A stretch of 64,000 nucleotides of DNA from assembly GCF_963853765.1 (NCBI RefSeq), contig NC_088861.1, positions 1,116,001 through 1,180,000 on the forward strand. The letters run 5' to 3'. This stretch comes from Magallana gigas (Eukaryota). The translations under genes were made by a program, and so were the position numbers. The notes under the pieces were generated by a model. It was not told where the DNA came from. It did no database searches and was given only the letters and a program-made list of their open reading frames with translations. The number at the start of each line of letters is the position of its first letter. Position 1 is the first letter of the stretch. Positions 1-64,000 of this stretch are shown piece by piece.

Positions 1-101
1 TGACAATTTAAGTCAAGAATTTTGCGGCAGATAAAACCCTGAAAACAAACTAACAAAATAGATAAAAAAAGAAAACCGTCAACATATTGAAGAATTCTAG
101 A

Positions 102-126
102 ATAAATAAATAAATAAATAAATAAA
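102..126. repeat. (TAAA)n microsatellite
   Basis: About 6 tandem AATA/TAAA units read directly from the sequence. Confidence 0.9.
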
Positions 127-3100
127 CAAATGGGGGAAAATTGGGCATGCTGTAATAGCGACATTCCTCTCTTGCAGTTCATTGAATTTTCCTGGAAAGG
201 CCATGCAGAGAAGCTCGAGTTTATTCTCTAACGCTAAGGAGTCGCATGGAAGGCAGGTATATTGATCACAGGAAGGAAGGATTCGTGACCGACTAGGCTG
301 TTGACCTCTCGTTCACAGCACTCAGGGCAGATGGAAAGCTCATTCAGAGGCTGTGAAAAAAGCTCTGTATCGGCATTTCATCTCCACAAGTCGACAAAAG
401 GTCAGTTGTGGACAGGGGAATTTTGGGTCAAATCGCATTGATTTCTGTTCCCCCTAGGGACCTTAGAGGGGCGGACAAAGTGAGGACAATGAACTGAACT
501 ATGAACGCTTCTCCTCAAAGGCCCAAAATACCTAGATCTATAATCTGCAGTTGATGGTTTAATTTCATACAACTGCATGTATCCCTATTCATAACACCAG
601 CAGCTAGACGCTATTCATTGATATTTGAGTAGCTGTCTTGTCTGTCTATTTGAAAATGCAACTAATTCATAATGGGACGAGTAGGTGTTAACAAATGGGA
701 ATCAGAATTGTCTGAATGACTCAGAAACAAAGCATGTCTTCAACAACCAGTAAAATTACCTCTGGTTGTTTTATTATACCACGAGTTTTCAGGTAAAAAT
801 ACGGCAAGGCAATTAAGTCAACCATGAAAGGGAAATCACAGTCAACCGCACCGGGTGTTCACCACCAACAAAAACATCATCGTGGAACCAAAACCTGCCT
901 CGCAACAACAAACGTTTTAGACATCATAGTTCGATGACATGTAAGGAAAAAGGCGATTGAGGGAGCGAAAGAAGCGAAAGAGCCACGAGATGAAAAGATC
1001 CGGAAGATTACAGGGTTGCATGCAAATTTGAAGATAATTCATCAAAAAAAAAAAAAAAGTGAAAAGACTGTTGGAACGAGAGTGCTCGGGTTTGGCGAAC
1101 GGCTGATGACCGAGGAGCTAATCCACTAGCAATCGATGAAGTGAAAGACAGCCTCAACGAACAGGCAGTCATTCACACCATAAACCCTAGTTGATCCTTT
1201 GACATCTCTCTTTTTAAAGGTGTTGGGCGGATCAACCACGTGCATAAATGCACGTCATGCACACTTGAAAACATTTTTTGTAAATTTCACTGCTGATTGA
1301 GTTTCATTTTTCTTTTACAAAAACGGTACTCAAAATTCAAATCTAATGCAGTGACATTTCTGAACGATGTAAATTGAAATAAAGATAACCGAACATTCTT
1401 GCCCTGAAGTCTTGCTTCTGAGTTTAGAGAATTAATCATTCTAAGTGGTTTATATTCTATTTCTCTTATGACATGATGACGACTTTTAACCCCCCAAAAA
1501 GCGTAATAATTACATAAAACAATTTTGCCATACTATAGCATAATTTTTTTTTGTTATAACACCGCCATTAATTGCATTTATGCAACTTTTGGAAGTCGTT
1601 TCACGTTCTCAAACTCGTTCTCACTGTCTCGATTGCACTTTTCTCTACTGCCAGAATGATAAATTCTGTGAGTAATTGGGGGTTGCCTTAGTGTAGTTTT
1701 AGCAGTGCAAAAGAGAATTATGCTTTCAACACGATTGTCACTAAAATAGAAAGGAATCCACATTTCAAGGTGAAAGGCATTCGAATCACAGATGATGTGT
1801 CTATTTTCAGTCGGTACGGGAGCCTTCGGCTGTTGAAGTCCTTTTGGATGAGAGTCAAAAGACATACGTTCTTTCTGTGCTGCTATCGTTTATTGAATTA
1901 AAAATACTGTTTTCGAATATTTAGTAAATGTCTAAAAATATCCTGTTTTGATTGAATTGTGGTAAATTGTCGTCTATATTTGAGTGTTACGATGAGATTA
2001 AAGTTTACATATGGGATTGGTTCCCGAAATCTTACATACTTTATAATGAATCTAAAGAATATCCAACAATAGTTCTTCGCTCCTATTCGTAAAAATAGTC
2101 CTTTCTGATATGCCATATAGATTAGGGTTTTGGTAGGTTTGGTCGATACTCAGTTGATATTAGTATCTTATCAAACGCCGGATTTCAAAAATCTTGTATT
2201 TTTAACGCCTCCTTCTACTCACGTTTTCCTCTAGAATAAGTATGTGCTTATAATTCATTAAGAAGAAGAAACTTCTATCGCTTTCGAAATTTGGACTTTT
2301 CTGTGTTTCGACAACCATTACAGTTCAGAAGAGGAGACACCATCCCAGAAATCAAATACATATATTATTTAACATCTCTGCATTTATGCACACGCATAAC
2401 TCAGGTATAAAACGACCAGTACGGATGATTTTGCAACTTTGTAAACAATATTAAAATATTCTTTATTTAATTTGTTCAAGAACTCCCAACAGAAATGTGT
2501 GAAATATATGACGACCGGACATTCCTTGAAACATACAATTTTTTTTATGATTAGCAAATCATTATATTTTAGAATTTCTTACCTTCAACGAGTAAAATCA
2601 AGTAACTTATAGTACTAGATGCCGAAATTACGTTTGTCTGCAAAGAATAGGCAATTTTGGAGGAGAAAAAAATACGTTGAAAAACTAAAAAATACAGTTT
2701 TGTCTTCCACATTCTGAAAATAAATAATTTTAGATGCTTAACTTGTCAAATTCAAAAGATCCTCGCTTGCTTCAACCGAAGATGGCAAAGAGCGTAAATC
2801 GAAGTCTTACAAAATTAATATTGTACATCGTTGCACATGCAGATCCTATGTAGTTTTGACATTCTCTGATAGTCAAATAAAACACATGTCGGACTTCATT
2901 TTACAGTATTGCAAGCGAGATAACTCCGTATGGTCAGTCAAACAACTGATCCATGTATCTAAATATTACTGCCTATATAATATTATATTTGTTGCAAATG
3001 TTTCAAACTGAGTGTTTTATCATACACTAAATAAATACCAAATGAATAAGTACTTACAATATATGGTTCGTAATGAACAGATGAACGTTTGTTTTGGAAT

Positions 3101-3369
3101 TAAGTTTCTTCATGTACTACCGAATCAGTTATTTCGCTTTCACACATTAATATATCATTACTTTCATTTTTATTCTTTCGTTCTTTCTTTTTTACAAGGT
3201 ATTTCCCCCTTTATGTCAAAAGAAGAGGACATTATTAGTATGAATGATTACACTGCACAAGATATATACATACTCCAGATCATTACGCAAACTAAAGATA
3301 AACAGTCTGTATTTTGTTGATTGTACTTTTGACACTAGATATCATCATATTTAAAAACGTTGTTTCAAA

Positions 3370-4320
3370 GAATTTTTATCAAAATATATTTTTCTATTTT
3401 TATTGTTTACAATGCTCTAATAATCAACCAAAATTTGAGTGTTAAGTCGTAGAGATGCAAGCAAGATACAGAGCTCACAATTCTTTGTTATGTAAACAAG
3501 GTTCGTGCCATGTTTTTGTTTACATTGATTCAATATGTTACATTAAACAATTAAATAATCAAAATTTTCTACTACAAATATGAGTTTATTTTCTGTCTGC
3601 TGAACATAAATAAACAGATCATAGCGTCACATTTTTTAGGTTTAGTCCTAGAATTTCCTATTCAACATTCAAAATTTAATAATTACATTAAATATATATA
3701 CATTTCCCTGCATGTTGCATTGGAAATCTGTGACGTTCAATTTCTTTTGAATACACTTAGCCTATTCATGTTTTGAGTATATTTGCTACTAGTTTATTAT
3801 TACTATCTATTACTTACTTATTGTAAGATTTAATGAAACGATCAAACTTACATAACTAATTTGATATGTAATGGTTAATTCTTATCTATTCGTCAATACA
3901 AAATAAATGGACAAAGTTTTTGACACCATATTTTTAATCGCGGAAGCAAACCAAATATATGTTACAAGATGATATGGCTGTTTCATATCCCTGTCTAAGA
4001 GCGTATATAATGGCTTTAAAGCGATGATTCACAAATATTTCATGCAAACAGATATAAGAATGAATATACTAGTAAATATAAGCACTGGATGCTTATTTTT
4101 GGATGTCGTCGCTCCTATAACACCCCAAGCTTTGACATGAGCTTTGTTTAAGAAACAAAATAATTGTAGTCTTGGTGTTTTCTTTACAATTAACTCGACG
4201 ACATATTTTGGTTGACAGTAGAAATGCCTAACTAAAGCACTGTAGACATTAAAAACGGAAAAATAAATTTTGACCAAATCATTATTTCCCGACTGCGCCG
4301 GGTGCGTTCTACTAATTCTT
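3370..4320. mobile_element. ~0.9-kb segment present upstream of STAND copy 1 but absent upstream of copy 2; probable non-autonomous DNA transposon sequence
   Basis: The flanks (gatatc..atatttaa at ~3338; ggaagaatttgaaacac..aaaagacatgg at ~4330-4378) align with 11015-11161 upstream of copy 2, where they are only ~100 bp apart. Contains the hairpin atgtaaacaa-N16-ttgtttacat (3490-3525). Termini not resolved. Confidence 0.4.
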
Positions 4321-4604
4321 TAAAAATTACGGAAGAATTTGAAACACAAAAAGTGCGCTTTCAAGTTTATACCCGTGAAGGCTTTAAAAAGACATGGAGC
4401 AACGATTTCCCATCTGAAGACTTAAGTGTAAGAACAATTTTATTTTGTGAAGTGATAATTATTTACATTTTTAAGTCAATTTTAAAACTAAAAAATGATA
4501 AAAATGATACAAACCATACGTATAATTTACGATTTGTTCACGTTGCAGTATTGCATGAATCTAAAGAACATGAATTTTTCATCTTATGAATGACAAATTG
4601 CATA

Positions 4605-7600
4605 ATGGCTGATTTCGTTGGACGTGTAAAAGAAATCCAAGACATCACTAAGAGAGTGATTTCTCAATCAAGCACATCAACAGTTGTCATAGTGTACGGA
4701 CTTAGAGCAGTAGGAAAGTCTTCCTTAGTTCGTCAAATTTGCCACAGGATCCAGGATTTTGAAGTGGAATGGGTGGATCTAAAAAACGTAGGCGAGGGAA
4801 TCAGAATTTTGGAACCCCTCGCATTATCAATTTTAAAAGAAAGCCTAAGCTTATTACGCCATGAGGACATTCATGAAGTTTTCGACGGTCTGGTTAATAG
4901 AATTTTAACCACACTCAAAAACTCTCAAAAGAAACATCTCATTGTCTTTGACAACATGGAAGACGTTGTGGAGAGCGAACTATCTGTAGACATGGAAAAG
5001 GTGATTTACTCGCTTGCTAGTCTAAAGAACACTCGAATACTGGCCACATCGACAACAAAACTCCCACTTGCTCAACATCCCGATATCTTTGAAATGACAT
5101 TGGGTCCATTGTCGTTAAAAGACTCACAAGACTTACTCTGCAAACTTTGTCCGTCTTTAGAAAAGGACCAAAAATTCTACAAAATTGTCGACTTATGTGA
5201 AGGCTTACCACTTGTTCTTCAGATGACCGCAGCCGAAATTGACGCAGGGGACTTAACTGTGGAAGAGATTATATATCTGCTGAGCCAATGTCGACTGAAA
5301 CTTTTGAGTCAGGAGTTTTATCCAAGTACAGAGAGACTGGGTAAAAAAAATGCATTTTTAACGTCATTTTTGCATATTTACTAAAAAATTTGTAAAGAGG
5401 GCTGGGAGTTAGTGGTCTTTTTAAAACTGTATTAATTTTCTCGAGACGAATCTTTTCAATAGTTTAAGGCAAGAATATCATGTCTCAAAATGTTTAGCTC
5501 GATCTGATGGGCACTTTGTTGACCGTGCATCCTCCTTAAAACGTTTGTCACACAGCTAATTCTGTTTACAGCTCCAGTCTATCTTGCATTCCTTCACCGC
5601 ATGTCTAAACCACTACAGGAGAAGTTGTCTATGATTAATTATATTCCAGGGACATTTGACGAAAAAGAGGTATTGGGAATTATGGGTAAATATCAGTGTT
5701 AAGAATGTAGTAACCTATATGGGAACAATGAAGCCATGGTTTTGAATTTCATTTTATTTAAGAGGGCTTGATGATTGAGTCTATATCAGACTCTATCAAT
5801 TTCCATATAAAGAAGAGCTCTGTAATAGACAGAGCACAATTTTAGATTTAAAAGCAAAAAATTAATTGATTTTTTATGCTGTATAAAATCCATAACTTTA
5901 AAATCATATCAAAACATCTAAGGAAGATCTGATGGTTATTTTGGTGACAATAAAGTTTCCTTAAACATTATCAAGGATACAATTTAAAATTAATGTGTTC
6001 ACTATTGATCTAAGAAAGTCTTGGTTGTGTACAGCTCATATTAATTAGAGTCGTGCTCATTAAATGACCTCAAAGCTTTATCAATGACAACACATTATAT
6101 AATGTTGAAATAGAACTAAACAAGCTCTTATTGTTCACTGAAATCGTCAGTCAATTGATTTTGTTCACTCTAGGTCCAGAGAGCACAAATACTGAACATT
6201 TGAGAAGCGCAATGAATCGCCATGTTATCCAAAACTATGGTGTTCACCAAAGATTTAATATCCATGGAATTCTACGAGACTGTATATCTGAATACATGTT
6301 GATTAAGGACTTACCTTGTGAGTTATTAAATCAGTCTGTTTTTAATACATTTAAAATTAAAATTGGACCACGATGTGATGTGCGTGACCCAAAAACAAAT
6401 GGACTTCTACAACAACATTTTTCAACGTCTTTATAACTGTACATCAAATACATACATTGTATTTTTTTCAATTGCAGTAGTGCGTGGCAGATTTTGCAGA
6501 ATCTTTTCGGAAATCCTTCAAGAGCTCGAGAATAAATCGTTTACACCCGACTACCAGAGGGCGCTTTGTCAACTAAATATGGAACAACAGAACTTCAATA
6601 AACTTCTGACCGATGTTCTTCACTGTACCAGTGATACATACCACATTTTTGTCAACATTGCTTTCTTCCAGTTTAATTTGACCACTCCAGCTTTCTTATT
6701 TAACTCTCCTGACTCATACGGTAGGTAATCCTCAGTCTCAAGCCTCTATTTAGTAAATGGATTGAAAATCTGCCGCAATTTCACTGTGTTTTATATTGTT
6801 TAAGAGATGGGAATGATGTTCTTCAAAGAATGTCTACGCCTTACCCAACAACACAAGAATAAATACGACTCATCCAAAGTCCTTAGTGGTTTAGGAAGTG
6901 TTATTACGAACATAAAAGTAAGATAAATTCGATTGGATTTATTTGCTTGTTTTACTAATAAAAACCTTAATTGAAAAAACAATTAAGAATAAGCTAATTT
7001 ATTGCAAAAACTTGATTTAAACTATGCATCAAGTTGGTAATTTAAGACAGGTGCTGGATATGAGGCAACAAATTTACAATACAGTTTTGGGGGGATAGAA
7101 CATATACAGCAATTCATATACAGGACACTTTTACTCATAAACATCTTCCAGAATCAATAAGAAAACATTTATATAACTATAAATCTTAGTAATGCTTTTT
7201 TATTATAAAACATGTTTGCTCTTTTGTTCTATTAGGGGGACTATATCCTCGGAGAACACCACTATAGGAACGCGTTAAGAATCAGACAGGGTGGCCAAAC
7301 AGTGAGGGACTGTTCATTGGCTTTCCTTTATCAAAGTCTGGGTTGGAACTTGGGATGCCAGGGGAAATCACAAGAAGCTATCGTGTAAGGTTAAGCGGCT
7401 TTATATGTCAAAACCAAAGCAACAAAATACGATGGCGAAAAACAGAACACATTTCTACTGTTGAGAGATAAAGCAATGCCAGTATATTATGGTTACATGC
7501 TTGCTCAATTTATATACTAGTAGTTGGTTCACGTCTGCTTGATTAATAAATAAATAAAAAATAAATTTTCAAATTAGAATATGCCCACCCAGTTGTGATT

Positions 7601-8934
7601 AAAATGCAAAAAATAAATAAAATAAAATAAAATAAAATAAAAACTAGCATCTGTTGAACAACAACTTTTGTTTTAATTTTCTTTTTAACAAAATTTAATT
7701 AAATGCCGGATTTGTAAGATGTGAATATAGTCTTGCTAAATTATTTCATGGCATGATTATGTATTTTTGTATTTCTTATGAGCATACTGTGCTGATCTTG
7801 AAATTCAATATCACGTAATGAACAATTCATTGAATTTATATCAATGTGACGAAATGAAGTTTCTTCTGTCATTATTATATTTTCCAAGAGCATACTGTGC
7901 TGATCTTAAAATTTAACTTCATTATGAAATTTCTTCCGTCATTCGTTATTATATTTTCAGATTTCTTGAAAAAGCCCTAACAATTGAAATAGAACTGGGG
8001 ATGTCTTTAGAAAATCTCATCCTAAACACACTTCAATCCCTTGCCTTATTTCATCTAGATCTAGGTAACCTGTATTTTCGATCCACAAATGAATAAAAAA
8101 GAATATTTAACCTATGATTTTGTTTTACTAATGATAATTAAGAGGCCATATTAAAACGCTTGGTTGATTCTTTTAGATCACATGGACATAGGCGAAAAAT
8201 ATCAACTGGAGGCTTTACGACGCAGACGACAAGCTATTGGGACGGATATGCACCCTATTCTTGGTGCTATGTTGAATAATGTTGGTGAAATGTATCAAAA
8301 GAAGGGGCACATTTCCCAGGCAGAACAATATTTTAGACGTGGGCTTGAAATCAAAACACAAACAAACGCAGCATGGAAAAGCATAGCGTTATCTGAGGTG
8401 AACGTTGCAAACATATTGACTGAATCTGGAAGACCCGACGAAGCGCTGGAAGTCTTGGACAGCAGCATGAAACGGGCGGGGAAATTCCAAAATATTTATG
8501 AGGATATTCGGTCTCTTATAAGCGAGTGCTTTGGAAAAGCTTTTATGGAGAAAAGAATGCACAAAGAAGCTGTTGGGCATTTTCGGAAAGCTGTTCGTCG
8601 TCATGGTTGCAGCCAGTCACGTGATTACGGTGTCCTTAATTCGCAGTGTCTATTAGCCGAATGTTTAATTGGTCTTAAAAAACACGAAGAGGCCATAGAT
8701 TTGATTAATTCTGCACTTCGACAAAAAGATGCAGCAATTCGACACAAACCGTCTACGCTGAATATTCTTCGTTGTTATAGGATTCTTCGAAATGCACAGT
8801 CAGCCATAGGTAAATATTCAGATGCACACATATCGCACGAGCAAGGCTGTCGTGAATATGAGCGACTAAAAGAATGTTTTTATAAAGAAGAAGGCATGGA
8901 GAAAGTTCGGATAGAATGGATTGACCATACATAA
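4605..8934 (+). CDS. STAND (NB-ARC-like) NTPase-TPR protein, NLR-like, copy 1 (subfamily A, soluble), ~786 aa
   Basis: Exons 4605-5340, 5572-5685, 6174-6317, 6478-6720, 6805-6917, 7236-7384, 7961-8064, 8177-8934; all GT-AG, total 2361 nt, open frame. Motifs: FVGRVKEI, Walker A GLRAVGKS, Walker B LIVFDNMED, CEGLPL, winged-helix FNIHGILRDC, TPRs (MLNNVGEMYQKKGHISQAEQYFRRGLEIK). Confidence 0.92.
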
Positions 8935-11364
8935 TAACGACATTGCTATCCTCGATTAATTGCCAGAAAACACATGGTTCATGTGAATTAAACTTTATAT
9001 ATTATCTTTATTTCTTTTTATGTCACTTGCGTTGAGATTGTTTTATGGAATTTCTCATCTTCTCTTCTCATTTTATTATGAAGACCAAGCCAATATACAT
9101 ATTGGCTTGGAATATGTGTCATACATGTACACATAACGTAGAATGTCCTTTACAAATATTGTCCAGAATCAAATGCTTTTTAGATTACCAGGTTAAACAG
9201 TTAGTTATTTTGTGAATCTTGTTTTGAGCCAAAAAAATTCTTCAATCATTATTTCCCCTTAACCATTATAGTGATCACAAAGTGTTGAGAAGATAATTAA
9301 TAAAACTAGCTGTATTCTTTTTTTTTTATTTGACAGACTTAATGTTTGAGCAAAAGGTTCAATGGTCCGACTCTGGCCTAGAAGACTGCTGGAAAATTTA
9401 TAATTTTACATTCATAAAAAGTCATAGTGAATTTTAATATAGTCCAATATTGTAAAATTTGAAAACTTTAAAGCGGTTTTTTAAATTAAGATATGGTGAA
9501 TTTTCATCAACATAAATATCTCAAGATGATCACACCACGATAAATTGCAGTTCTTTGGATCCTTTAGAAATTGTTTTAAATTCAGTTAAGGCCATTGAAC
9601 CTCCTCTCTTGTTTCAGTAATAGTATATGTTGCCATTTTATGTTGCCCGTTGCTATGTTCTATCCCAGATGGCGTTCTTTAATCATACACGGGGAAACAT
9701 ATTTCATTATTTCACACCCCCCCCCCCGGCAGCCTTTTTGGACTCCAACCCCATTTTTGAATCAGAATTTGCTACCAAAAGCTGCACGTCTACTGATCTT
9801 GCCGTTTAAGACAAGCCATCGTCAACAATAAGGAATGTTTTCCTTTTAGGAAGAGAGTCTGAAAAAATGTAAAACTACAATGTAAATAAGGTTATTTATA
9901 AGATTTGACATGTAAAGGTAAATCCTGACATAAAAAAGACCTGAAAAAAAACTGACAGGAGAAAAATTCATTAATATTGATTTGCAGTTCTTTAGGGAAA
10001 AATACTGATTAATTCGTTCATATTTGAAGACAATTTATTCTGGACCAAAGAAGTGGATAATTCAAAGATAACTATCTTTAAATCTTATTAGCGTTATGTA
10101 TTACAAGCGAGATTACCCCGTATGGCAAGTCAAACAACTGATCATCGAATTGTGTATCTAAGTATAAGTGCTTAGATATTTTTTTTGAAATTAATATCTT
10201 ATTTCTTGCAAACTTTGCTAAGTTTTATATTTAAGATTCTCCGATCCTTAGCCTCAAAGTATTTTTTTCATTCAAAAAATGTTATTTAAATTTCAAACTC
10301 TATAAACGAAATAAAATAGAAAAGTATTTTTTAATGGTATCCATGCATTTTGCAAAGTTATTGCAATTTAGGCCACGATGAATATAATGGAATACATAAC
10401 GTATATATGTATAAGTTGAGAAATTTTGAAGGAAAAAAACCCGGTTGTACAGGTGCATCGCTACCTTATCTTCTTGGTAGTAGGTGTCCATGGAGCCACT
10501 AAGTCAAGCAATTCGTTGAATGACTTTGTGTAATATTAACACTTTAAGACTTATTAAATTTGTCTATTTAATAGTCAGATTTATGGTACGAATAAAACAA
10601 TGCGGATAAATTAGAGTTATCGAACATTGCTGAGGATCGGAGATCGTTAAAAAACCCAACATCCGGTTGGGTTTGACAGAGAATATGCAGAGTTTTGTAT
10701 TATTGTATAGATAAAATTGAGTATTCATCAATGGCTTTCATATAGAGTTCGTAATGAAAAGTTAGTGTGGATCAAAGGTTGTTCATAACGGAGGTACTGT
10801 ATTAATTATTTTTCTTAATCATTCAGATTATCAGTTGCATCTTCCCTCTAACAAGATATTTTACTCCTCTTACTATCACCTTTTATGATAAACGATCATC
10901 TGGTAATTAATAGCTGCTTTGAATGATAACAATACAATAAATGCAAACATTCTATTTCATAACACACAAAGAAAATATAAAATGTCTGTTTTATTGATTT
11001 TCTATTGATACTGAGATATCGTAGATATTTTTAACATGTTGTTTTTGTTGATTCTTGACTAAGCCGAGTATAATGGCAGTATTTGACAATTGCGGAAGTA
11101 TTTGACACGCTGAGCTGCACTGTCATGGATGTTTGAATACGAAAGTTTACAAAAGACATGGCGCAATGCAATCTGATATGAAAACTATGTGCATTATGTG
11201 AAAAATCTAGTTTATTTACTTTTTTAATTTAACTTATGCAAAATTGATAAAAATGATAAATAACATACGAATGATATAAGTTATTTTTATCACATTGTAG
11301 AATTATTTGAATCCAGAGAACATGGCATTTTCATTTCACAATCTGTTCAAATGCAAATTGCATA

Positions 11365-14300
11365 ATGGATGATTTCGTTGGACGTGTAAAAGAAATTCAA
11401 GACATCACTAACAGTCTGATTTCTCGATCAAACACATCAACAGTTGTCATAGTGTACGGACTTAGAGCAATAGGGAAGTCTTCAATAGTTCGTCAAATTT
11501 GCCACAGGATCCAGGATTTTGAAGTGGAATGGGTGGATCTAAAAAACGTAGGTGAGGGAATCAAAATTTTGGAACCCCTCGCATTATCAATTTTAAAAGA
11601 AAGTCTAAGCTTATTAGGCAATGAGGACATTCATGAAGTTTTTGACGGTGTGGTTAAGAGAATTTTAACCACACTCAAAAACTCTCAAACGAAACATCTC
11701 ATTGTCTTTGACAACATGGAAGACGTTATGGAGAGCGAACTATCTGTATACATGGAAAATGTAATTTACTCGCTTGCTAGTCTAAAGAACATCCGAATAC
11801 TGGCCACATCGACAACAAAACTCCCACTTGCCCAACATCCCAATATCTTTGAAATGACACTGGGTCCATTGTCGTTAAAAGACTCACAAGACTTACTCTG
11901 CAAACTTTGTCCGTTTTTAGAAAAGAACCAAAAATTCTACAAAATTGTCGATCTATGTGAAGGCTTACCACTTGTTCTTCAAATGACTGCAGCCGAAATT
12001 GACGCAGGAGACTTAACTGTGGAAGAGATTACATATCTGCTGAGTCAATGTCGACTGAAACTTTTAAGTCAGGAGTTTTATCCAAGCACAGAGAGACTGG
12101 GTAAAAAAAATATAGGCATTTGTTATCTTCATTTTGGTATTTTAACTTAAAATTTATAAAGAGNNNNNNNNNNNNNNNNNNNNNNNNNNNNNNNNNNNNN
12201 NNNNNNNNNNNNNNNNNNNNNNNNNNNNNNNNNNNNNNNNNNNNNNNNNNNNNNNNNNNNNNNNNNNNNNNNNNNNNNNNNNNNNNNNNNNNNNNNNNNN
12301 NNNNNNNNNNNNNNNCTATTCGAAGCTTATATCTTTTGTAATAGTTTGTGGCAAGAATATCAGGTTTAAGGTGGTATGGGACATCTGTCATATTAATGTG
12401 GATTAAAGTGCATTATAATTTAAATACTTTCACCGGTTTAGAATTTTCAAATTTACAATATCTAACCAAAAAAAAAATTGTAAAACCCACAGTGGGATTC
12501 GAACTCCATGACTTAGTTACAGATTCGTAGTAAACCCTCTAACTCACTGCGCTACGCTGTTAGATGACAATATTGGGAAAGAAACTACTTATATAACTGC
12601 ACTTAATTTTATTGTTTATTTCGATAAACAATACGTCACGACATGGAAGTGTCCCATAACACCTTAAAATGTTTAGGTCGATCTGATAGGTACCTTGTTG
12701 ACCGTGCATCATCCTTAAAACGTTTGTCATTCAACTGATTCTGTTTACAGCTCCAGTCTATCTTGCATTCCTTCACCGCATGTCTAAACCACTACAAGAG
12801 AAGTTGTCTATCATTAATTACATTCCAGGAACATTTGATGAAAAAGAGGCATTGGAAATGATGGGTAAATATCATATTTTGTATGTGTTAAGAATGTAGT
12901 AACCTATACGGGAACAATGAAGCCATGGTTTGACTTTCATTCTAAAAGATTTTATCATTTACGAGGGCTGAATGATTGAGTCTATTTCAGACTCTATCAA
13001 TTTCCTTATAAAGAAGAGCTCTGCTTTGTAGAAAGATAAAGAAGAATATTAAACTTCATAGCAAAAAAGTATTTAATTTTTCTTTGCTTTAATTTTTTCT
13101 TTTGCGTTAATTTATTGACCACAAACTTTCCCTAAGCATTATTAAGGATACAACTTTGTTCACTCTAGGTCCAGAGAACTCAAATCACGAGTATTTGAGA
13201 AGGGCAGTAAATCGCCATGTTATCCAAAAATACGATTTTCACAAAAGATTCAATATCCATGGAATTCTTCGAGACTGTATATCTGAATACATGTTGATTA
13301 AGGACTTACCTTGTGAGTTAATGAATTAGTCTGTATATAAATCATTTAAAATTCAAATTGGACCACGATTTGATGTGCGTGAGCCAAAACAAATGGACTT
13401 CTTTAACATTTATGTACGTCTTTATAACTGTACTTCAAATACATGTACATACATTGTAATTGCAGTAGTACGTGGCAGATTTTGCAGAATCTTTTCGAAA
13501 ATCCTTCAAGAGCTCGAGAATAAATCGTTTACATCTGACTACCAGTGGGCGCTTTGTCAACTTAACCTGGAACAACAAAACTTCAATAAACTTCTGACCG
13601 ATGTTTTCCACTGTACCAGTGATACATATCAAGTTTTTGTCAACATCGCCTCCTTCCAGTTTAATACGACATCTCCAACTTTCTTATTTAACTCTCCGGA
13701 CTCCTACGGTAAATGACCGTCAGTCTCAAAGCTCTATTAAGTAGGTTGATTGAAAATCTGCTGCCAAACTCACAGTATTTTATATTGTTTAAGAGATGGG
13801 AATGATGTTCTACAAAGAATGTCTACGCCTTACCCAACAACACAAGAATGATTACGACTCATCCAAAGTCCTTAGTGGTTTAGGAAGTGTAATTACCAAC
13901 ATAAAAGTAAGATTTGAAGAATAAGCTATTGCACAACTAATTTGATTTAAACTATGCCATAAGAACTCTTTTCTTTTACTTGGACAGAAATCAATATTGT
14001 TTATAATAACTTAAAAATCTGAATATAAATACATTAGAAATTAATGACAGGCGCTGAACATGAAAAAGCATTTGGTGACAAACAGATACCGGTATATTAA
14101 CATTAACAGGTGTATGTATGACAATACATTTACAATATAGTTTATTGGAAAGAGAACATATACAGCAATTCATATACAGGACAATTTCACTTATACAGAT
14201 CTACTAGAATCATTAAAAACATTATTAACGTTAGTATATGAATCTAAATAACGCTTATTCGTAATTGAATACATATTTATGTTCTTTTATTCTGTTAGGG

Positions 14301-15930
14301 GGACTATATCCTCGGAGAACGTCACTATAGGAACGCCTTAAGAATCAGACAGAATGGCCCGGCAGTGAAGGACTGTTCGTTGGCTTTCCTTTATCAAAGT
14401 CTGGGTTGGAATTTGGGATGCCAGGGGAAATCACAAGAAGCTATCGTGTAAGGTTAAGCGGTTTTAGAGGTCAAAACCAAAGCAACAAAATACGATGTCG
14501 AAAAACAGAACTAGTTTCTACTGTTGAGTGATTATATACCGGTATTTGAATTGTAAAATATGGTTACATACAAGCTCATTTCATTGAGTTGGTTCATTTC
14601 TATTTGATCAATAAATAAATTAAAATAAATTTTAAAATTAGAATATGTCAACCCAATTGTAATTAAAATGTAAGAATTTCTTAGACAAATAAACACTCAC
14701 TAAGCCTCTGCTAAACGACAACTTTTGTTTTACAGAACCCAGTTTCTATACATTGCTGTACACGAACTTTTCACAAACGCCCCCTGTATAAAAATGATGC
14801 CACTTGTTGAAAACAATAACATCGAGTATATATATATATATATTTTCTAGTATATATTATTCTATTTCCCAAGAGCATACTGTGCTGATATTAAAATTTA
14901 ACTTCATTATGAAATTTCTTCCGCCATTCGTTATTATATTTTCAGATTTCTTGAAAAAGCCTTAACAATTGAGATAGAATTGGGGATGCATTTAGAAAAA
15001 CTTATCCTAAGCACACTTCAATCCCTTGCGCTATTTCATCTAGATCTCGGTAAGCTGTATTTTCATTTCTACATATGAATGAGGAAAAATATTCAATCTC
15101 TGATTTTTCTCTACAAATGGTAATCAATAGGCCATATTAAAACGATTGGTTGATTCTTTTTAGATCACATGGACATAGGCGAAAAATATCAATTGGAGGC
15201 CTTACGACGCAGACGACAAGCTATCGGGACGGACATGCACCCTATTCTTGGTGCTATGTTGAATAATGTTGGTGAAATGTATCAGAAGAAGGGGCACCAT
15301 TCCCAGGCAGAATACTATTTTAGACGTGGGCTCGATATTAAAACACAAACAAACGCTGCATGGAAAAGCATAGCGTTATCTGAGGTAAATGTTGCAAACC
15401 TATTGACTGAAACTGGAAGACCGGACGAAGCACTCGAAGTCTTGGACAGAAGCATGAAACGGGCGGGGGAATTCCAAAATATATATCAAGATATTCGGTC
15501 TCTTATAAACGAGTGTTTTGGAAGAGCCTTTATGGCGAAAAAAATGTATAAAGAAGCTGTCAGACATTTTCGGGAAGCTGTTCGTCGTCATGGAGACAGC
15601 CAGTCACGTGATTACGGTGTCCTTAGTTTGCAATGTCGATTAGCCGATTGTTTAATTTGCCTCGGAAAACACGAAGAGGCCATAGATTTGATTACATCTG
15701 CACTGCGACAAAAAGATGCAGCAATTAGACACAAACCTACAACACTTACTATTCTTAGTTGTTACCGGATTCTTAAAAATTCACAGTTAGCCATAGGTAA
15801 ATTTTCAGATGCACACATATCGCACGAGCAAGGATGTCGTGAATATGAGCGACTAAAGGATTTATTTGAAGGCTTGGGTAACAAAGAAGGACTGCAGAAA
15901 GTTCGAACAGAATGGACTAACCAAAGATGA
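11365..15930 (+). CDS. STAND (NB-ARC-like) NTPase-TPR protein, NLR-like, copy 2 (subfamily A, soluble), ~789 aa
   Basis: Exons 11365-12100, 12751-12864, 13169-13312, 13466-13708, 13794-13906, 14299-14447, 14946-15049, 15164-15930. Exons 1-7 have the same lengths as in copy 1; total 2370 nt, open frame. Walker A GLRAIGKS, LIVFDNMED, CEGLPL, IHGILRDC. Intron 1 contains the N gap. Confidence 0.9.
12164..12315. other. Assembly gap (152 N) inside intron 1 of STAND copy 2
   Basis: Run of N in the sequence. Confidence 0.99.
12366..12667. mobile_element. Non-autonomous DNA transposon (MITE) with TTAA target duplication and GG...CC termini (Kolobok-type), carrying a tRNA-derived segment
   Basis: TTAA(12366-69)-ggtggtatgggaca ... 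tgtcccataacacc-TTAA(12664-67). The homologous site in copy 1 intron 1 (gcaagaatatcatgtctcaaaatgtttag, ~5469-5497) is empty. An internal antisense tRNA-like piece at ~12496-12578 has A-box tagcgcagtgag and B-box gttcgaatcc. Confidence 0.8.
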
Positions 15931-16100
15931 TAACGACAGTTCAACCTGCGATTGAATTCCAGAAAACAAAGAGTTTAAATTTTTTAAATTTTACTTTATT
16001 ATGTGCAGACATTTTATAACAATACTTTCCATTTTCATTAATGCACTCTTTACATTGGAGGCGCGTTTTGTAGGGTCGTCCGGGACAAAATATCGTCGTG

Positions 16101-17790
16101 ATGGACGCCAACTATCAAGATTTGCAGTGCGCGGATCTAAAGCATATTCTGAAATCTGAAGGCATTCCTTTTTCAAACAAAAGAAAGCAAGATTTAGTTG
16201 AATTATGTGAGAGCGCGGATGCTCTTAATTCGCCCGGAATTTATCAGAACGATAGCGAGAAAAAGGCTTTAATCAAGAGACGGACGGTTCGGGGAAAACA
16301 ATTATCAACATCCATGTTACTGCCTTGGAATCGTCTGGAGTCGTAATCTGGCTACCATCCTAGATAACGATACCTTTGATGTGACATATTTTCTCCAGAA
16401 CTACTGCGGATGGTCCGAAGAACGCCTACATACAAGAAAATCGGACAAAGGCTACACGCTGCAATGTTAACTGGCCACATTAATGATGTCACGATGGCAA
16501 TTTTAGGTACTTATAAACTTCGTAAAGCATAGCATTTTATATTGACACTCAAATATGACCCACGTGTTCTTTCTAAATTTTCTTGTCAAAATTGTTATAA
16601 AAGAATCGAAGATATGATCCCTACTTGTACTGGAAAATTCGGATTGAGATGCCGAATTTCCTCAACCCAAATTTTTATCATTAGAACGTCAGATCTGCAA
16701 CTTTATTATGAATGGTTTACTCAGCAGTATATGAATGTTACAACAGAAACACAATGTTGTTGATCAACAGTTTTGTACTCAGTAAACAGTGACTGGAAAA
16801 GTCTTACCAAAACATACCTCTATTGATTTATCAAACGTGATGAGACACAGTCATGCAACAAATATGGTTTGTCAATAACAATGTCATCAAAAAGGAATCT
16901 AGAATATTTGAACAGAAAATAATTTACCACTTTCATTTCAGATGAAGATTTGTACAATGTAAAAGGCAGCAAATGTGTACCTGAAACAAACAATCCAGTG
17001 AACCCTATATCCCATTGATTCTGATTTAGAGATCATGACACATATTTTCAGCTGAATGTACATGCGTTGCGTAAGTTTATTTTCTAGTTTTTCACTTACC
17101 TGTATATCTTATTGAAGCAAAGCTGGTCGTACTAATTTACTATTATTCTTCATAAACACATTATTAATCTTAACTGAAAGGATGAATCATGTAAGCATGT
17201 TGTTGACCTACTGTTTGGCAGTATAGATCAAGTCACTTCCATGGAAGATCGAAGTTCAAATGGAGTTACTGATACTGCAGCATCATTTTAGGATAAACCA
17301 CGGAAAGTATGCAGACAACTGCCAGTTCATTACTTAGATATCAGGTATGATACTATATTTTTAAATGTTCTCTTATTGGATTAAATGAATCCCCCTTTTA
17401 TATAAACCGTTGTCAGTTCGACTGTCCCTTTCTGGCTGATTGCATGTATTGTACTTATAGTTTTAATTTGATGCCAATCCTTCTATTCATACGAAAACCA
17501 AAAAAATCTTACAGAATGAATAAGGAAACTGAATTGTTTATTATTATTTAACAAAGAATAAGATTTTGCAATTACAATGTGATTTATTTAGAAACTTACT
17601 TATAATGCGTTATTATAATTCCATATAAATTACAGGACTGTCATGAATGTACCAGATAAACCATGACCATCTGAAGATTCTGGTTAATTACCACTTAAGT
17701 CTTCAGATTTGAATATAGAGTCATTGGAGTCATTGGAGAAGAATATTAGTCAAGTCTTAAAGAAAAGCAAAACATCAGCATTGTATACGA
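16101..17790 (+). pseudogene. Degenerate SAP-like + SWIM zinc-finger gene of a DNA transposon (resembles the KolX-type second ORF of Kolobok-like elements)
   Basis: MDANYQDLQCADLKHILKSEGIPFSNKRKQDLVELC (SAP-like). After frameshifts: WSRNLATILDNDTFDVTYFLQNYCGWSEERL and KCVPET, then the SWIM signature AECTCVA|intron ~17071-17180|DESCKHVV. Several stops and frameshifts. Family assignment is from recall. Confidence 0.55.
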
Positions 17791-18762
17791 TATAAGACTG
17801 ATGATGACAATGACATGTCTATGTGTATTGAGGACACACCACACACAATTTTATTGATTAAGTGTCAATGCTTAGTCAAGAAAATGTAAATGTAGATGAT
17901 TGTTATTTTTAAAAAGTTAATGAATTTACCAAAGTACAATCCATTTATCTTATTTGGCAGTACCAAAGAAAGGGAAGATTGACTGCTTTAATTTTTTTTT
18001 CCAAAGCTTATCACAACAGAGGGGTAAATCAGACAATTATTGTGTTCAGTATTATGGGTCAATATAATTTTACTTTAAAGTCAGTTGAGTATGGCAAAAA
18101 AAAATCTGTTGCACGTGTGATATTATGTAGATCACATGACGTTGCCATTCCTTATTTAAGTGCTCGGAGACTGGAATCTTTGTTTTGAAAGATTTCTTTC
18201 TTGCTGCATCCCCTGATGTTATATCTGAATGCAAATGATGTGATAAAGGTTTTGTTGAAATCAAGTACCCACATAGTTAAAAAAAGAAACTTGTCAGTTT
18301 GCGGTATGGGGCATCTTAGCAAACGTTTTTAGTATAAAAAAAAAGTCCATGGATCTGCTAAACAATTATCAAATCAACTATAGTAATTTTCAACCGTATT
18401 GGTCAATTTAATAGAATTTGCCTTTACCTGATAATTCAGAAAAAAATATTTGTTTTGTTCATATTTTGATATCTAGAGAGGCAAAAACTATTTCATTTTT
18501 GGGAGTTGATTTTAATCAACTCTCCTATGCAGTTACTCAGACAAACCGAAAGTGAAACAGTGTTTGGACCTCAGCACAAATCATTGCTGCTGACAAGACT
18601 TAGTTCTTGAAAATAATTGATGAATTCGATGTAATGTATGCTAAAGCATTGTTTTTCAAGGAAACTTATTTATAAATACCTTGAAAATAGTCAGATTTTA
18701 AATGGTACGAGCAATTTAAATAGTTTTTGTAGTCGTATGAATTCCTACGCCAGAGTTCAATA

Positions 18763-18851
18763 TAGTCTCGTTCAACTCGACGCTCGGCTGTCTCCGTAAA
18801 TCCTTGTCGGAGATTTACGGTGTCAGCCGAGCGTTTGGTTGAATGAGACTA
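18763..18851. mobile_element. 89-bp foldback MITE with 10-bp target-site duplication
   Basis: TAGTCTC...GAGACTA near-perfect palindrome (acgctcggctg/cagccgagcgt, ccgtaaatc/gatttacgg) flanked by the direct repeat gagttcaata (18753-62, 18852-61). Confidence 0.85.
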
Positions 18852-19730
18852 GAGTTCAATATTGCTTGGATCCGTACAATTTTCGAGAAATATTTCTATC
18901 ACTGATACATACTTTGATTGAATTAATTTTATCTTTAACATTATTTAACATTATTCATATGGGGGTTTCTCGAGATTCTTGTCGAAAAAGTCCAAAAATT
19001 TATATTATAAATATGTGCGTAATTCAAATTAGAAAATACATGTACTTGTCATGCAAAATAACATATCATTGATTTTAAAATAAATAAACATCGACAAAAT
19101 CAACTCCCGTCAGTTCTTCAGTACTTTGATTTAATTGTGTCAGCGAAATAAATCATAGACATTCAAACTGGCACCAGTTGTTATTTTTCCTTTTGTTTGA
19201 CTTTATTTAAGACTTGAGATAAAATAAAACAAGTTGATATTATTTATTTACTTTTGTTTTATTTATAATCACCGGAAAATGCATTCATATAAAACAGATC
19301 AATTCAAAAATCGTCGAACAGAAACATGTCTATTGTAATTTATTATACTCTGTTTTTGTTGTGTATTAGTCTCGATCACTTTTAAATAAAAATAGATATA
19401 CAATGTATACAAATACCAAAACTTTAAAGCAATATGAGCTGTATTTCATATGATTTAATTTTGCTGCAAAAAGTCTGCATGTAACTTTAACTTTTATGAT
19501 AAAAAAGATAATAGCATTAATTTTTTGTCAGAAGAAAGATTTCTCTTCTACGAAATATTAAGCAGGTCAATTTTTGTACAGGACGACAATTATTCAATTT
19601 TGCTTCAATTAAAGCTACTTAAAGGTATTTCCCAAAAAATAAGGCTAACAGAAATTAAAAAAAAAAACACGAATTTTTTTGTCATTTTAGTAGTAAATAA
19701 CATTTTTATATGAACAAAATTCAACTTGGT

Positions 19731-20133
19731 GAAACATATTTCATTATTTCATCAGACAGCTTTTCTTGACTCCAACCACATTTTGCAATGAGTCAATTTA
19801 CAGATTATTTACTTTTAATATAGTTTATGGACATGTAAAGGTAAATAGTGTTATAACAAAAATCCGACCAACAACTTTTAGGCTTGAAATTAACTGACAG
19901 GTTTGCAGTTTCTTACGAGGAAAAAATACTAAAAAATCCGTTCATTTTCAACGCAGTTTTTCTTTTAGACTATGGAAGGTGTTTAATTGGCGAGTACCAC
20001 TATATTTTTGCCAATACGAAAAAATGGCAAAGGAACCTGACAGACAACAATAACCTGCTCTTTACCAAGGCATATCATACATAGATGGAGCTTGGGATGT
20101 CAGGGGAAATCATTAGATGTAAGGTAAAAACGG
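19731..20133 (+). pseudogene. Relic of an additional STAND-TPR duplication unit (decayed exon 6 plus flanking DNA)
   Basis: tggagcttgggatgtcaggggaaatca...gtaaggtaaaaacgg (20086-20133; WSLGCQGKS plus donor) matches the exon 6 end of copies 1/2 (tggaacttgggatgccaggggaaatca...gtaaggttaagcgg). gaaacatatttcattatttca at 19731-51 is identical to 9694-9714, with further similarity to ~10030. Confidence 0.7.
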
Positions 20134-21097
20134 CCCTTTTGGAACTTTACGATTTGAATACTTCAGACATCAGCATCACAATCATTTTAAAATCAATATT
20201 AGACCTATAATTGTAAAATATTCCCTAAGGAATAATTTACACAAAATTAAACACTACAGAATAAAAGTCGTCCCCTCTCCAAAATTTAAATTTTTAGACA
20301 TATAAACTTTATGTAACTTCCACTATTAGGAATCAAATCACTTAGTAAATATTAAACTTAGGATCACAAAGCATTTTTGGTTTAAGTCCAAAGGACTATG
20401 TGCGGTATTATAATTTTTTTGCCCCCCAAATTAAAGTTCTATTACAAGCTTTGAAAATAAGAAGATAGTTTAAATCGTATTAAAAATAAGGGTGTAAAAG
20501 TTTATCACTAAAGTGACGTCATAATGTAGAAATTACGTCATTAAGATTGCCTGAATTTGGTAAATTGATGTTTTGTAGCAAAATGTGGGTGTTTTCCGAT
20601 GGTTTTTCGACTGGGAAACATCGAGCGCATACTTAAGTACCATTTTTTAGTACAACGTGTAACTTAAATTAACTTAAATCAATATAAGCTGCAATTTTCA
20701 TGTTGAATTTGTGTTTATGACAAAAATGTTATTTTCTACTAAAATGACAAAAATGTCATGTTTTTTAACTTTCTATAAGCCATATTTTTGTGCAAAAAGC
20801 CGTCAAGAAACCTTAATTGAAGCAAAATTGAATTATTGTCCTGAACAAAAATTGATCTGCTATATATTCCTTAGAAGAGAAATCTGTCCTTTCACTAACA
20901 TTAATGATGTTTTCAAATCTTATTTATCATAAATGTTTAAGTTACATGCAAACTTATCATACTAGCATGTTTTTGCAGCAAAATAAAATTCTAAAAAATG
21001 CAGCTCATATTGCTTTAATCTAGCGACACATTTTAATAATATTTAACTTTTAGGATGTTTAAATCACAATACCAAAATATAGTGTACAAGTTCTGAC

Positions 21098-21863
21098 TTA
21101 ACGAGGCCGAGTACAGAACGAGTACGCACGCTTTCGCGCAACGTTTCATTTGTATTGTGACGTCATCATTTTGCTTTGTTGACGCCATGGCGTGATAGTT
21201 TCAACTGCAGATATTCAGCAAAATTTGTTGAAAATAGCTCGTTTGATGCGTAAAATTGATATTATATTGTGGAATAAACATAAATGTCTCGAAGTATAAG
21301 GTATATTTGGGCTCGGGTCGAAAACGTGAAGAGTGTTCAACAAGCCTAGCCTTCTGTCACGTTTTCTTAACCCGCCTAAATATAGCTTAATTCATATATT
21401 TCAAGACAGTTACCATGTATTTTATAGTTTTAATAATGCTATAAAGATCACCATTTCCGTCTTTGTCAAAGAAAAATAGCCATTATCTGTCAAACTGGGA
21501 AATTGGGCATACAAAAAACAACTTTGATAAGACCCCTGGAACAAACCAGGAGGTAAAAGGTTTTTTTATTTGAGCATTTGATGCCTTTTAGCAATAACTT
21601 TAATATGTAGAACAGAGAAAGAAATCCCTAGGGCAGAAGTTTTAAAAAAATGTAAAAAATGTGCAAAATTGATAAATTTCAAGCAAAATCCCATAGGGTC
21701 CTATGTTAAAAATCAACTAACTTTTATATGACCCCTTAAACAAACGGTGTGGTAAATGTCTTATTTTTTTTTATCTTAAAATAATAAATATATCAGTAGA
21801 AATTCATGTAAAAAATTTCATTCAAAAATCTAGGGCAGAAAAAATTAGACCCGGCCTCGTTAA
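21098..21863. mobile_element. Non-autonomous DNA transposon bounded by TTAA and short terminal inverted repeats
   Basis: gacttaacgaggccg (21095-21109) is the exact reverse complement of cggcctcgttaagtc (21852-21866). Contains an internal degenerate palindrome (~21300-21385). No ORF. Confidence 0.7.
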
Positions 21864-22621
21864 GTCTAAGGCTGCTTTATGACCCGGAGGCTTGCTTTAT
21901 AAAAAGTTCCCCGGCCTTGAATCTCGTTCATTTGTAAGGCATTTCAAAGTATAAAATTATGTTATTTTCATTTTAGTGTTTTATCAAATTATAAATAATT
22001 TCTACAGAAATGGTGCATTCGTGACCTTATCATCATCTGCTAATAGTACACCTACATTAATTTGATTTTTTTCAATCAATAACTTTAAGGGTGAATATTT
22101 TGGTTTTATTTTAATAAAGAATATTTTTTATGTATCTTTGAGGCATTTTCTAGAAACAATGTTTAAGAAAACTGTTCGTCATTTGAAGATTTCAATATTT
22201 TTTATACATTTTTACAAGGCCAGGTTTATAAAAAAAGAGTTATCTCTCGTTATTATGTGTAAGCTCTTATAACACGGCATCCCGCTAGGCGGCATTGAGA
22301 TTGTCAGAGTTTTAACCAGGGCAGACATTTTACGGAGAAATTAGGGAAAAATTGAATCAGTAAGCTACTTTTGAAGTTTTTCAAATTAATGAAGCCTTAA
22401 TTGTTTTATTTTAAGAAATGTTTTCTCAGAAAAATAATCAGCATGAAAATTTCATTGTAAGTGTTTTATTTTAGGAAACACGTCATGGTTATTGATCTAA
22501 TGCAATGTAAGTGAGGTTTAAGATGTGCATATCGTAACTCTACTTGTGTACATAGAGCACTTGACAAACAAATTCAAATTACGCAATCCTTATCAAGTAG
22601 TGTAATACGGTTTTCATTATA

Positions 22622-25600
22622 ATGGCTTCCTTTATCGGCCGATTATCTGAAATTCAGGCCCTGACGGACACATTTCAGGAGCATAAAGTGGTTGTAATTC
22701 GAGGATTCAAAGGGATTGGAAAATCAGCACTTGCAAGGGAGTTTTGTAAACATTTTCAACGGCCGTTTTACTGGATTGACCTAAGGAATGTTACAATCGC
22801 CAATGAAATTCTGCAAACATTAGTTCGTGTTTTCTTGCAAGAAGCAATTGTATTGGACGATCCAAAATCCTTACTTCAGTTGATTTGTACAAATATTTCA
22901 GGAAGAAGATATCACTTAGTTATTGCATTTGACAATGCAGAGGATGTTGTTAAAGACGCCGATTGCGATTTGTTTGTTGAAATTCTACGTTCACTTTCAA
23001 ACTTGAACAATACAAGCACAGTGGTGACAACCACTGTGAAAATACCAGTCCAAAATGATCAAATCGGCGACTTTTTCTTACAAGAACTGTGTTTTGAGGA
23101 TTCATTTGATCTTTTGAAGAGCGTATGTCCAACACTGACAGACACGAAAAAGATTTCTGCAATTATAAATCTCTGCGAAGGTATTCCGTTGGCATTGCTT
23201 TTGGCAGGTGGAGAAATTGGACCATTGGACGTAGATGAAGTTATCTATCTTCTTAGTCATTACAGACTGAAAGTTTTAAGCTCAGAATGCTATCCAAAAG
23301 AAGAGCAAATAGGTAAGAATCATCAATATTCTTAAGTATTCGAAACAGTGAGAAAATTATTTTCAAAAATCACATTTACTTCACTACAGTGTATTCGGTA
23401 AATGCATACAAAATGGTTATTCGGGAAATGCTTACAATGCTTACGTAAGTCATTTTAATTGTAGAGCCGATATACAAAGGTTTTTTAGACAGACTTCCAA
23501 AGGCTTTGGAAGAAAAGCTGACTGATTTGAATTACATCCCGGGCTCGTTTAATTTAGAGGAAGCTATATCAGTATTAGGTATAAATAGTGAATGGGAAAG
23601 GGCGAAAAAAATTGTGTGGATTTTATTTGAAATACTTTTGTTTTTTAAATTCCTTTGTGTGTGATTTAGATTCAGCAGAAGACGAAGCTAAGGATATAGT
23701 GCAAACGTTTTTTGATCGTCACTTGATCTCGCAAATCTCGGATGACAGACTTGATATCCATGGAATAATAAGAGATTGCTTGAAGGAATATTTTAAAATC
23801 AAGAATATCAAAGGTTTTTCTTATAGTTGAAAATAATACATGATATTACAATGAAAAAGTATAGCCTGTGTAACCTTATTTTATTAGATTCAACTCAAAT
23901 TCAATTGAATGAAAAGTAAAATAAGAAACTTACTAAATGTCTGAATTAGTAGTATAATTAATTACTTCAATAAAAAGTAAGACTGTTTTACTGAAATGTT
24001 TTCCTCAAATGACATGTTCATCAGTCATTAAGAAATCAATCTTTCAATAATTAATTATAAGGTTATTAATCTTTTTCTCTGCAGAAGTTCGCGCTCGCTT
24101 TTGCAAAACATTTTCAGCCATACTGAAACAAATTGAAAAGAAAACTACCACTCAAGAATATGCTGACGCCATATGTACACTTAATTTGGAATATCAAAAC
24201 TTCCAGAAGCTTTTCACTGACGTCATATACTGCACCGAGGACACATATCACGTGTTCATTGATTTAGCAGCAACGACAGTAGCAGGAGGTTCCATAATCT
24301 TTACTACCATGGCAACGTATGGTAAATGTTAATTCTAGAATCCCTGAAAATTATGAGTGACTTATTCTAATCCGTTTTTGTTCGTCTTGTGTTCAACATT
24401 TAAACATTTTTAAATCAACTGTAAATATATATATTCCAAAAAATGTCCATAGGTCCGAGATTAGTTTTTCATCCCACAGAATGGACATATGTTGGCCTTG
24501 ATTTGATTTTTAAAGAAATACTGCATTTCTTTTAAGAAGAACGGTGTCAGGTTAACCTGTTGACACTGTTGTAAATAGGTTTTTTTTTTATAAACCAACA
24601 ATTAAATTAGACTTGAAATGTTTTTTGTTGACGTATTGAACAGTTTCAAGTATGTGTGACTATGTGTACTCCCAAGACCATGTGTACTCCCAAGACCATA
24701 TACTGATTTACCATTTTACCAACCATATATTTTACCGTTGGAAAGAGATTATATTTTTATTGAAACTTTAAAAATGTTAAATAAATACTACAGATACCAA
24801 CACTTACCTAAAATGTTTTGAATATAGAAGGTTGAAATGCTATGTAGCCACTTACAAATATATAAAATACAAAAAGCAAGGATGCATGTGTTTTCTTTAG
24901 GGTTGCAAACGCAAAGTACTAATTTTGACTAATTAGAAATTAATTCAGGGAGGGGGGTGCCAAGAATTTTTTTTTTAAACTTTTAAATGTGAATTTAATA
25001 TCGATCTGGAAAGCGTATCCCAATTTACATTCTAATGTATTTCAATCTACATTTTGATGTGATCGAGGCGATTGTTTGTAATTTTAAATGATGGAGTAAA
25101 AAAATATGATATGGTGTTATTCACCAACATTTTAATGTTTCCCTCTTGTATTGTAATCTGTTACATTTAAGGTTTATTGACATAAGTTGTTTTTGACAAA
25201 TGTACATGTACCGTCTTTCTCAAGCTTACCTGTAGCCATCCGAAAAGTTTATGGCTTAACCGGCCCCTGTACATTAAATTGAGTTTTGTTCATTATCAAT
25301 AATAATGGATAGCTTTTCCAGTCAATTATGTGAAAGAATAAACGCGTAAGCAACCTTTAGATTGTGATTAAAATTACAAAGCAACAAAACATACGAAAAC
25401 CAACATAACAAAAATGTTTGATTAAATACTATAGCCAATGACACCAGTTATCATACCGATGATGGTGATTTTTTCAGATCTAGGAATTCAATTCTACGAG
25501 AATTGTCTGAAAAAGGCAATTGAATTCAAAGAGGAATTGGACGAGGCCAAAGTTTTAACTGGATATGGCAAAATTTTGACGAACATTAAAGTAATACAAT

Positions 25601-27219
25601 CTTACATGTATGGTTGTATGGAAGTAAAGCGTATTTTGTTTCTCTTTTCACACAACTTCATATCAAATATAAAAACTTCTATATACTGTTTTACTTGTTT
25701 GTAAAGGGCGATTGTGTAGAAGCAGAAAAGAAATTTCAAGAAGCTATGGACATAAGAAAACGATTCCCAAATAAGAGAGACTATTTTCTTGCTTTTCTCT
25801 GTCAAAGTTACGGATGGAATCAGGGAGCACAGGGACAATTTGTAAACGCTATAAAGTGAGGATTAAACTTGTATCCTAGAATAAAACTTAAGTAGTAATC
25901 AATTAATTTCTTTTAAATACAGTTTTTATAATAAAAAATAATCAGAACGCAGATGTAAAAGATAATACATTTCAAGATCAATTCTATTTTTGATAACTTC
26001 TACTGAACAAAGTTTTTCTAATTAAGATATCAAAGTTTGGGTATAATTGGATGTTCAAATGTAAAGTTTACGCAACAAAAAAATAATTTTGTAATTTTAA
26101 GAATATTGAAAGAGGCTTTTGAGGTGGAACAAGAGCTTGGGATGCACTACGAAACCCTGATTCTGCAGACTATGCAATCTCTTGCAATCTTTTACAATTT
26201 TTCTGGTAAGACAAGTTATGCACTTTTAAATTTTGATATCTTATATTTGTGATATATTTTGCACATGATATTTAATTTTTCGTGCCTATTTAGGTCATAC
26301 TGAAAAAGGAGAGCCATTGCAACTAGAGGTTCTTAAGCGTAGACTTCATGTCATTGAAACAGAATATCATCCAATTATTGGGTCTATAATGAACAATATG
26401 GGTGTGCTATACGAAAGAAAGGAAGATTTCGCCAAAGCTGCTGAATACTACAGAAAGGGACTTGCCATAAAAGAGCAGACCAATGCACCCATCAAGGCTA
26501 TTATGATATCCGAAAGTAATGTTGCAAGAATTTTACTTGAACTCAATCAGAATGAGGAGGCAATTGAATTAGTAGAAAATGGTTTCAAACGGCTGGAAGA
26601 TATTCCAGGTCTGTTCACAGACACAAGATCATTACTTTTGGAGACACTTGGTAAAGCTCACATAAAAATGGGAAACTTTCGAGAAGCCGCCGTGGCTTTG
26701 AAAAGAGCAATTTCTTGTAGATGCAAAGGTGCTCCAAATGATAATTCCATTTTAAACCTAGTGTGTCTGTATGCAGAAAGTCTCCTTGCATTGTCAGAAT
26801 ATGAAAAGGCTGCACAGGAGATACAAAAAGGTTTCCGTCTAAATGAAACCTTGATCATTAATTATCCAACAAATACAAATATCGCTCTTGCGTATGAAAA
26901 GCTATTGGAAGCTTATTTCGGGTTGAAGAGAAGAGAAGATTTAGACAGAACATATGAAGCAGGCAGGAACGAATTTTTTCGCTTAATTAGAGTCTATGAA
27001 GAAATGAACAACTTCAACAAACGAGAAGATTTGTTAACTCGTTTTCAACGGTTCAAAACACGATACTTGGGAATGTTAAAAGAATTAACTAACGAAATCC
27101 ATGAAGAAAGCCAAGGTACAATAAATGACACGGTCATTTTAATTACCTTAATTGGATTAAAGTTTGTATGTCTTGCATTTTTTTGCATGTGTATCAAATC
27201 AAAAGGAAAAACAAATTAG
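22622..27219 (+). CDS. STAND (NB-ARC-like) NTPase-TPR protein with C-terminal tail anchor, copy 3 (subfamily B), ~825 aa
   Basis: Exons 22622-23312, 23465-23578, 23670-23813, 24085-24321, 25478-25590, 25707-25855, 26102-26205, 26294-27219; total 2478 nt, open frame, same intron phases as copies 1/2. FIGRLSEI, GFKGIGKS, VIAFDNAED, CEGIPL, LDIHGIIRDC, TPRs, C-terminal VILITLIGLKFVCLAFFCMCI-KSKGKTN. Confidence 0.92.
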
Positions 27220-27864
27220 GCATTAATTATTTCTAATTATTTGACTTATATTATAGCTATTAATCTCTGTTTGACAAAACATACAGGATTATCGGGGTTA
27301 TAAAACAGTTTGTGCAAATTGTACTTTCCAGAAAAATGATTAAAAAAGTGATAGTTATATACAATGATTATTAAAAGAGACCTATTGAACAAACTTCTGA
27401 GCGTGTTTATTGAATATTTAAAAACTAACATGGTATTTACTTTGAATGTAAAGTACTAATTGAGAACAATTTTCTTCTCCATACATAACGGCGTATAACC
27501 AATTTTATTTAAAGATTGTGTCCCCTTTCAAAGAATACCGTATGGGGTGCCTAATGGGAAGCGACTTGCTCAGAGCTACCGAAGTTATTTAATTGGATTA
27601 GCCATGTATATGAGAGCTACAATTTTGTAATGTTTTGTTCAGTATGCTAGAAAATATTACAGTTCTAAAGGAAATATATATTACCGAATGTATTATCTGT
27701 ACTTTTACAGAATGGACAGATATTAAGAAAGATTATATTTAAAAAAGTACCATTTAATACATTATCGAAAATGTTCGAGATGAGGTGATAACGACCGTAA
27801 GTAATTTCCTTAATAGGGGATCCGCATGTCACCGACTATGAATATGAATATGAAATTATTTTGG

Positions 27865-27886
27865 CTATCTATCTATCAATCTATCA

Positions 27887-27950
<64 letters not shown>
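27865..27950. repeat. (CTAT)n microsatellite
   Basis: About 21 tandem ctat units with two caat variants. Confidence 0.95.
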
Positions 27951-27951
<1 letters not shown>

Positions 27952-29678
27952 CATGTATATGTTATAAATAAAATAATTATATGAATATGAAGATACACTT
28001 TACCTCCAATTGTCCATTTAATTGCAATCACTGTACGCATATTTTTCCGTAAAAATGGTTCTGAAATGCAAGCTGAATCAAACAATACAAATAGAAAACT
28101 CTGGCTCTTAATTGTTACAATATTTTCAAAATGAAGTAAAACCTACACAAACCCATATAAAGAGGTACAAATTAACCTATAAATGCATTTATTGCATGTG
28201 TCTTTTAATTAAAGTTACTGAATGACATAATGGAAAGTTTATGCATGTTTATGATTAGATGATTAAAAGCGTTTGCATGATACCGAAAAAGTCATTCTTT
28301 AAGGCAAAAGTAAAATTTACAATTCTGCTCTATAAAATGCGTGTTAAGGTCAGTTGTCAATTTTAATGATTTTAAATAACTGATTTTGTTTTAATTATAA
28401 AGACCTTTCATTCAAAGTAATAAATAAAATGTGTCATTTCTCCATAATTTTCTGGGTTTTTTTTTTGTAAACACCGTTTGAGCCATTCACTGTTTATCGA
28501 GAAGCAAGGAAATGATAAAGTTTAAGATGAAAGAACAGAGAAATCAGAGAATTAATGCACAATGTCATCACATGAACACATACACACATTTTCTGCAAAT
28601 ATTGAGGAAATGTGATCCTTGAGATGATTTCCGGCAACGTTAGAATTAATAGATTAAGTTTAACATGTTATTGTAAAATGAAAACTATAATATATAGTGC
28701 GTTTTCCGAAAATATGTCAAGCATGTTACGAAATACAGTAAAACATTTTAAGGACGTACAATCACATAATTGATAAAATCATGTTTTGTTCTAGAATCCT
28801 AACACCGAAGAAAATTAAACGTTATTGACAACAACATTATAATATTTCTTTTGATTGCTTTTAGAAATTTAAGTATATATGATTTGACAGTTTGTAACTT
28901 TCAAAGTATCATGTAGCTATGGTAGGTAAAAGTTTATAGCAAAATTCATGAAGGTCACAGAGCAGCCACGCGTGTGTGCGTGTGCATATGTCTTCGGGCT
29001 TTCACGGTGTCAGGGGGTCGAAGTTTGTGGCCCCCGCAAACTTGAGCCAGTTGATTATTTTTAATCACAAAAATAAACTTCCACTCCCTTTTCTCATAGT
29101 AATAATTTGAACAATTTCATTTTCAAAAAAAAAAATCAACTAAGTTTCTGTAATGAATAATGTTAACTTCTTTATTTCTACGAGTCATCAAAGTGTGTTT
29201 ATTAATACATTTCACTGTGTTTTTAACCTCTTATAATTAATTAAACATGCAACCATGCATTTACATTATGATTATTTTTCTTTGGCATTCAATCCCTTAA
29301 TTCATCGATATAATTGGTAAAATAATGCAAATCATCGAATATAACATCAATACGCACATACGCACTGGTATAGGTAAAATGCTGACGCAACATTTTGGGG
29401 CAGAAAAATGGGTAGAAAACGTTGTCTTATGACTTAATACATCAGTTCATCTTAATTAAAAGTGAACTGCTTTATCTGAATTCCGGTCACAGACCACATG
29501 GCTATAAAAGACGTTTCAAAACACAACTCATTGTTTCAAAATGCAGTAACATGTTTAAAGTGTTTAAAATTATTAGGTATGCTCTAAAAATAACTTGGGG
29601 AATTTACAAGTGGCAATCGAATTAAATACCCAATATCTACATGTAGTTCAAAGTCAAACAAATATCGTCGTCTTGAAA

Positions 29679-32600
29679 ATGGCGTCTTTTGTTGGTCGAT
29701 CTACCGAAATTAAGGCTCTCATAAACAAAATACAACACCATAAATTGGTTGTTATTCGAGGATTTAAAGGAATTGGAAAATCGGCAATTGCGAGGGAGGT
29801 TTGTAAGCATATCCAACAACCATTTTATTGGATTGACCTTCGGAATATTACGATCGCCGATGAAATGCTTCAATCATTGGTTCGTGTTTTCATTCAAGAA
29901 GCAGTTGTCCTGGATGATAAACAATCACTGCTTAGAGCTATTTGTGAAAACATCGTAGGAAAAGGACATCAGATATTAATTGTTTTTGATAATGCAGAAG
30001 ATCTTGTTAAAGACAATGATTGTGGTCTGTTTGTTGAAATCTTACTTTCACTTTCAAACTTGATCAATACAAACATATTGGTGACAACGACTGTAAAAGT
30101 ACCTGTTCAAAAGGATAAAATTGTCGATTTCTTCGTTAAAGAATTATGTTTTGAGGATGCATTTGATCTTTTGAAGAGCGTTTGTCCAACACTGACAGAC
30201 ATAGAAAAGATTTCTGCAATTATAAATCTTTGCGAAGGCATTCCGTTAGCATTGCTTTTGGCAGGTGGAGAAATTGGACCATTGGACGTAGATGAAGTTA
30301 TATATCTTCTTAGTCATTACAGACTGAAGATTCTAAGCTCAGAATGTTATCCAAAAGAAGAACAAATCGGTGAGAAGTTTAACATTTCTGTACCTTGTAA
30401 TGGAGTATCTAAATTATTGAAAATATTTCCATGAGCTTATAAAACCTTCTTTCATGCCCGTTTTCACGTTCACTATTTTTGCTCTATTTCCTCGATACAC
30501 TGCATATAAACGTCACTTTCCTTGTAGAACCCTTGTATAAAAGCTTTTTAGACAGACTTCCAACGGCTTTGGCCGAAAAATTCGCAGTTCTGAATTACAT
30601 TCCGGGCTCGTTTGATTTAAAGGAAGCTTTATCAGTATTAGGTACCAAAGTAGTGGATGATTTTTTTTCTTCGAATTTTTAATATCAAATTCATATTTGC
30701 ATGCGAAAACATCTATTGTTGTCATTTAGGACCTTCGGATGATTTAGAAAAAGAAGATACAATGGAAACATTTTTTCATCGCCATTTGATCTCTCAGACC
30801 ACAGGGGACAGATTTGATATCCATGGAATTTTGAGAGATTGCTTAAAGGAATACTTTAAAATCAAGGATATTAAGGGTTAGTATGTAGTAGTAGGGCTAA
30901 CAAATAAACAACAATTCAAAGATTTGTATATAAACTAGAGATGCATATACGACTATTCGTCAGTATATTAAATTAGTCAATTAAGTCAGTAATAAATTTT
31001 CTTTTTGCAGAAGTCCGAGCTCGCTTTTGCAAAACCTTTTCAGCCATACTGAAACAAATTGAAAAAGAAACCACAACTAAAGAATATGCTGATGCCTTGT
31101 GTAAACTTAATGTGGAGTATCAAAACTTCAAGAAGCTTTTTACTGACGTCATTTACTGCACCGAGGACACATATCACGTGTTTATTGATTTAGCGGCAAC
31201 TACAGTAGCAGGAGGGGCCATCATGTTTACAACAATGGCAACGTATGGTACATGCCGGTCTTTTACCGTATTTCGTCTGTTTTACATTAAATACTTTTCG
31301 TACAAAAATTAGTTTATACATCTGTAGGATTAAATGTATGAAATGCCGTGTGTTTAATTTCATTTGTCGTATTATTGAATACTTTCCCAACATTTTTTGT
31401 TTCAGAAATTGGTATTCGGTTTTATGAAAATTGTCTGAGGAAAGCTATAGAATTCAAAGAGGATTTGGATGAAGCAAAGGTGTTGACTGGATATGGCAAG
31501 ATCTTGACAAACATAAAAGTACAGAACCTATATATTATAATCACTAGAATAACATATATGTATTTTATTGAATATTGTCTTTATCTACAGCAGTTATATT
31601 TTAAGATTTTTCATAATTGTGGAGAAATTTCTTTTTGTCATGAAAGTAATTTTATCTTTATTAAAGGGAGATTGTGTTCAAGCAGAAAGTAAATTTCAGC
31701 GAGCTATGGACATAAGAAGACGACATCCAAATAAGAGGGACTATCATTTTGCTTTTCTCTGTCAAAGTTATGGCTGGAATCAGGGAGCGCAGGGGAAATA
31801 TGTTAACGCTTTGAAGTAAGACTTAACATTTTTTTCTTACATAAAGCCACCTACTTTATTTTAATCAAATGAAAATACATGTCCATTTCAAGTTAAAAAC
31901 TGGTTTTGTCGTCCTTATGTCGGCCTATTGTGAGCTGATCAGGAATAAGTCATACGATCATATTTAATCTGATTTGTATGTTTTTATTACAAGAATTTTG
32001 GGAGAAGCCTTTAAAGTAGAACAGGAGCTGGGGATGCACTACGAAAACCTTATTCTGCAGACCATGCAATCTCTTGCAATCTTTTACAATTTCTCTGGTG
32101 AGACAACAAATTCATATCAAGTTCTTGTATTTTTTCTTCATATTTTATACGCATGTTTAATATTTCCTTATCATTCTAGGACATATTGACAAAGGAGAAC
32201 CGCTGCAACTAGAAGTTTTGAAACGAAGACTTCATGTCATTGGGACAGAAAATCATCCAATTATAGGGTCTATAATGAACAATATGGGTGTGCTATACGA
32301 AAGAAAGGAAGATTTCGCCAAAGCTGCTGAATACTACAGAAAGGGACTTGCCATAAAAGAGCAGACCAATGCACCCATCAAGGCAATAATGATTTCCGCA
32401 CATAATGTCGCGAGGAGTTTACTTAAACTTAAACAAAATGATGAGGCCATTGAATTGATACAGAATGGTTTTAAACGTCTTGAAGATTTCCCGGATCTCT
32501 TTAGCGATACAAGATCATTACTATGGGAAACAATGGGCACAGCTTACATGTCATTGGACAATTTCAAAGAAGCGTCATTGGCCTTTAAAAAGGCCATATA

Positions 32601-33084
32601 TCTTAGAACTCAAACTTCACCACATGATAATTCAATTTTAGGATTAGTGTGTTTGTATGCGAAAAGCCTCCTGGCAATGTCTGAATATACAAAGGTTATT
32701 AGAGAGGTGCAAAAAGGCATGCGTCTCAGCGAATCTATAAGAAAAAATACACCCACAAATCCGACAATTATTTTTACATATGAGAAATTAATGGAAGCTG
32801 AGTTTGCTTTAAAGAGAAGAAATGATCTAGAGAAAACATACATGGCAGGCAAGGACGAGTTTTTTCGCTTAATAAAAGTTTATGAAGAGTTGAAAAACTT
32901 TAACAAACGAGAAGATGTGTTATTACATTTCCAGCGTTTTAGAGCAAGATATTTGGAAATGTTAAGAGAACTAAACAACGAAATTCCCAACGAAATTGAC
33001 AGCGTCGTTTTGATATCCCTTCTTGGTTTAAAGATTGTGTGCATCACGTTTCTGTTTCTGTGCATGAAATCAAAAGAGAAATAA
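29679..33084 (+). CDS. STAND (NB-ARC-like) NTPase-TPR protein with C-terminal tail anchor, copy 4 (subfamily B), ~819 aa
   Basis: Exons 29679-30369, 30528-30641, 30730-30876, 31011-31247, 31406-31518, 31667-31815, 31994-32097, 32180-33084; total 2460 nt, open frame. FVGRSTEI, GFKGIGKS, LIVFDNAED, CEGIPL, FDIHGILRDC, C-terminal VVLISLLGLKIVCITFLFLCM-KSKEK. Confidence 0.92.
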
Positions 33085-33400
33085 ATGTTTTTATGCTTTA
33101 ATCATTGAACCGTTATGGTTAAAATATATTGATGAATCATATAATTTATCTGATTCTTTGGCAGATTCCTTTTTTGATAAGTAAATTGATTAAAAAAAGA
33201 ATCTAACGGTTGGATGAGGTGACGAGACATTGCATTATATTTACATTTTCCAGTATCTTTGCCTGTGATAACACTACGTATCGATTTTGTACTATATAAC
33301 CCATAATACAAATGACGCCAAAATGAGGCGCCAGCGGGGTTTGCTTATATATATTTATATATTTAATCGTGCGATGGCTTAAAATTATATAAATATAAGT

Positions 33401-33596
33401 AATAAGGAATCATTCTTTGAATATTTTGAGGTGATAATTTCGGTCGGGGCGTGATCAAATCTATCATAAAGTATGAGGTGATAATTTCGGTCGGGGCGTG
33501 ATCAAATCTATCATAAAGCCCTTCGGGCTTTATTAGATTTGATCACGCTCCGACCGAAATTATCACCTCATAACACTCAAAGAATGATTCCTTATT
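33401..33596. mobile_element. Long palindromic interspersed repeat (Crypton-like non-autonomous type) with an internal 47-bp tandem duplication
   Basis: Arms aataaggaatcattctttga...tcaaagaatgattccttatt around a gcccttcgggc core. The left-arm block tgaggtgataatttcggtcggggcgtgatcaaatctatcataaag occurs at 33427 and again at 33474. Confidence 0.75.
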
Positions 33597-34104
33597 TAAT
33601 TACTACATTTTCATTGACATTGTTTTTTATTTTAAAAATTTAACAGTTTTGTACATTGAAAACAAAATAAAGATATTCTATATAATTCCTGACTTGTTAC
33701 ACATATTGAACTTAACATGTAAATTAGCACAATATATTTACATACAATTTATCAGGAGACTTTTAAAATGGTATATTTACATCTACCGAGTATTATTTCC
33801 TCTGTTTCTTACGAAAACTTATAGTTAATTCAAAGCTCTGTAGAAACAGCCAGACAGAAATCTACCCGCCCCGTCTATCGATTGGTCGAAATCTACAGCG
33901 GCTGAAACTGACAAGAAACTGACGGGAGTAAAATTGACACGCCCTGTTTATCGATTGGACGAAGCCTACAGCGACCTAAGAAAAATCAAAGACTGCACGA
34001 AATAATCATGATGCTGTCATACTCAAAGTCTCACAGGAGACGATTTGGCTGTTTCTTTTAGCTAACGTACTTACGTACTTTAACAGTAATTAAGTGAGTT
34101 TTAC

Positions 34105-34330
34105 TTACTTTTGATAATCAATTTATTAATTAGTCAAAAGAAAAATGTAAATATAAATAATAAAATGCTTTCTTTGATGATCATGCAGGTTATGAAGGTA
34201 GCGATCATTGCAGAAAAATTTACAAATTTACGCGTTAGCGGGTTCTGTATTTTTTTGCAATGTCGCTACCTTCATATCACGATAGAATGCATTTTATAGT
34301 TTATATTAATTCATTTGAAATGGTATTCAT
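34105..34330 (+). repeat. Interspersed palindromic repeat, copy a (paralog at 59851-60050)
   Basis: ttttacttacttttt...aaaatg(c/t)tttctttgatgat..ggttatgaaggtagc...tcgctaccttcata is shared with 59851-60010; inverted arms tatgaaggtagcga/tcgctaccttcata (34191-34276). Confidence 0.7.
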
Positions 34331-35872
34331 ACATGCAATACAAACATGCATTATGCGTTGTCATAATATGGCTGGCTGAAATTAGCTTTTTAACAGATTG
34401 GTTAAAAGAGTTTTATTTATGAATTATAATTACAATATTTTTTTCTATCTTTGATGTAGGTTTAGAGTGTTGTTAAACTAGTATGGTCGTCTGTTTGGTT
34501 CTGTTCGTTTCTTTTCTTTTGTCGAATTTCACCTGTAAAACATGATATAACCTTAATAATTTCATGTTCCGACATTGCTAAGTAAATAAAACAGAAATTC
34601 CTTCTAAATGCTATATAAATATTACGTTGCTTTTCATACTGATATGCGCATGTTTACACGGTATAAATTATGTTTAATGTAGTTAAGTTACTGTAGTTTG
34701 TAATCATGTCCACCAAAACCTTTAACTATTTGTCGTAAAAAAAAAAACCTGCATGCAATTACATGAATAGAAAGTATCAATGTTGTTCTCTCAGTATATA
34801 TTCTAGAATTTTGATGTTTGACCAGAATGATATTTTTGTTCATCAAACTTTTTAAATTGTCGTCAATATTTGTTATTATATTTATTGTACGTAAAGGTAA
34901 TGTTTTGAAATACACACATTCAATTATGTAGAGAGAAATGCGTATAGCGTAAAATATCCATAAAATATCCTCCCCCCCCCCCCCCCCCCCCACTCCACAA
35001 AAACAAATGTCGCTTTCCGATAATGTTATAGTGCATTTCTGCAACAAAATGTCAAAATCTGCAAAGACATACGCAAACAATTTTAAATATTCTTACGTTG
35101 ACATCTTCTGTGCCATCGATTCCGCTGTATAAATCTAACTGCTAAAGGATCTACGTTTTTCAAGACCTCTAATAAAAAGCCCGGATTTAGAAATCTCCTG
35201 TCTCGGAGATACTTAAAGTCCTCGTGAATCGAGCTATTGTCCAATACACGGGACTGGAGTATTTTCCTCAGCTCTTCTTTCCACGCATCGTAATTCTCAT
35301 CAATGCTCAGGTATTTTTCGTTTAGAGTTTTCAGTATATCCTTTTCTTTAAAGAATCTAAAACGAACAAAATTTTTAATCTACTAAATCATAATTATATC
35401 CTCCAAACTTGATATACATGATGATATATGGGATAATCTTGACTTTTTGTATGTGTTGTTATTACAAACTCGAAGTTCTTGGGAAAGGGGTCTATTTGGA
35501 CAAAACCCGCATTTCAGTGCACTTCATCCCTCCTTAAACTTTTATCAATTATCATATGGCTTTACAGTAATTGCTTAATATATCCTGAACCATAGGTTGG
35601 AGTTTACATGTAATTGCAAAAGTATATAAACGGGTATAATATATATTGTATAATGTTATGATACTTACGATTTCATTTCAAGACCTTAGCAGACTTACTA
35701 TTAAAAGAAAATAAGAACATTTAAACAGCAGCTCCCTATTCTGAATTGTAAGAAAAAAACCAATAGAATTTCATTTTGTTCCGGAATTCGAAAGATTCCA
35801 TTGTAAATTATTTTTTAATCAAAGATGTATATATTTATTCATCCAGGAAAATAACGTAGATGATAATAAATA

Positions 35873-36214
35873 TTATTATACTTTCATGTTAAATACTGAA
35901 ATCTGATTGGTTAAGACGCGGTTGATAATCCGTTCTATTACCCTCAGCTTTAGCAACACACTTAGCAACGGGTAACACAACGAATTGTTACATGCGCGTA
36001 AATTATGCGCGTACGGTTTCACGTAAAGCAGTAAAAATTCTCTAAAATTAAGACATTCAATATAATAAAATAAATAGTGCCTGTTTGGGAGGATAACAGT
36101 TGAAATTGACACCCCTCGAAAACCATTGTCAACCTCCGCTTCGCGTCGGTTGACAATGGTTTCCTCGGGGTGTCAATTTCAACTATTACCCTCCCAAACA
36201 GGCACTATTTATAT
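35873..36214. mobile_element. Interspersed repeat ending in a 141-bp palindrome (Crypton-like non-autonomous type)
   Basis: taaatagtgcctgtttggga...tcccaaacaggcactattta (36071-36211), inner arms ttgaaattgacaccc/gggtgtcaatttcaa and aaccattgtcaacc/ggttgacaatggtt, core ctccgcttcgcgtcg. Confidence 0.75.
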
Positions 36215-36931
36215 ACTCACACCTATTCTCTTTATACCACATGTACATTATTTGTCATTTATTGTAATAAATCAGATCATCTTTAAAGTTGTTAAGAATT
36301 ATTCAGAAAAACCACAGCTTACCTTCCGCTTCCGTCAATACCCTTTTTATTTAATTTAAAGTTAAACTGCTTTGATAACGTAAACGCATTATTTCGTACC
36401 TACTTTTTTCTTATCTCACACTCAAAGTGAATGATGAATGAACTGGATTGATTTTTTTTTCTTATCTGTTCTTGCTTTGTATTTTATTTGAATTGCACAA
36501 TATCACACAATCAATAGTAGCACCAATAACGTTGATAACGTTTGTATTCAAGAGAATTTTTTCACGAACATTTTAAAGCATTATGTTAATTCAATTTTTT
36601 CTTACGTTCATTTGTTCTAAAAAAATCACAAACTGTTGCATGAAATTCTAAAAATTACATAAATATTAACGAATTACTTATACTGAAGAGGTCTGTATGG
36701 TTGTGTCTATTTTAGACCATATTTATCTCCTTCAGAAAAAAGCTTTGCCCAAGAGTAAAGAGGAAAATATTCATAATTGTAATCTGAACTTTTTGAGTTT
36801 CTGTATATGGTCAGAATATTATATTTGATGTGCCAAAAACTTCAGTTAATCATTTCACACTTGTTTTGACTTTGGATCACATTTTTGTTTTTTTCCAATT
36901 TAAAAATCAATCATAAGATATTTCAACTGTT

Positions 36932-39439
36932 TTAGAAATTTAGAACTAAACACAACAAGTATTTAAATGTTTTTATTGCAAACATTATACAAAAGAGTAC
37001 CCTCCATCCCATTTTAAGAATAACTGCATCTGGAAAAAATGAAATATACACGACAATGTTTAGCACGTGGTACATGTATATCAGTATAGGACAAGACTTT
37101 GGCATGTGGTGGTGAACAGGATGCTTCATGGGATAGGATACACGATAATGTAAAATACAAAAACATCACCCACATTAAGATAGGATATTGTCAGATATTA
37201 TCAGATACACGCAAAATAGACTAGGATAATGTCAGAAATTATCAGATACACGCATGGTAGAATAGGATGATGTTGGATATTATCAGATACGTACAATAGG
37301 TAGGACATATACACAATAATACATATAACATGCAAAATAGGATATGATACGCACGATTAGATAAGATACGATAGGATATATACAAGATAAGGTAAACTTA
37401 AAGAATAATATAACACGAAAGACAAGTCAAGAAAACCTTGCAGGTACTGTGCAGTGTGCATTCTAAGTCAATTCAAGTTACCTGATGAAATGCATCGAAA
37501 TCCGTCATCAAAATTCGCCTTGCATTTACAAGTTTTGTTTGGCAAACACATCCCTAAATTCATACAGTCTGAGTCTTTATTACATACCTCTGAAAACAAA
37601 TATATAACGAATCTGTAAATTAATAGTAGCGGTAGCGGATACCAGTAGCTATTAAAAATATCAATTCAAACATCAGATCAAAACAACACAAAATTATATG
37701 TATAAGGCCCGGCCTTAGTATGACCAGAATTGTGCATTTTTGAGTTGCATACCTTCGCAATGGACACCTGTTATTTCGGGATCAAACTTTCTACATTTGC
37801 AGTTTCCATCAATCTCACACAAACCGCCATTTTTGCAATGACTGTTATCCATGCATGCTATAGGAAATAATTTTGATAATAACTGAAATGTATATTTGAT
37901 AATTGTGATAACTTGTAATATCAATATTTATGACATCAACATATACGCCGCGTCTACAAAGACCTCGGTCAACTTTTTAAAGTTAACTTCATTGATTTGA
38001 AATTGACGTCAAAAGGCTAGATCAATCAATTTACATGTACCTGAGCACCAGGTGCCATAAAAACCTGGCTTACAGATACACCTTTTTGGAGTTCCCGTAC
38101 AAGTGCCCGCAAATCCGCATGTTCCATTCAGATTGGGATCACAGGAATCTGAAAAATCAATGTAAATAACTTGAGTAATTTTTATAAAAGGTGTACATAA
38201 CTCCTCTTCATATTACAGAGAATATCGATAAAAACTTATCAGAAAACATATTTTAATTTTACAGTCGCTCATAAATCTAACCTTCGCAATGGTTACCGTA
38301 GTAACCAGTAAGTTGGTATCCTACATCACAAATACACTTCCGGGGAGTACCTAGGCATGCGCCGTGATTGTAACAGGTATCCGGACCATCACATTCGTCT
38401 GCATAAAGTGAAATTAAATTTGATATAAAAAATGTGCGGACTTTCAACTTAACATTTGACATATTCACTCCAGGCATAAAACAAAGCTGGCAATTAATTA
38501 AATAAAACTTAATGTCATACTGTATACAGGTAGGTATTCGCCCCCGTTTTATTTTCGCTTCTTTCGCCATCGTTAGCGGACGAATATAAGGCCGGGTGAA
38601 TTACAATGCTCATACTGTCTCTTTTTAAACACAATTTTTTCTTGGCGAATTCAAGACGGGGCAAAACCGTTTGCAAGTGATGAAGGGCGAAAATAAAGCG
38701 GGGCGAAAATAACCCGGGGCGAAAATAACCCGGTATACAGTAAACCATTTGAATTCTATAAGATTGATTAGATAGTTATTTAGAAATAAAGAATTTTATA
38801 AATTATTTGATCTTTATCAAATTATCATTATTATTATTATCATTAATTAACACATCAACGTGGTTTTTTCTCTCCATATATTAACACCCATATATATATA
38901 GGCCAAATTTACCTTCACAATTTTCACCGAAATACCCCTCTAGACATACACATTTTCCCTCCAAGCAGGAACCGCCATTTTTACAGGAGTTTAAAGTACA
39001 TGTATACTCAAAAGATGGCATAACTACAATTGAGACATCGGTTATTTTAATTTTTTTCTATCAAATTATACATGACAACCCCAAAAAAATCAATTTGCGC
39101 TTAAATGCGCACGTTAGCACGCACGCAAAACAAATGGTACACTCGCGTCAAGCAAGTCACAAAATAAAAACATACAATTTGCTCTGTGAGAAAATAAACG
39201 CATTCATAAATCATTGGCTTTGATCTGTTAATACCGATTGATCAGAGGATCAGGTTTTAATGTTATTTTGTTGATCAATAAGGGTAACATGCTATGGGCG
39301 GAATTTGTTAACCCAGTGATCGTTCTGCCTTGTCATAAACTGTTAGCAAAATATTTTTTTTTAAATTGTGGATAAAAACATAACTGTATGAGAAATGTAA
39401 AATAATCAAGAAGAAAATTTGAAATAATACGTACCGCAT
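36932..39439 (-). CDS. Secreted / putatively GPI-anchored protein with five EGF-like domains, ~233 aa
   Basis: Minus-strand exons 39439-39385 (signal peptide MRYVLFQIFFLIILHFSY), 39023-38913, 38398-38282, 38148-38041, 37857-37753, 37589-37482 (one 6-Cys EGF each, all phase 1-1, e.g. CTLNSCKNGGSCLEGKCVCLEGYFGENC) and 37029-36932 (DAVILKMGWRVLFCIMFAIKTFKYLLCLVLNF*). Total 702 nt, open frame, GT-AG introns. Confidence 0.85.
37181..37303. repeat. 41-bp minisatellite, 3 degenerate copies, in the last intron of the EGF gene
   Basis: taggat..gtcagatattatcagatacacgca units start at 37181, 37222 and 37263. Confidence 0.8.
38518..38742. mobile_element. MITE with TA target duplication (Tc1/mariner-type) in an EGF-gene intron
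   Basis: TA-ctgtatac ... gtatacag-TA termini; subterminal repeats ttcgcc(c) on the left and gggcgaaaata(a) x3 on the right. Confidence 0.8.
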
Positions 39440-40982
39440 ATGGTTAGTAAGAAGTGAAGCCGGCTGAAGATGACTGATGTCATAGTGTTCTAAAATTACA
39501 AAACTAATCAAATATTTATATTTAAACTTAAGATGCTGTACAAATGCTTAGTTAGCTTTCAGTTGTTTTTTTTTTTTTTTTAAATATCCCCCACACAGAT
39601 ATTTTTATCGCCATAGGATCATTTGGTGAATAAACGTAAAATTGACATACCTGTTTCTGGTGAAAGAAGGAGCAGGTGCACGTTGGTCGCTACCCTAACG
39701 TCGTTTCTTAGTTCACAACAGATGTTGCGACATATTTCTTTAGCACTAAAACATCCTTTTTACACTCATGTTTTTCTAACTGTAAACGAAGGTATTTCCA
39801 AATATTGTAAACTATATTACGTGAATCCTTCAGTTATGAAATATTCGTAAGTATTAATTTTACAGTTATATAGGCTGTCAACACGCGAATAACGCTTTCC
39901 TGCTGGAATATTGTAATCTGTGTAATTACAACCAAAGCACGCTTACAATATGTAATTCGTTATACATATTGATTAAAAAGCGTGTTACATTTGAATAAAA
40001 GCCATTGCCTTGAATATTTTTTACAATATCTGTTAATCAAAACTCATCTTAATTTCAAAGGAAGAACATGTGTTTAAGTTAACATGTCTAAGATAGACAA
40101 TTTTTAAAAAATTGTCCATCCTAGCGAGAATCTATATTAAATAAGAAATTCTGATTAGAATTAGGTAAATATGCAGTGTAGCACTGGATGTAATACTGTT
40201 TATCACTCACTCTGATGCTGGCGATTACAGTCTCCTGGGACAACATAGATATCGAATTGAAGATGTGTACAATTAATGCGTCTTTATGGACTGAAGGTAG
40301 CAAGGGACAGTTTCGGATAAAGTAGCCGTCAATATTTTTGTAAAATTGAGAGTTGCTGTACTTGAAGGCTTATGAGTGTTGCTAAAATTCATGAAATGAT
40401 TTTTAATGATTATCATTAGTTAGAGGGATGTCTCTTGTTGAAATTGATATGCAATATATAGGCCCCGTATGTTAGGTACATGAGAATCAGAAGTAAAACC
40501 TGCGGCAGTGACTGTTGTGCTGACTTTACACAGTGAAATTGCAAGTTACAGACGGGAGGTAAAATAACACGAAAAGTAGGTGGATGGGACATTGTAAACT
40601 ATACACCGGTAAGTTTCTGACATGTGATAGTGCAACATGCACGCGGTACGGAAGGTCAACCCTCTGCAGAGAATTAGCTGGGGGAGGTCTAAAAAGCTGA
40701 AAAACCATGAAAAATTAGCAAAATAGGAAAGGGTCAAAATTTCATAAAAACCAGTATGTAGAGAATTTTACAGGTTTTGACTAGTAAGAAGATGGGGGAA
40801 TAAGATGGCGCAAATGCCCATTCGGTTTAGTAGTGAAATACAATTTTAAATTTATTTTCCCAAATTAAATCTATTCAAATATATTATAATACAACTTTGC
40901 AAAAGCAAAATTTCTAACTATAGTCAGTTTTAAATATATTTAACAAAAAAAAAAGGAAAAACAATATATTGTCGGAAATTTT

Positions 40983-41060
40983 GGTGGTATCGAACCCGTA
41001 ACATAAAAACCCTAGATATATACGGTTAGCTTATTCCAGGTACTCTAACCACTGAGCCAT
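40983..41060 (-). repeat. tRNA-derived fragment (SINE/MITE-embedded), not a functional tRNA
   Basis: Minus strand: A-box tggctcagtggttag (41059-41045) and B-box ggttcgatacc (40996-40986), with an over-long spacer and no clean cloverleaf. Confidence 0.55.
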
Positions 41061-41937
41061 TTCAGACACAACAAATGTTGCTTTTTAAATATTATGTGTG
41101 ACTAAGGTCACGAAATACCGGACGTATTATTTTTTCAATACGTTCAGTTGTTGGGATACAAAATGATATTTTTAATGTATAGTGGGTCATCTCTCCACGT
41201 TTTTGATGATTGAAATCGGTTTGTTTTCCATTAGACCTTAATTAGACTATGAGAAAAATATGGAGCACAGACCCACTTTATAAAAGAAAATGCCTTGAAG
41301 TTCTAAAAAATGACAATATTTGCAGGTTTTGATACGTATACGCCTGTTTGAGTCAACATATTCCAAGTATTGAACATACCTACAGGTTACAAATCATTGT
41401 TCGTTAAATATATATTGTTTTAAATGATTTAAAAAAACCCATCAGATTTGTTGATACTTAAATTTTTTAGTAGCCTGTCCGACCGCGTATGGGCATTTTA
41501 CACGCCTTATCCACCCATCTTCAAATTTCTTCAGAAATTGGTGATTGGCCTTATAAAGAGTGAATTAAAGGTATTTGTGCTGAATGGGAACTGAGGAAAT
41601 TCTAGTTACAGAGTTCCGAAGACATGCATCCCTTGGCTACAATGAATTGTATAAAAAAAAACTGTCCCCTGCCACCTGAAATATCACACTTTCATTGGTT
41701 TAAACATGGCACGTGACTGCCAGATATATCTTTAAGTCTGTCTAGTGAGAATTAGTATTCGTCTGTATGGCCGACGCTTAATCGCCTACTCATGTCGACA
41801 TTTCATAATATTCAATATAAAATCCATGCTCCGTAATTTTGTTAAATATTTGGAGTAATTGCCCTTAGCAAATACATTAAATTAAAGTAGTTGCCTTTTG
41901 AATTGACATCATGTTTTTGTGTCTGGAGCAATATAGA

Positions 41938-42200
41938 ATGGTAGTGTCGAGATTTGCTCAAACCTCTTTGGAGGAAAGGGAGAAAACAAAATTAAACAGC
42001 ATGTAAAAGAACAAGGGTGCAGCGAAGATTTTCAAATACTATTTGAAAGGTGAGACTGAGATTTTGAGGAGATCGGCTGTGTCAAATTTGACGAGATGTA
42101 AGCAACTTTTATTCGTTTGTTTATCACTTCCCATGAAATAAATTTTCGCTTGTCCTTGGCTTCGCCTCGCCGTCTCTGAGACTGATGAACCCGGTATATT
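41938..42200 (+). mobile_element. Decayed 5' end of a Crypton-like (tyrosine recombinase) DNA transposon
   Basis: MVVSRFAQTSLEEREKTKLNSM*KNKGAAKIFKYYLK, then frameshifted DFEEIGCVKFDEM*ATF, resembles the N-terminus of Crypton recombinases (recall, not a search). Followed by a ggcttcgcctcgcc core like those of the palindromic repeats. Confidence 0.4.
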
Positions 42201-44308
42201 TCTGTAGTAATTCAGTAACAAACCTAATAAGTGATAATATGCCCTTGAACTATAATATATCATTTTATTTTCTACATTTAATTTGTATGTATCATTTAAA
42301 ACAAAGCAAATTATATATGAGTTTGAGTATGGATTTATAATTAAAAAGCAGGTAGTGTTTTATTTGTTTCCTTTACGTTGATATAGAAATAACATCATGA
42401 GTTACTTCTCTTTGCTAGTTAATTCATAAGATCTTTAATTAATATGATTATATATCCTCAGATGTAGAAGAGTATTACCATCTTTGATTTGTGAAATTTT
42501 TAAAAATAATTTAACGATTTTTACAATTATAAGGTAAAAAAAAAAAGGTGGAGGCATAGATTTATTTGTTATTACCCAACCCTCTTTACATGGCTCTGTC
42601 GCGGTGATCATTTCTTAGTAAGCGTTTGGAAGTTCTGGGGTAAATATTCTATCACAAGCAAATACTGTCATACACAAACCTTAGAGGATATTTATAACTC
42701 AGCTCCATCTTCCCTTTTACATTTTGAGGATTTCAGTCAAAGCATTTAAATATAATGACTATTCGAGTCATTTAAATAAATAATTATTCATTTAGAGAGT
42801 TATCAATTGTATAGCAACATTAGCAAGTCACTTAATCAGGTAGCAAAATATGATTTCATCGCGATGGTTTGAAACCGAAACATGCTTTATCATACAGGTC
42901 TGATTTTGTCACAACTAGAACCCCTCCCCCAGCCTCTACCCCCTCTCAATTCTTATTAAACCCTGTTTCAGCCGTGCGTTTGATGTGAAACTCATTAAAT
43001 TCTATCGTGATGAGGTTATACTCGTTTCATTGAAGCCCAAACTGTGTATAATTATAAAGTTGCACTCCTCCGCGATTCTCTGGCATATGGCTAAAAGCTT
43101 GCCATTTTAACCTGGATATTACAGCAGAAGGTAGACTCCTGAAATAACCCAATGATAACCCTACTTTTATGTGACATTGCTGATGATATATACTAGTGGC
43201 CGAGAACACAAACAAAAAGCAACTCAATTGTTTCGTTTTTTAATTTCTGCAATTCAGTTTGTGAATTCTATATCTGAACAAAACAAATTAATTATTGTGA
43301 AAAAAATTTCCACTATATATTAAAATAACATGATGTTTTAAGAGGTATATATTCTAAAATATATGTAATGTCATGACAAAAAATAATACTAGTACACGAA
43401 ATAGTAGATGATAAATTTTACTGATCCTTTAAACATTATCAATTAGCCGGCTTAAAATAAAAGGTAACGGAATACGAATCAACATATTCATAAATGTACA
43501 TGTGTTACAATATTTATTTCTGAACTGCATATTTTTACTTTTAATATAAACTTTTCAATGCCAATCAAAATATAAGATATAAATGCAGTGATTTGTAGTC
43601 GATTTTTTCGAAGAGAATGTAACACATATCCTGCAGTCCAAGAAAAATTAAACATAAACAGATAGCAACAGGGTTAGTAAACATGACTTTTACAGAATGC
43701 CAGCGATGTCTTCATGGTGGTGATTCGGATCTCTTGTGGGAAGGACGGATTCTACCAACTACCTGATGCTTAAACTATCTGCTAGTGATTCACTACAAAT
43801 AATAAAAAGAAAGAAAATCACTAAAGAAGGTTATACTTGTGACAAGAAATACAAAGACAGAAAAGAAACAACTAGATTAAAGTGAAAAAAATTGAATGCA
43901 TGCAAGACAATTTTGTATTGCGTTGTGAATATACCTTTTCGAAAATTCTTAAATTTAAAGTTTGAAACGCGTGTAATTAGATATTCATATAATTGTTGCC
44001 TATGTCACAATGACACGCAATAATAATATACGGTACTATCAGTAAGATTTTTGAAAAAAAACTCAAGTTTTCGTTAGAAAGAAACGCAATTCATCTTAGT
44101 TGTATAAATTTACTGATTGTATAGATTGACTGAAAATTAAACTATATATTTAGTGATAAATTTGATAGCTACCAAATTCATACGAATATAAGTGTGTTGG
44201 AACAGTTAACATTTTGTTATAGACGCTATCGGTAGCTATCAGATTCATTCCTTAGATTGTGTAAAGGTTAAAAGTGCAGCATGAATTAAAGATCGTATTG
44301 CTAAAATA

Positions 44309-47300
44309 TCACAGATTATCGTATGCAGACAAAGGACGTACGTCGGACTTCTTTTCATCGTTTTGCTTTATCTCCCTTGATTTTGGTCTGGACTTCCGAC
44401 CTGATACTGCACGCTTTGGGGTTAATTTTGGAGTAGACTTTTCTTTGTCTGACTCCTTCTTTGTGGGACGGTCCTTTTTCTGGGGAGAAACAGTTGCCTT
44501 GGTTTGTTCACCCGATGCTGTCTCACTTTCGTCTTCCTTGTCGTGTTCAATTGACATGTACCTTTGTCGAATGTAAACAAACGGTTTTGCTTTCTGTGGT
44601 TTCGGAGAATCTTTTTCTGGATCAGGTTCCGTTTTTGGCAATTGTTTTGGTTCTCTTCCTGTCGTTTTGGGTAGGTTTTTTACAGGGTCAGGACACTTTT
44701 TCTTTTTTGAAAAAAGCTTCTGCATGAAACTAACATTCGAATTCGCTTTTTTCTCAGTTGGTGTAGGTTTCTTTTCCGAATTACCTTCCGCCTTCTCCTG
44801 CAACTTTTGAGGAGAAGAAGGCGTTCTATTCGGATCAATCTTTAGAGAGGAAAAGTCCATTTTTGCGTCAGTCGAAATATTTGAACTTTCTGATTGACAC
44901 GAAATTACTGACGCTGTTAATTCAGACTCTGTAGAGGAGGTCATTGAGGTATTCAAAAGCACATTTCCTTTCGGAAATTTAGGATTTAAAACGGGCGTTT
45001 TATCCAAAGAGGTATTGCTTCCTTTGTGGACAGGAATACGGCTTGGAGATTTTTGTTGGGAATGTTTGCTTTTATATTTCTGATTTGGCACTGTTGCAAT
45101 TTTTCCTGGAGCAGAATTAAATCTTGACATCTTATTTCCAGCATGGGGACTCCCAATAGGCAAGGTCATACTTTCGTTTCCATCACACGATGTCTTTGAT
45201 TTTTCTGCAGGTTCATCTGAAGGAGATAATGTTTTCCCCTTCAATGTAGTTATCGGTTGTGGTTTTCTGTCTCTTTTTTGTGTTTTCCCAGCACTAGTTG
45301 ACTGTGCTAATAATTGTTGTACATTTCTCTGTCGTCCTTGTTCAGAAGTATCCGGCTGTTCATTCAAATTTTCTTTTGAAGATAACTGGTCGTTTGAAGT
45401 TTTCCATGGCACATCGGGCATGTTTTTTTGAGTTGGACTTTGTAATCTCTCAGACACTTTTTGTAATTTTGAAATACACGCAGCCATTTTACCTTCCGCA
45501 AGTGTCGTTGAATCTGTTAAAGTGTTAGCATCTGTTACTTCTATTCTCGGTGTCATTGTAAACTTGTTTGCAGTATCTGGAATTGGTTTGTTACCGAAAA
45601 CATTTTCAGCAATTTGTCGAGAACTACTAAAAGTACTTGTAGCTTTATCAGATTTTGCAATGTAAAATGTCATTGTTCCCTTTGAAAACAGATGACGAAT
45701 CGGCGTTGATGTTTCCTTTTCAAACGTTAGTTTGGGTTGTGTATTGGTACATACATCGACTAACTCTTTGCCTTCCTTATCTTTACGTTTTGAGTGTTTC
45801 CACACTTCGGGTTCATTTGGATCATGATCTTGTGTTTGCGGAATAGTAGTTACGAATGTTTGGGTGGCTATTTCAGTATCTGATGTATAGTCCATTGATG
45901 TGTAATCATCCACCATTTCTATATGGTCTTCAAAATCGTGAATAGATGGTTCCGATGATACAAGATCGAAGGCAGATTCTGGTATGAGGAAAAGTTCGTC
46001 GCCTTCAAGTTCACTCAAAAGTCCGATGTAAGGCAGAGACTCGGTTGAGGTGGCCATATCACAACATTCGATCGGTCTTTGATCAAACTCGCGTGAAGTA
46101 CCTATTGATTTGTCAAAAAGGTTAACCATTGACGTTTGTGTTGAGATTTCTGTAAACGTCATCGAAGACTGGCCAAATGACATAGCCATTGTTCCACGTT
46201 CCTGAACATCTGGAGGTGAGGGATTTGTGGCCATATCCACCCTTTTCACAAAGTCCTCTAAACTAACATTTGTTGACTTATGCACTGGGGTTAATACTCG
46301 TCCACCATACACATCGTTCAACGAATTGCAATGCGAGAGAGTGTCCGATGTACCTATGCCTGCATCCGAAAACAGTTTAACGTCAGTGTTGGTTTCTTTG
46401 GTTTCGGTAACCATCTCAACGAATGTCTGGGCGTCTTGGCATTTCAATCTTTCTGTTAAAGTTTCATTATCCTGGACAATAATCGTTGTTTCTGTGGTTG
46501 AATCTTTAAATTTGACTATTTCTGTGTGTGTCGCTTGGTCCATCAAAACCACCGGGTTTGTTTCAACACACGAATCAATAGTTGCTGGTCGAGGAGGTGA
46601 TATACCTGTGTTGACAAGAACAGGATTAAAAGTTTCAGTCCATTGGTCAGTACTTGTCACCTTAGTGGTGCTTGTTTCTTTATCAGAAAATTGCAAAGAA
46701 CAGGTTTCTGTACTCGATTCTACCATAGTTGGGCTTAGAGGAGGAAGCATCTCGGTCAAACTCGATTGACTAGAGAGTTTGTCAATGGATCCGCGGCTAT
46801 CTGAAGATCCTTTTCCTTTAAATAGCTTTAGCAAACCCCCATGCCACGATTTTCTGTTTTCGCTCGACCCTGTCTGATTTGGTTCCCATTGGTCAGTTTG
46901 AATGCAAGAGCTGGCAACATTTGTAGGCATCGTGAAAGTGTTTACATCTCTTTGATTTGGTGTAACTTGAAGGCCCTGGTCTGTTACAGACACAGGTGTC
47001 ATTTCGGTGCCACTGTCTATCGTTTCACAACTAACAGTGAAAGTTGATCTTTCTGTAGTTGACGGTGGATCCGTCCAAGTCTCAGCGGTAGTAAATGAAA
47101 TTGTTGGCATAGACGTTTCACTATCCATAAAGTTGATTTTAACAGTTGATGTACCTTTGTCAGTCTGCCCTGCATAATCCGTTCCTACATTTTTCGTAAT
47201 TTGAGTTACTTTTGGTGTTTGTGTATCCGATGTTCTGCTTTCTACTTTGGTTTGTATTTCAGAATCTCGAGTTCGAACCTGATATGTACACGTAACGGCA

Positions 47301-49075
47301 TTTCGTGTTGGGACAACTGGCTTCATTTCCACAGTTGTCATAGTAGTCGTATCCCGTGTACTTTTCTTTGGTATTTTCTCCTCTATGGTTTCAAAGATGA
47401 TGGGATCAAGTGCAATTGTCTTGGTCTCTGGTTTGATTATCGGTACAGACCCACAAGAAAGACTTCTCTCAGGAATATTGCGCAGATTCGGAACAGAGAG
47501 GCTTAATTCGTCTACGCTCTCATTTGACATAGAAAGATCGGTTTGTACTCTCCTGCTTCGAATTAAGCTACGTCTCCTTCTTCGCCACTCTTTCGGATTT
47601 GACTCTGGTGCATCCAGTACAATAACATCTTGGACGCACGGAGCGGTGTTATAGTTCGAGGCTGCAATATTAACCTCAGACTGTAGATCTTGGCAGCACT
47701 TTATACAAATACCGGACCCTTTGCATCCGACATCTGAGAAAGTTTGCATGCAGGCGTCAACAGTCGGTATTGGAGTTTGGGATCGGAGACTAGCTTGTGA
47801 GTCTACCCTGTTGCCAAGGTAGTTTGCCACCTCTGACGTGTAACTGATTTCCATTTCCGAGACCACAGATCCTGATTCCGAATAGCTTTGAATACTGTTT
47901 TCTTTCGAGCTTTTAGTCCAATCGTCGCTGAAATAGTCGTCCGTTTGACATCCAAAGGAATTTTTCTGAAGGTTGATTGAATATTCTGAATTTTCATTTT
48001 CATCTGCATTTTCGTTAATGGTCAGCTTTCCAAATTTGACACCACCTGGAATAAACTTAATCTTGGTCGTAAAATTCATTACATCTTCGGGTAGATCTGG
48101 GAGAGTTGGCTGCATTAGAGACATTAATTTATTTTGCATCTCTTTCTTTAAGAGCAACATTTCTACCCCTTTGTCTCTCATAATGATATCTGTCAAGTTG
48201 CAAGCATTTTGAAGTCCATCCAAATTTTCTTGCAGCCAATCTTTATTTTCTAGAAAGGCCATGATATTCTCCCCAAAATACGAATCAACTTCTTTTAATA
48301 ATTCTTTTTCAGTACTTCGGACCTGTTGAATGTAGCTGATAGCTAAGTCCCGAATATTGTCTCTGGTCTCTTTTAATATTGTCTCGCACTGATTCATCAC
48401 GTTTATGCGTTCTTGGACAACATCAAATCTGCTTTTGCAGTTATTTAACAAGGACTCTAGGGAAGATTTATACTTTGAGTATCCTTCGCTGAATGAACAT
48501 ATTTCATGGTCTCGATGTTCTTGAAAAGTACACACAACACATATACAAGCATCGCAGGGCTCGCAGTAGAATCTAACAATTTCGTCGGGGTGGACCTTGC
48601 ACTCGATGTCTTTCTCGCCTTCAACGTCAATAAGGCTATGATGTTGAGTCACCTTTGTTGTCAAGTGCAAATCAACACACGCTTTGCACAACAACTTGGA
48701 ACAATCAAGACACTTGGAACAAGCATCGTTACTTCTTGGTCTAACGGTGTGACAAATCTCACAAGGTGGTATTTTCAATGGCTGCCGCCTGTCAATCACT
48801 TCCGTAAGGTTAGCCAACAGAAAGTTGTCAGGTAGACGTCTCACGCCACCTGTCGGTATTTCCGTCCGCTTGCGACAGAGAGGACATGTAACATGGCGGT
48901 TGTATAGGGAATACCGAGAGCGCGTGTTTTCCGAGTCCACGTGCTGTTGTATACAGTCGGTACAGAATGTGTGTAGACATGTCAGTGTTTTTGGACTTTT
49001 GTAGGGTTCCAAACATATTTTACAGTGTAGAAATTGGTCACTAATTTCTTGCATCAATTTATTGTTGGTCGCCAT
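44309..49075 (-). CDS. TRIM/RBCC E3 ubiquitin ligase (RING-HC, B-box1, B-box2, coiled coil) with a long Thr/Ser-rich disordered tail, ~1588 aa, single coding exon
   Basis: Uninterrupted ORF. First ATG at 49075 (MATNNKLMQEISDQFLHCKIC); the track's start at 49084 is a GTG. RING CKIC..CLHTFCTDC..CPLC; B-box1 CEIC..CLDC..LCKAC..H..H; B-box2 CKVH..FYCEPC..ICVVC..H..H; helical region to about residue 330. No NHL/filamin/SPRY domain recognised. Splice acceptor at 49092 just upstream. Confidence 0.93.
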   Translation of the reverse strand: MATNNKLMQEISDQFLHCKICLEPYKSPKTLTCLHTFCTDCIQQHVDSENTRSRYSLYNRHVTCPLCRKRTEIPTGGVRRLPDNFLLANLTEVIDRRQPLKIPPCEICHTVRPRSNDACSKCLDCSKLLCKACVDLHLTTKVTQHHSLIDVEGEKDIECKVHPDEIVRFYCEPCDACICVVCTFQEHRDHEICSFSEGYSKYKSSLESLLNNCKSRFDVVQERINVMNQCETILKETRDNIRDLAISYIQQVRSTEKELLKEVDSYFGENIMAFLENKDWLQENLDGLQNACNLTDIIMRDKGVEMLLLKKEMQNKLMSLMQPTLPDLPEDVMNFTTKIKFIPGGVKFGKLTINENADENENSEYSINLQKNSFGCQTDDYFSDDWTKSSKENSIQSYSESGSVVSEMEISYTSEVANYLGNRVDSQASLRSQTPIPTVDACMQTFSDVGCKGSGICIKCCQDLQSEVNIAASNYNTAPCVQDVIVLDAPESNPKEWRRRRRSLIRSRRVQTDLSMSNESVDELSLSVPNLRNIPERSLSCGSVPIIKPETKTIALDPIIFETIEEKIPKKSTRDTTTMTTVEMKPVVPTRNAVTCTYQVRTRDSEIQTKVESRTSDTQTPKVTQITKNVGTDYAGQTDKGTSTVKINFMDSETSMPTISFTTAETWTDPPSTTERSTFTVSCETIDSGTEMTPVSVTDQGLQVTPNQRDVNTFTMPTNVASSCIQTDQWEPNQTGSSENRKSWHGGLLKLFKGKGSSDSRGSIDKLSSQSSLTEMLPPLSPTMVESSTETCSLQFSDKETSTTKVTSTDQWTETFNPVLVNTGISPPRPATIDSCVETNPVVLMDQATHTEIVKFKDSTTETTIIVQDNETLTERLKCQDAQTFVEMVTETKETNTDVKLFSDAGIGTSDTLSHCNSLNDVYGGRVLTPVHKSTNVSLEDFVKRVDMATNPSPPDVQERGTMAMSFGQSSMTFTEISTQTSMVNLFDKSIGTSREFDQRPIECCDMATSTESLPYIGLLSELEGDELFLIPESAFDLVSSEPSIHDFEDHIEMVDDYTSMDYTSDTEIATQTFVTTIPQTQDHDPNEPEVWKHSKRKDKEGKELVDVCTNTQPKLTFEKETSTPIRHLFSKGTMTFYIAKSDKATSTFSSSRQIAENVFGNKPIPDTANKFTMTPRIEVTDANTLTDSTTLAEGKMAACISKLQKVSERLQSPTQKNMPDVPWKTSNDQLSSKENLNEQPDTSEQGRQRNVQQLLAQSTSAGKTQKRDRKPQPITTLKGKTLSPSDEPAEKSKTSCDGNESMTLPIGSPHAGNKMSRFNSAPGKIATVPNQKYKSKHSQQKSPSRIPVHKGSNTSLDKTPVLNPKFPKGNVLLNTSMTSSTESELTASVISCQSESSNISTDAKMDFSSLKIDPNRTPSSPQKLQEKAEGNSEKKPTPTEKKANSNVSFMQKLFSKKKKCPDPVKNLPKTTGREPKQLPKTEPDPEKDSPKPQKAKPFVYIRQRYMSIEHDKEDESETASGEQTKATVSPQKKDRPTKKESDKEKSTPKLTPKRAVSGRKSRPKSREIKQNDEKKSDVRPLSAYDNL

Positions 49076-52046
49076 GGCTTCCACAGATGTCCTACCAAGA
49101 ATATTACTCAGATATGATTATTTCAGTTAGCGTTTTGAACACTGAATTTGGCACATTTTTGCAGTTCAGTAGTATGGAGGATAGAAATATCATTGAATAT
49201 TTTCCATTTTCTGACGTCACAGATTACTGCTTCCAGCTGATTTATGATTGACTACAGTATTTTTTATTTGGTAGCATTGATAGAGATTGATCTTTTATCA
49301 TCTTACATCTTCCTATCAATTTAATAAGTCATATGGGCTCCAAAAACAGCTCAGATAAACCAAACAGCGGGGTCACCTCCAGTCATAGCATCTACAGAAA
49401 ATGCGTCATATCCACGGTTTCTGTTTCAACGTTATCATAGAACTCTATCTTTTTAAACTTTTTCAAAAAATAGTGATTGATGCTATTTTGAGGGTTCGTT
49501 CCTTGTCAATTCCAATTTCTAACGGATATGCATTCTATCAAACAGCATCAAACGTTTCCAAGATCCCTGCTGTATTTCATTCAGGCGCGTTCAGTTGTAA
49601 CTGCGGTAGAGGGTGTACGTTTTTGTAGTTTATGAGTTGGCGGGTCTTGCTATATAGCGTGTTTTTCTGTTTCCGTCATGTGAATGATGACTATCCTTTG
49701 GTACTGGTTATCAGTTGCTGTAACCTGGAAATAAAAACAAAAAGAACCTATAAAGTAAACTAAGTAGAATTATTTTAAAACCAAAGTCATTATTTAACCT
49801 CGTCTAATCAATCTGTCTGCGTGTTCATATAGCTACAAATAACCATCTTGAACCTTTATAAAAAGTGCTTTTAAATAACTAAATCATAATGTACAAACTT
49901 TCATTGAAATATTTACCTAATCAAAAATATATTATTCAAATGCCTAAATAAATAACGTTATACATTGCTATATGATGTGTATTTGATGGTTGCATAGTTT
50001 TATTATTTCATTTTAATTGATACTTTTATACATTAAACTATAGGTGTACAATTTTTGTAATTGATCAAACTTAAGCTGGGACTAATCGGATTAAATGCAC
50101 ACTTTCAAATACCGGTATTTGTAATACCTTCAATACATATCCTGCAATGCTTGCAATAAACTTAATACCCGAAACAACACAGAATTGTTTTTTGCCTAGT
50201 TAAAACGCAATATTGTAAATATCTACCAAACGTAAGAAATTTTAGGGAGCGCAGCTGATCTTAATTGCCCTCATCTGCGATTTATGCTTGTTCTATAAAG
50301 TTTGGGGTGTCAGAATATTTAAAACTCATCATGTTTAACCAAAGCTAACAAATCATCTAAAGTTATCACTTGATCTCTTGCCCTAGACTTACTTTTGATG
50401 TAAATTAGCCATGTAACGAAGAATTCGAGAAGATTCATGGCAAGGCAATCTGGTAGGCGTATGGCAAAGTTTGATAAAAAAAGAAGAAGCATTTCCCAAC
50501 ATCAAGCTTAAACTGAGTTAATTAAACAAGAAAACAAGATGAGGAAATTCGTTACGTTAATTTCAATTCACAATTTTTATCGTGTTACTGTTTTAACAAT
50601 ATTTATAAATCAGTTGTGCAACACTAAAAAACTCGTATGTATTTTTTTAAACTTCTGTAACCTTTTAAGCAGACACTGATTGGTCGTCTGTGCAGTAACA
50701 ATGAGCGATTACATACACGTGTTCGTAATGACAGAGAAAGATTCATTCATGATACAAAGATTCATCATACATCATGCTTATTTGTGATCTATTCTTAGAA
50801 TATTTATGTATTCTTAATTACCAAAGTCTCAGAGGAAATGGTGCATGTCAGTGTACATGTTAAGTTGGGTTAACATTGCCATTAATTTTTTTGAAAACTG
50901 CATTGAAATAAACTCAGTGTTCACGCCATGCTTTCACTTCTGTTGTAACTTTAGACAAGCCAGATACACAAACAAACCCATAAAATATGACTAATTAGAG
51001 GTGAGTTAAACTGTCTGTATATTTACAGGAACTTTGACTAGAACACTGTTTATAACCACAGGTATTGCCAGCCTGCCAGGTAGCAAGGGAACAAAAATAA
51101 GCAGATGTACAGGGGAGAGGAAAATGTTTTCCTCCCGTGTCGATAGATAGATCGCTGAGATACAGTCGATGTCGAGGAAGTGCTCGCGATAGGGTCTCAC
51201 CTGAAACGTTTTGATGAGAGATACAATGTCTTTATTAACATATGGTGTATCTATCCCATCGACATTGCCGAAGAATCCTGGTACCTTACTGTATCAATGC
51301 TTCCGAGAATCGAGATGTATTTTTTTTAATTTGCAGATATCTAAAATGATGAGAATATGTTATTGCGTTTTTGATAATGAAATTCCACAAGAAGAAAAAT
51401 ATATTTTTGTAAGACGTTATCTATATGATTGTACGCGTCTATCGCAGTCTAATTCTTGGTGAATCTCTTCGAATATATCCTCCTACACTCGTAGCACTTG
51501 AAGCATTGTACACGAATGTCGTAAAAACACATCTGAAGTGAAGGTCGTGCATTAATGTGTCTACATAATTCTTAATGCGCATGCCAACAGAAGTCATCAG
51601 ATGTTGAGTCATTCATTAGATGACGAATACAACAGACAGATGAATGGATTACAGCAATGGTGATATTTCCGGTGTCGATGCTTTTGAAATCGCGATTTTA
51701 TTTTGTTATGTTGTTAAATAAATTTAAATATATTCATTAATTTTTTCATGTAAAATAATCCTGTGATTATATTAAAATGGATACTAGAAATGCCGATGTT
51801 ATAGATGGTAACACATGAAAAAAAAATTAATCGAACACCTGCATGCATTTTCTTATTTTCTGCTAACGTTAAACCGATGTCCTATAAAAATAACGTAATA
51901 TCCAGATGCTGCAATGCTGAAACTGAGAATGACGAAAATCCAACCAAACTTTTATCTTTTCAAATGTCAATGGAGCATACAAGAGGGCATCTTTAGATTT
52001 TATCTTCTGTTCACAGTAATCTTAAAAAATGCACGTAACCTGACAA

Positions 52047-52197
52047 TCACAGGATGAAGTTCTGCCATTCAGTCAACTGAACGATAACTGAATGGTCTGG
52101 AAAGGTGACTGAATGGCACAGCTATGCCATTCAGTCACCTTTTAGTTACCGTTCAGTCACCTTTCAATTGACTGAATGGCAGAGATTTATCCTGTGA
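52047..52197. mobile_element. ~150-bp foldback MITE
   Basis: tcacaggat...atcctgtga termini; internal inverted blocks ctgccattcagtcaa/ttgactgaatggcag and aaaggtgactgaatggca/tgccattcagtcaccttt. Confidence 0.75.
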
Positions 52198-55100
52198 ATT
52201 GAATTTGTTTGATGGTTTGAAAATTAATTATCTGTTATCAGCCTTAGTAATAAAAAGGTTAGGTTACTTAAAAGTCGGTTAGCTTTCAACTAACACGTGT
52301 TCGGTAAGTTTTTCTTTAGCTGTAATCGAACGAATTATTTGGCAAAATTTCTCGAAGACAGAAGGAAAATATAGTATACTGATATATAAATTTGCTCTAG
52401 CTTTATCAAGCTTCCAAGTATTTCATACGATTAAAAGAAATAAGGATGTGCTGATCATAACATCTAGAGTCCAACACCTGAGAGGCTCACTGAATCCTAT
52501 ACTAAGAGGCAATCATGCCAAATCACTTCGCATGTATGCTGCCGAACAAATATAACTCACCCTATATCAAAGACGGAATCAGTTGATAAAATCCAACTCA
52601 TTAAAAGGTGGAATTAAGAGATATTTCCCTTCAAATCAAAACGCAAATCGCAACTCAGCAGGATGCAAACCCTCTTTAATAAGTTTATGAACAGGGTGTG
52701 ATCGTTCGGGGAAGCTTTTCTGAAGGTATATATCGTATATTTGCTGACAGTGAGACAGAAGGGTTATATATAGTGGGGGAACCTTTGGTAAACATCCCAC
52801 AGATTAAGAGCTACATTAAGAAACTTGCAATCTGTCGGAATCACCCACCACTTCGGTGCATCACTGCACGCGGCCGACGCTCGGATGATAACGTAAGGAT
52901 TAGAGGGTCTCCGAACGTCCGTATCGTATCTGTTGCCCAATTCTACAATGTATTTCCGCTTCCAAAAGATATAAAGACAAATCTTAGATAAACTTATATA
53001 AGATTTTTTTTTTTCAAAATATCTTAATCTCTATATAAGATATAAAATCTTCTTTGTATACGTTAAACTTCTTACTTCAAAAGCTAGCATCGATCTATTC
53101 TTTGAATTATTAAAACTTTTAAAAAGGTTAGTAAAAGACTAATTTTATAAACTGACATGAAAGTTGGAATGTATTTTCATTAAAATTGCATTTGTTGGAT
53201 AAATAAAACATTTCAGTTCATTGTATACACATTCTTGAATGGATGTAAATTAAATTGACGTAAACTTGTAGATTGCATATATATAAAAAAAAGAAATTAT
53301 CACAACGGCTTTAAAAATTTTACGATGAAACTCTTTTTACATTTGTAGTTTTACATCCTTTGTATTTGTTTTAACATATCAACGGACGTCAAAAGCGACA
53401 AATGTGTATTTTTCATTTAGCAATTTAACATTTTTCAAGCCACTACTTTCCGTTTTAGTTCTTTCTAGTTGTTGCATGTTTCTTTAAATCTGGAAATGTT
53501 AATTAAATACTGTCTAGTTTTGTAGAGATTTTAGATTTGAATGAGTAAGATAGGAAAAGATGCCAAGATCCAAATTAATCCTGTATTCTGAATCACTTCA
53601 CAAACTCACATTTGCAATGTTTTTGTTATGTATACTCCTGTAAAATTGTGATATATGACTAAAACACGGAGCTTTTTGTATATTATAAAAGATGTATTGC
53701 TCCTAAGAGTACAATTCTGGCATTTTGAAAAACGAGAAATATTCACCTAAAAGCAAATTGCCGTGTGAATAATTGCGAGATATTTATAGGAACGTTCCTT
53801 CTTTAAAAATCATACATAATTAAGAGAAAACTTTTTATCACATCGAATAGCCAACGTCCATTCCTACTAAAATTCCACCATTTCTGTGTTGAGCATCACA
53901 CGAAATGCGAATTCCTCGACTTCCATTGATAAGGGCAAGACTGACAAATAATTTCGTTTTGTGTGTTTCCAGAATCCTAAATTTCATACAAAACATTTTG
54001 ATAAGGACCAGTAGATGAGATATGTCAATATTTATTCATCTGCTCGTTGGGTCGCTGAATATGAAACATACCACATCCTCACCCCCGAAGATATCTCAGA
54101 TATTGATATCGCCGATGCAATTATGATAAGGTTTCCCGTTATTTTTAAAAACACAAGAACACACACATTTGAACATGCTGTAAAAATTTGGTCCCATCAA
54201 AACGCATGTTTGAGAAACAGGTGCCCGTTTGATTGGATCTGTGGATACACAAACTGTGCGTGTTTTCTAACCCCCACATACAGGCATATGTTTCAATAGA
54301 AAAACAGAAGGATGGCAATATGCAATTTTACAGTACTTGTTTCACCCTCGTCAAAGCGGATTCTATCAATAGGTTTGCCCTTTTCATATAGAAACATAAG
54401 AACATCTGCTATTGGAATTTGTTTTCAATGATTTTTGTTTCAGATTTATGATTATTTCAGGATTCCTTCAACAACATAGTGAACATAACTTTTTCATGCC
54501 CTCATGATATGATAAACAATGAGATAAGATTGCATCCATTTTTAATGGATTTTGATGCTTTTAATAATAGTTAGAATTCTTCTTATTGTTTGCACATGTA
54601 TATATTATATAAACATTTAATGTTTAATTTGTTTATTAATCCAAACATTTTAATTAACACATTTGCCCTTTGAGAACTTCAGCACCTTTATCAGCCAAAA
54701 AAAAAAATGGCTGTCTAAAATATCGTGCCAATCTATCAATTTTGTACTTATAAAAAGTTTTTGCTTGCGTCATATAAAAAAATACATTATCCAAACATAT
54801 CGGACATACATTAGTGATGGAGCCAATAACATATTAGACGTTGATTTAAAATATTGCAGAAAAAACTTGGTTCCAAGTTTTATGAGGTGAATATATATGT
54901 CAATATTTTTTCTTAACATCAAAGATTTATGAAAATCGTTCTACTCAATATTGTAGTATCCGTAGCATCTTGTTGTGTTTTGCATATATTTCACTGATTA
55001 ACAAGCTAATGTATTGTAAATTAAAGAGTGGGGTGGTGGTAATTTCTTTCATAATTTAAAAACTTAAAAAAAAATTGATATTCTAAAATGTGGAAGATTT

Positions 55101-57247
55101 AAGCAAGTACTCTACAGGCATCACTCACAATAGAGAAAATATAGTGCTGGTTATATCGTATAAAATTATAATCTATCACATATTGTATAATATCCCTACC
55201 CACTCATAATTATACAATTTGTTGAATGGATGCCAAGACAAAATAATCCTCTTTTCTATGTCGTTTGATATCTCCTCACGCATAAATTAACTCATTTATT
55301 TCAAAATAAATTTTAGAAGTCGGGGAAGGGGATACAAGTAGCATATTCTATCCTACAGCAGAGTAAACTACAATATGACTATTTGATTATTGCCATATTG
55401 ATTTCAGCTCCAAAACAGAATCTTAGGTTCATATTTGTCAGTTAGCTAATAATTCATTTTAAATATAACAAGTTTAAGAAATATTTGCATTGTTAATAAT
55501 GACATTGACCCCGATACCAACTGTAGACGATAAAATTCATCGTTCACAAGAAAACTGCCATTTGTGACAACCTGTTATACATCAGGGTCATCAATAATAT
55601 TTCTTTGGCAGAGAACACAAGAAATTCCTCCCGACATCTTTATAGATACGATGCAGTGTCAGTTTTTCTATGAAGAACTGCGGAACCCTACTGGTTTTCA
55701 TGAGGAAACTTGTCAAATCTCGAAACTCGATGCGAGAATCTCGTCCAACTCTCGGCCATAAGCACAGCGGTCAGTGGAAGCAGTAGATACACAAAGATGT
55801 TCCCCTAGATAATGTGTTTAAATTTGCTTCGTTGCTACAGATTTAGTACCACCGATTTGACAGTAAATACATATCTTAAATCGTGAAAAAAACTCCAGGT
55901 ATGCCGAGCAGAATACAATAAAATAAAAGAAGTGGATGATAAGGTCAGGGAATGAGTGTCTGATAAGAGAAAAAAAACATACTGAGAAACATTTAACTAC
56001 ACATTTTATGCTTGATAAAAAAGATGATAGGTTCTATTTTAAAAAGCATTCCAAACGCCCAGCTTTGAAAATAGTTATATCTGAAGATGGTATTGCCCAA
56101 CACATGGAACCATCTGATATAATGAATAGGATAGTGATTCGGAATGTTGTTAGCCCTGATGTAACATGACAGTCACTGTTACCTCTCATTTTAACATCCG
56201 AACAGAAATACATGTATAAATTGTATCAATGCTCAGATTTATTATATAACATGCAATGAAATTCCATCAATCTGCAGATATTTTATAGTTTATAAAGATG
56301 TTTTAAAGTACAAAAGCTAGCTGTTCTTTAATAAATAATTTGATTTATGAGAAATTCATGATGATGATTACATGCTCTAATTATAGCAATATATCTGATC
56401 AAAAGACACAGAAAGGAGACGCTGTATCAATATCACTTATTTATATATAATTCTGTGAAGTCTACAATTTGTATAATAAAAAAATGGGGAAAAATATACG
56501 TACACATTTTTAACAAACCTTACAAAAGCAACTGTTCAATTCGAATTACCAATGCCAGAACTACATAGAGGTCAAAATTATATTTAAAACATGTACATAA
56601 AAAAAATCAGCACGGTAATTAGGATTTCAAACAACTATCATGCAAGGTAAATAATATATCTAAGTAAGAATAAACAAGCTTTGACTCACCTTTTCGCAGG
56701 CTCCAGAGTGACCGTTGAGCCCCTAGAGTCACGCTGGCTGGAGTGGTATAGAGGCACCGCTCGCCTTGCTTCTACCTCTCTCAGAAGCGCCAACTTCGCT
56801 GATTGACGCTGCTGATGCTAAGGTAAGCCAGTTATATAAACGGACAAACACAAGATGATGGGGGTATATACGAATCGAGATAGTGAGTCAACGCGCCAGT
56901 GGTAAGGGATTCTACACGCGGCGTTGTGAGCTTCTGGCTCCTCAGATTCGCAGGTTTTTGAACTATTTTTTGAATAATTAAAAAGCAATCAGTTTTTGAG
57001 ATACAATTTATGCAACTACACATGGTTTTGATTCAACAAATGTGCGTTCTTATGTATTGTATTCCGATTTATGCTTTCGCTTTTGCATTCTTAAAATAAA
57101 AGAAAAAAAAGTTTTTTGGATTATTTATTGATTATACACAGAAAAATAAATTTTTATCTCAGACCTACCAGTAATAAAACACGGGTTTCAACTTTTATGT
57201 TCTAAAAATTTCTGAAGGATATTTATTGAATATTAGTCACCATAACT

Positions 57248-57251
<4 letters not shown>

Positions 57252-57307
<56 letters not shown>
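57252..57307. repeat. (AG)n microsatellite
   Basis: About 28 AG units. Confidence 0.95.
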
Positions 57308-57310
<3 letters not shown>

Positions 57311-59850
57311 CCAGGTATTTTTGTAGTATTAGCCAATAGCACCAGATATTTTGGCCGAGAAATAATATACAATGCATGCTCATTTAAACTTTATTTCGAG
57401 AAAACGTGACTTTGAGAATCAGAGAGAATGTATGGAGGTGGTTCTTCTGCGTACTTTTTCAAGAATCTGAGGTTAACAAATCTTTGTTGCCCCCGTTCCG
57501 TAAGTCGTCACGTCTTTACAGCCCATTCAAGTATGTATTCTTTAATCTGTTTAGAAGTCGGTGATTCGTAAAACTTAAATGTTGATATCGCCTAGTTTGC
57601 AATCTTTAGATACGAATGAAAAAAAAGCATCAAGTTCTTCAGTACAATTTTTAGACATTCTAGTATTTCTTGCCCTTGTCAGTAAAATATAAATATGTCT
57701 TTCAAGTCATCTCAGTAAATTCCACTGATAGTTACGTTTTGTGTTTTTGGTAAGCGTCAAATACTTTGTATTTCAGTTCAAACGGAAATTTGAAAAACTA
57801 AAAAAGGGGTCGGCTAGAGTATCAATTGTAAAAGAATATAATTATGTTCCGGTAAATTGTGAACAGTTATGAGCATGAACAAAGTCACAAGTTGATTATT
57901 ACGAACGGATTAAAGATACTATATTATCAATTTCTGTAGTACTTCGCGATACTTTATTTTCGCGAAAGCTTAGATGAAAAAGCATTTACAGTGTAGTTTG
58001 GTAAAATATATGCGCAAACACATTACAGATTTTTAAGATATAGGGGAAAAAACATACAGAATAAGTAATTGTGACGCCACAGGTATTATTGTTGCGGATT
58101 GTGCAGTATTCTTCAAGGCTGTAATATTGTTTAAAGTTCAGGACTTGCAGAGATAACTTTTAGACTTCGAACCTCAAACAAAACCGTGGGATGAATTCGA
58201 AGCCGTATACTTCGCTGGAAACAAAACTGTTAAATGTCCCTCATGGTGGTATCGCTGAATATTTGTCTATATCATCTCATCAGTGTCTGAGGTGTGTATT
58301 GAATAATATAGCTAAGTCTTGCATCTAATGAACGTATAGATGTTAATTAAAAAGAAGCTTTAAATGGACAACAATGGCCGCATAATGAGTTTGTATTCGC
58401 GATCACTCACCGGAGCGATATAGACGATATCTACCACCGAAACCGCAAGACGACTGCCCCAAACCCGAATCAATATTACGTCTCCACGTAACAGAACGGA
58501 CCTAGAGGCATCCATAGGGCGTAAGCTGTATCCCCCGGCGATTCAGGGCCCGTGTAGTGAAGTTCGTTTTATTTTCGAGGTTTTTTAAAGTCCACGCAAA
58601 ATTGATTACCACTGAGCTGCGGGGAAAAGCACTTTTATTTTTTTTTTCTTTAAGCGGTAAGTTTTTTTAATGATTTTTTTTTTTGCTTTTATCCTTTTGT
58701 ATACAATAAATACCGGTATATACATGTAATCTGTATTCTTCATCAAGATAAAATACTTTTAGTATTGGATAATATCAACTGAATATTTTGTATGAAACAT
58801 ATATTGTACATAATATATATCATTGCAGTTATGTATTCAACTCTCATATTGATATCAAATACCCAAAAAGGTAATAAAAAATCGATATGTAAACAGCGAC
58901 TTATCTATTTATTATTTTCATGCATTTTGGTTTATATGGGAGTGAAGGTGGTGGTGGTGGTGGGGTGGGGGGGGGGTGGGGGGGGGCTAAGGAGTAAAAT
59001 TATTATAGAAAATTTGATGACTTGAATTTTAGAATTATATATGTCATCGTTTACAAACGTTTCATATATCATTCACGGGTGATATTTTGACTTACATTGA
59101 ATCGAACAATAAATTGAGGACAATACTATTTTACATATTCGTTCATTAGAGCACTCGGTATTTAAAGTTTGACACTTCGGATATGCCTATAAGCTTTTTC
59201 TGGAGTTTAGGGGCTCCCCTGCAAATATCGTGTCCTGTTCATGTACTTTAAATGCTGAGAAACAAAGAAACATGTCACAGTAACTTAGATCTGTTTCAGA
59301 ATTGTAGAATGCAATATCCTCCATTCAAATTTTGCATTATCATCTTCTTATTATGCAAAGCACTCATTAACATTGGTAAAACTAGAGCCCTACAGTACAT
59401 ATATAAAGTAGGGCCCACATGTTTTTATGAAATGTGAATTTTTTTCTGCACAATGTACATGTTGGACATGTCAACTATATTTTTGAACAGGCTGTAGAAT
59501 ATTGGTCATTCTAGAATATTAGTTTTATGTTTTATTTATTGATCCTCCGAATATGTAATGATTTCTAACTTATCTAATTTAGTGTAAAAGAGAAACCCTA
59601 ATTTGTAAGTATCATATTCCGATTTTACATGTGAGTTCATTTAACAATATTTACATCCACTATAAAGCATGATTCCCTCTATTTCTTCCGAAAATTAATT
59701 AAATTGTAATTCACAAGTGTATATAGAAACTTACAAGATTGAAATTTTCATGATGATATCAGACTCAAATTCCAATTTACATGCATGCAAGACGATTTGG
59801 CTATTTCTTTTATCTAACGTACTGATGTACATTAACAATGATTAAGTTAC

Positions 59851-60050
59851 TTTTACTTACTTTTTGCGTTCAGTTCATTAATTTGTTAAAAGGAAAATGT
59901 AAATAAAAACAATAAAATGTTTTCTTTGATGATTCATGAGGGTTATGAAGGTAGCTACCTTCATAACGCAGGTAATGTATTTTTTCTGCAATCGCTACCT
60001 TCATATAAATAATCCGCATGAATCACCAAACAAAGCGTTTTATTGTTTAA
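59851..60050 (+). repeat. Interspersed palindromic repeat, copy b (internally rearranged paralog of 34105-34330)
   Basis: Shared flank and ggttatgaaggtagc arm; here it reads ttatgaaggtagctaccttcataa (collapsed hairpin) followed by a second atcgctaccttcata. Confidence 0.7.
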
Positions 60051-60188
60051 ATCAACCACTTGTAGTTTAATTTTTATGCATAATGCATGTTTTTGAATTC
60101 AATTTCAACAGAATTTGAATAAGACTAATCTACAACATCAAACTAATATAGAACATACATAACAATTTTGTTTAACAAAATCATTGTG

Positions 60189-60190
<2 letters not shown>

Positions 60191-60237
<47 letters not shown>
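60191..60237. repeat. (GA)n microsatellite
   Basis: About 23 GA units. Confidence 0.95.
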
Positions 60238-60239
<2 letters not shown>

Positions 60240-60823
60240 ATCAAATGAATAAGATATATTAAAACAATGAGTTAGGAATTCTTTTGAACCATTGTATTTT
60301 ATGATGAATTTTAACTCCAACACACATAGCGGTTCCTTGTTAAACCGTTTAAAGGTCCGTTGGGGATATTTGTGAAGACAAAGAAACAAATCTCATTAAA
60401 TCAGATGTAAACAAAGGATCCTCATCTATCCATTGGTATAGGAAGCATTTAACTCGTTCTGACAAAAAAATGTCACATCATTGGCGATTGAAACTTATAA
60501 ATTGTTTCATTATCGCCGTTCAGTTACATGTGACACAGCAATGAAAGAACGTAGTCGGTTGTTTGAGTCAAAAGATTAGTTGACAATTTGTCATTGCGTA
60601 TAGCATTATTAAATTTGCATGAAATAAATATGCATGTGTAACCTCGATGCATCTTTTATTTTACACTTTATCTTGCATACCATCAGGTGAGGTACATGAA
60701 CTTGTGGAAAACTGTATATAGACGTGCAATGAAATTTTTGTCTAGGGCAATCATAAACAAATCATTGAATATAGTGTTAATTCTTTGTAAGATTTTATTA
60801 TGACCTGAATTGTCCATTCTTAG

Positions 60824-62053
60824 ATCAGAGGAATTATAAAGCATGTGGGCAGCACTATGAACGATGCAATATCTGAGTTGAGGAAACGCGGGAAGAAGAA
60901 AAGTAAAATAGAACAGCTTCTCTTAGTGGACCATAGCAACATTTATTTCGAAAATGAGCGCCTTGCCGAACGTCTCGCCAAATTACTGGATGAACTCCAC
61001 AAGGACAAGCATCGACAGGAAATGCTTCGGAATATTGAGATCCAGGAACTCAAGCGAGAAATCGACAGCCTTCAGGCTATGAAAGAAGCTTCATCCGCAC
61101 AGACCAAAAAGTTCTTGCAATCTCTTGAAAACTACTACACAGGGTTAAGTGCAATACCAAAGCCTGAGAAGAAAGTTCGACCTCATACGACCGGAAGTTA
61201 TTTCAAGAAATCACGTGCTAAATCGGAAGAGAGGGAAGCGGCGGAAAAAACAAAAATTCGCGCGAGAGCACACAGTGCGAATAAGCACGAGGATTCGGGA
61301 AGTGAAAACGAATTCGAGAGGGCAACGAAGCGTGAAAGGAAGGAGAAGCGTGCAGCAAAAGACGATAACAAAAATAACGACGTACCACAAGGCGAGAAGA
61401 AGCCCAAGAAGCTAAAGTACCCAGAAGACTGGTATACGACTGTGCTTCCTGCCTCAGACAACTGTTTAAAGAAAGTGCGCCAGCAATATCGGAGAGAACA
61501 GACTGCCCCAACCTTTTCTGTATCAAAAAACTCAAAGAAAAAATCAGAAAAGTCAAAAGAGAGTACTAGCGCGAAACCGCATCCGAGTACCGCCATTGGA
61601 CAACGCGGACAAAGTCGTGAGAAGACCGCAGACATGAAACAGAGGGCCCAATCGAACGCTCCCCAGGGCGGCGACCGGAAATCCTCCACTGCAACGGCTG
61701 GAGGTAAGTCCGATATTGAGGAACAAATGGAGTCGAAATCGCGTATCAAACTCATGTGTCAGCAAAAAGCGAAACCGGTGTTGATGTCCTTGAGACAGAT
61801 GAGAGAGTTGACAGGAATGGATGGAAATAATGATGGTATGCCTAATAAACGGCAGGAGAAGTTGGACCATCGGATACAAGAGACCAAGGTTAAATTTGTG
61901 TCTCTGACTCAAAGAGTCAAGACGTTCGTTAAAGAACTCGATGCCAAAATTGCTCAAGATCTAGAAGACACTAAACCAAAGGAGCTTGAATCTCACCATA
62001 ATGATATGTACTCTGGTATCTTACCTCCCGATCAAGTTGAAGTACCGAGTTAG
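60824..62053 (+). CDS. Uncharacterised coiled-coil, Lys/Glu/Arg-rich protein (large terminal or only coding exon, ~400 aa)
   Basis: The frame is open from the acceptor ccattcttag|60824 to TAG 62053; first ATG at 60857. Predicted heptads near the N-terminus (ERLAERLAKLLDELHKDKHRQEMLRNIEIQELKREIDSLQAM) and C-terminus (LDHRIQETKVKFVSLTQRVKTFVKELDAKI); GC and codon usage above background. Upstream exons uncertain (candidate donor cag|gtgagg at 60687). Confidence 0.75.
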   Translation: MRGIIKHVGSTMNDAISELRKRGKKKSKIEQLLLVDHSNIYFENERLAERLAKLLDELHKDKHRQEMLRNIEIQELKREIDSLQAMKEASSAQTKKFLQSLENYYTGLSAIPKPEKKVRPHTTGSYFKKSRAKSEEREAAEKTKIRARAHSANKHEDSGSENEFERATKRERKEKRAAKDDNKNNDVPQGEKKPKKLKYPEDWYTTVLPASDNCLKKVRQQYRREQTAPTFSVSKNSKKKSEKSKESTSAKPHPSTAIGQRGQSREKTADMKQRAQSNAPQGGDRKSSTATAGGKSDIEEQMESKSRIKLMCQQKAKPVLMSLRQMRELTGMDGNNDGMPNKRQEKLDHRIQETKVKFVSLTQRVKTFVKELDAKIAQDLEDTKPKELESHHNDMYSGILPPDQVEVPS

Positions 62054-64000
62054 AAGATGCTATACCTATTTATAGTGTCTATGAAGGGATTATTAACTCT
62101 GAGCATTTTTTTTTCACCAAAGAAATTTATTAACAGCAAAGCAAAGAAGAAAAAAAATGATATAATCGACCAATTGCTTTAGATAATGAATTTTACAACA
62201 TTTAGAACCATTTTAACTAGAGCTTGGACTTTTAGTAGTTGTGTTATTTAAACAGCAATGTGACGTAAGCCTGTCTATTTTAATGTCAGCCACTAAGCCA
62301 TTGCTCTTTGAAATCAACAAGATGTGTTTGGCTTTTGAGCTTAGACTACGCAATCGATGCATATTTCGCTTGAAACCCCGTCATTTTTAACTTGTTTTCA
62401 CACAAGAAATAGATGGCTACGTCCTACTGAAAGTCCAAAGTCTTATTAAAATGGTTCTAAAGAATGGCTTTTTTGATAGCATAATCATGTCAAGAAATGT
62501 TATCCACGTCAATAATTTAAATACACGCGATGACATGTACTCATATTTTTGTCTTACTTCAATTACAGTTATATTTTGTATAACATTTAAGATTTGTGTT
62601 TCATTTATGTCTTTCAAAACTTAAATATTTGTCGTTTTGACTCATAGAGATATTTTTGCATGTAATCATTATGTTCTTTTGTCTTTGTTGTTGGCTGATG
62701 ATTGTTGCAACGTTGGGTCGAAGGTGATGGATTTGTATCTTGTGTTCAATAAATATTATACAATATCTGCCGCAATATCTTCGATATTTATTCTTTTGGT
62801 TAAGCTAGAGAAGTTTTCAAAATAAAAGTTTTTCTACAAATATCTCAAAACATAAAAAAAGTAAAACCATTTCACGATGAAAATCCATTCTTCATCAATA
62901 TCATCACAAGGATATTTGATGGCACTTTTTAAAGATAAAACTAATTTGTATAAAGATTTAAGATTGAAATATTCAAATTTTTAGAAGAAATTCCTGAGAA
63001 AGAAAATTTAGTTTTAGTTTTAATGAACACCTTCCTGTGGGGTCTAAAGTTTCGTCTACTTTATAACATGTTATACTTGTGCAGATTAAAAAAAAAGAAA
63101 TCAATGTTATTCACAGCTGAATTCTACAGATTTAAAATTCGACGAAAAAATTAAAACAAAAAAATTCTCAACTTAAAAATTTAATATACTTTTTTTACTC
63201 AAAAGTGTTTCTTGAAAAATATAACTGTGAAACCCCCCCTTTTCAGCTACAACATACACCAAAAAGTGCATTCTGAATACCATGCACGATCTAAAATATT
63301 GACAAATCTGTATTAAAAATATGTTCTCTTCCCACATCATGCAACTTGCCTATCTCTGAGCAGTTTTTTGCTGACACAAATTTCATATCCGACTGCACCG
63401 ATTAGATTAAAAGATAACAGTTATGAAAACAGCAAGACAGATTTCCCGTGGTTTATAAACACCTGTCCATATCTTAGTCTACCATTTCTATGTAAATATT
63501 ATCAAATGCATGTAATACCAACAAGGAGATACACTATGAATTGCTGATCTATTTCTAAAAAATTAAGTAGTAATTTGTTTCAAACCCAGGAGATATTTTT
63601 TTTCTAAAAAAATGTGTGTTAATATTTTTAAATATGTCTAAAACTTTTAATATCTTTATTCTTACATGCATATGAAACAAATACAAAGTCACTTTCTAAC
63701 AATATGAAAATTAATGTTTTGTCAATTGTTCGCTTTTCATACATTTTCTATTCATCAAAGAGTAATGTCTTAACCATAAAAAGACAACAAACAAAATCAC
63801 AATCTAATTTTCATTGAAAAATACAACAATACAGTATTTTGTTCATATCACAGTCTTGCATGTCAATTTTAGTTATATTAGTAATAAATATTGTACGTAA
63901 TATCTAATGCTCTCTTTTTGATGATGTGCATGTCACATACTTGCAATGACAACTTTTTTCCCTAAAATACAACATCTACAACCACAAAAAAGATCAATAT

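Follow-up and report, generated by a model that had tools for sequence, protein, structure and literature searches.

The 64,000-nucleotide stretch of the Magallana gigas genome analysed here (the window) carries four intact head-to-tail genes, g1 to g4, on the + strand at 4605-33084. The locus very probably represents four tandem paralogues of a small, CARD-less 'Apaf-1-like' family in which an NB-ARC STAND NTPase is fused to a kinesin-light-chain-type TPR array, and its proteins belong to an already known NB-ARC-TPR kind of that name. The oyster retains a switch of the Apaf-1/CED-4/R-protein type in an effector-less form, one of its two subfamilies being predicted to be membrane-anchored. Because Apaf-1 itself has been reported lost in molluscs and annelids by two phylogenetic studies (PMC11463336, PMC10959488), this family gains in interest.

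Gene structure and expression of the array

The genes fall into two subfamilies. Subfamily A comprises g1 (4605-8934, + strand, 786 aa; exons 4605-5340, 5572-5685, 6174-6317, 6478-6720, 6805-6917, 7236-7384, 7961-8064 and 8177-8934) and g2 (11365-15930, + strand, 789 aa; exons 11365-12100, 12751-12864, 13169-13312, 13466-13708, 13794-13906, 14299-14447, 14946-15049 and 15164-15930). Subfamily B comprises g3 (22622-27219, + strand, 825 aa; exons 22622-23312, 23465-23578, 23670-23813, 24085-24321, 25478-25590, 25707-25855, 26102-26205 and 26294-27219) and g4 (29679-33084, + strand, 819 aa; exons 29679-30369, 30528-30641, 30730-30876, 31011-31247, 31406-31518, 31667-31815, 31994-32097 and 32180-33084). 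The limits of the array are exact, position 4605 opening the ATG of g1 and position 33084 closing the stop codon of g4.

All introns are GT..AG, the phases deduced from exon lengths are 1,1,1,1,0,2,1 in each of the four genes, and every model has an open frame with a single, terminal stop codon. The initial annotation had described four head-to-tail genes with eight exons each, these phases and open frames. Its gene structures are confirmed by our independently spliced models, by the 100% identity of the g2 and g3 models to the Magallana gigas RefSeq proteins XP_065926657.1 (P0190) and XP_011456017.3 (P0153), and by RNA for g4. It had also described two close pairs only distantly similar to each other, in agreement with the protein identities of 87% for g1/g2, 76% for g3/g4 and 38-39% across the pairs.

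Intron 1 of g2 contains an assembly gap (a run of N at 12164-12315, not filled) which starts 64 nt 3' of the donor (12100|12101), exon 2 following from 12751. The flanks of this gap are collinear with g1 intron 1, the left flank matching g1 5291-5399 and a 137-nt stretch that runs up to and into g2 exon 2 matching g1 5484-5620; between the aligned flanks, g2 intron 1 has extra repeat-like sequence absent from g1. The coding sequence of g2 is untouched by the gap, since transcript-derived 789-aa proteins (for example P0198, 99.5% identical to g2) join exons 1 and 2 in frame. Further along the window, a TRIM-like RING/B-box gene lies on the - strand at 44312-49117.

Expression is established for at least g2, g3 and g4. 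For g4, RNA contigs from three runs (X5, X6 and X7) contain all seven junctions as GT..AG joints, and in the stranded polyA raw reads of run X20 the first mate falls on the - strand only, which indicates + strand RNA for this gene. Several transcript-derived 789-aa proteins represent g2 at 96-99.5% identity. The expression level of the array is low, yet it is detected in RNA runs of several studies. RNA support for g1 is the poorest part of the gene-model evidence: this gene is absent from every run on record as RNA, and 0.22-0.30 of its sampled words (exon share 0.55) occur in runs only guessed to be RNA.

The missing g1 transcripts would be expected if one or more of the copies, g1 above all, were young non-functional duplicates turning into pseudogenes. 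The last ~40 codons of g1/g2, where dN/dS is near or above 1, point in the same direction, as does an orphan NB-ARC exon on the same chromosome, degenerate and containing a stop codon, which implies that copies of this family can decay. Against such decay, the g1 frame is open over 786 codons with its splice sites intact, up to 0.30 of its words occur in the runs guessed to be RNA, and the overall dN/dS of 0.31 for g1/g2 means that both copies have been constrained since their duplication. We therefore regard pseudogene formation as very unlikely and treat all four genes as intact paralogues.

The NB-ARC module, the TPR array and the C-terminal tail

Walker A and B, GxP and winged-helix HxxxRD motifs followed by TPRs had been noted in each gene, and all of them were found again. 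The Pfam NB-ARC model (PF00931) matches exon 1 of g1 to g4 at 38.5, 34.7, 38.9 and 36.9 bits (gathering cut-off 23.5), and full-length proteins score 35.8 and 29.7 bits. Walker A reads GxxxxGKS in the four genes and GxxxxGKS/T in the family alignment. Walker B reads hhhFDNxED, in which hhhFD is conserved across the family and N-x-E-D, instead of a second Asp, is a variant form. The GxP (GLPL) motif is CEG[LI]PL[AV]L, its G and P being invariant in 27/27 family sequences. The winged-helix motif is IHGI[LI]RD; the form DIHGILRD is kept across the family, though five of the 27 aligned members, none of them from oysters, have Gln, Asn or Tyr in place of His.

The sensor-1 Arg (RNBS-B 'TTR', at the end of strand beta-4) is not present, and the family has a conserved hhhTST(T) at what we take to be the same position, placed through the AlphaFold strand 131-137 and the general form of the motif rather than through an explicit Apaf-1 alignment. 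The catalytic site thus departs from canonical NB-ARC twice, with TST for the sensor-1 Arg and FDNAED for the hhhhDD Walker B. Because of these departures, ATP hydrolysis or gamma-phosphate sensing could differ or be lost.

When compared with solved structures, the profile of the nucleotide-binding module retrieved plant NB-ARC proteins (1e-11), PH0952 (1.4e-10) and Apaf-1 (3.4e-8); none of the matches at E <= 0.01 was a NACHT NLR. The AlphaFold model of g3 (pLDDT 89.5, pTM 0.79) is divided into NBD (residues 1-156), HD1 (157-222), WHD (223-312), HD2-like helices (313-390), TPR (391-755) and a long terminal helix (758-822). Its best structural match is CED-4, on which residues 1-362 superpose with Z 26.6 and an rmsd of 3.3 A over 320 residues, followed by active Apaf-1 (residues 1-398, Z 25.8). 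The model also superposes on the NRC4 (Z 24.9), G10, RPP1 and WRR4A resistosomes, with Z of 23-25 for resistosome protomers. It is closer to open/active NB-ARC conformations than to resting ones; this open-like state may be a modelling artefact, and it carries no information on regulation. Taken together, the Pfam matches, the structure-profile searches and the fold establish g1 to g4 as STAND NTPases of NB-ARC type with C-terminal TPRs, as the initial annotation had held.

The NB-ARC module is followed by about eight TPR hairpins of kinesin-light-chain type. Pfam TPR_12 matches exon 8 at 51-80 bits in the four genes (71.5 for g1, 79.6 for g2 and 51 for g4), and among sequence matches to the TPR part kinesin light chain 1 ranks first (5e-38). 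No N-terminal effector domain is found: the proteins begin 27-31 residues ahead of the P-loop, directly with NB-ARC, and a Pfam search of the proteins gave no CARD, WD40 or LRR.

The subfamily B proteins end in a hydrophobic segment of 21-22 residues (Kyte-Doolittle 2.6-2.7) followed by 5-7 mostly basic residues. In g3 this predicted tail anchor covers residues 797-818 (27130-27195, + strand; 19-residue Kyte-Doolittle maximum 2.59 at residue 798) before the basic tip KSKGKTN, and in g4 residues 794-814 (33004-33066, + strand; maximum 2.69 at residue 794) before KSKEK. Such a single hydrophobic segment, lying less than about 30 residues from the C-terminus, with a short polar tail and without a signal peptide, suggests that g3 and g4 encode tail-anchored membrane proteins. 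All oyster B-clade proteins have an equivalent segment, which neither subfamily A nor the non-oyster relatives share.

Family history and selection

The family is small, ancient and mollusc-wide. An exon-by-exon six-frame search of the Magallana gigas genome, which gives a lower bound on copy number, recovered g1 to g4 and the orphan exon; in the six-frame Pfam search no clear NB-ARC match lay outside the four genes. The same tandem array is found in Ostrea edulis and Saccostrea echinata. Further members of the family come from Pinctada, scallops, Mercenaria, Mya, unionids, Solemya, Haliotis, Gigantopelta, a cuttlefish, a crinoid and amphioxus, each species carrying one or a few copies. The amphioxus relative is a DED-NB-ARC-TPR protein and another relative has a Death domain. 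In the family tree, which broadly matches mollusc phylogeny, the oyster proteins form one clade with the A/B split inside it, and identity between mollusc classes is 25-35%. The dS values are about 0.2 for g1/g2 and about 0.8 for g3/g4. The oyster ancestor very probably already had an array of one A gene and one B gene, each of which then duplicated late, in the Magallana/Crassostrea lineage, giving g1/g2 and g3/g4.

The family evolves under purifying selection, and pairwise and window tests show no fast-diversifying sensor. The overall dN/dS is 0.17-0.31 in pairwise tests and does not exceed 0.47 in any TPR window, while the TPR is as variable as the NTPase or less so, both between alleles and between species.

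These results bear on the proposal, made in the initial annotation, of a duplicating, diversifying receptor cluster, namely an intracellular immune surveillance locus whose TPR arrays would sense pathogens and diversify in the manner of fungal NB-ARC-TPR NLRs or Avs. A STAND NTPase joined to a repeat sensor is indeed the architecture of plant, fungal and bacterial immune receptors, the fold resembles that of resistosomes and, to a lesser degree, that of Avs3, tandem duplications have occurred, and the TRIM-like gene is nearby. Full-length variants inside 90% clusters also differ at up to 7.5% of residues, although part of this 'allelic' diversity may be between species. However, the genome holds only four genes and an orphan exon with no sign of expansion, the array is shared with other oysters, the tree broadly tracks species relationships, and neither the dN/dS values nor the allelic and interspecies variation single out the TPR. 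In addition, the effector domain is missing, no PADLOC Avs model matched, and our literature search returned no paper naming these loci. We consider this immune reading unlikely. Of the first interpretation of the locus, the STAND-TPR identity stands and g2, g3 and g4 are expressed, whereas the picture of duplicating genes with a diversifying TPR sensor is not supported. The oyster locus, being small, old and constrained, counters the expectation that STAND-TPR clusters are always fast-evolving loci of immune receptors.

Purifying selection and low-copy retention across molluscs would also suit a scaffold with a housekeeping or cell-biological task, for instance an adaptor for cargo, cilia or organelles like nephrocystin-3 or kinesin light chain; its NTPase would control assembly and take no part in defence or death. 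The kinesin-light-chain-type TPRs, the low expression detected in RNA runs from several studies and the predicted membrane tether of subfamily B, as expected of an organelle adaptor, all agree with such a scaffold. Three observations speak against it: the NTPase is NB-ARC and not an NPHP3-type module, the relatives carrying a DED or a Death domain tie the wider family to death-fold signalling, and 25-35% identity between mollusc classes is high divergence for a housekeeping protein. A scaffold is accordingly possible but, in our view, doubtful, and we retain the assignment to an 'Apaf-1-like' NB-ARC-TPR family.

Relation to known systems and a putative mode of action

Apaf-1 and CED-4 share with the oyster proteins an NB-ARC composed of NBD, HD1, WHD and HD2. 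Apaf-1 proper has an N-terminal CARD and C-terminal WD40 repeats, whereas the oyster proteins have neither and carry TPRs in the WD40 place. CARD, DED and Death domains are all lacking in the oyster and other mollusc proteins because these start at the NBD. The oyster proteins further differ from Apaf-1/CED-4 in the TST for the sensor-1 Arg, the FDNAED Walker B and the predicted tail anchor of subfamily B. 'Apaf-1-like' NB-ARC proteins are known from sea urchin, amphioxus and Nematostella (Zmasek et al. 2007, PMC2246300; Krasovec et al. 2023, PMC10959488), and invertebrate homologues with TPRs in place of WD40 repeats are already on record (PMC2246300; PMC10959488).

The NACHT/NB-ARC-TPR 'Nod-like receptors' of cnidarians (Hydra, Acropora; PMC7642931) likewise belong to the STAND NTPases of animals and end in TPRs; they are known from genome catalogues, and their function is putative. 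Cnidarians have tens to hundreds of such genes with varied effectors (PMC7642931), while the oyster has four genes and zero effectors. Animal NLRs sensu stricto are NACHT-LRR proteins; in the array a NACHT score was obtained only for g3 and g4, where its 15-25 bits stay under the cut-off of 26.7, and no LRR was present. Plant NB-ARC receptors (NRC2/3/4, ZAR1, Roq1, MLA13) are the best profile matches to the nucleotide-binding module and have the GLPL motif and the His at the MHD position in common with it, but carry LRR sensors and CC or TIR effectors, both lacking in the oyster proteins. Fungal NB-ARC-TPR NLRs (PMC4986451) and bacterial Avs (Avs3, PDB 8DGC; among the Foldseek matches at E 4e-8) join a STAND NTPase to a TPR sensor, as the oyster proteins do. 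They differ in having N-terminal effectors and, in fungi, highly variable repeats, whereas the oyster TPR is under purifying selection. An assignment to Avs was rejected, PADLOC giving generic TPR and PDC-S models only and the N-terminal domain being missing.

The best whole-protein Foldseek match (E 1.4e-13) is PH0952 of Pyrococcus horikoshii (PDB 6MFV), a STAND protein with a TPR sensor. It is also matched by profile at 5.6e-21 and has the same module order as the oyster proteins, the nucleotide-binding module and then TPRs. PH0952 is archaeal and only ~16% identical, and it superposes poorly as a whole (rmsd 27 A), showing that its domains are arranged differently.

By extrapolation from the NB-ARC family, the resting protein would be an ADP-bound closed monomer in which the winged-helix His (IHG, at the MHD position) and the TPR arm hold the NBD. 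A protein or peptide ligand in the TPR superhelix would unlock the NBD, nucleotide exchange would follow, and the NBD-HD1-WHD modules could then form a ring. Since the proteins carry no effector of death-fold, TIR or enzymatic type, the output would have to come from partners recruited to the oligomer. Subfamily B might assemble on a membrane, given its C-terminal tail anchor. Any role in immunity or cell death is putative, the immune part being an analogy. A bolder version, which we consider a long shot, is that this CARD-less family is the only Apaf-1/CED-4-type platform retained by molluscs, with the tail-anchored oyster B proteins assembling on a membrane, possibly the mitochondrial outer one, and using a putative adaptor to trigger cell death or innate signalling. 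The B tail anchor has moderate hydrophobicity and a basic tip. Such a protein would be an apoptosome- or MAVS-like platform of new design.

Nephrocystin-3 and kinesin light chain have TPR_12/TPR_10-type arrays like those of the oyster proteins, but kinesin light chain has no NTPase. Nephrocystin-3 was rejected as an identity at 12.6-17.7 bits for NPHP3_N (cut-off 24.8) and 17-34 bits for TPR_NPHP3 (cut-off 100). The names that pipelines give to these genes mirror TPR similarity only. Mislabelling as nephrocystin-3-like or kinesin-light-chain-like had been predicted from the sequence, and such names do occur: older UniProt records carry the names 'Kinesin light chain 3' and 'Tetratricopeptide repeat protein 28', and a Mercenaria relative is called 'nephrocystin-3-like', while current RefSeq entries read 'uncharacterized protein'. 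Behind these labels, the annotation hides concrete, expressed candidates for work on mollusc apoptosis and immunity.

Gene models and transcripts of the array

We modelled g1-g4, the four head-to-tail NB-ARC-TPR genes, from plus-strand stop-to-stop frames, which form four repeating sets between 4.5 and 33.1 kb. Compatible GT/AG pairs were enumerated and the junctions common to the copies were retained. The resulting open frames encode 786 (g1), 789 (g2), 825 (g3) and 819 (g4) residues in 8 exons each, all introns are GT..AG, and exon lengths give the phases 1,1,1,1,0,2,1 in all four genes. The array runs from the g1 ATG at 4605 to the g4 stop at 33084. This independent splicing agrees with the initial annotation, which had described four 8-exon genes with shared phases and open frames over this span, and had sorted them into two close pairs only distantly similar to each other. 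Protein identity is 87% between g1 and g2 (subfamily A) and 76% between g3 and g4 (subfamily B), versus 38-39% from pair to pair.

The g3 and g2 models are identical to the Magallana gigas RefSeq proteins XP_011456017.3 (P0153) and XP_065926657.1 (P0190), respectively. All seven g4 junctions are present as GT..AG joints in RNA contigs from three runs. In stranded polyA reads over g4 the first mate falls on the minus strand only, indicating a plus-strand transcript; depth in this sample is low (92 reads among about 12.9 million read). RNA support for g1 is weak. The g3-g4 spacer (27220-29678) is covered throughout by RNA contigs and stranded reads at one quarter to one half of exon depth, and a single contig runs unbroken from this spacer into g4 (28610-30278). 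The spacer RNA points to read-through or to a long UTR, either the 3'UTR of g3 or the 5'UTR of g4. In contigs from two sequencing runs (X6 and X7, at 30293-30642), g4 retains its intron 1. Four further RefSeq isoforms of g2 (P0191-P0194, 550-666 aa, named 'tetratricopeptide repeat protein 28') have exon 1 swapped for a short alternative N-terminus, so that the NTPase domain is wholly or largely missing. If these isoforms are real, g2 also makes TPR-only products.

A run of N (12164-12315) interrupts intron 1 of g2, starting 64 nt past the donor (exon 1 ends at 12100 and exon 2 starts at 12751). Exons 1 and 2 are joined in frame in the RefSeq protein and in several transcript-derived 789-aa proteins; the gap is therefore intronic and has no bearing on the reading frame. 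Its left flank can be aligned to g1 as far as the gap edge, the final 137 nt leading up to and into exon 2 align with g1 5484-5620, and between these flanks g2 carries additional repeat-like sequence that g1 lacks. About 350 nt to the right of the gap (12316-12662) have no counterpart in intron 1 of g1, and their translation (...GFEL..VNPLTHCAT..) recurs close to the orphan exon described below, in the stretch L003. This segment looks like a dispersed oyster repeat, which may explain the assembly break.

Tandem copies of this kind are easily mis-merged by gene predictors, as seen in older or automated models. The top representative match of our searches, P0001 (UniProt K1PPD3), was dropped as a reference because it is an old chimeric model in which g1 residues 414-745 are fused to the start of g2. 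Crassostrea angulata XP_052709264.1 (P0179, 1138 aa) tracks g3 to residue 765 and then runs on.

Domain architecture and predicted fold

Pfam NB-ARC matches exon 1 of g1-g4 at 34.7-38.9 bits against a cut-off of 23.5, and TPR_12 matches exon 8 at 51-80 bits, with the full-length proteins behaving alike; NACHT stays under its cut-off in all four. When the profile was limited to the nucleotide-binding module, it retrieved plant NB-ARC proteins (1e-11), the archaeal STAND-TPR protein PH0952 (1.4e-10) and Apaf-1 (3.4e-8, 330 positions), and no NACHT NLR was among its matches. The TPR part is nearest to kinesin light chain 1 (5e-38).

The fold of g3 was modelled with AlphaFold from a 27-sequence family alignment (mean pLDDT 89.5, pTM 0.79). 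The model comprises an alpha/beta NBD (residues 1-156), HD1 (157-222), a winged helix (223-312), an HD2-like helical block (313-390), a TPR region of about 17 helices in roughly eight hairpins (391-755) and a terminal helix of 65 residues. Foldseek with this model returned PH0952 first (E 1.4e-13), followed by Apaf-1, the NRC3, NRC4, ZAR1, Roq1 and Sr35 resistosomes, CED-4, Avs3 and MalT. A PADLOC scan of the oyster proteins matched no Avs model. With VIA-align, residues 1-362 superimpose on CED-4 (Z 26.6, rmsd 3.3 Å over 320 residues) and residues 1-398 on active Apaf-1 (Z 25.8).

Across the family Walker A reads GxxxxGK[ST], Walker B hhhFDNAED and the GLPL motif CEGLPLAL, and DIHGILRD places a His at the MHD position. 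Pfam, profiles, fold and motifs thus bear out the STAND NTPase with Walker A/B, GxP and HxxxRD motifs and TPRs that had been read from the sequence. At sensor-1, a conserved TST stands where an Arg (TTR) is expected; with the TST and FDNAED variants, hydrolysis may or may not work as in canonical enzymes. No N-terminal domain precedes the module, the Met lying 27-31 residues ahead of the P-loop in all mollusc members; RefSeq models begin at the same Met as ours.

The subfamilies differ at the other end. The C-termini of g3 and g4 carry a hydrophobic segment of 21-22 residues followed by a short basic tip. The segment is common to all oyster B-clade proteins and is absent from subfamily A and from non-oyster relatives.

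Relatives, copy number and history

An exhaustive exon-1 profile search of cluster representatives gave 165 matches at E <= 1e-10 and 7 at E <= 1e-30, and among the 150 matches listed many have a length of 720-840 aa and start with the NB-ARC module at residue 1. Named members occur in oysters (Ostrea, Saccostrea, Crassostrea virginica), other bivalves (Pinctada, scallops, Mercenaria, Mya, unionids, Solemya), gastropods (Haliotis, Gigantopelta), a cuttlefish, a crinoid, amphioxus and a soft coral. The amphioxus relative has the order DED-NB-ARC-TPR and another relative Death-NB-ARC, which places the wider group in the 'Apaf-1-like' set (Zmasek et al., PMC2246300; Krasovec et al., PMC10959488). 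Such a death-fold head, present in these outgroup relatives, is missing from the mollusc branch.

In a maximum-likelihood tree from a quick search, in which two long outgroup branches meet, the oyster sequences form one clade (SH-aLRT 100) that contains the A/B split. The sisters g1 and g2 parted later than the divergence from Ostrea and Saccostrea, and the sisters g3 and g4 later than that from C. virginica. Pteriomorph, heteroconch/unionid and gastropod sequences cluster roughly in line with species relationships. Genes of the same family also stand head to tail in other oysters, three in O. edulis and two in S. echinata.

Searched with the exon-1 profile and with Pfam NB-ARC, the oyster's own 564 Mb genome yielded g1-g4 only, copy counts from these six-frame, exon-by-exon searches being lower bounds. 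The wider nucleotide-binding-module profile added one orphan exon on the chromosome of the array, 21.8 Mb distant (C9:22926096-22926818, plus strand; L003:5096-5818). This exon is NB-ARC-like and divergent, with 22-30% identity to family members. We rejected it as a fifth gene because it is interrupted by one TAA stop, its Walker B is degenerate (IFHHDHQE), it has GVPSAI instead of GLPLAL, and no TPR exons follow within 14 kb downstream; its sequence is probably that of a relic.

NB-ARC proteins of invertebrates with TPRs replacing WD40 repeats have been on record since 2007 (PMC2246300), and NACHT/NB-ARC-TPR genes have been catalogued in Hydra and Acropora (PMC7642931). Searches with gene and UniProt identifiers, and with the TPR protein 28 name together with gigas, found no paper on these loci. 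In RefSeq all four genes are labelled uncharacterized protein; the older names 'Kinesin light chain 3' and 'Tetratricopeptide repeat protein 28' are of the TPR-based kind that had been predicted for automated pipelines. NPHP3 Pfam models remain under their cut-offs for the oyster proteins, so nephrocystin-3 and kinesin-light-chain labels reflect TPR likeness only. Apoptosis-gene surveys report Apaf-1 to be absent from molluscs (PMC11463336), and the available part of them does not mention the NB-ARC-TPR mollusc family. The four genes are the only clear NB-ARC genes found in a genome without Apaf-1; a second notable point is that one subfamily, B, is tail-anchored.

Constraint and possible function

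Selection was assessed pairwise by Nei-Gojobori dN/dS per region and in 60-codon windows. For g1/g2, dS is 0.21, dN 0.063 and omega 0.31; for g3/g4 the values are 0.78, 0.135 and 0.17. No 60-codon window in the TPR exceeds 0.47, and dN/dS comes to about 1 only over the last 11-38 codons of g1/g2, from very few changes. Between g3 and g4, residues of about 168-225 and 522-611 show a dS of 0.24-0.34 against 0.6-1.9 elsewhere, a pattern that suggests gene conversion between the B copies. Full-length variants in 90% clusters, the transcript-derived ones being of unassigned species, depart from the copies in the window at as many as 7.5% of residues, with the highest density of variant sites in the NBD, HD1 and tail rather than in the TPR. 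Mean pairwise identity among 21 members is 26% in the NBD, 33% in the N-terminal half of the TPR and 27% in its C-terminal half. Taken with the distribution of variants, these values indicate that the repeat region is no hypervariable sensor.

The data support well a conserved array, real and expressed, of tandem NB-ARC-TPR STAND genes that lack an effector. If it works like Apaf-1, CED-4, plant NLRs and PH0952, the resting protein would be an ADP-locked monomer whose TPR captures a ligand, followed by nucleotide exchange and ring assembly. The one line of evidence for an immune-receptor reading is the architecture. A family of four genes, sequence constraint (omega 0.17-0.31), a TPR that is not hypervariable and a missing effector weigh against the diversifying TPR-sensor receptor cluster initially proposed. 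A small, constrained, effector-less family could still have a conserved part in signalling for defence or cell death; a housekeeping scaffold is about as likely.

Two other open frames lie in the window. One on the minus strand, of 1602 aa (44312-49117), matches RING (zf-C3HC4, 38.6 bits) at its N-terminus and also B-box (33.8 bits), which makes it a TRIM-like E3 ligase whose tail is very long. The g2-g3 spacer holds a plus-strand open frame of 90 aa (16074-16343) with a HeH/LEM (SAP-like) match of 22.1 bits, under the cut-off of 28.9, which is probably a transposon fragment or a decayed gene.

What the first reader, a model, noticed from the sequence alone, without database searches (positions are those of the whole stretch)
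27133..27219. Subfamily B STAND-TPR proteins end in a conserved tail anchor with a basic tip (Fis1/MAVS-like topology)
Seen: copy 3 ends VILITLIGLKFVCLAFFCMCI-KSKGKTN* and copy 4 ends VVLISLLGLKIVCITFLFLCM-KSKEK* (33004-33084). Each is a ~21-residue hydrophobic stretch with a conserved internal GLK and Cys residues, followed by a short Lys-rich tip. Copies 1/2 end in hydrophilic residues. Established: a C-terminal TM helix with a basic tip is the targeting code of tail-anchored mitochondrial outer-membrane and peroxisomal proteins (Fis1, Bcl-2 family, MAVS). Inference: an NLR-like receptor permanently docked on an organelle surface, an architecture I do not recognise among characterised NLRs. 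The Cys residues may be palmitoylated.
Basis: partly seen in the sequence, partly recalled or inferred. Interest (0 to 1): 0.85.

Follow-up and report, generated by a model that had tools for sequence, protein, structure and literature searches.

The report
Tail-anchored NB-ARC–TPR proteins of oysters
Two neighbouring Pacific oyster genes for NLR-like (NB-ARC plus TPR) switch proteins really do end in a transcribed membrane-spanning tail with a basic tip that is kept across oysters, so these sensors are probably fixed to an internal membrane, though which membrane is not known.

Summary
Copy 3 ends in a 21-residue hydrophobic stretch (27133-27195) and a Lys-rich tip (27196-27216). Copy 4 has the same at 33004-33081. 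Copies 1 and 2 end hydrophilic.

The window is Magallana (Crassostrea) gigas. RNA splice joints give an intact 825-aa ORF for copy 3, identical to RefSeq XP_011456017.3 ("uncharacterized protein"). Transcript contigs run unspliced through the tail and stop into the 3'UTR.

The tail is the only membrane-like segment in the protein (Kyte-Doolittle 2.6-2.7; next best 1.8). The same plan occurs in eight full-length proteins of four oyster genera: 19-22 hydrophobic residues, a mid-helix Lys/Arg, and a tip of net +1 to +5. The sequence drifts but the properties stay, and dN/dS over the tail is about 0.1. On a tree, tail carriers fall in one oyster-only subfamily. Pinctada, Mytilus and Haliotis relatives lack the tail.

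"Tail-anchored STAND NTPase" is therefore well supported from sequence. The mitochondrial/peroxisomal address is not shown. Tip charge fits that class (mean +2.5), but the helix is hydrophobic enough (GRAVY 1.85-2.5) for the ER. The palmitoylation idea is weak.

I found no paper describing a C-terminally anchored NB-ARC/NLR-like protein. Earlier reports concern N-terminal membrane segments. I file it as a new variant of a known kind, function unknown.

The parts
22622..27219 (+). Copy 3 gene (M. gigas LOC105348342), coding part. Eight coding exons: 22622-23312, 23465-23578, 23670-23813, 24085-24321, 25478-25590, 25707-25855, 26102-26205, 26294-27219. Product 825 aa.
   Evidence: GT..AG splice joints in RNA contigs and raw reads; intact 2478-nt ORF; identical to P0167 = XP_011456017.3.
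22622..23312 (+). Exon 1: NB-ARC nucleotide-binding domain starting at residue 1, with no N-terminal effector domain. Walker A GFKGIGKS, Walker B-like VIAFDNAED, GLPL-like CEGIPLAL.
   Evidence: Pfam NB-ARC 35.8-38.7 bits against a cut-off of 23.5; motifs read from the translation. An MHD-like DIHGIIRD lies in exon 3.
25478..27051 (+). TPR region (exons 5-8, roughly residues 400-770), of the kinesin-light-chain / LGN type.
   Evidence: Pfam TPR_12 85 bits; PDB sequence hits to KLC1/2; AF2 model of the last exon with pLDDT 87.6, and Foldseek hits to KLC/LGN/CTPR.
27052..27132 (+). Linker (residues 771-797): a helical extension absent from subfamily A, with a low-confidence dip just before the TMD.
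   Evidence: Alignment A1; AF2 pLDDT 55 for residues 261-270 of the last-exon model.
27133..27195 (+). Copy 3 predicted transmembrane helix V798-I818 (VILITLIGLKFVCLAFFCMCI) with central Lys807.
   Evidence: KD 2.59-2.68, Hessa sum -1.9 to -2.6; helix in the AF2 model; covered without any joint by RNA contigs.
27196..27219 (+). Copy 3 basic tip KSKGKTN (net +3) and stop codon 27217-27219.
27220..27700 (+). 3'UTR of copy 3, at least to 27700.
   Evidence: RNA contigs X1 record 6 (26469-27700) and X3 record 12 (26497-27683) run through the stop. Intron 25920-26100 has zero depth in X1, X3 and X20, so DNA carry-over is small.
29679..33084 (+). Copy 4 gene, homology model of 819 aa. Exons: 29679-30369, 30528-30641, 30730-30876, 31011-31247, 31406-31518, 31667-31815, 31994-32097, 32180-33084.
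   Evidence: tblastn and splice-site search give one intact ORF; 76% aa identity to copy 3. Its transcription was not tested directly here.
33004..33066 (+). Copy 4 predicted transmembrane helix V794-M814 (VVLISLLGLKIVCITFLFLCM).
   Evidence: KD 2.65-2.69.
33067..33084 (+). Copy 4 basic tip KSKEK (net +2) and stop.
4590..8934 (+). Copy 1 (subfamily A), hydrophilic C-terminus, no tail.
11365..15930 (+). Copy 2 (subfamily A; M. gigas LOC105348319-like, 789 aa), hydrophilic C-terminus, no tail.

Best explanation
Copies 3 and 4 encode tail-anchored STAND NTPases. Each has an NB-ARC nucleotide switch starting at residue 1, a helical/winged-helix part with an MHD-like motif, a kinesin-light-chain-type TPR sensor, a short linker, one C-terminal transmembrane helix and a 5-7 residue basic tip. 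Shown here: the tail is encoded, spliced into full-length mRNA, and is the only TM-like segment. It is kept as a physicochemical plan in one oyster-specific subfamily across four genera, under purifying selection. Inferred: the protein has no signal peptide and the helix lies at the extreme C-terminus, so it is inserted post-translationally. The whole NB-ARC-TPR body would then face the cytosol, with only the tip on the far side. I think the most likely address is the mitochondrial outer membrane and/or peroxisomes (about 45%), because a basic tip is kept in every member and its mean charge (+2.5) equals that of mammalian tail-anchored proteins shared by these two organelles. The ER is next (about 35%), because the helix is very hydrophobic. 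Further inference: ligand binding to the TPR part would trigger nucleotide exchange and oligomerisation in the plane of the membrane. As there is no N-terminal effector domain, the output would have to come from partners recruited to that membrane patch. One possible route is the conserved mid-membrane Lys/Arg-x-x-Cys face of the helix.
For: Sequence and hydropathy. RNA: eight GT..AG joints that assemble an intact 825-aa ORF, no joint inside the last exon, contigs continuous from 26469 to 27700, and stranded poly(A) reads all in the sense orientation. Independent full-length spliced transcript contigs encode 825 aa with the tail: P0232 (3 differences, on a 2830-nt contig) and P0230/L008, whose exon-exon junctions I checked. 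The RefSeq model is identical. Homologues with the same tail plan: C. virginica LOC111103343 and LOC111103902, Ostrea edulis LOC130046267, Saccostrea echinata LOC133185331 and LOC133184984, S. cucullata LOC134278901, plus Logan fragments. Tree: subfamily B (93/91 support) holds all carriers; subfamily A and the Pinctada, Mytilus and Haliotis relatives have none. dN/dS between copies 3 and 4 is 0.17 overall and 0.11 over TMD plus tip, and all TMD replacements are hydrophobic-for-hydrophobic or T/S. NB-ARC is above the Pfam cut-off. Tail-charge classes come from Costello et al. 2017 (PMC5450235).
Against: There is no experimental localisation or membrane-insertion data. No dedicated TM or tail-anchor predictor could be run; hydropathy scales only. 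A Lys/Arg in the dead centre of the helix is costly for a plain anchor. TMD GRAVY of 1.85-2.52 is in the range that sends mammalian tail-anchored proteins to the ER even with a charged tail (PMC5450235), and the rules come from mammals and yeast, not molluscs. Two subfamily-B gene models of S. cucullata lack the tail (one is a partial model), so the tail is not indispensable. Transcription of copy 4 was not tested directly.
Confidence: 0.72

Rival explanations
1. It is a tail anchor, but for the ER (GET/TRC40 or EMC route). The protein would sit on the cytosolic face of the ER or of membranes reached from it, not on mitochondria or peroxisomes.
For: TMD GRAVY is 2.2-2.5 in 9 of 10 sequences. 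PMC5450235.4 highly hydrophobic and shows that higher TMD hydrophobicity overrides tail charge and gives ER targeting. In yeast, ER tail-anchored proteins have GRAVY above 1.75.
Against: A basic tip is kept in all members (net +1 to +5, mean +2.5), whereas mammalian ER tail-anchored proteins average +0.21. The central Lys/Arg lowers the effective hydrophobicity.
Confidence: 0.3
2. The helix is the effector rather than a passive anchor. STAND oligomerisation would cluster many helices that each carry a mid-membrane Lys/Arg and a Cys stripe. These would either form a leak or pore in the organelle membrane, or pair with an acidic transmembrane residue of a signalling partner.
For: No N-terminal effector domain. 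A basic residue is kept 10-11 residues before the tip in 9 of 10 sequences, with Cys at +3 in most. This is more specific conservation than plain anchoring needs.
Against: Pure inference. There is no homology to any pore-forming module. One variant (the P0001 cluster and the full-length transcript-contig proteins P0230 and P0236) has Gln in place of the Lys, and one member has no Cys. In known STAND systems effectors sit at the N-terminus.
Confidence: 0.1
3. The hydrophobic tail is not in a membrane. It would be a protein-protein or autoinhibitory helix that docks on the TPR groove or drives self-association.
For: TPR grooves bind peptides and helices. AF2 draws the tail as a continuation of the last helix.
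Against: Twenty-one almost uniformly hydrophobic residues with no amphipathic pattern, followed by a conserved basic tip, is the signature of a membrane span. Such a segment would aggregate in solution. Its KD of 2.6-2.7 is far above any other segment.
Confidence: 0.06
4. The tail is a neutral read-through of AT-rich 3' sequence, or an annotation artefact, with no function.
For: AT-rich sequence often encodes F/L/I/V. The tail may well have arisen that way, since subfamily A stops about 50 residues earlier.
Against: It is conserved across four genera at 41-55% identity, with dN/dS about 0.1 and a saturated synonymous rate in the tail. It is transcribed. The chance rate is about 0.5% per ORF end.
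Confidence: 0.02

Closest known systems
Animal NB-ARC/NACHT + TPR 'NLR-like' STAND proteins (Hydra, corals, placozoans, amphioxus; discussed in PMC3879445 and PMC6321704)
   Same: NB-ARC P-loop switch followed by TPR repeats; tandemly duplicated, lineage-specific families; often no LRR.
   Different: Those described are soluble or carry N-terminal death-fold, TIR or other effector domains. These oyster proteins have no N-terminal domain and carry a C-terminal transmembrane tail.
Putative membrane-bound NLRs of anthozoans (N-terminal 3-4 TM segments; Yuen et al. 2014, PMC3879445)
   Same: A STAND immune-type NTPase predicted to be membrane-bound.
   Different: Those are NACHT-LRR proteins with a multi-span N-terminal module. 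Here the protein is NB-ARC-TPR with a single C-terminal tail anchor, so topology and insertion route differ.
Fis1 (TPR domain + tail anchor + basic tip; shared by mitochondria and peroxisomes, PMC5450235)
   Same: A cytosolic TPR domain held on a membrane by a C-terminal TMD followed by a short Lys/Ser-rich tip.
   Different: Fis1 is about 150 aa with no NTPase. No Fis1 Pfam family was among the hits to these proteins. From memory, the Fis1 TMD is Gly/Ala-rich and less hydrophobic.
MAVS (CARD adaptor, tail-anchored on mitochondria, peroxisomes and MAM)
   Same: An innate-immune signalling protein tethered by a tail anchor with a basic tip; it oligomerises on the organelle surface.
   Different: MAVS is an adaptor with a CARD and no NTPase or repeat sensor. 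There is no sequence relationship.
CED-4 held on mitochondria by the tail-anchored Bcl-2 homologue CED-9 (C. elegans; from my own knowledge)
   Same: An NB-ARC protein positioned on an organelle outer membrane through a tail anchor.
   Different: There the anchor belongs to a separate partner protein. Here it is fused to the NB-ARC protein itself.

Membership tests
Tail-anchored (TA) membrane proteins | Single TMD at the extreme C-terminus, with a short (under about 30 aa) tail beyond it | tested here: met
   TMD of 19-22 aa followed by 3-7 residues in 10 sequences.
Tail-anchored (TA) membrane proteins | No N-terminal signal peptide and no other TM segment | tested here: met
   The N-terminus MASFIGRLSEIQ... 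is hydrophilic and leads into the P-loop. The next best KD window is 1.83 and no other segment has a negative Hessa sum. Hydropathy scales only; no dedicated predictor was run.
Tail-anchored (TA) membrane proteins | Post-translational insertion with the N-terminal domain in the cytosol; integral membrane association | not testable with these tools
   Needs fractionation, protease protection and imaging.
Mitochondrial outer membrane / peroxisomal TA class | Positively charged tail with a moderately hydrophobic TMD (PMC5450235) | tested here: inconclusive
   Tail net charge is +1 to +5, mean +2.5, which equals the shared PO+MITO mean of 2.5. TMD GRAVY of 1.85-2.52 is high rather than moderate.
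STAND NTPase, NB-ARC (AP-ATPase) clade | Match to the NB-ARC profile above the curated cut-off | tested here: met
   PF00931 scores 35.8-44.6 bits against a cut-off of 23.5 in P0167, P0008 and P0168.
STAND NTPase, NB-ARC (AP-ATPase) clade | Walker A, Walker B, GLPL and MHD-type motifs | tested here: met
   Read from the translation: GFKGIGKS, VIAFDNAED, CEGIPLAL, DIHGIIRD. The assignment of motifs rests on my own knowledge of NB-ARC.
NLR in the strict sense (NACHT + LRR) | [quoted passage not shown] | tested here: not met
   NACHT is below cut-off (24.3 against 26.7, copy 4 only) and there are no LRR hits; the repeats are TPR.
Fis1 | Fis1-type TPR domain | tested here: not met
   No Fis1 family among the Pfam hits to P0167 at E <= 0.001. 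The TPRs are of KLC/LGN type.
GPI-anchor signal | N-terminal signal peptide plus C-terminal hydrophobic signal without a basic tip | tested here: not met
   There is no signal peptide, the body is a cytosolic NTPase, and a basic tip is present.

The most novel reading that the evidence does not exclude
An effector-less animal STAND NTPase whose conserved C-terminal helix, with a mid-membrane Lys/Arg and a Cys stripe, is itself the output device. On activation the oligomer would bundle these helices in an organelle membrane and permeabilise it, or capture an acidic-TMD partner. This would be a sensor and membrane effector in one chain, with the effector at the C-terminus.
Probability: 0.1. Interest if true: 0.85.

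Novelty: new variant of a known kind. Interest (0 to 1): 0.55.

Why it matters
STAND/NLR-type sensors are usually soluble and reach membranes through lipid modification, partners or N-terminal segments. A family fixed by a genuine tail anchor would place the sensor permanently at one organelle surface, as MAVS is for RNA sensing. That makes a concrete, testable case for organelle-based surveillance in a mollusc, an animal of aquaculture importance that suffers viral and bacterial mass mortalities. The paired subfamilies in one array, A soluble and B anchored, offer a natural comparison. The conserved intramembrane Lys/Arg gives a precise residue to mutate.

Tried and rejected
- **Relic tails in copies 1 and 2:** I looked for one in all three frames downstream of their stops and found none.
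- **GPI signal:** rejected, because there is no signal peptide and a basic tip is present.
- **Monotopic hairpin or in-plane helix:** the arms would be only 9-11 residues, with the Lys at the deepest point, and the helix is not amphipathic. I rejected it as less parsimonious than a single span.
- **Palmitoylation:** the conserved Cys residues are mid-helix or at the luminal end, and C. virginica LOC111103343 has none. Not supported.
- **First word-index protein search:** using the last exon alone, it saw only fragments of 175-276 aa because of the length window. Full-length relatives came from the exhaustive representative search and from a profile seeded with a full-length hit.
- **P0106:** the one non-oyster hit with a hydrophobic C-terminus is a TPR-CHAT protein, not a STAND NTPase. 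It is unrelated to this question.
- **Literature searches:** searches for NB-ARC/TPR/Crassostrea, tail-anchored NLR, STAND with a C-terminal transmembrane segment, and LOC105348342 found no description of this architecture.
- **Earlier notes of this scan:** the notebook of earlier findings held nothing on tail anchors.
- **Not run:** no dedicated TM or tail-anchor predictor was available, and the Costello SVM could not be run.

Full report
**What is in the sequence.**
- In copy 3 the hydrophobic stretch V798-I818 is 27133-27195, the tip KSKGKTN is 27196-27216 and the stop is 27217-27219.
- In copy 4 the stretch V794-M814 is 33004-33066, the tip KSKEK is 33067-33081 and the stop is 33082-33084.
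- The window holds four tandem genes on the + strand, each with an NB-ARC first exon and a TPR last exon.
- Copies 1 and 2 stop about 50 residues earlier in the alignment and end hydrophilic. No decayed tail lies downstream of their stops.

**Is the tail expressed?**
- Sequencing-run metadata ("oyster metagenome") and protein look-ups identify the genome as Magallana (Crassostrea) gigas.
- I laid three RNA contig sets and one stranded poly(A) raw-read run on 22300-27700. This gave GT..AG joints that define eight coding exons, and no joint anywhere inside the last exon.
- Contigs run continuously from 26469 through the stop to 27700 or beyond. All stranded reads have the orientation expected for a + strand mRNA.
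- One intron bin (25920-26100) has zero depth in three runs, so DNA carry-over does not explain the 3' coverage.
- Joining the exons gives one intact 825-codon ORF. It is residue-for-residue identical to P0167 = RefSeq XP_011456017.3, LOC105348342, "uncharacterized protein".
- Independent public assemblies hold contigs of 2.8-2.9 kb that encode all 825 residues including the tail. The gene spans 4.6 kb, so these can only be spliced mRNA. I checked the exon-exon junctions for one of them, L008.
- Minor isoforms skip exon 2 (in frame) or exon 5 (frameshift). None removes the tail alone.
- Copy 4 gives an intact 819-aa homology model.

**Is it a transmembrane segment?**
- In both proteins the tail is the only candidate. 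The 19-residue Kyte-Doolittle maximum is 2.6-2.7, against 1.83 for the next segment.
- The N-terminus is hydrophilic and runs straight into the P-loop, so there is no signal peptide.
- An AlphaFold model of the last exon (pLDDT 87.6) shows KLC/LGN-type TPRs. A final long helix contains the tail, and confidence dips in the linker just before it.
- Only 6 of 1110 stop-free segments of the window end in a comparably hydrophobic stretch.

**Conservation.**
- The exhaustive search of 1.84 billion representatives with the last exon, a profile search and cluster look-ups recovered full-length relatives.
- Eight full-length proteins from four oyster genera carry a tail of the same plan:
  - M. gigas copies 3 and 4
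  - C. virginica LOC111103343 and LOC111103902
  - Ostrea edulis LOC130046267
  - Saccostrea echinata LOC133185331 and LOC133184984
  - S. cucullata LOC134278901
- Several transcript-derived fragments of related oysters carry it too.
- The plan is 19-22 hydrophobic residues (GRAVY 1.85-2.52) and a tip of 3-7 residues with net charge +1 to +5. A Lys/Arg sits 10-11 residues before the tip in 9 of 10 sequences (Gln in one), mostly followed by Cys at +3.
- The residues themselves differ widely, and the last-exon part is only 41-55% identical to copy 3 in the more distant carriers. What is conserved is the physical chemistry.
- Between copies 3 and 4, dN/dS is 0.17 overall and 0.11 over TMD plus tip. 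Synonymous sites are saturated and every TMD replacement is conservative.
- I built a maximum-likelihood tree with the last 30 residues of carriers removed. It splits the oyster proteins into subfamily A (100/100, no tails) and subfamily B (93/91).
- Subfamily B holds all carriers. It also holds two S. cucullata models without a tail: a long-branch basal paralogue and a partial model.
- Pinctada, Mytilus and Haliotis relatives lack the tail.
- The simplest history is one gain near the base of subfamily B before the oyster genera split, possibly by extension of the reading frame. That last point is inference only.

**What the protein is.**
- NB-ARC scores above the Pfam cut-off in three members.
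- The translation shows Walker A (GFKGIGKS), a Walker B-like VIAFDNAED, the GLPL-type CEGIPLAL and an MHD-like DIHGIIRD (motif assignment from my own knowledge).
- The repeats are TPR_12/KLC-type.
- NACHT and LRR are not met, so this is an NLR-like STAND protein, not an NLR in the strict sense.
- No domain precedes the NB-ARC.

- Costello et al. 2017 (PMC5450235) give mean tail charges of 6.0 for peroxisomal, 2.5 for shared peroxisome/mitochondria, 1.1 for mitochondria-only and 0.2 for ER tail-anchored proteins in mammals. They list FIS1 and MAVS among the shared class.
- The same paper calls a TMD GRAVY of 2.4 highly hydrophobic. It shows that raising hydrophobicity overrides tail charge and sends proteins to the ER. 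Nine of ten oyster helices have GRAVY 2.2-2.5 even counting the buried Lys/Arg.
- These rules come from mammals and yeast.
- My estimate is about 45% mitochondrial outer membrane and/or peroxisome, about 35% ER-derived membranes, and the rest other or not membrane.

**Palmitoylation.** In a tail-anchored topology the C-terminal half of the helix faces away from the cytosol. The Cys residues of copies 3 and 4 lie in the middle and in that half, and one family member has none. I do not consider this supported.

**Mechanism, marked by status.**
- Shown: the gene, transcript, domain content, tail properties and conservation.
- Inferred from the established behaviour of tail-anchored proteins and STAND NTPases: post-translational insertion with the NB-ARC-TPR body in the cytosol, then ligand-triggered nucleotide exchange and oligomerisation in the membrane plane.
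- Speculative: the output. With no N-terminal effector, signalling must use recruited partners or the helix itself. The invariant position of the intramembrane basic residue is more than plain anchoring needs. It suggests a helix-helix interface or, less likely, a membrane-perturbing bundle.

**Comparison with what is known.**
- Yuen et al. 2014 (PMC3879445) reported anthozoan NACHT-LRR proteins with three to four N-terminal TM segments as the first putative membrane-bound NLRs.
- Fis1 combines TPR and a tail anchor but has no NTPase. MAVS is a tail-anchored CARD adaptor. In C. elegans the NB-ARC protein CED-4 is held on mitochondria by the tail-anchored CED-9 (my own knowledge).
- Full-text searches found no description of a C-terminally anchored NB-ARC or NLR-like protein, nor any paper naming this locus.
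- The proteins exist in RefSeq only as uncharacterised models. Older models fuse neighbouring copies or call them "kinesin light chain 3" or "TTC28".

**Verdict.** The tail-anchor reading is well supported by sequence, RNA and comparative evidence. The organelle and the function are open. It is a new variant of a known kind, restricted as far as seen to Ostreidae, and of moderate to good interest.

Noticed in passing
window 23313-23669 and 24322-25706: Minor isoforms of copy 3: one joint skips exon 2 (114 nt, in frame; run X5 only). Another skips exon 5 (113 nt, which would shift the frame; run X1 and one raw read of X20).
   Followed up: partly
window 22359-22475: A 5'UTR intron (GT..AG) upstream of the copy 3 start codon, seen in one RNA contig. 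The transcript therefore starts before 22359.
   Followed up: no
window about 12150-12300: A run of N (assembly gap or masked stretch) just after the first coding exon of copy 2.
   Followed up: no
window 27826-27984: Short tandem repeat (it reads as LSIY repeated in one frame) a few hundred bases downstream of the copy 3 stop, in or just after its 3'UTR.
   Followed up: no
tree; copies 3/4 and C. virginica LOC111103343/LOC111103902: The two tail-bearing genes of M. gigas group with each other (100/99), and so do the two of C. virginica. This fits either independent duplications or gene conversion within each array.
   Followed up: partly
P0226 (C. angulata, 1138 aa) and P0229 (UniProt K1Q3M3, 1073 aa): Older or automatic gene models are longer than one gene and end in the copy 4 tail, so they probably fuse neighbouring copies. 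Names such as 'kinesin light chain 3', 'TTC28' and 'nephrocystin-3-like' are TPR-driven misnomers.
   Followed up: partly
window 44309-49084 (- strand): A 1591-aa ORF with a RING/B-box (TRIM-like) head and a very long Ser/Thr-rich low-complexity tail.
   Followed up: no
window 60845-62053 (+ strand): A 402-aa Lys/Glu/Ser-rich ORF in a locally GC-richer stretch. I did not examine it.
   Followed up: no
P0179/P0012, S. cucullata LOC134278903: A basal subfamily-B paralogue keeps the helical C-terminal extension but stops just where the linker and TMD would begin. It could be an intermediate state or a secondary loss of the tail.
   Followed up: partly

Follow-up and report, generated by a model that had tools for sequence, protein, structure and literature searches.

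An oyster gene (Magallana gigas, contig NC_088861.1) encodes a TRIM/RBCC E3 ligase that matches no domain-defined TRIM class and carries a long disordered tail in which a 12-residue unit recurs about 30 times. The gene is expressed, and it lies in the window, the whole stretch of 64,000 nucleotides that was analysed. The array in the tail is ancient, and its motifs are conserved one by one. Its motif grammar, directionality, periodicity and conservation make it probable that the gene represents a TRIM family of spiralians (molluscs, annelids and brachiopods) that carries a multivalent array of the LC8/DYNLL type. From these features we infer LC8 as the partner of the tail, and the resulting assembly may serve as a rod or a concentration sensor.

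A TRIM head with a disordered tail

The coding exon is enclosed by a minus-strand open reading frame (44309-49084), and the start Met was placed on the basis that orthologues begin MAT. Stranded polyA RNA reads cover the exon without a break and report transcription from the minus strand. A splice donor (GTACGT) adjoins position 44342, a loose read end maps to 43763-43792, and a TGA stop codon is found at 43790-43792 in the exon that follows. No DNA tandem repeats were found in the TRIM exon; the motif array is not a recent repeat expansion. The exon and the main parts of its product are:

44342-49075, minus strand: coding exon of the TRIM gene, 1578 aa, from Met (ORF residue 4) to Asp1581
48875-49024, minus strand: RING finger, residues 21-70 (Pfam zf-C3HC4, E 9.6e-10, 38.6 bits against a cut-off of 21)
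48494-48772, minus strand: B-box1 (about residues 105-150) and B-box2 (residues 159-197), from Pfam and PDB alignment
48065-48487, minus strand: coiled-coil region, about residues 200-340, from TRIM28 RBCC alignment and orthologue conservation
45512-47962, minus strand: motif-bearing disordered region, residues 375-1191 (about 820 residues), from matrix matches and AlphaFold2
44342-45487, minus strand: C-terminal region, basic and Ser/Lys/Pro-rich, residues 1200-1581, from orthologue alignment

The protein thus reads RING, B-box1, B-box2, coiled coil and then the long tail, with the first four elements in the same canonical order as in TRIM3, TRIM2, TRIM28 and TRIM56. The RING finds its best PDB matches in the RINGs of TRIM3, TRIM2 and TRIM56. 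B-box2 is recognised by Pfam (zf-B_box, E 3.7e-08, 33.8 bits against a cut-off of 24.1), and residues 105-197 align to the tandem B-box structure of MID1 (2jun); in annelid and brachiopod homologues the position of B-box1 matches ANCHR-like_BBOX at a score under the Pfam cut-off. The coiled coil was called from the alignment of residues 13-317 along the TRIM28 RBCC structures 6qaj and 6h3a and is strongly conserved among orthologues. The protein also matches the TRIM3 RBCC in the PDB (E 2e-29).

Across the whole protein Pfam finds only the RING and B-box, with no domain after residue 340, and none of the class-defining globular C-terminal domains (PRY-SPRY, NHL, filamin, COS-FN3, PHD-bromo) was found by Pfam. 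TRIM classes that have no C-terminal domain exist, and a missing domain does not bar membership of the TRIM family. What sets the oyster protein apart from the TRIM ligases named above is a disordered tail of more than 1200 residues with periodic motifs in place of a globular C-terminal domain. The family has no functional annotation; pipelines label its orthologues 'mucin-like', 'serine-rich adhesin' or 'uncharacterized', and a single gastropod orthologue has been auto-named TRIM56. Literature searches returned nothing relevant that links a TRIM or E3 to an LC8 array.

AlphaFold2, run on residues 361-1200 with an alignment of orthologues, predicted almost no secondary structure and no strands (mean pLDDT 38.7), although the alignment was shallow (39 sequences), so a novel fold could have been missed. 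An ESM Atlas feature search with the tail gave no usable match. The tail was scored with a matrix derived from 79 LC8 8-mers whose binding had been validated by experiment (Table S4, PMC6607443), with the tail composition as background, and sites were called strong at 5.6 bits, the 10th percentile of leave-one-out binder scores. All matches of at least 3 bits in the scored tail (residues 361-1200) fall within residues 375-1191. The first-pass annotation had proposed a TRIM ligase whose disordered tail bears LC8-type motifs between 45510 and 47960. The Pfam and PDB matches support the TRIM identity, the AlphaFold2 result agrees with disorder, and the confinement of the matrix matches to residues 375-1191 places the boundaries of the array where that annotation had drawn them.

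The C-terminal region (residues 1200-1581) has almost no LC8-like sites, with one matrix match of at least 5.6 bits, and contains other conserved short blocks. Within it, at 45032-45043 on the minus strand, a SxIP motif (SPSRIPV, residues 1346-1352) sits in a basic, Ser/Pro-rich, acid-poor stretch. Such a setting of [ST]-x-[IL]-P defines the motif used for microtubule plus-end tracking. The consensus among molluscs is SPSKIPV, present in most and lost in venerid clams; among the annelid, brachiopod and other relatives examined outside molluscs the motif was not consistently found. This conserved SxIP may link the family to microtubule plus ends.

A 12-residue unit conserved across spiralians

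The repeat unit of the tail consists of 12 residues, hydrophobic-D-K-x-T-x-T-[D/E/P] followed by a linker of 3-4 residues. Numbered around its middle residue, it has a hydrophobic residue or R at -5, D at -4, K at -3, any residue at -2, T at -1, a variable residue at 0, T at +1 and D, E or P at +2. About 30 units are grouped in four blocks, at residues 606-731, 800-913, 949-1015 and 1109-1191, accompanied by isolated sites:

47537-47560, minus strand: isolated site RSRRVQTD, residues 509-516, with the basic patch WRRRRRSLIRSRR before it (matrix 8.7 bits)
46892-47269, minus strand: Block A, about 11 units, anchors at 611, 622, 634, 646, 658, 670, 682, 694, 706, 717 and 729
46346-46687, minus strand: Block B, about 10 units, anchors from 805 to 911, including DKETST, QDNETLTE and ETKETNTD
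46040-46240, minus strand: Block C, 5-6 units, anchors at 954, 966, 983, 995 and 1013, including TEISTQTS and CDMATSTE
45854-45877, minus strand: isolated site TEIATQTF, residues 1070-1077 (matrix 10.1 bits; Gln in 36 of 37 orthologues)
45512-45760, minus strand: Block D, 6-7 units, anchors at 1114, 1126, 1138, 1150, 1177 and 1189

Both Thr of the unit are nearly invariant, and the middle residue is fixed site by site. It is Q at about 7 of about 32 units and otherwise M, N, S, L, G, C or W, with E, Y/H and F also seen; TQT occurs in only 3 units, and about three quarters of the units have no Gln, the residue on which LC8 binding at a single site normally depends. Adjacent anchors lie 11-12 residues apart. 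This spacing is largely constant among molluscs, and for many pairs of anchors its smallest and largest values coincide; the linkers that join the blocks vary. Pairs of Thr at a lag of 12 are strongly over-represented in the oyster tail (z = +6.0) and in its relatives (z from 3.0 to 9.3). An 8-residue motif plus a linker of 3-4 residues accounts for this period, and dASCIZ QT2,3 and KANK1 indicate that neighbouring sites joined by linkers of such length (at least 3 residues) can be occupied simultaneously.

The same precision is seen block by block. In Block A neighbouring anchors are separated by 11 or 12 residues in most orthologues; in Block B the gaps range from 10 to 13 residues, with the minimum equal to the maximum across orthologues; and in Block D they are exactly 12 residues in nearly all orthologues. 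Individual anchors are likewise retained. The Gln of RSRRVQTD is invariant (37/37 orthologues) and the consensus at this site is identical to the oyster sequence, the TLT of Block B is kept in 33 of 37, and Block C keeps both the Gln of its TQT at 983 (37/37) and its TST at 1013 (36/37). The Block D anchors VNT, TCT/TST, TMT and TST persist in 73-97% of orthologues, and KETNTD in Block B matches the validated KIBRA motif DKETNTE.

Strong sites number 7-21 in each of 43 mollusc orthologues out of 43, where about 1 would be expected, and 12-21 in the full-length ones; about 20 sites are positionally conserved among them. Nearly all invariant columns of the tail are the Thr at -1 and +1, and the motifs stand as conserved islands amid otherwise divergent sequence. 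Annelid and brachiopod homologues carry 13-22 sites against about 2 expected, and in the annelid homologue Asn is the commonest middle residue, giving TNT as in the KIBRA motif.

Motif statistics and the identity of the partner

Several patterns exceed chance in composition-matched shuffles of residues 375-1192. QT occurs 13 times against 5.0 (P ~0.001), TQT 3 times against 0.7 (P 0.035), D..T.T 12 times against 1.2 (a count reached by 0 of 2000 shuffles) and [DE]K.T[SQ]T 4 times against 0.02. With the LC8 matrix, residues 361-1200 hold 16 sites of at least 5.6 bits against 1.0 in global shuffles and 0.98 in local shuffles of 40-residue blocks, and 28 sites of at least 3 bits against 3.4; when position 0 is ignored, 13 sites against 0.5 are found at the top threshold. 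The signal depends on direction, with a mean over 41 sequences of 16.0 sites forward and 3.1 reversed. The flanks of T.T anchors alone are enriched for D at -4 (6x), K at -3 (5.3x) and R at -5 (3.7x), with a mean flank score of 0.58 against -5.7 in shuffles. A flank-only matrix trained on binders versus nonbinders (leave-one-out AUC 0.77) gave a median of 5.9 for 34 periodic sites, compared with 5.05 for binders and -0.18 for nonbinders. An origin of the array in chance or composition was ruled out by the global and local shuffles together with the reversed-sequence control.

Narrower definitions of the motif returned less. The tail contains no match to [^P].[KR].TQT, the strict ELM pattern, and a single match to the G.QV-type pattern, which is not significant. 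The exclusion rules of Jespersen et al. leave 3 sites against 1.35 expected under the Q-only filter (P 0.15), and wider anchor sets give an enrichment of only about 2-fold; several Gln sites break one of these rules, with a small residue at -3 (RTSDTQTP, ASSCIQTD) or a hydrophobic one at +2 (TEIATQTF). The matrix itself fails to separate true binders from TQT-containing nonbinders, whose median is 5.7 bits. Since the Q-only filter is not significant, the LC8-type claim is carried by the matrix and flank scores, the directionality, the spacing and the conservation.

These results also refine what had been read from the letters. Every peptide quoted in the first-pass annotation is present in the translation of the minus-strand frame, and the recurrence it described every 11-12 residues is borne out by the Thr-Thr lag. 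Two outcomes that it had named as refuting did not occur: motif scores lie far above those of shuffled T-rich sequence, and motifs and spacing persist across Mollusca and into annelids and brachiopods. Its xQT unit has to be replaced by one of 12 residues, in which conservation centres on T-x-T preceded by D (-4) and K (-3). Two of its anchors, GCQTD and CMQTF, occupy positions that are not conserved in orthologues, DAQTF gives way to a T-F-V anchor favoured by the 12-residue register, and the scan with the ELM pattern that it had suggested came back empty.

The LC8 consensus has D/S at -4, K at -3, any residue at -2, T/V/I at -1, Q at 0, T/V at +1 and D/E at +2 (PMC3078936; PMC6607443). The oyster tail agrees with this consensus at -4, -3, -1, +1 and +2, where it is strongly enriched, and has Q at 0 in the minority of units given above. 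The positions of its two Thr, -1 and +1, are fully buried in LC8 complexes, and N, M and L at the middle position occur in the validated binder set (PMC6607443, Table S4). Of the non-Gln anchors in the tail, TST, TNT, TMT, TLT and IGT have experimental precedents. Conserved W, C, E, Y/H and F at the middle position have no LC8 precedent, and Jespersen et al. state that isolated peptides deviating from the anchor do not bind.

A true multivalent array might serve a partner other than LC8, some other extended-strand binder. Candidates are Tctex/DYNLT, a dynein light chain that shares the fold class of LC8, or a spiralian hub that would read D-K-x-T-x-T with any middle residue. Gln, key for LC8, is a minority at position 0, other units each retain their own middle residue (W, C, S, G, E or Y), the Q-only filter is not significant, and conservation is highest at the two Thr, the D (-4) and the K (-3). 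However, the flanks run in the correct N-to-C sense and, with D/E/P at +2, match LC8 specifically, TST, TNT, TMT, TLT and IGx are documented LC8 anchors in multivalent contexts, and we know of no other hub with a D-K-x-T-x-T grammar; we therefore regard a different partner as unlikely. That the units need no partner at all, forming an extended semi-rigid spacer or a self-associating beta-rich, solenoid-like or cross-beta ladder between chains, we consider improbable. The strict period and invariant spacing do resemble a structural repeat, T-x-T ladders on 12-residue coils are known from beetle antifreeze beta-helices, and bacterial hyaluronate lyases anchored in the cell wall use a tandem 12-residue SDSGTQTDNPST repeat as an apparent stalk, with no LC8 at hand. 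Against this, AlphaFold2 found no fold with its shallow alignment, no hydrophobic-core or Cys pattern is conserved between the anchors, the linkers are rich in Pro, Asp and Lys, and the units are distinct and conserved site by site, not homogenised.

The bacterial repeats bear on the LC8 signature itself. The tail profile matches tandem 12-residue SDSGTQTDNPST repeats in Gram-positive LPXTG hyaluronate lyases (P0057, P0067) at E 2e-26, with the same period and a D-x-G-T-Q-T-D core that leads into a 4-residue linker containing Pro, and these repeats score as canonical LC8 motifs. Bacteria have, to our knowledge, no LC8, so the signature can arise for other reasons. The repeats differ from the oyster tail in being near-identical tandem copies in a secreted enzyme without access to LC8, and their resemblance to it reflects composition or convergence, not common descent. 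It is very improbable that the LC8 likeness of the oyster units is coincidental and that their Thr are modification sites, with clustered phosphorylation or O-GlcNAc tuning a disordered tail. The region is Thr/Ser-rich, D or E stands three positions beyond the first Thr in many units, which fits the acidophilic S/T-x-x-D/E phosphorylation pattern, and the pipeline names 'mucin-like' and 'serine-rich adhesin' point the same way; yet Ser almost never substitutes for the invariant Thr, unusual for kinase sites, and the 12-residue spacing, the D-4/K-3 preference and the directionality would be left unexplained. A cytosolic-type RING at the start and no evident signal peptide make mucin-type glycosylation unlikely. 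Phosphorylation could instead regulate LC8 binding. A SPOP-binding motif, a Keap1 ETGE-type motif and mucin-type glycosylation would each fit single sites at most or the wrong compartment.

A possible LC8-templated E3 ligase

Multivalent LC8 assemblies are an active topic: work on ASCIZ has dealt with concentration sensing, and work on Nup159 and KANK1 with structural rods. Linker L2 of KANK1, a long disordered region, binds 15 LC8 dimers through TST, TNT, IGC, VNT and VMA anchors that are weak one by one and non-canonical; uniform linkers of 3-4 residues are reported to be optimal for its cooperative LC8 rods, which form a hinged string of beads (bioRxiv 10.1101/2025.07.16.665182). The KANK1 work of 2025-26 presents many weak, non-canonical, evenly spaced motifs as a general design missed by current predictors. 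The oyster tail has the same anchor types, an 11-12-residue period and the same block-plus-hinge layout, and shares a possible microtubule link, in its case through SxIP. It differs in having about 30 candidate units in four blocks where KANK1 has 15, in LC8 binding that is predicted from sequence whereas that of KANK1 is experimental, and in a RING/B-box/coiled-coil E3 head where KANK has KN, coiled-coil and ankyrin modules. ASCIZ/ATMIN (7-11 motifs) and Nup159 also carry LC8 arrays in disordered regions that form in-register duplex ladders. Their arrays are mainly strong TQT, whereas Gln anchors are the minority in the oyster; the linkers of ASCIZ are heterogeneous in length while the oyster spacing is uniform (linkers span 3 residues in dASCIZ QT2,3 and 4-5 in Nup159); and neither protein, a zinc-finger transcription factor and a nucleoporin respectively, is an E3 ligase.

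We propose a model in which the coiled coil would pair two chains, LC8 dimers would bind the equivalent motif on both, and each block would thereby be zipped into a close-packed bead-on-two-strings rod, with the variable inter-block linkers as hinges. The oyster protein shares with many LC8 clients a dimerising coiled coil upstream of the motifs. TRIM coiled coils are antiparallel; with this geometry a parallel, in-register zipping of both tails is plausible but putative. Mostly weak, non-Gln anchors joined by uniform short linkers would make occupancy respond cooperatively to LC8 concentration, behaviour demonstrated for KANK1 L2, and occupancy would in turn determine how far the E3 reaches, how rigid it is or what its oligomeric state is. 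In the fullest form of the model, which we put forward tentatively and hold to be rather doubtful, the protein would surpass all LC8 clients seen so far in multivalency, with four hinged, close-packed blocks of about 25-32 beads in total, and it would be the first E3 in which the LC8 level of the cell cooperatively determines shape, reach or activity; SxIP may couple it to plus ends, and the non-Gln anchors would form a tuned affinity code for all-or-none assembly.

In that form the rod would be of the order of 100 nm, at about 3.5 nm per bead as in KANK1. If LC8 binds, the tail would exceed in size every LC8-zipped scaffold so far described and give the first example attached to an E3 ligase, and it would offer an independent natural case of the KANK1-type design with about twice the units, fused to a catalytic E3 head. 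The conserved non-Gln anchors would supply a rich set for retraining LC8 predictors, and the family a test of whether LC8 gates higher-order assembly of TRIM proteins. Even if LC8 does not bind, a strictly periodic 12-residue array that is conserved unit by unit needs explaining. For a family some 500 million years old, with a spacing conserved to the residue, the array would provide a functional lead to a protein until now labelled 'mucin-like' or 'uncharacterized'.

Gene structure and TRIM head

The gene lies on the minus strand, where an open reading frame of 1591 codons (44309-49084) holds the whole motif array, and every peptide quoted in the first-pass annotation was found in its translation. 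Stranded polyA RNA-seq reads from the same species cover 44342-49698 without a break, in the orientation of a minus-strand transcript and with no internal splice in that interval. The read alignments break off at 44342 (minus-strand sequence GAC, then GTACGT) and resume at 43792, starting with TGA. With the start methionine of orthologues aligned to ORF residue 4, this jump defines a protein of 1578 amino acids (Met4-Asp1581), the last ten ORF codons being intronic. Because the big exon ends at 44342, protein predictions extended to the stop of the ORF itself (P0001, 1588 aa, is one) include ten intronic residues.

Transcript (RNA reads) and head (Pfam) features, minus strand
near 49698, minus: 5′ UTR splice junction
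after 44342, minus: splice donor GTACGT, 3′ end of the big exon
between 44342 and 43792, minus: intron of 549 bases
43790-43792, minus: TGA stop opening the next exon (exon ending at 43792)
residues 21-70, minus: RING
residues 159-197, minus: B-box

No other Pfam domain was found in the full protein. Over its first 357 residues the protein resembles solved TRIM heads, with the TRIM3 RBCC as best PDB match (E 2e-29) followed by the TRIM2 and TRIM56 RINGs; structure alignments with the TRIM28 RBCC and the MID1 tandem B-box span residues 13-317 and 105-197, respectively. These matches indicate that the oyster protein is a RING/B-box1/B-box2/coiled-coil TRIM. The nearest named orthologue is from Saccostrea (79%), and the TRIM exon contains no DNA tandem repeats. 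Approximately 40 single-base differences separate the RNA reads from the window across 44348-49649, and two of three RNA runs carry an in-frame GAG insertion after 44808; as far as examined these variants create no stop codons, and they fit the high allelic diversity of oysters.

A 12-residue LC8-like unit

The tail had been proposed to carry an array of xQT-type LC8 motifs (45510-47960). Within residues 375-1192, composition-matched shuffles gave fewer matches than observed for QT (13 versus 5.0 expected), TQT (3 versus 0.7), D..T.T (12 versus 1.2) and [DE]K.T[SQ]T (4 versus 0.02), while the strict ELM-type LC8 pattern had no match. A log-odds matrix was derived from 79 validated binder 8-mers (Table S4, Jespersen et al. 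2019, PMC6607443, which also lists 32 TQT-containing nonbinders), with background frequencies taken from the tail itself, which removes any gain from threonine richness. At 5.6 bits, the 10th percentile of leave-one-out binder scores and our threshold for a strong site, the tail has 16 sites versus 1.0 in shuffles, and at 3 bits or above 28 versus 3.4, although this matrix does not separate binders from TQT-bearing nonbinders. The null was unchanged under local 40-residue block shuffles, and leaving out position 0 (the middle residue of T-x-T) still gave 13 sites above the top threshold versus 0.5 expected. Matches are confined to residues 375-1191, with essentially no sites in the RBCC head or the 380-residue C-terminus. 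Only three units are TQT; published exclusion rules restricted to glutamine anchors found 3 sites versus 1.35 expected (P 0.15), and wider anchor sets were enriched only ~2-fold.

The flanks of the 28 T-x-T triplets in the tail are also LC8-like: aspartate at -4 is enriched 6x, lysine at -3 5.3x and arginine at -5 3.7x, position +2 is D, E, P or F, and the mean LC8 flank score is 0.58 versus -5.7 in shuffles. Reversing the sequence, which retains composition, T-x-T and periodicity and flips the flanks, reduced the mean number of strong sites across 41 family members from 16.0 to 3.1. A flank-only matrix of binders versus nonbinders (leave-one-out AUC 0.77) gave medians of 5.9 for 34 periodic sites, 5.05 for true binders and -0.18 for nonbinders. 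The reported recurrence every 11-12 residues is supported by an excess of lag-12 Thr-Thr pairs (z = +6.0). Taken together, the first observation is borne out and sharpened: the array of LC8-like motifs stands on matrix, flanks and spacing, and its unit is D-K-x-T-x-T over 12 residues rather than xQT. In register, the tail comprises four blocks of such units and isolated sites, among them the two listed here.

Blocks and isolated sites in register view, minus strand
residues 606-731, minus: block A, ~11 units
residues 800-913, minus: block B, ~10 units
residues 949-1015, minus: block C, 5-6 units
residues 1109-1191, minus: block D, 6-7 units
residues 509-516, minus: isolated site RSRRVQTD
residues 1070-1077, minus: isolated site TEIATQTF

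A basic patch, WRRRRRSLIRSRR (47549-47590 minus, residues 499-512), immediately precedes the VQT site, which is invariant. Its conserved form is R.RRS.IRSRR, a possible NLS-like signal or component of an extended, high-affinity site for LC8.

Conservation and phylogenetic reach

Searching by word matches to the tail recovered 43 proteins, almost all of them full-length and sharing the RBCC head; those named come from bivalves, gastropods, one cephalopod and one chiton (tail identity 29-99%). The motifs are conserved: all 43 proteins contain 7-21 strong sites (12-21 if full-length) versus ~1 expected. The conserved islands of the alignment are the motifs, ~20 of which hold their position, and nearly all invariant columns are threonines at -1 and +1, plus D and K; both anchor threonines are fully buried in LC8 complexes (Jespersen et al., PMC6607443). 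The middle residue is constant site by site: Gln (514, 622, 640, 706, 729, 983, 1075), Met (611, 911, 1138, 1177), Asn (582, 717, 1114), Ser (646, 1013, 1150), Cys or Ser (1126), Leu (876), Gly (805), Trp (670) and Glu (1189). Spacing is conserved as well, with neighbouring anchors within blocks 11-12 residues apart and the minimum often equal to the maximum across all molluscs; linkers joining blocks range from ~24 to 122 residues.

Among 1.84 billion representatives, the tail profile matched only 62 proteins, the named non-molluscs, bacteria apart, being the annelid Paralvinella and the brachiopod Lingula; one gastropod copy has the automatic name TRIM56. Such relatives carry 13-22 strong sites versus ~2 expected and lag-12 threonine periodicity (z 4.8-7.4), with asparagine the most frequent anchor in the annelid. 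Sites and period common to molluscs, annelid and brachiopod indicate that the array and its 12-residue period are a family trait of spiralian age.

Other blocks are conserved outside the units. The strongest in the tail (45950-46063 minus, residues 1008-1045; D.ATSTESLPYIGLLSE.D.DELILVPE.AFDL) places an acidic and hydrophobic segment with weak AlphaFold2 helical hints after a TST unit; its YIGL resembles an Atg8-interaction core, and the block is a possible second binding module. The C-terminal region (44342-45487 minus, residues 1200-1581) has further short blocks without LC8 character.

Conserved C-terminal blocks, minus strand
residues ~1202-1218, minus: CISKL..VSERL.SPT
residues ~1272-1282, minus: RK.QPITTLK
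residues ~1321-1333, minus: RYNSAPGRIATVP
residues ~1452-1463, minus: GFMQKLFSKKKK
residues ~1501-1512, minus: PFVY.RQR..SI

An SxIP motif (SRIP, consensus SKIP; context SPSRIPV; 45032-45043 minus, residues 1348-1351) lies in a basic, Ser/Pro-rich stretch. Oysters, pearl oyster, scallops, Solemya, a unionid, gastropods, octopus and a chiton retain it, and venerid and mactrid clams have lost it; among the annelid and brachiopod relatives its presence is inconsistent. The motif resembles a microtubule plus-end tracking signal of the EB1-binding type.

Possible LC8 binding and alternative readings

The textbook LC8 motif is [D/S]-4 K-3 x-2 [T/V/I]-1 Q0 [T/V]+1 [D/E]+2 (PMC3078936), and for isolated peptides the Gln at position 0 is nearly obligatory (Jespersen et al., PMC6607443). 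Validated binders nevertheless include TNT (KIBRA and WWC2/3, DKETNTE/D), TMT (myosin Va) and TLT (MAG) (Table S4, PMC6607443), dASCIZ has a TMT site, and Asn, Met, Ser and even Gly can occupy the anchor (PMC12057147, 2025). In the closest parallel, the disordered KANK1 linker binds 15 LC8 dimers through non-canonical, individually undetectable anchors (TST, which is TST or TNT throughout animals, IGC, VNT and VMA), with 3-4-residue linkers "optimized for rigidification and cooperativity", forming a hinged rod of ~53 nm (preprint 10.1101/2025.07.16.665182). Its 8-residue motif plus linker equals exactly the oyster period of 11-12. The oyster units ETKETNTD, QDNETLTE, SDKETSTT, CDMATSTE, FSKGTMTF and FDKSIGTS belong to documented non-Gln classes, whereas no LC8 precedent exists for middle residues such as Trp, Cys, Glu and Tyr.

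The profile of the tail further picks up metagenomic family-8 polysaccharide (hyaluronate) lyases, Gram-positive and LPXTG-anchored, with 18-23 tandem copies of SDSGTQTDNPST at a 12-residue period.

Lyase repeats matching the tail profile (protein coordinates)
P0057 (bacterial hyaluronate lyase), residues ~1165-1560: tandem SDSGTQTDNPST repeats
P0067 (bacterial hyaluronate lyase), residues ~800-1090: tandem SDSGTQTDNPST repeats

Scored for LC8, these repeats look canonical, with 4-residue linkers, in organisms without LC8, and thus the signature alone is no proof of LC8 binding. The lyase repeats probably form a stalk across the cell wall, with mimicry of LC8 motifs of a host as a speculative alternative. 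Less probable rivals to LC8 are that another strand-binding partner recognizes the oyster array, that the units are modification sites, and that they form an autonomous structural repeat. Against the last, AlphaFold2 (residues 361-1200, 39-sequence orthologue alignment) agreed with the disorder proposed earlier, giving a mean pLDDT of 38.7, a few short helices, no strands and no residue reaching pLDDT 70, although a novel fold may have been missed because the alignment was shallow. Conserved 8-residue islands between variable Pro-rich spacers are characteristic of short linear motifs rather than of a folded repeat. The LC8 reading passes every sequence-level test applied, except the canonical glutamine requirement, and we moderately favour the TRIM tail being a multivalent LC8-type array.

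In such an array, two chains would be paired by the coiled coil and LC8 dimers would bind the same unit on both, zipping each block into close-packed beads, with variable inter-block linkers as hinges. With uniform weak sites and short linkers, assembly would be cooperative and would depend on the level of LC8, as it does in KANK1. The outcome may be a long spacer from the E3 head to the basic C-terminus or, alternatively, RING higher-order assembly gated by LC8. The conserved SxIP hints at microtubule plus ends, a site of LC8 clients such as KANK1. A literature search found no description of a TRIM or any E3 with an LC8-type array; the oyster protein, from a family without functional annotation, is a candidate KANK1/ASCIZ-type multivalent LC8 client built on a TRIM head.
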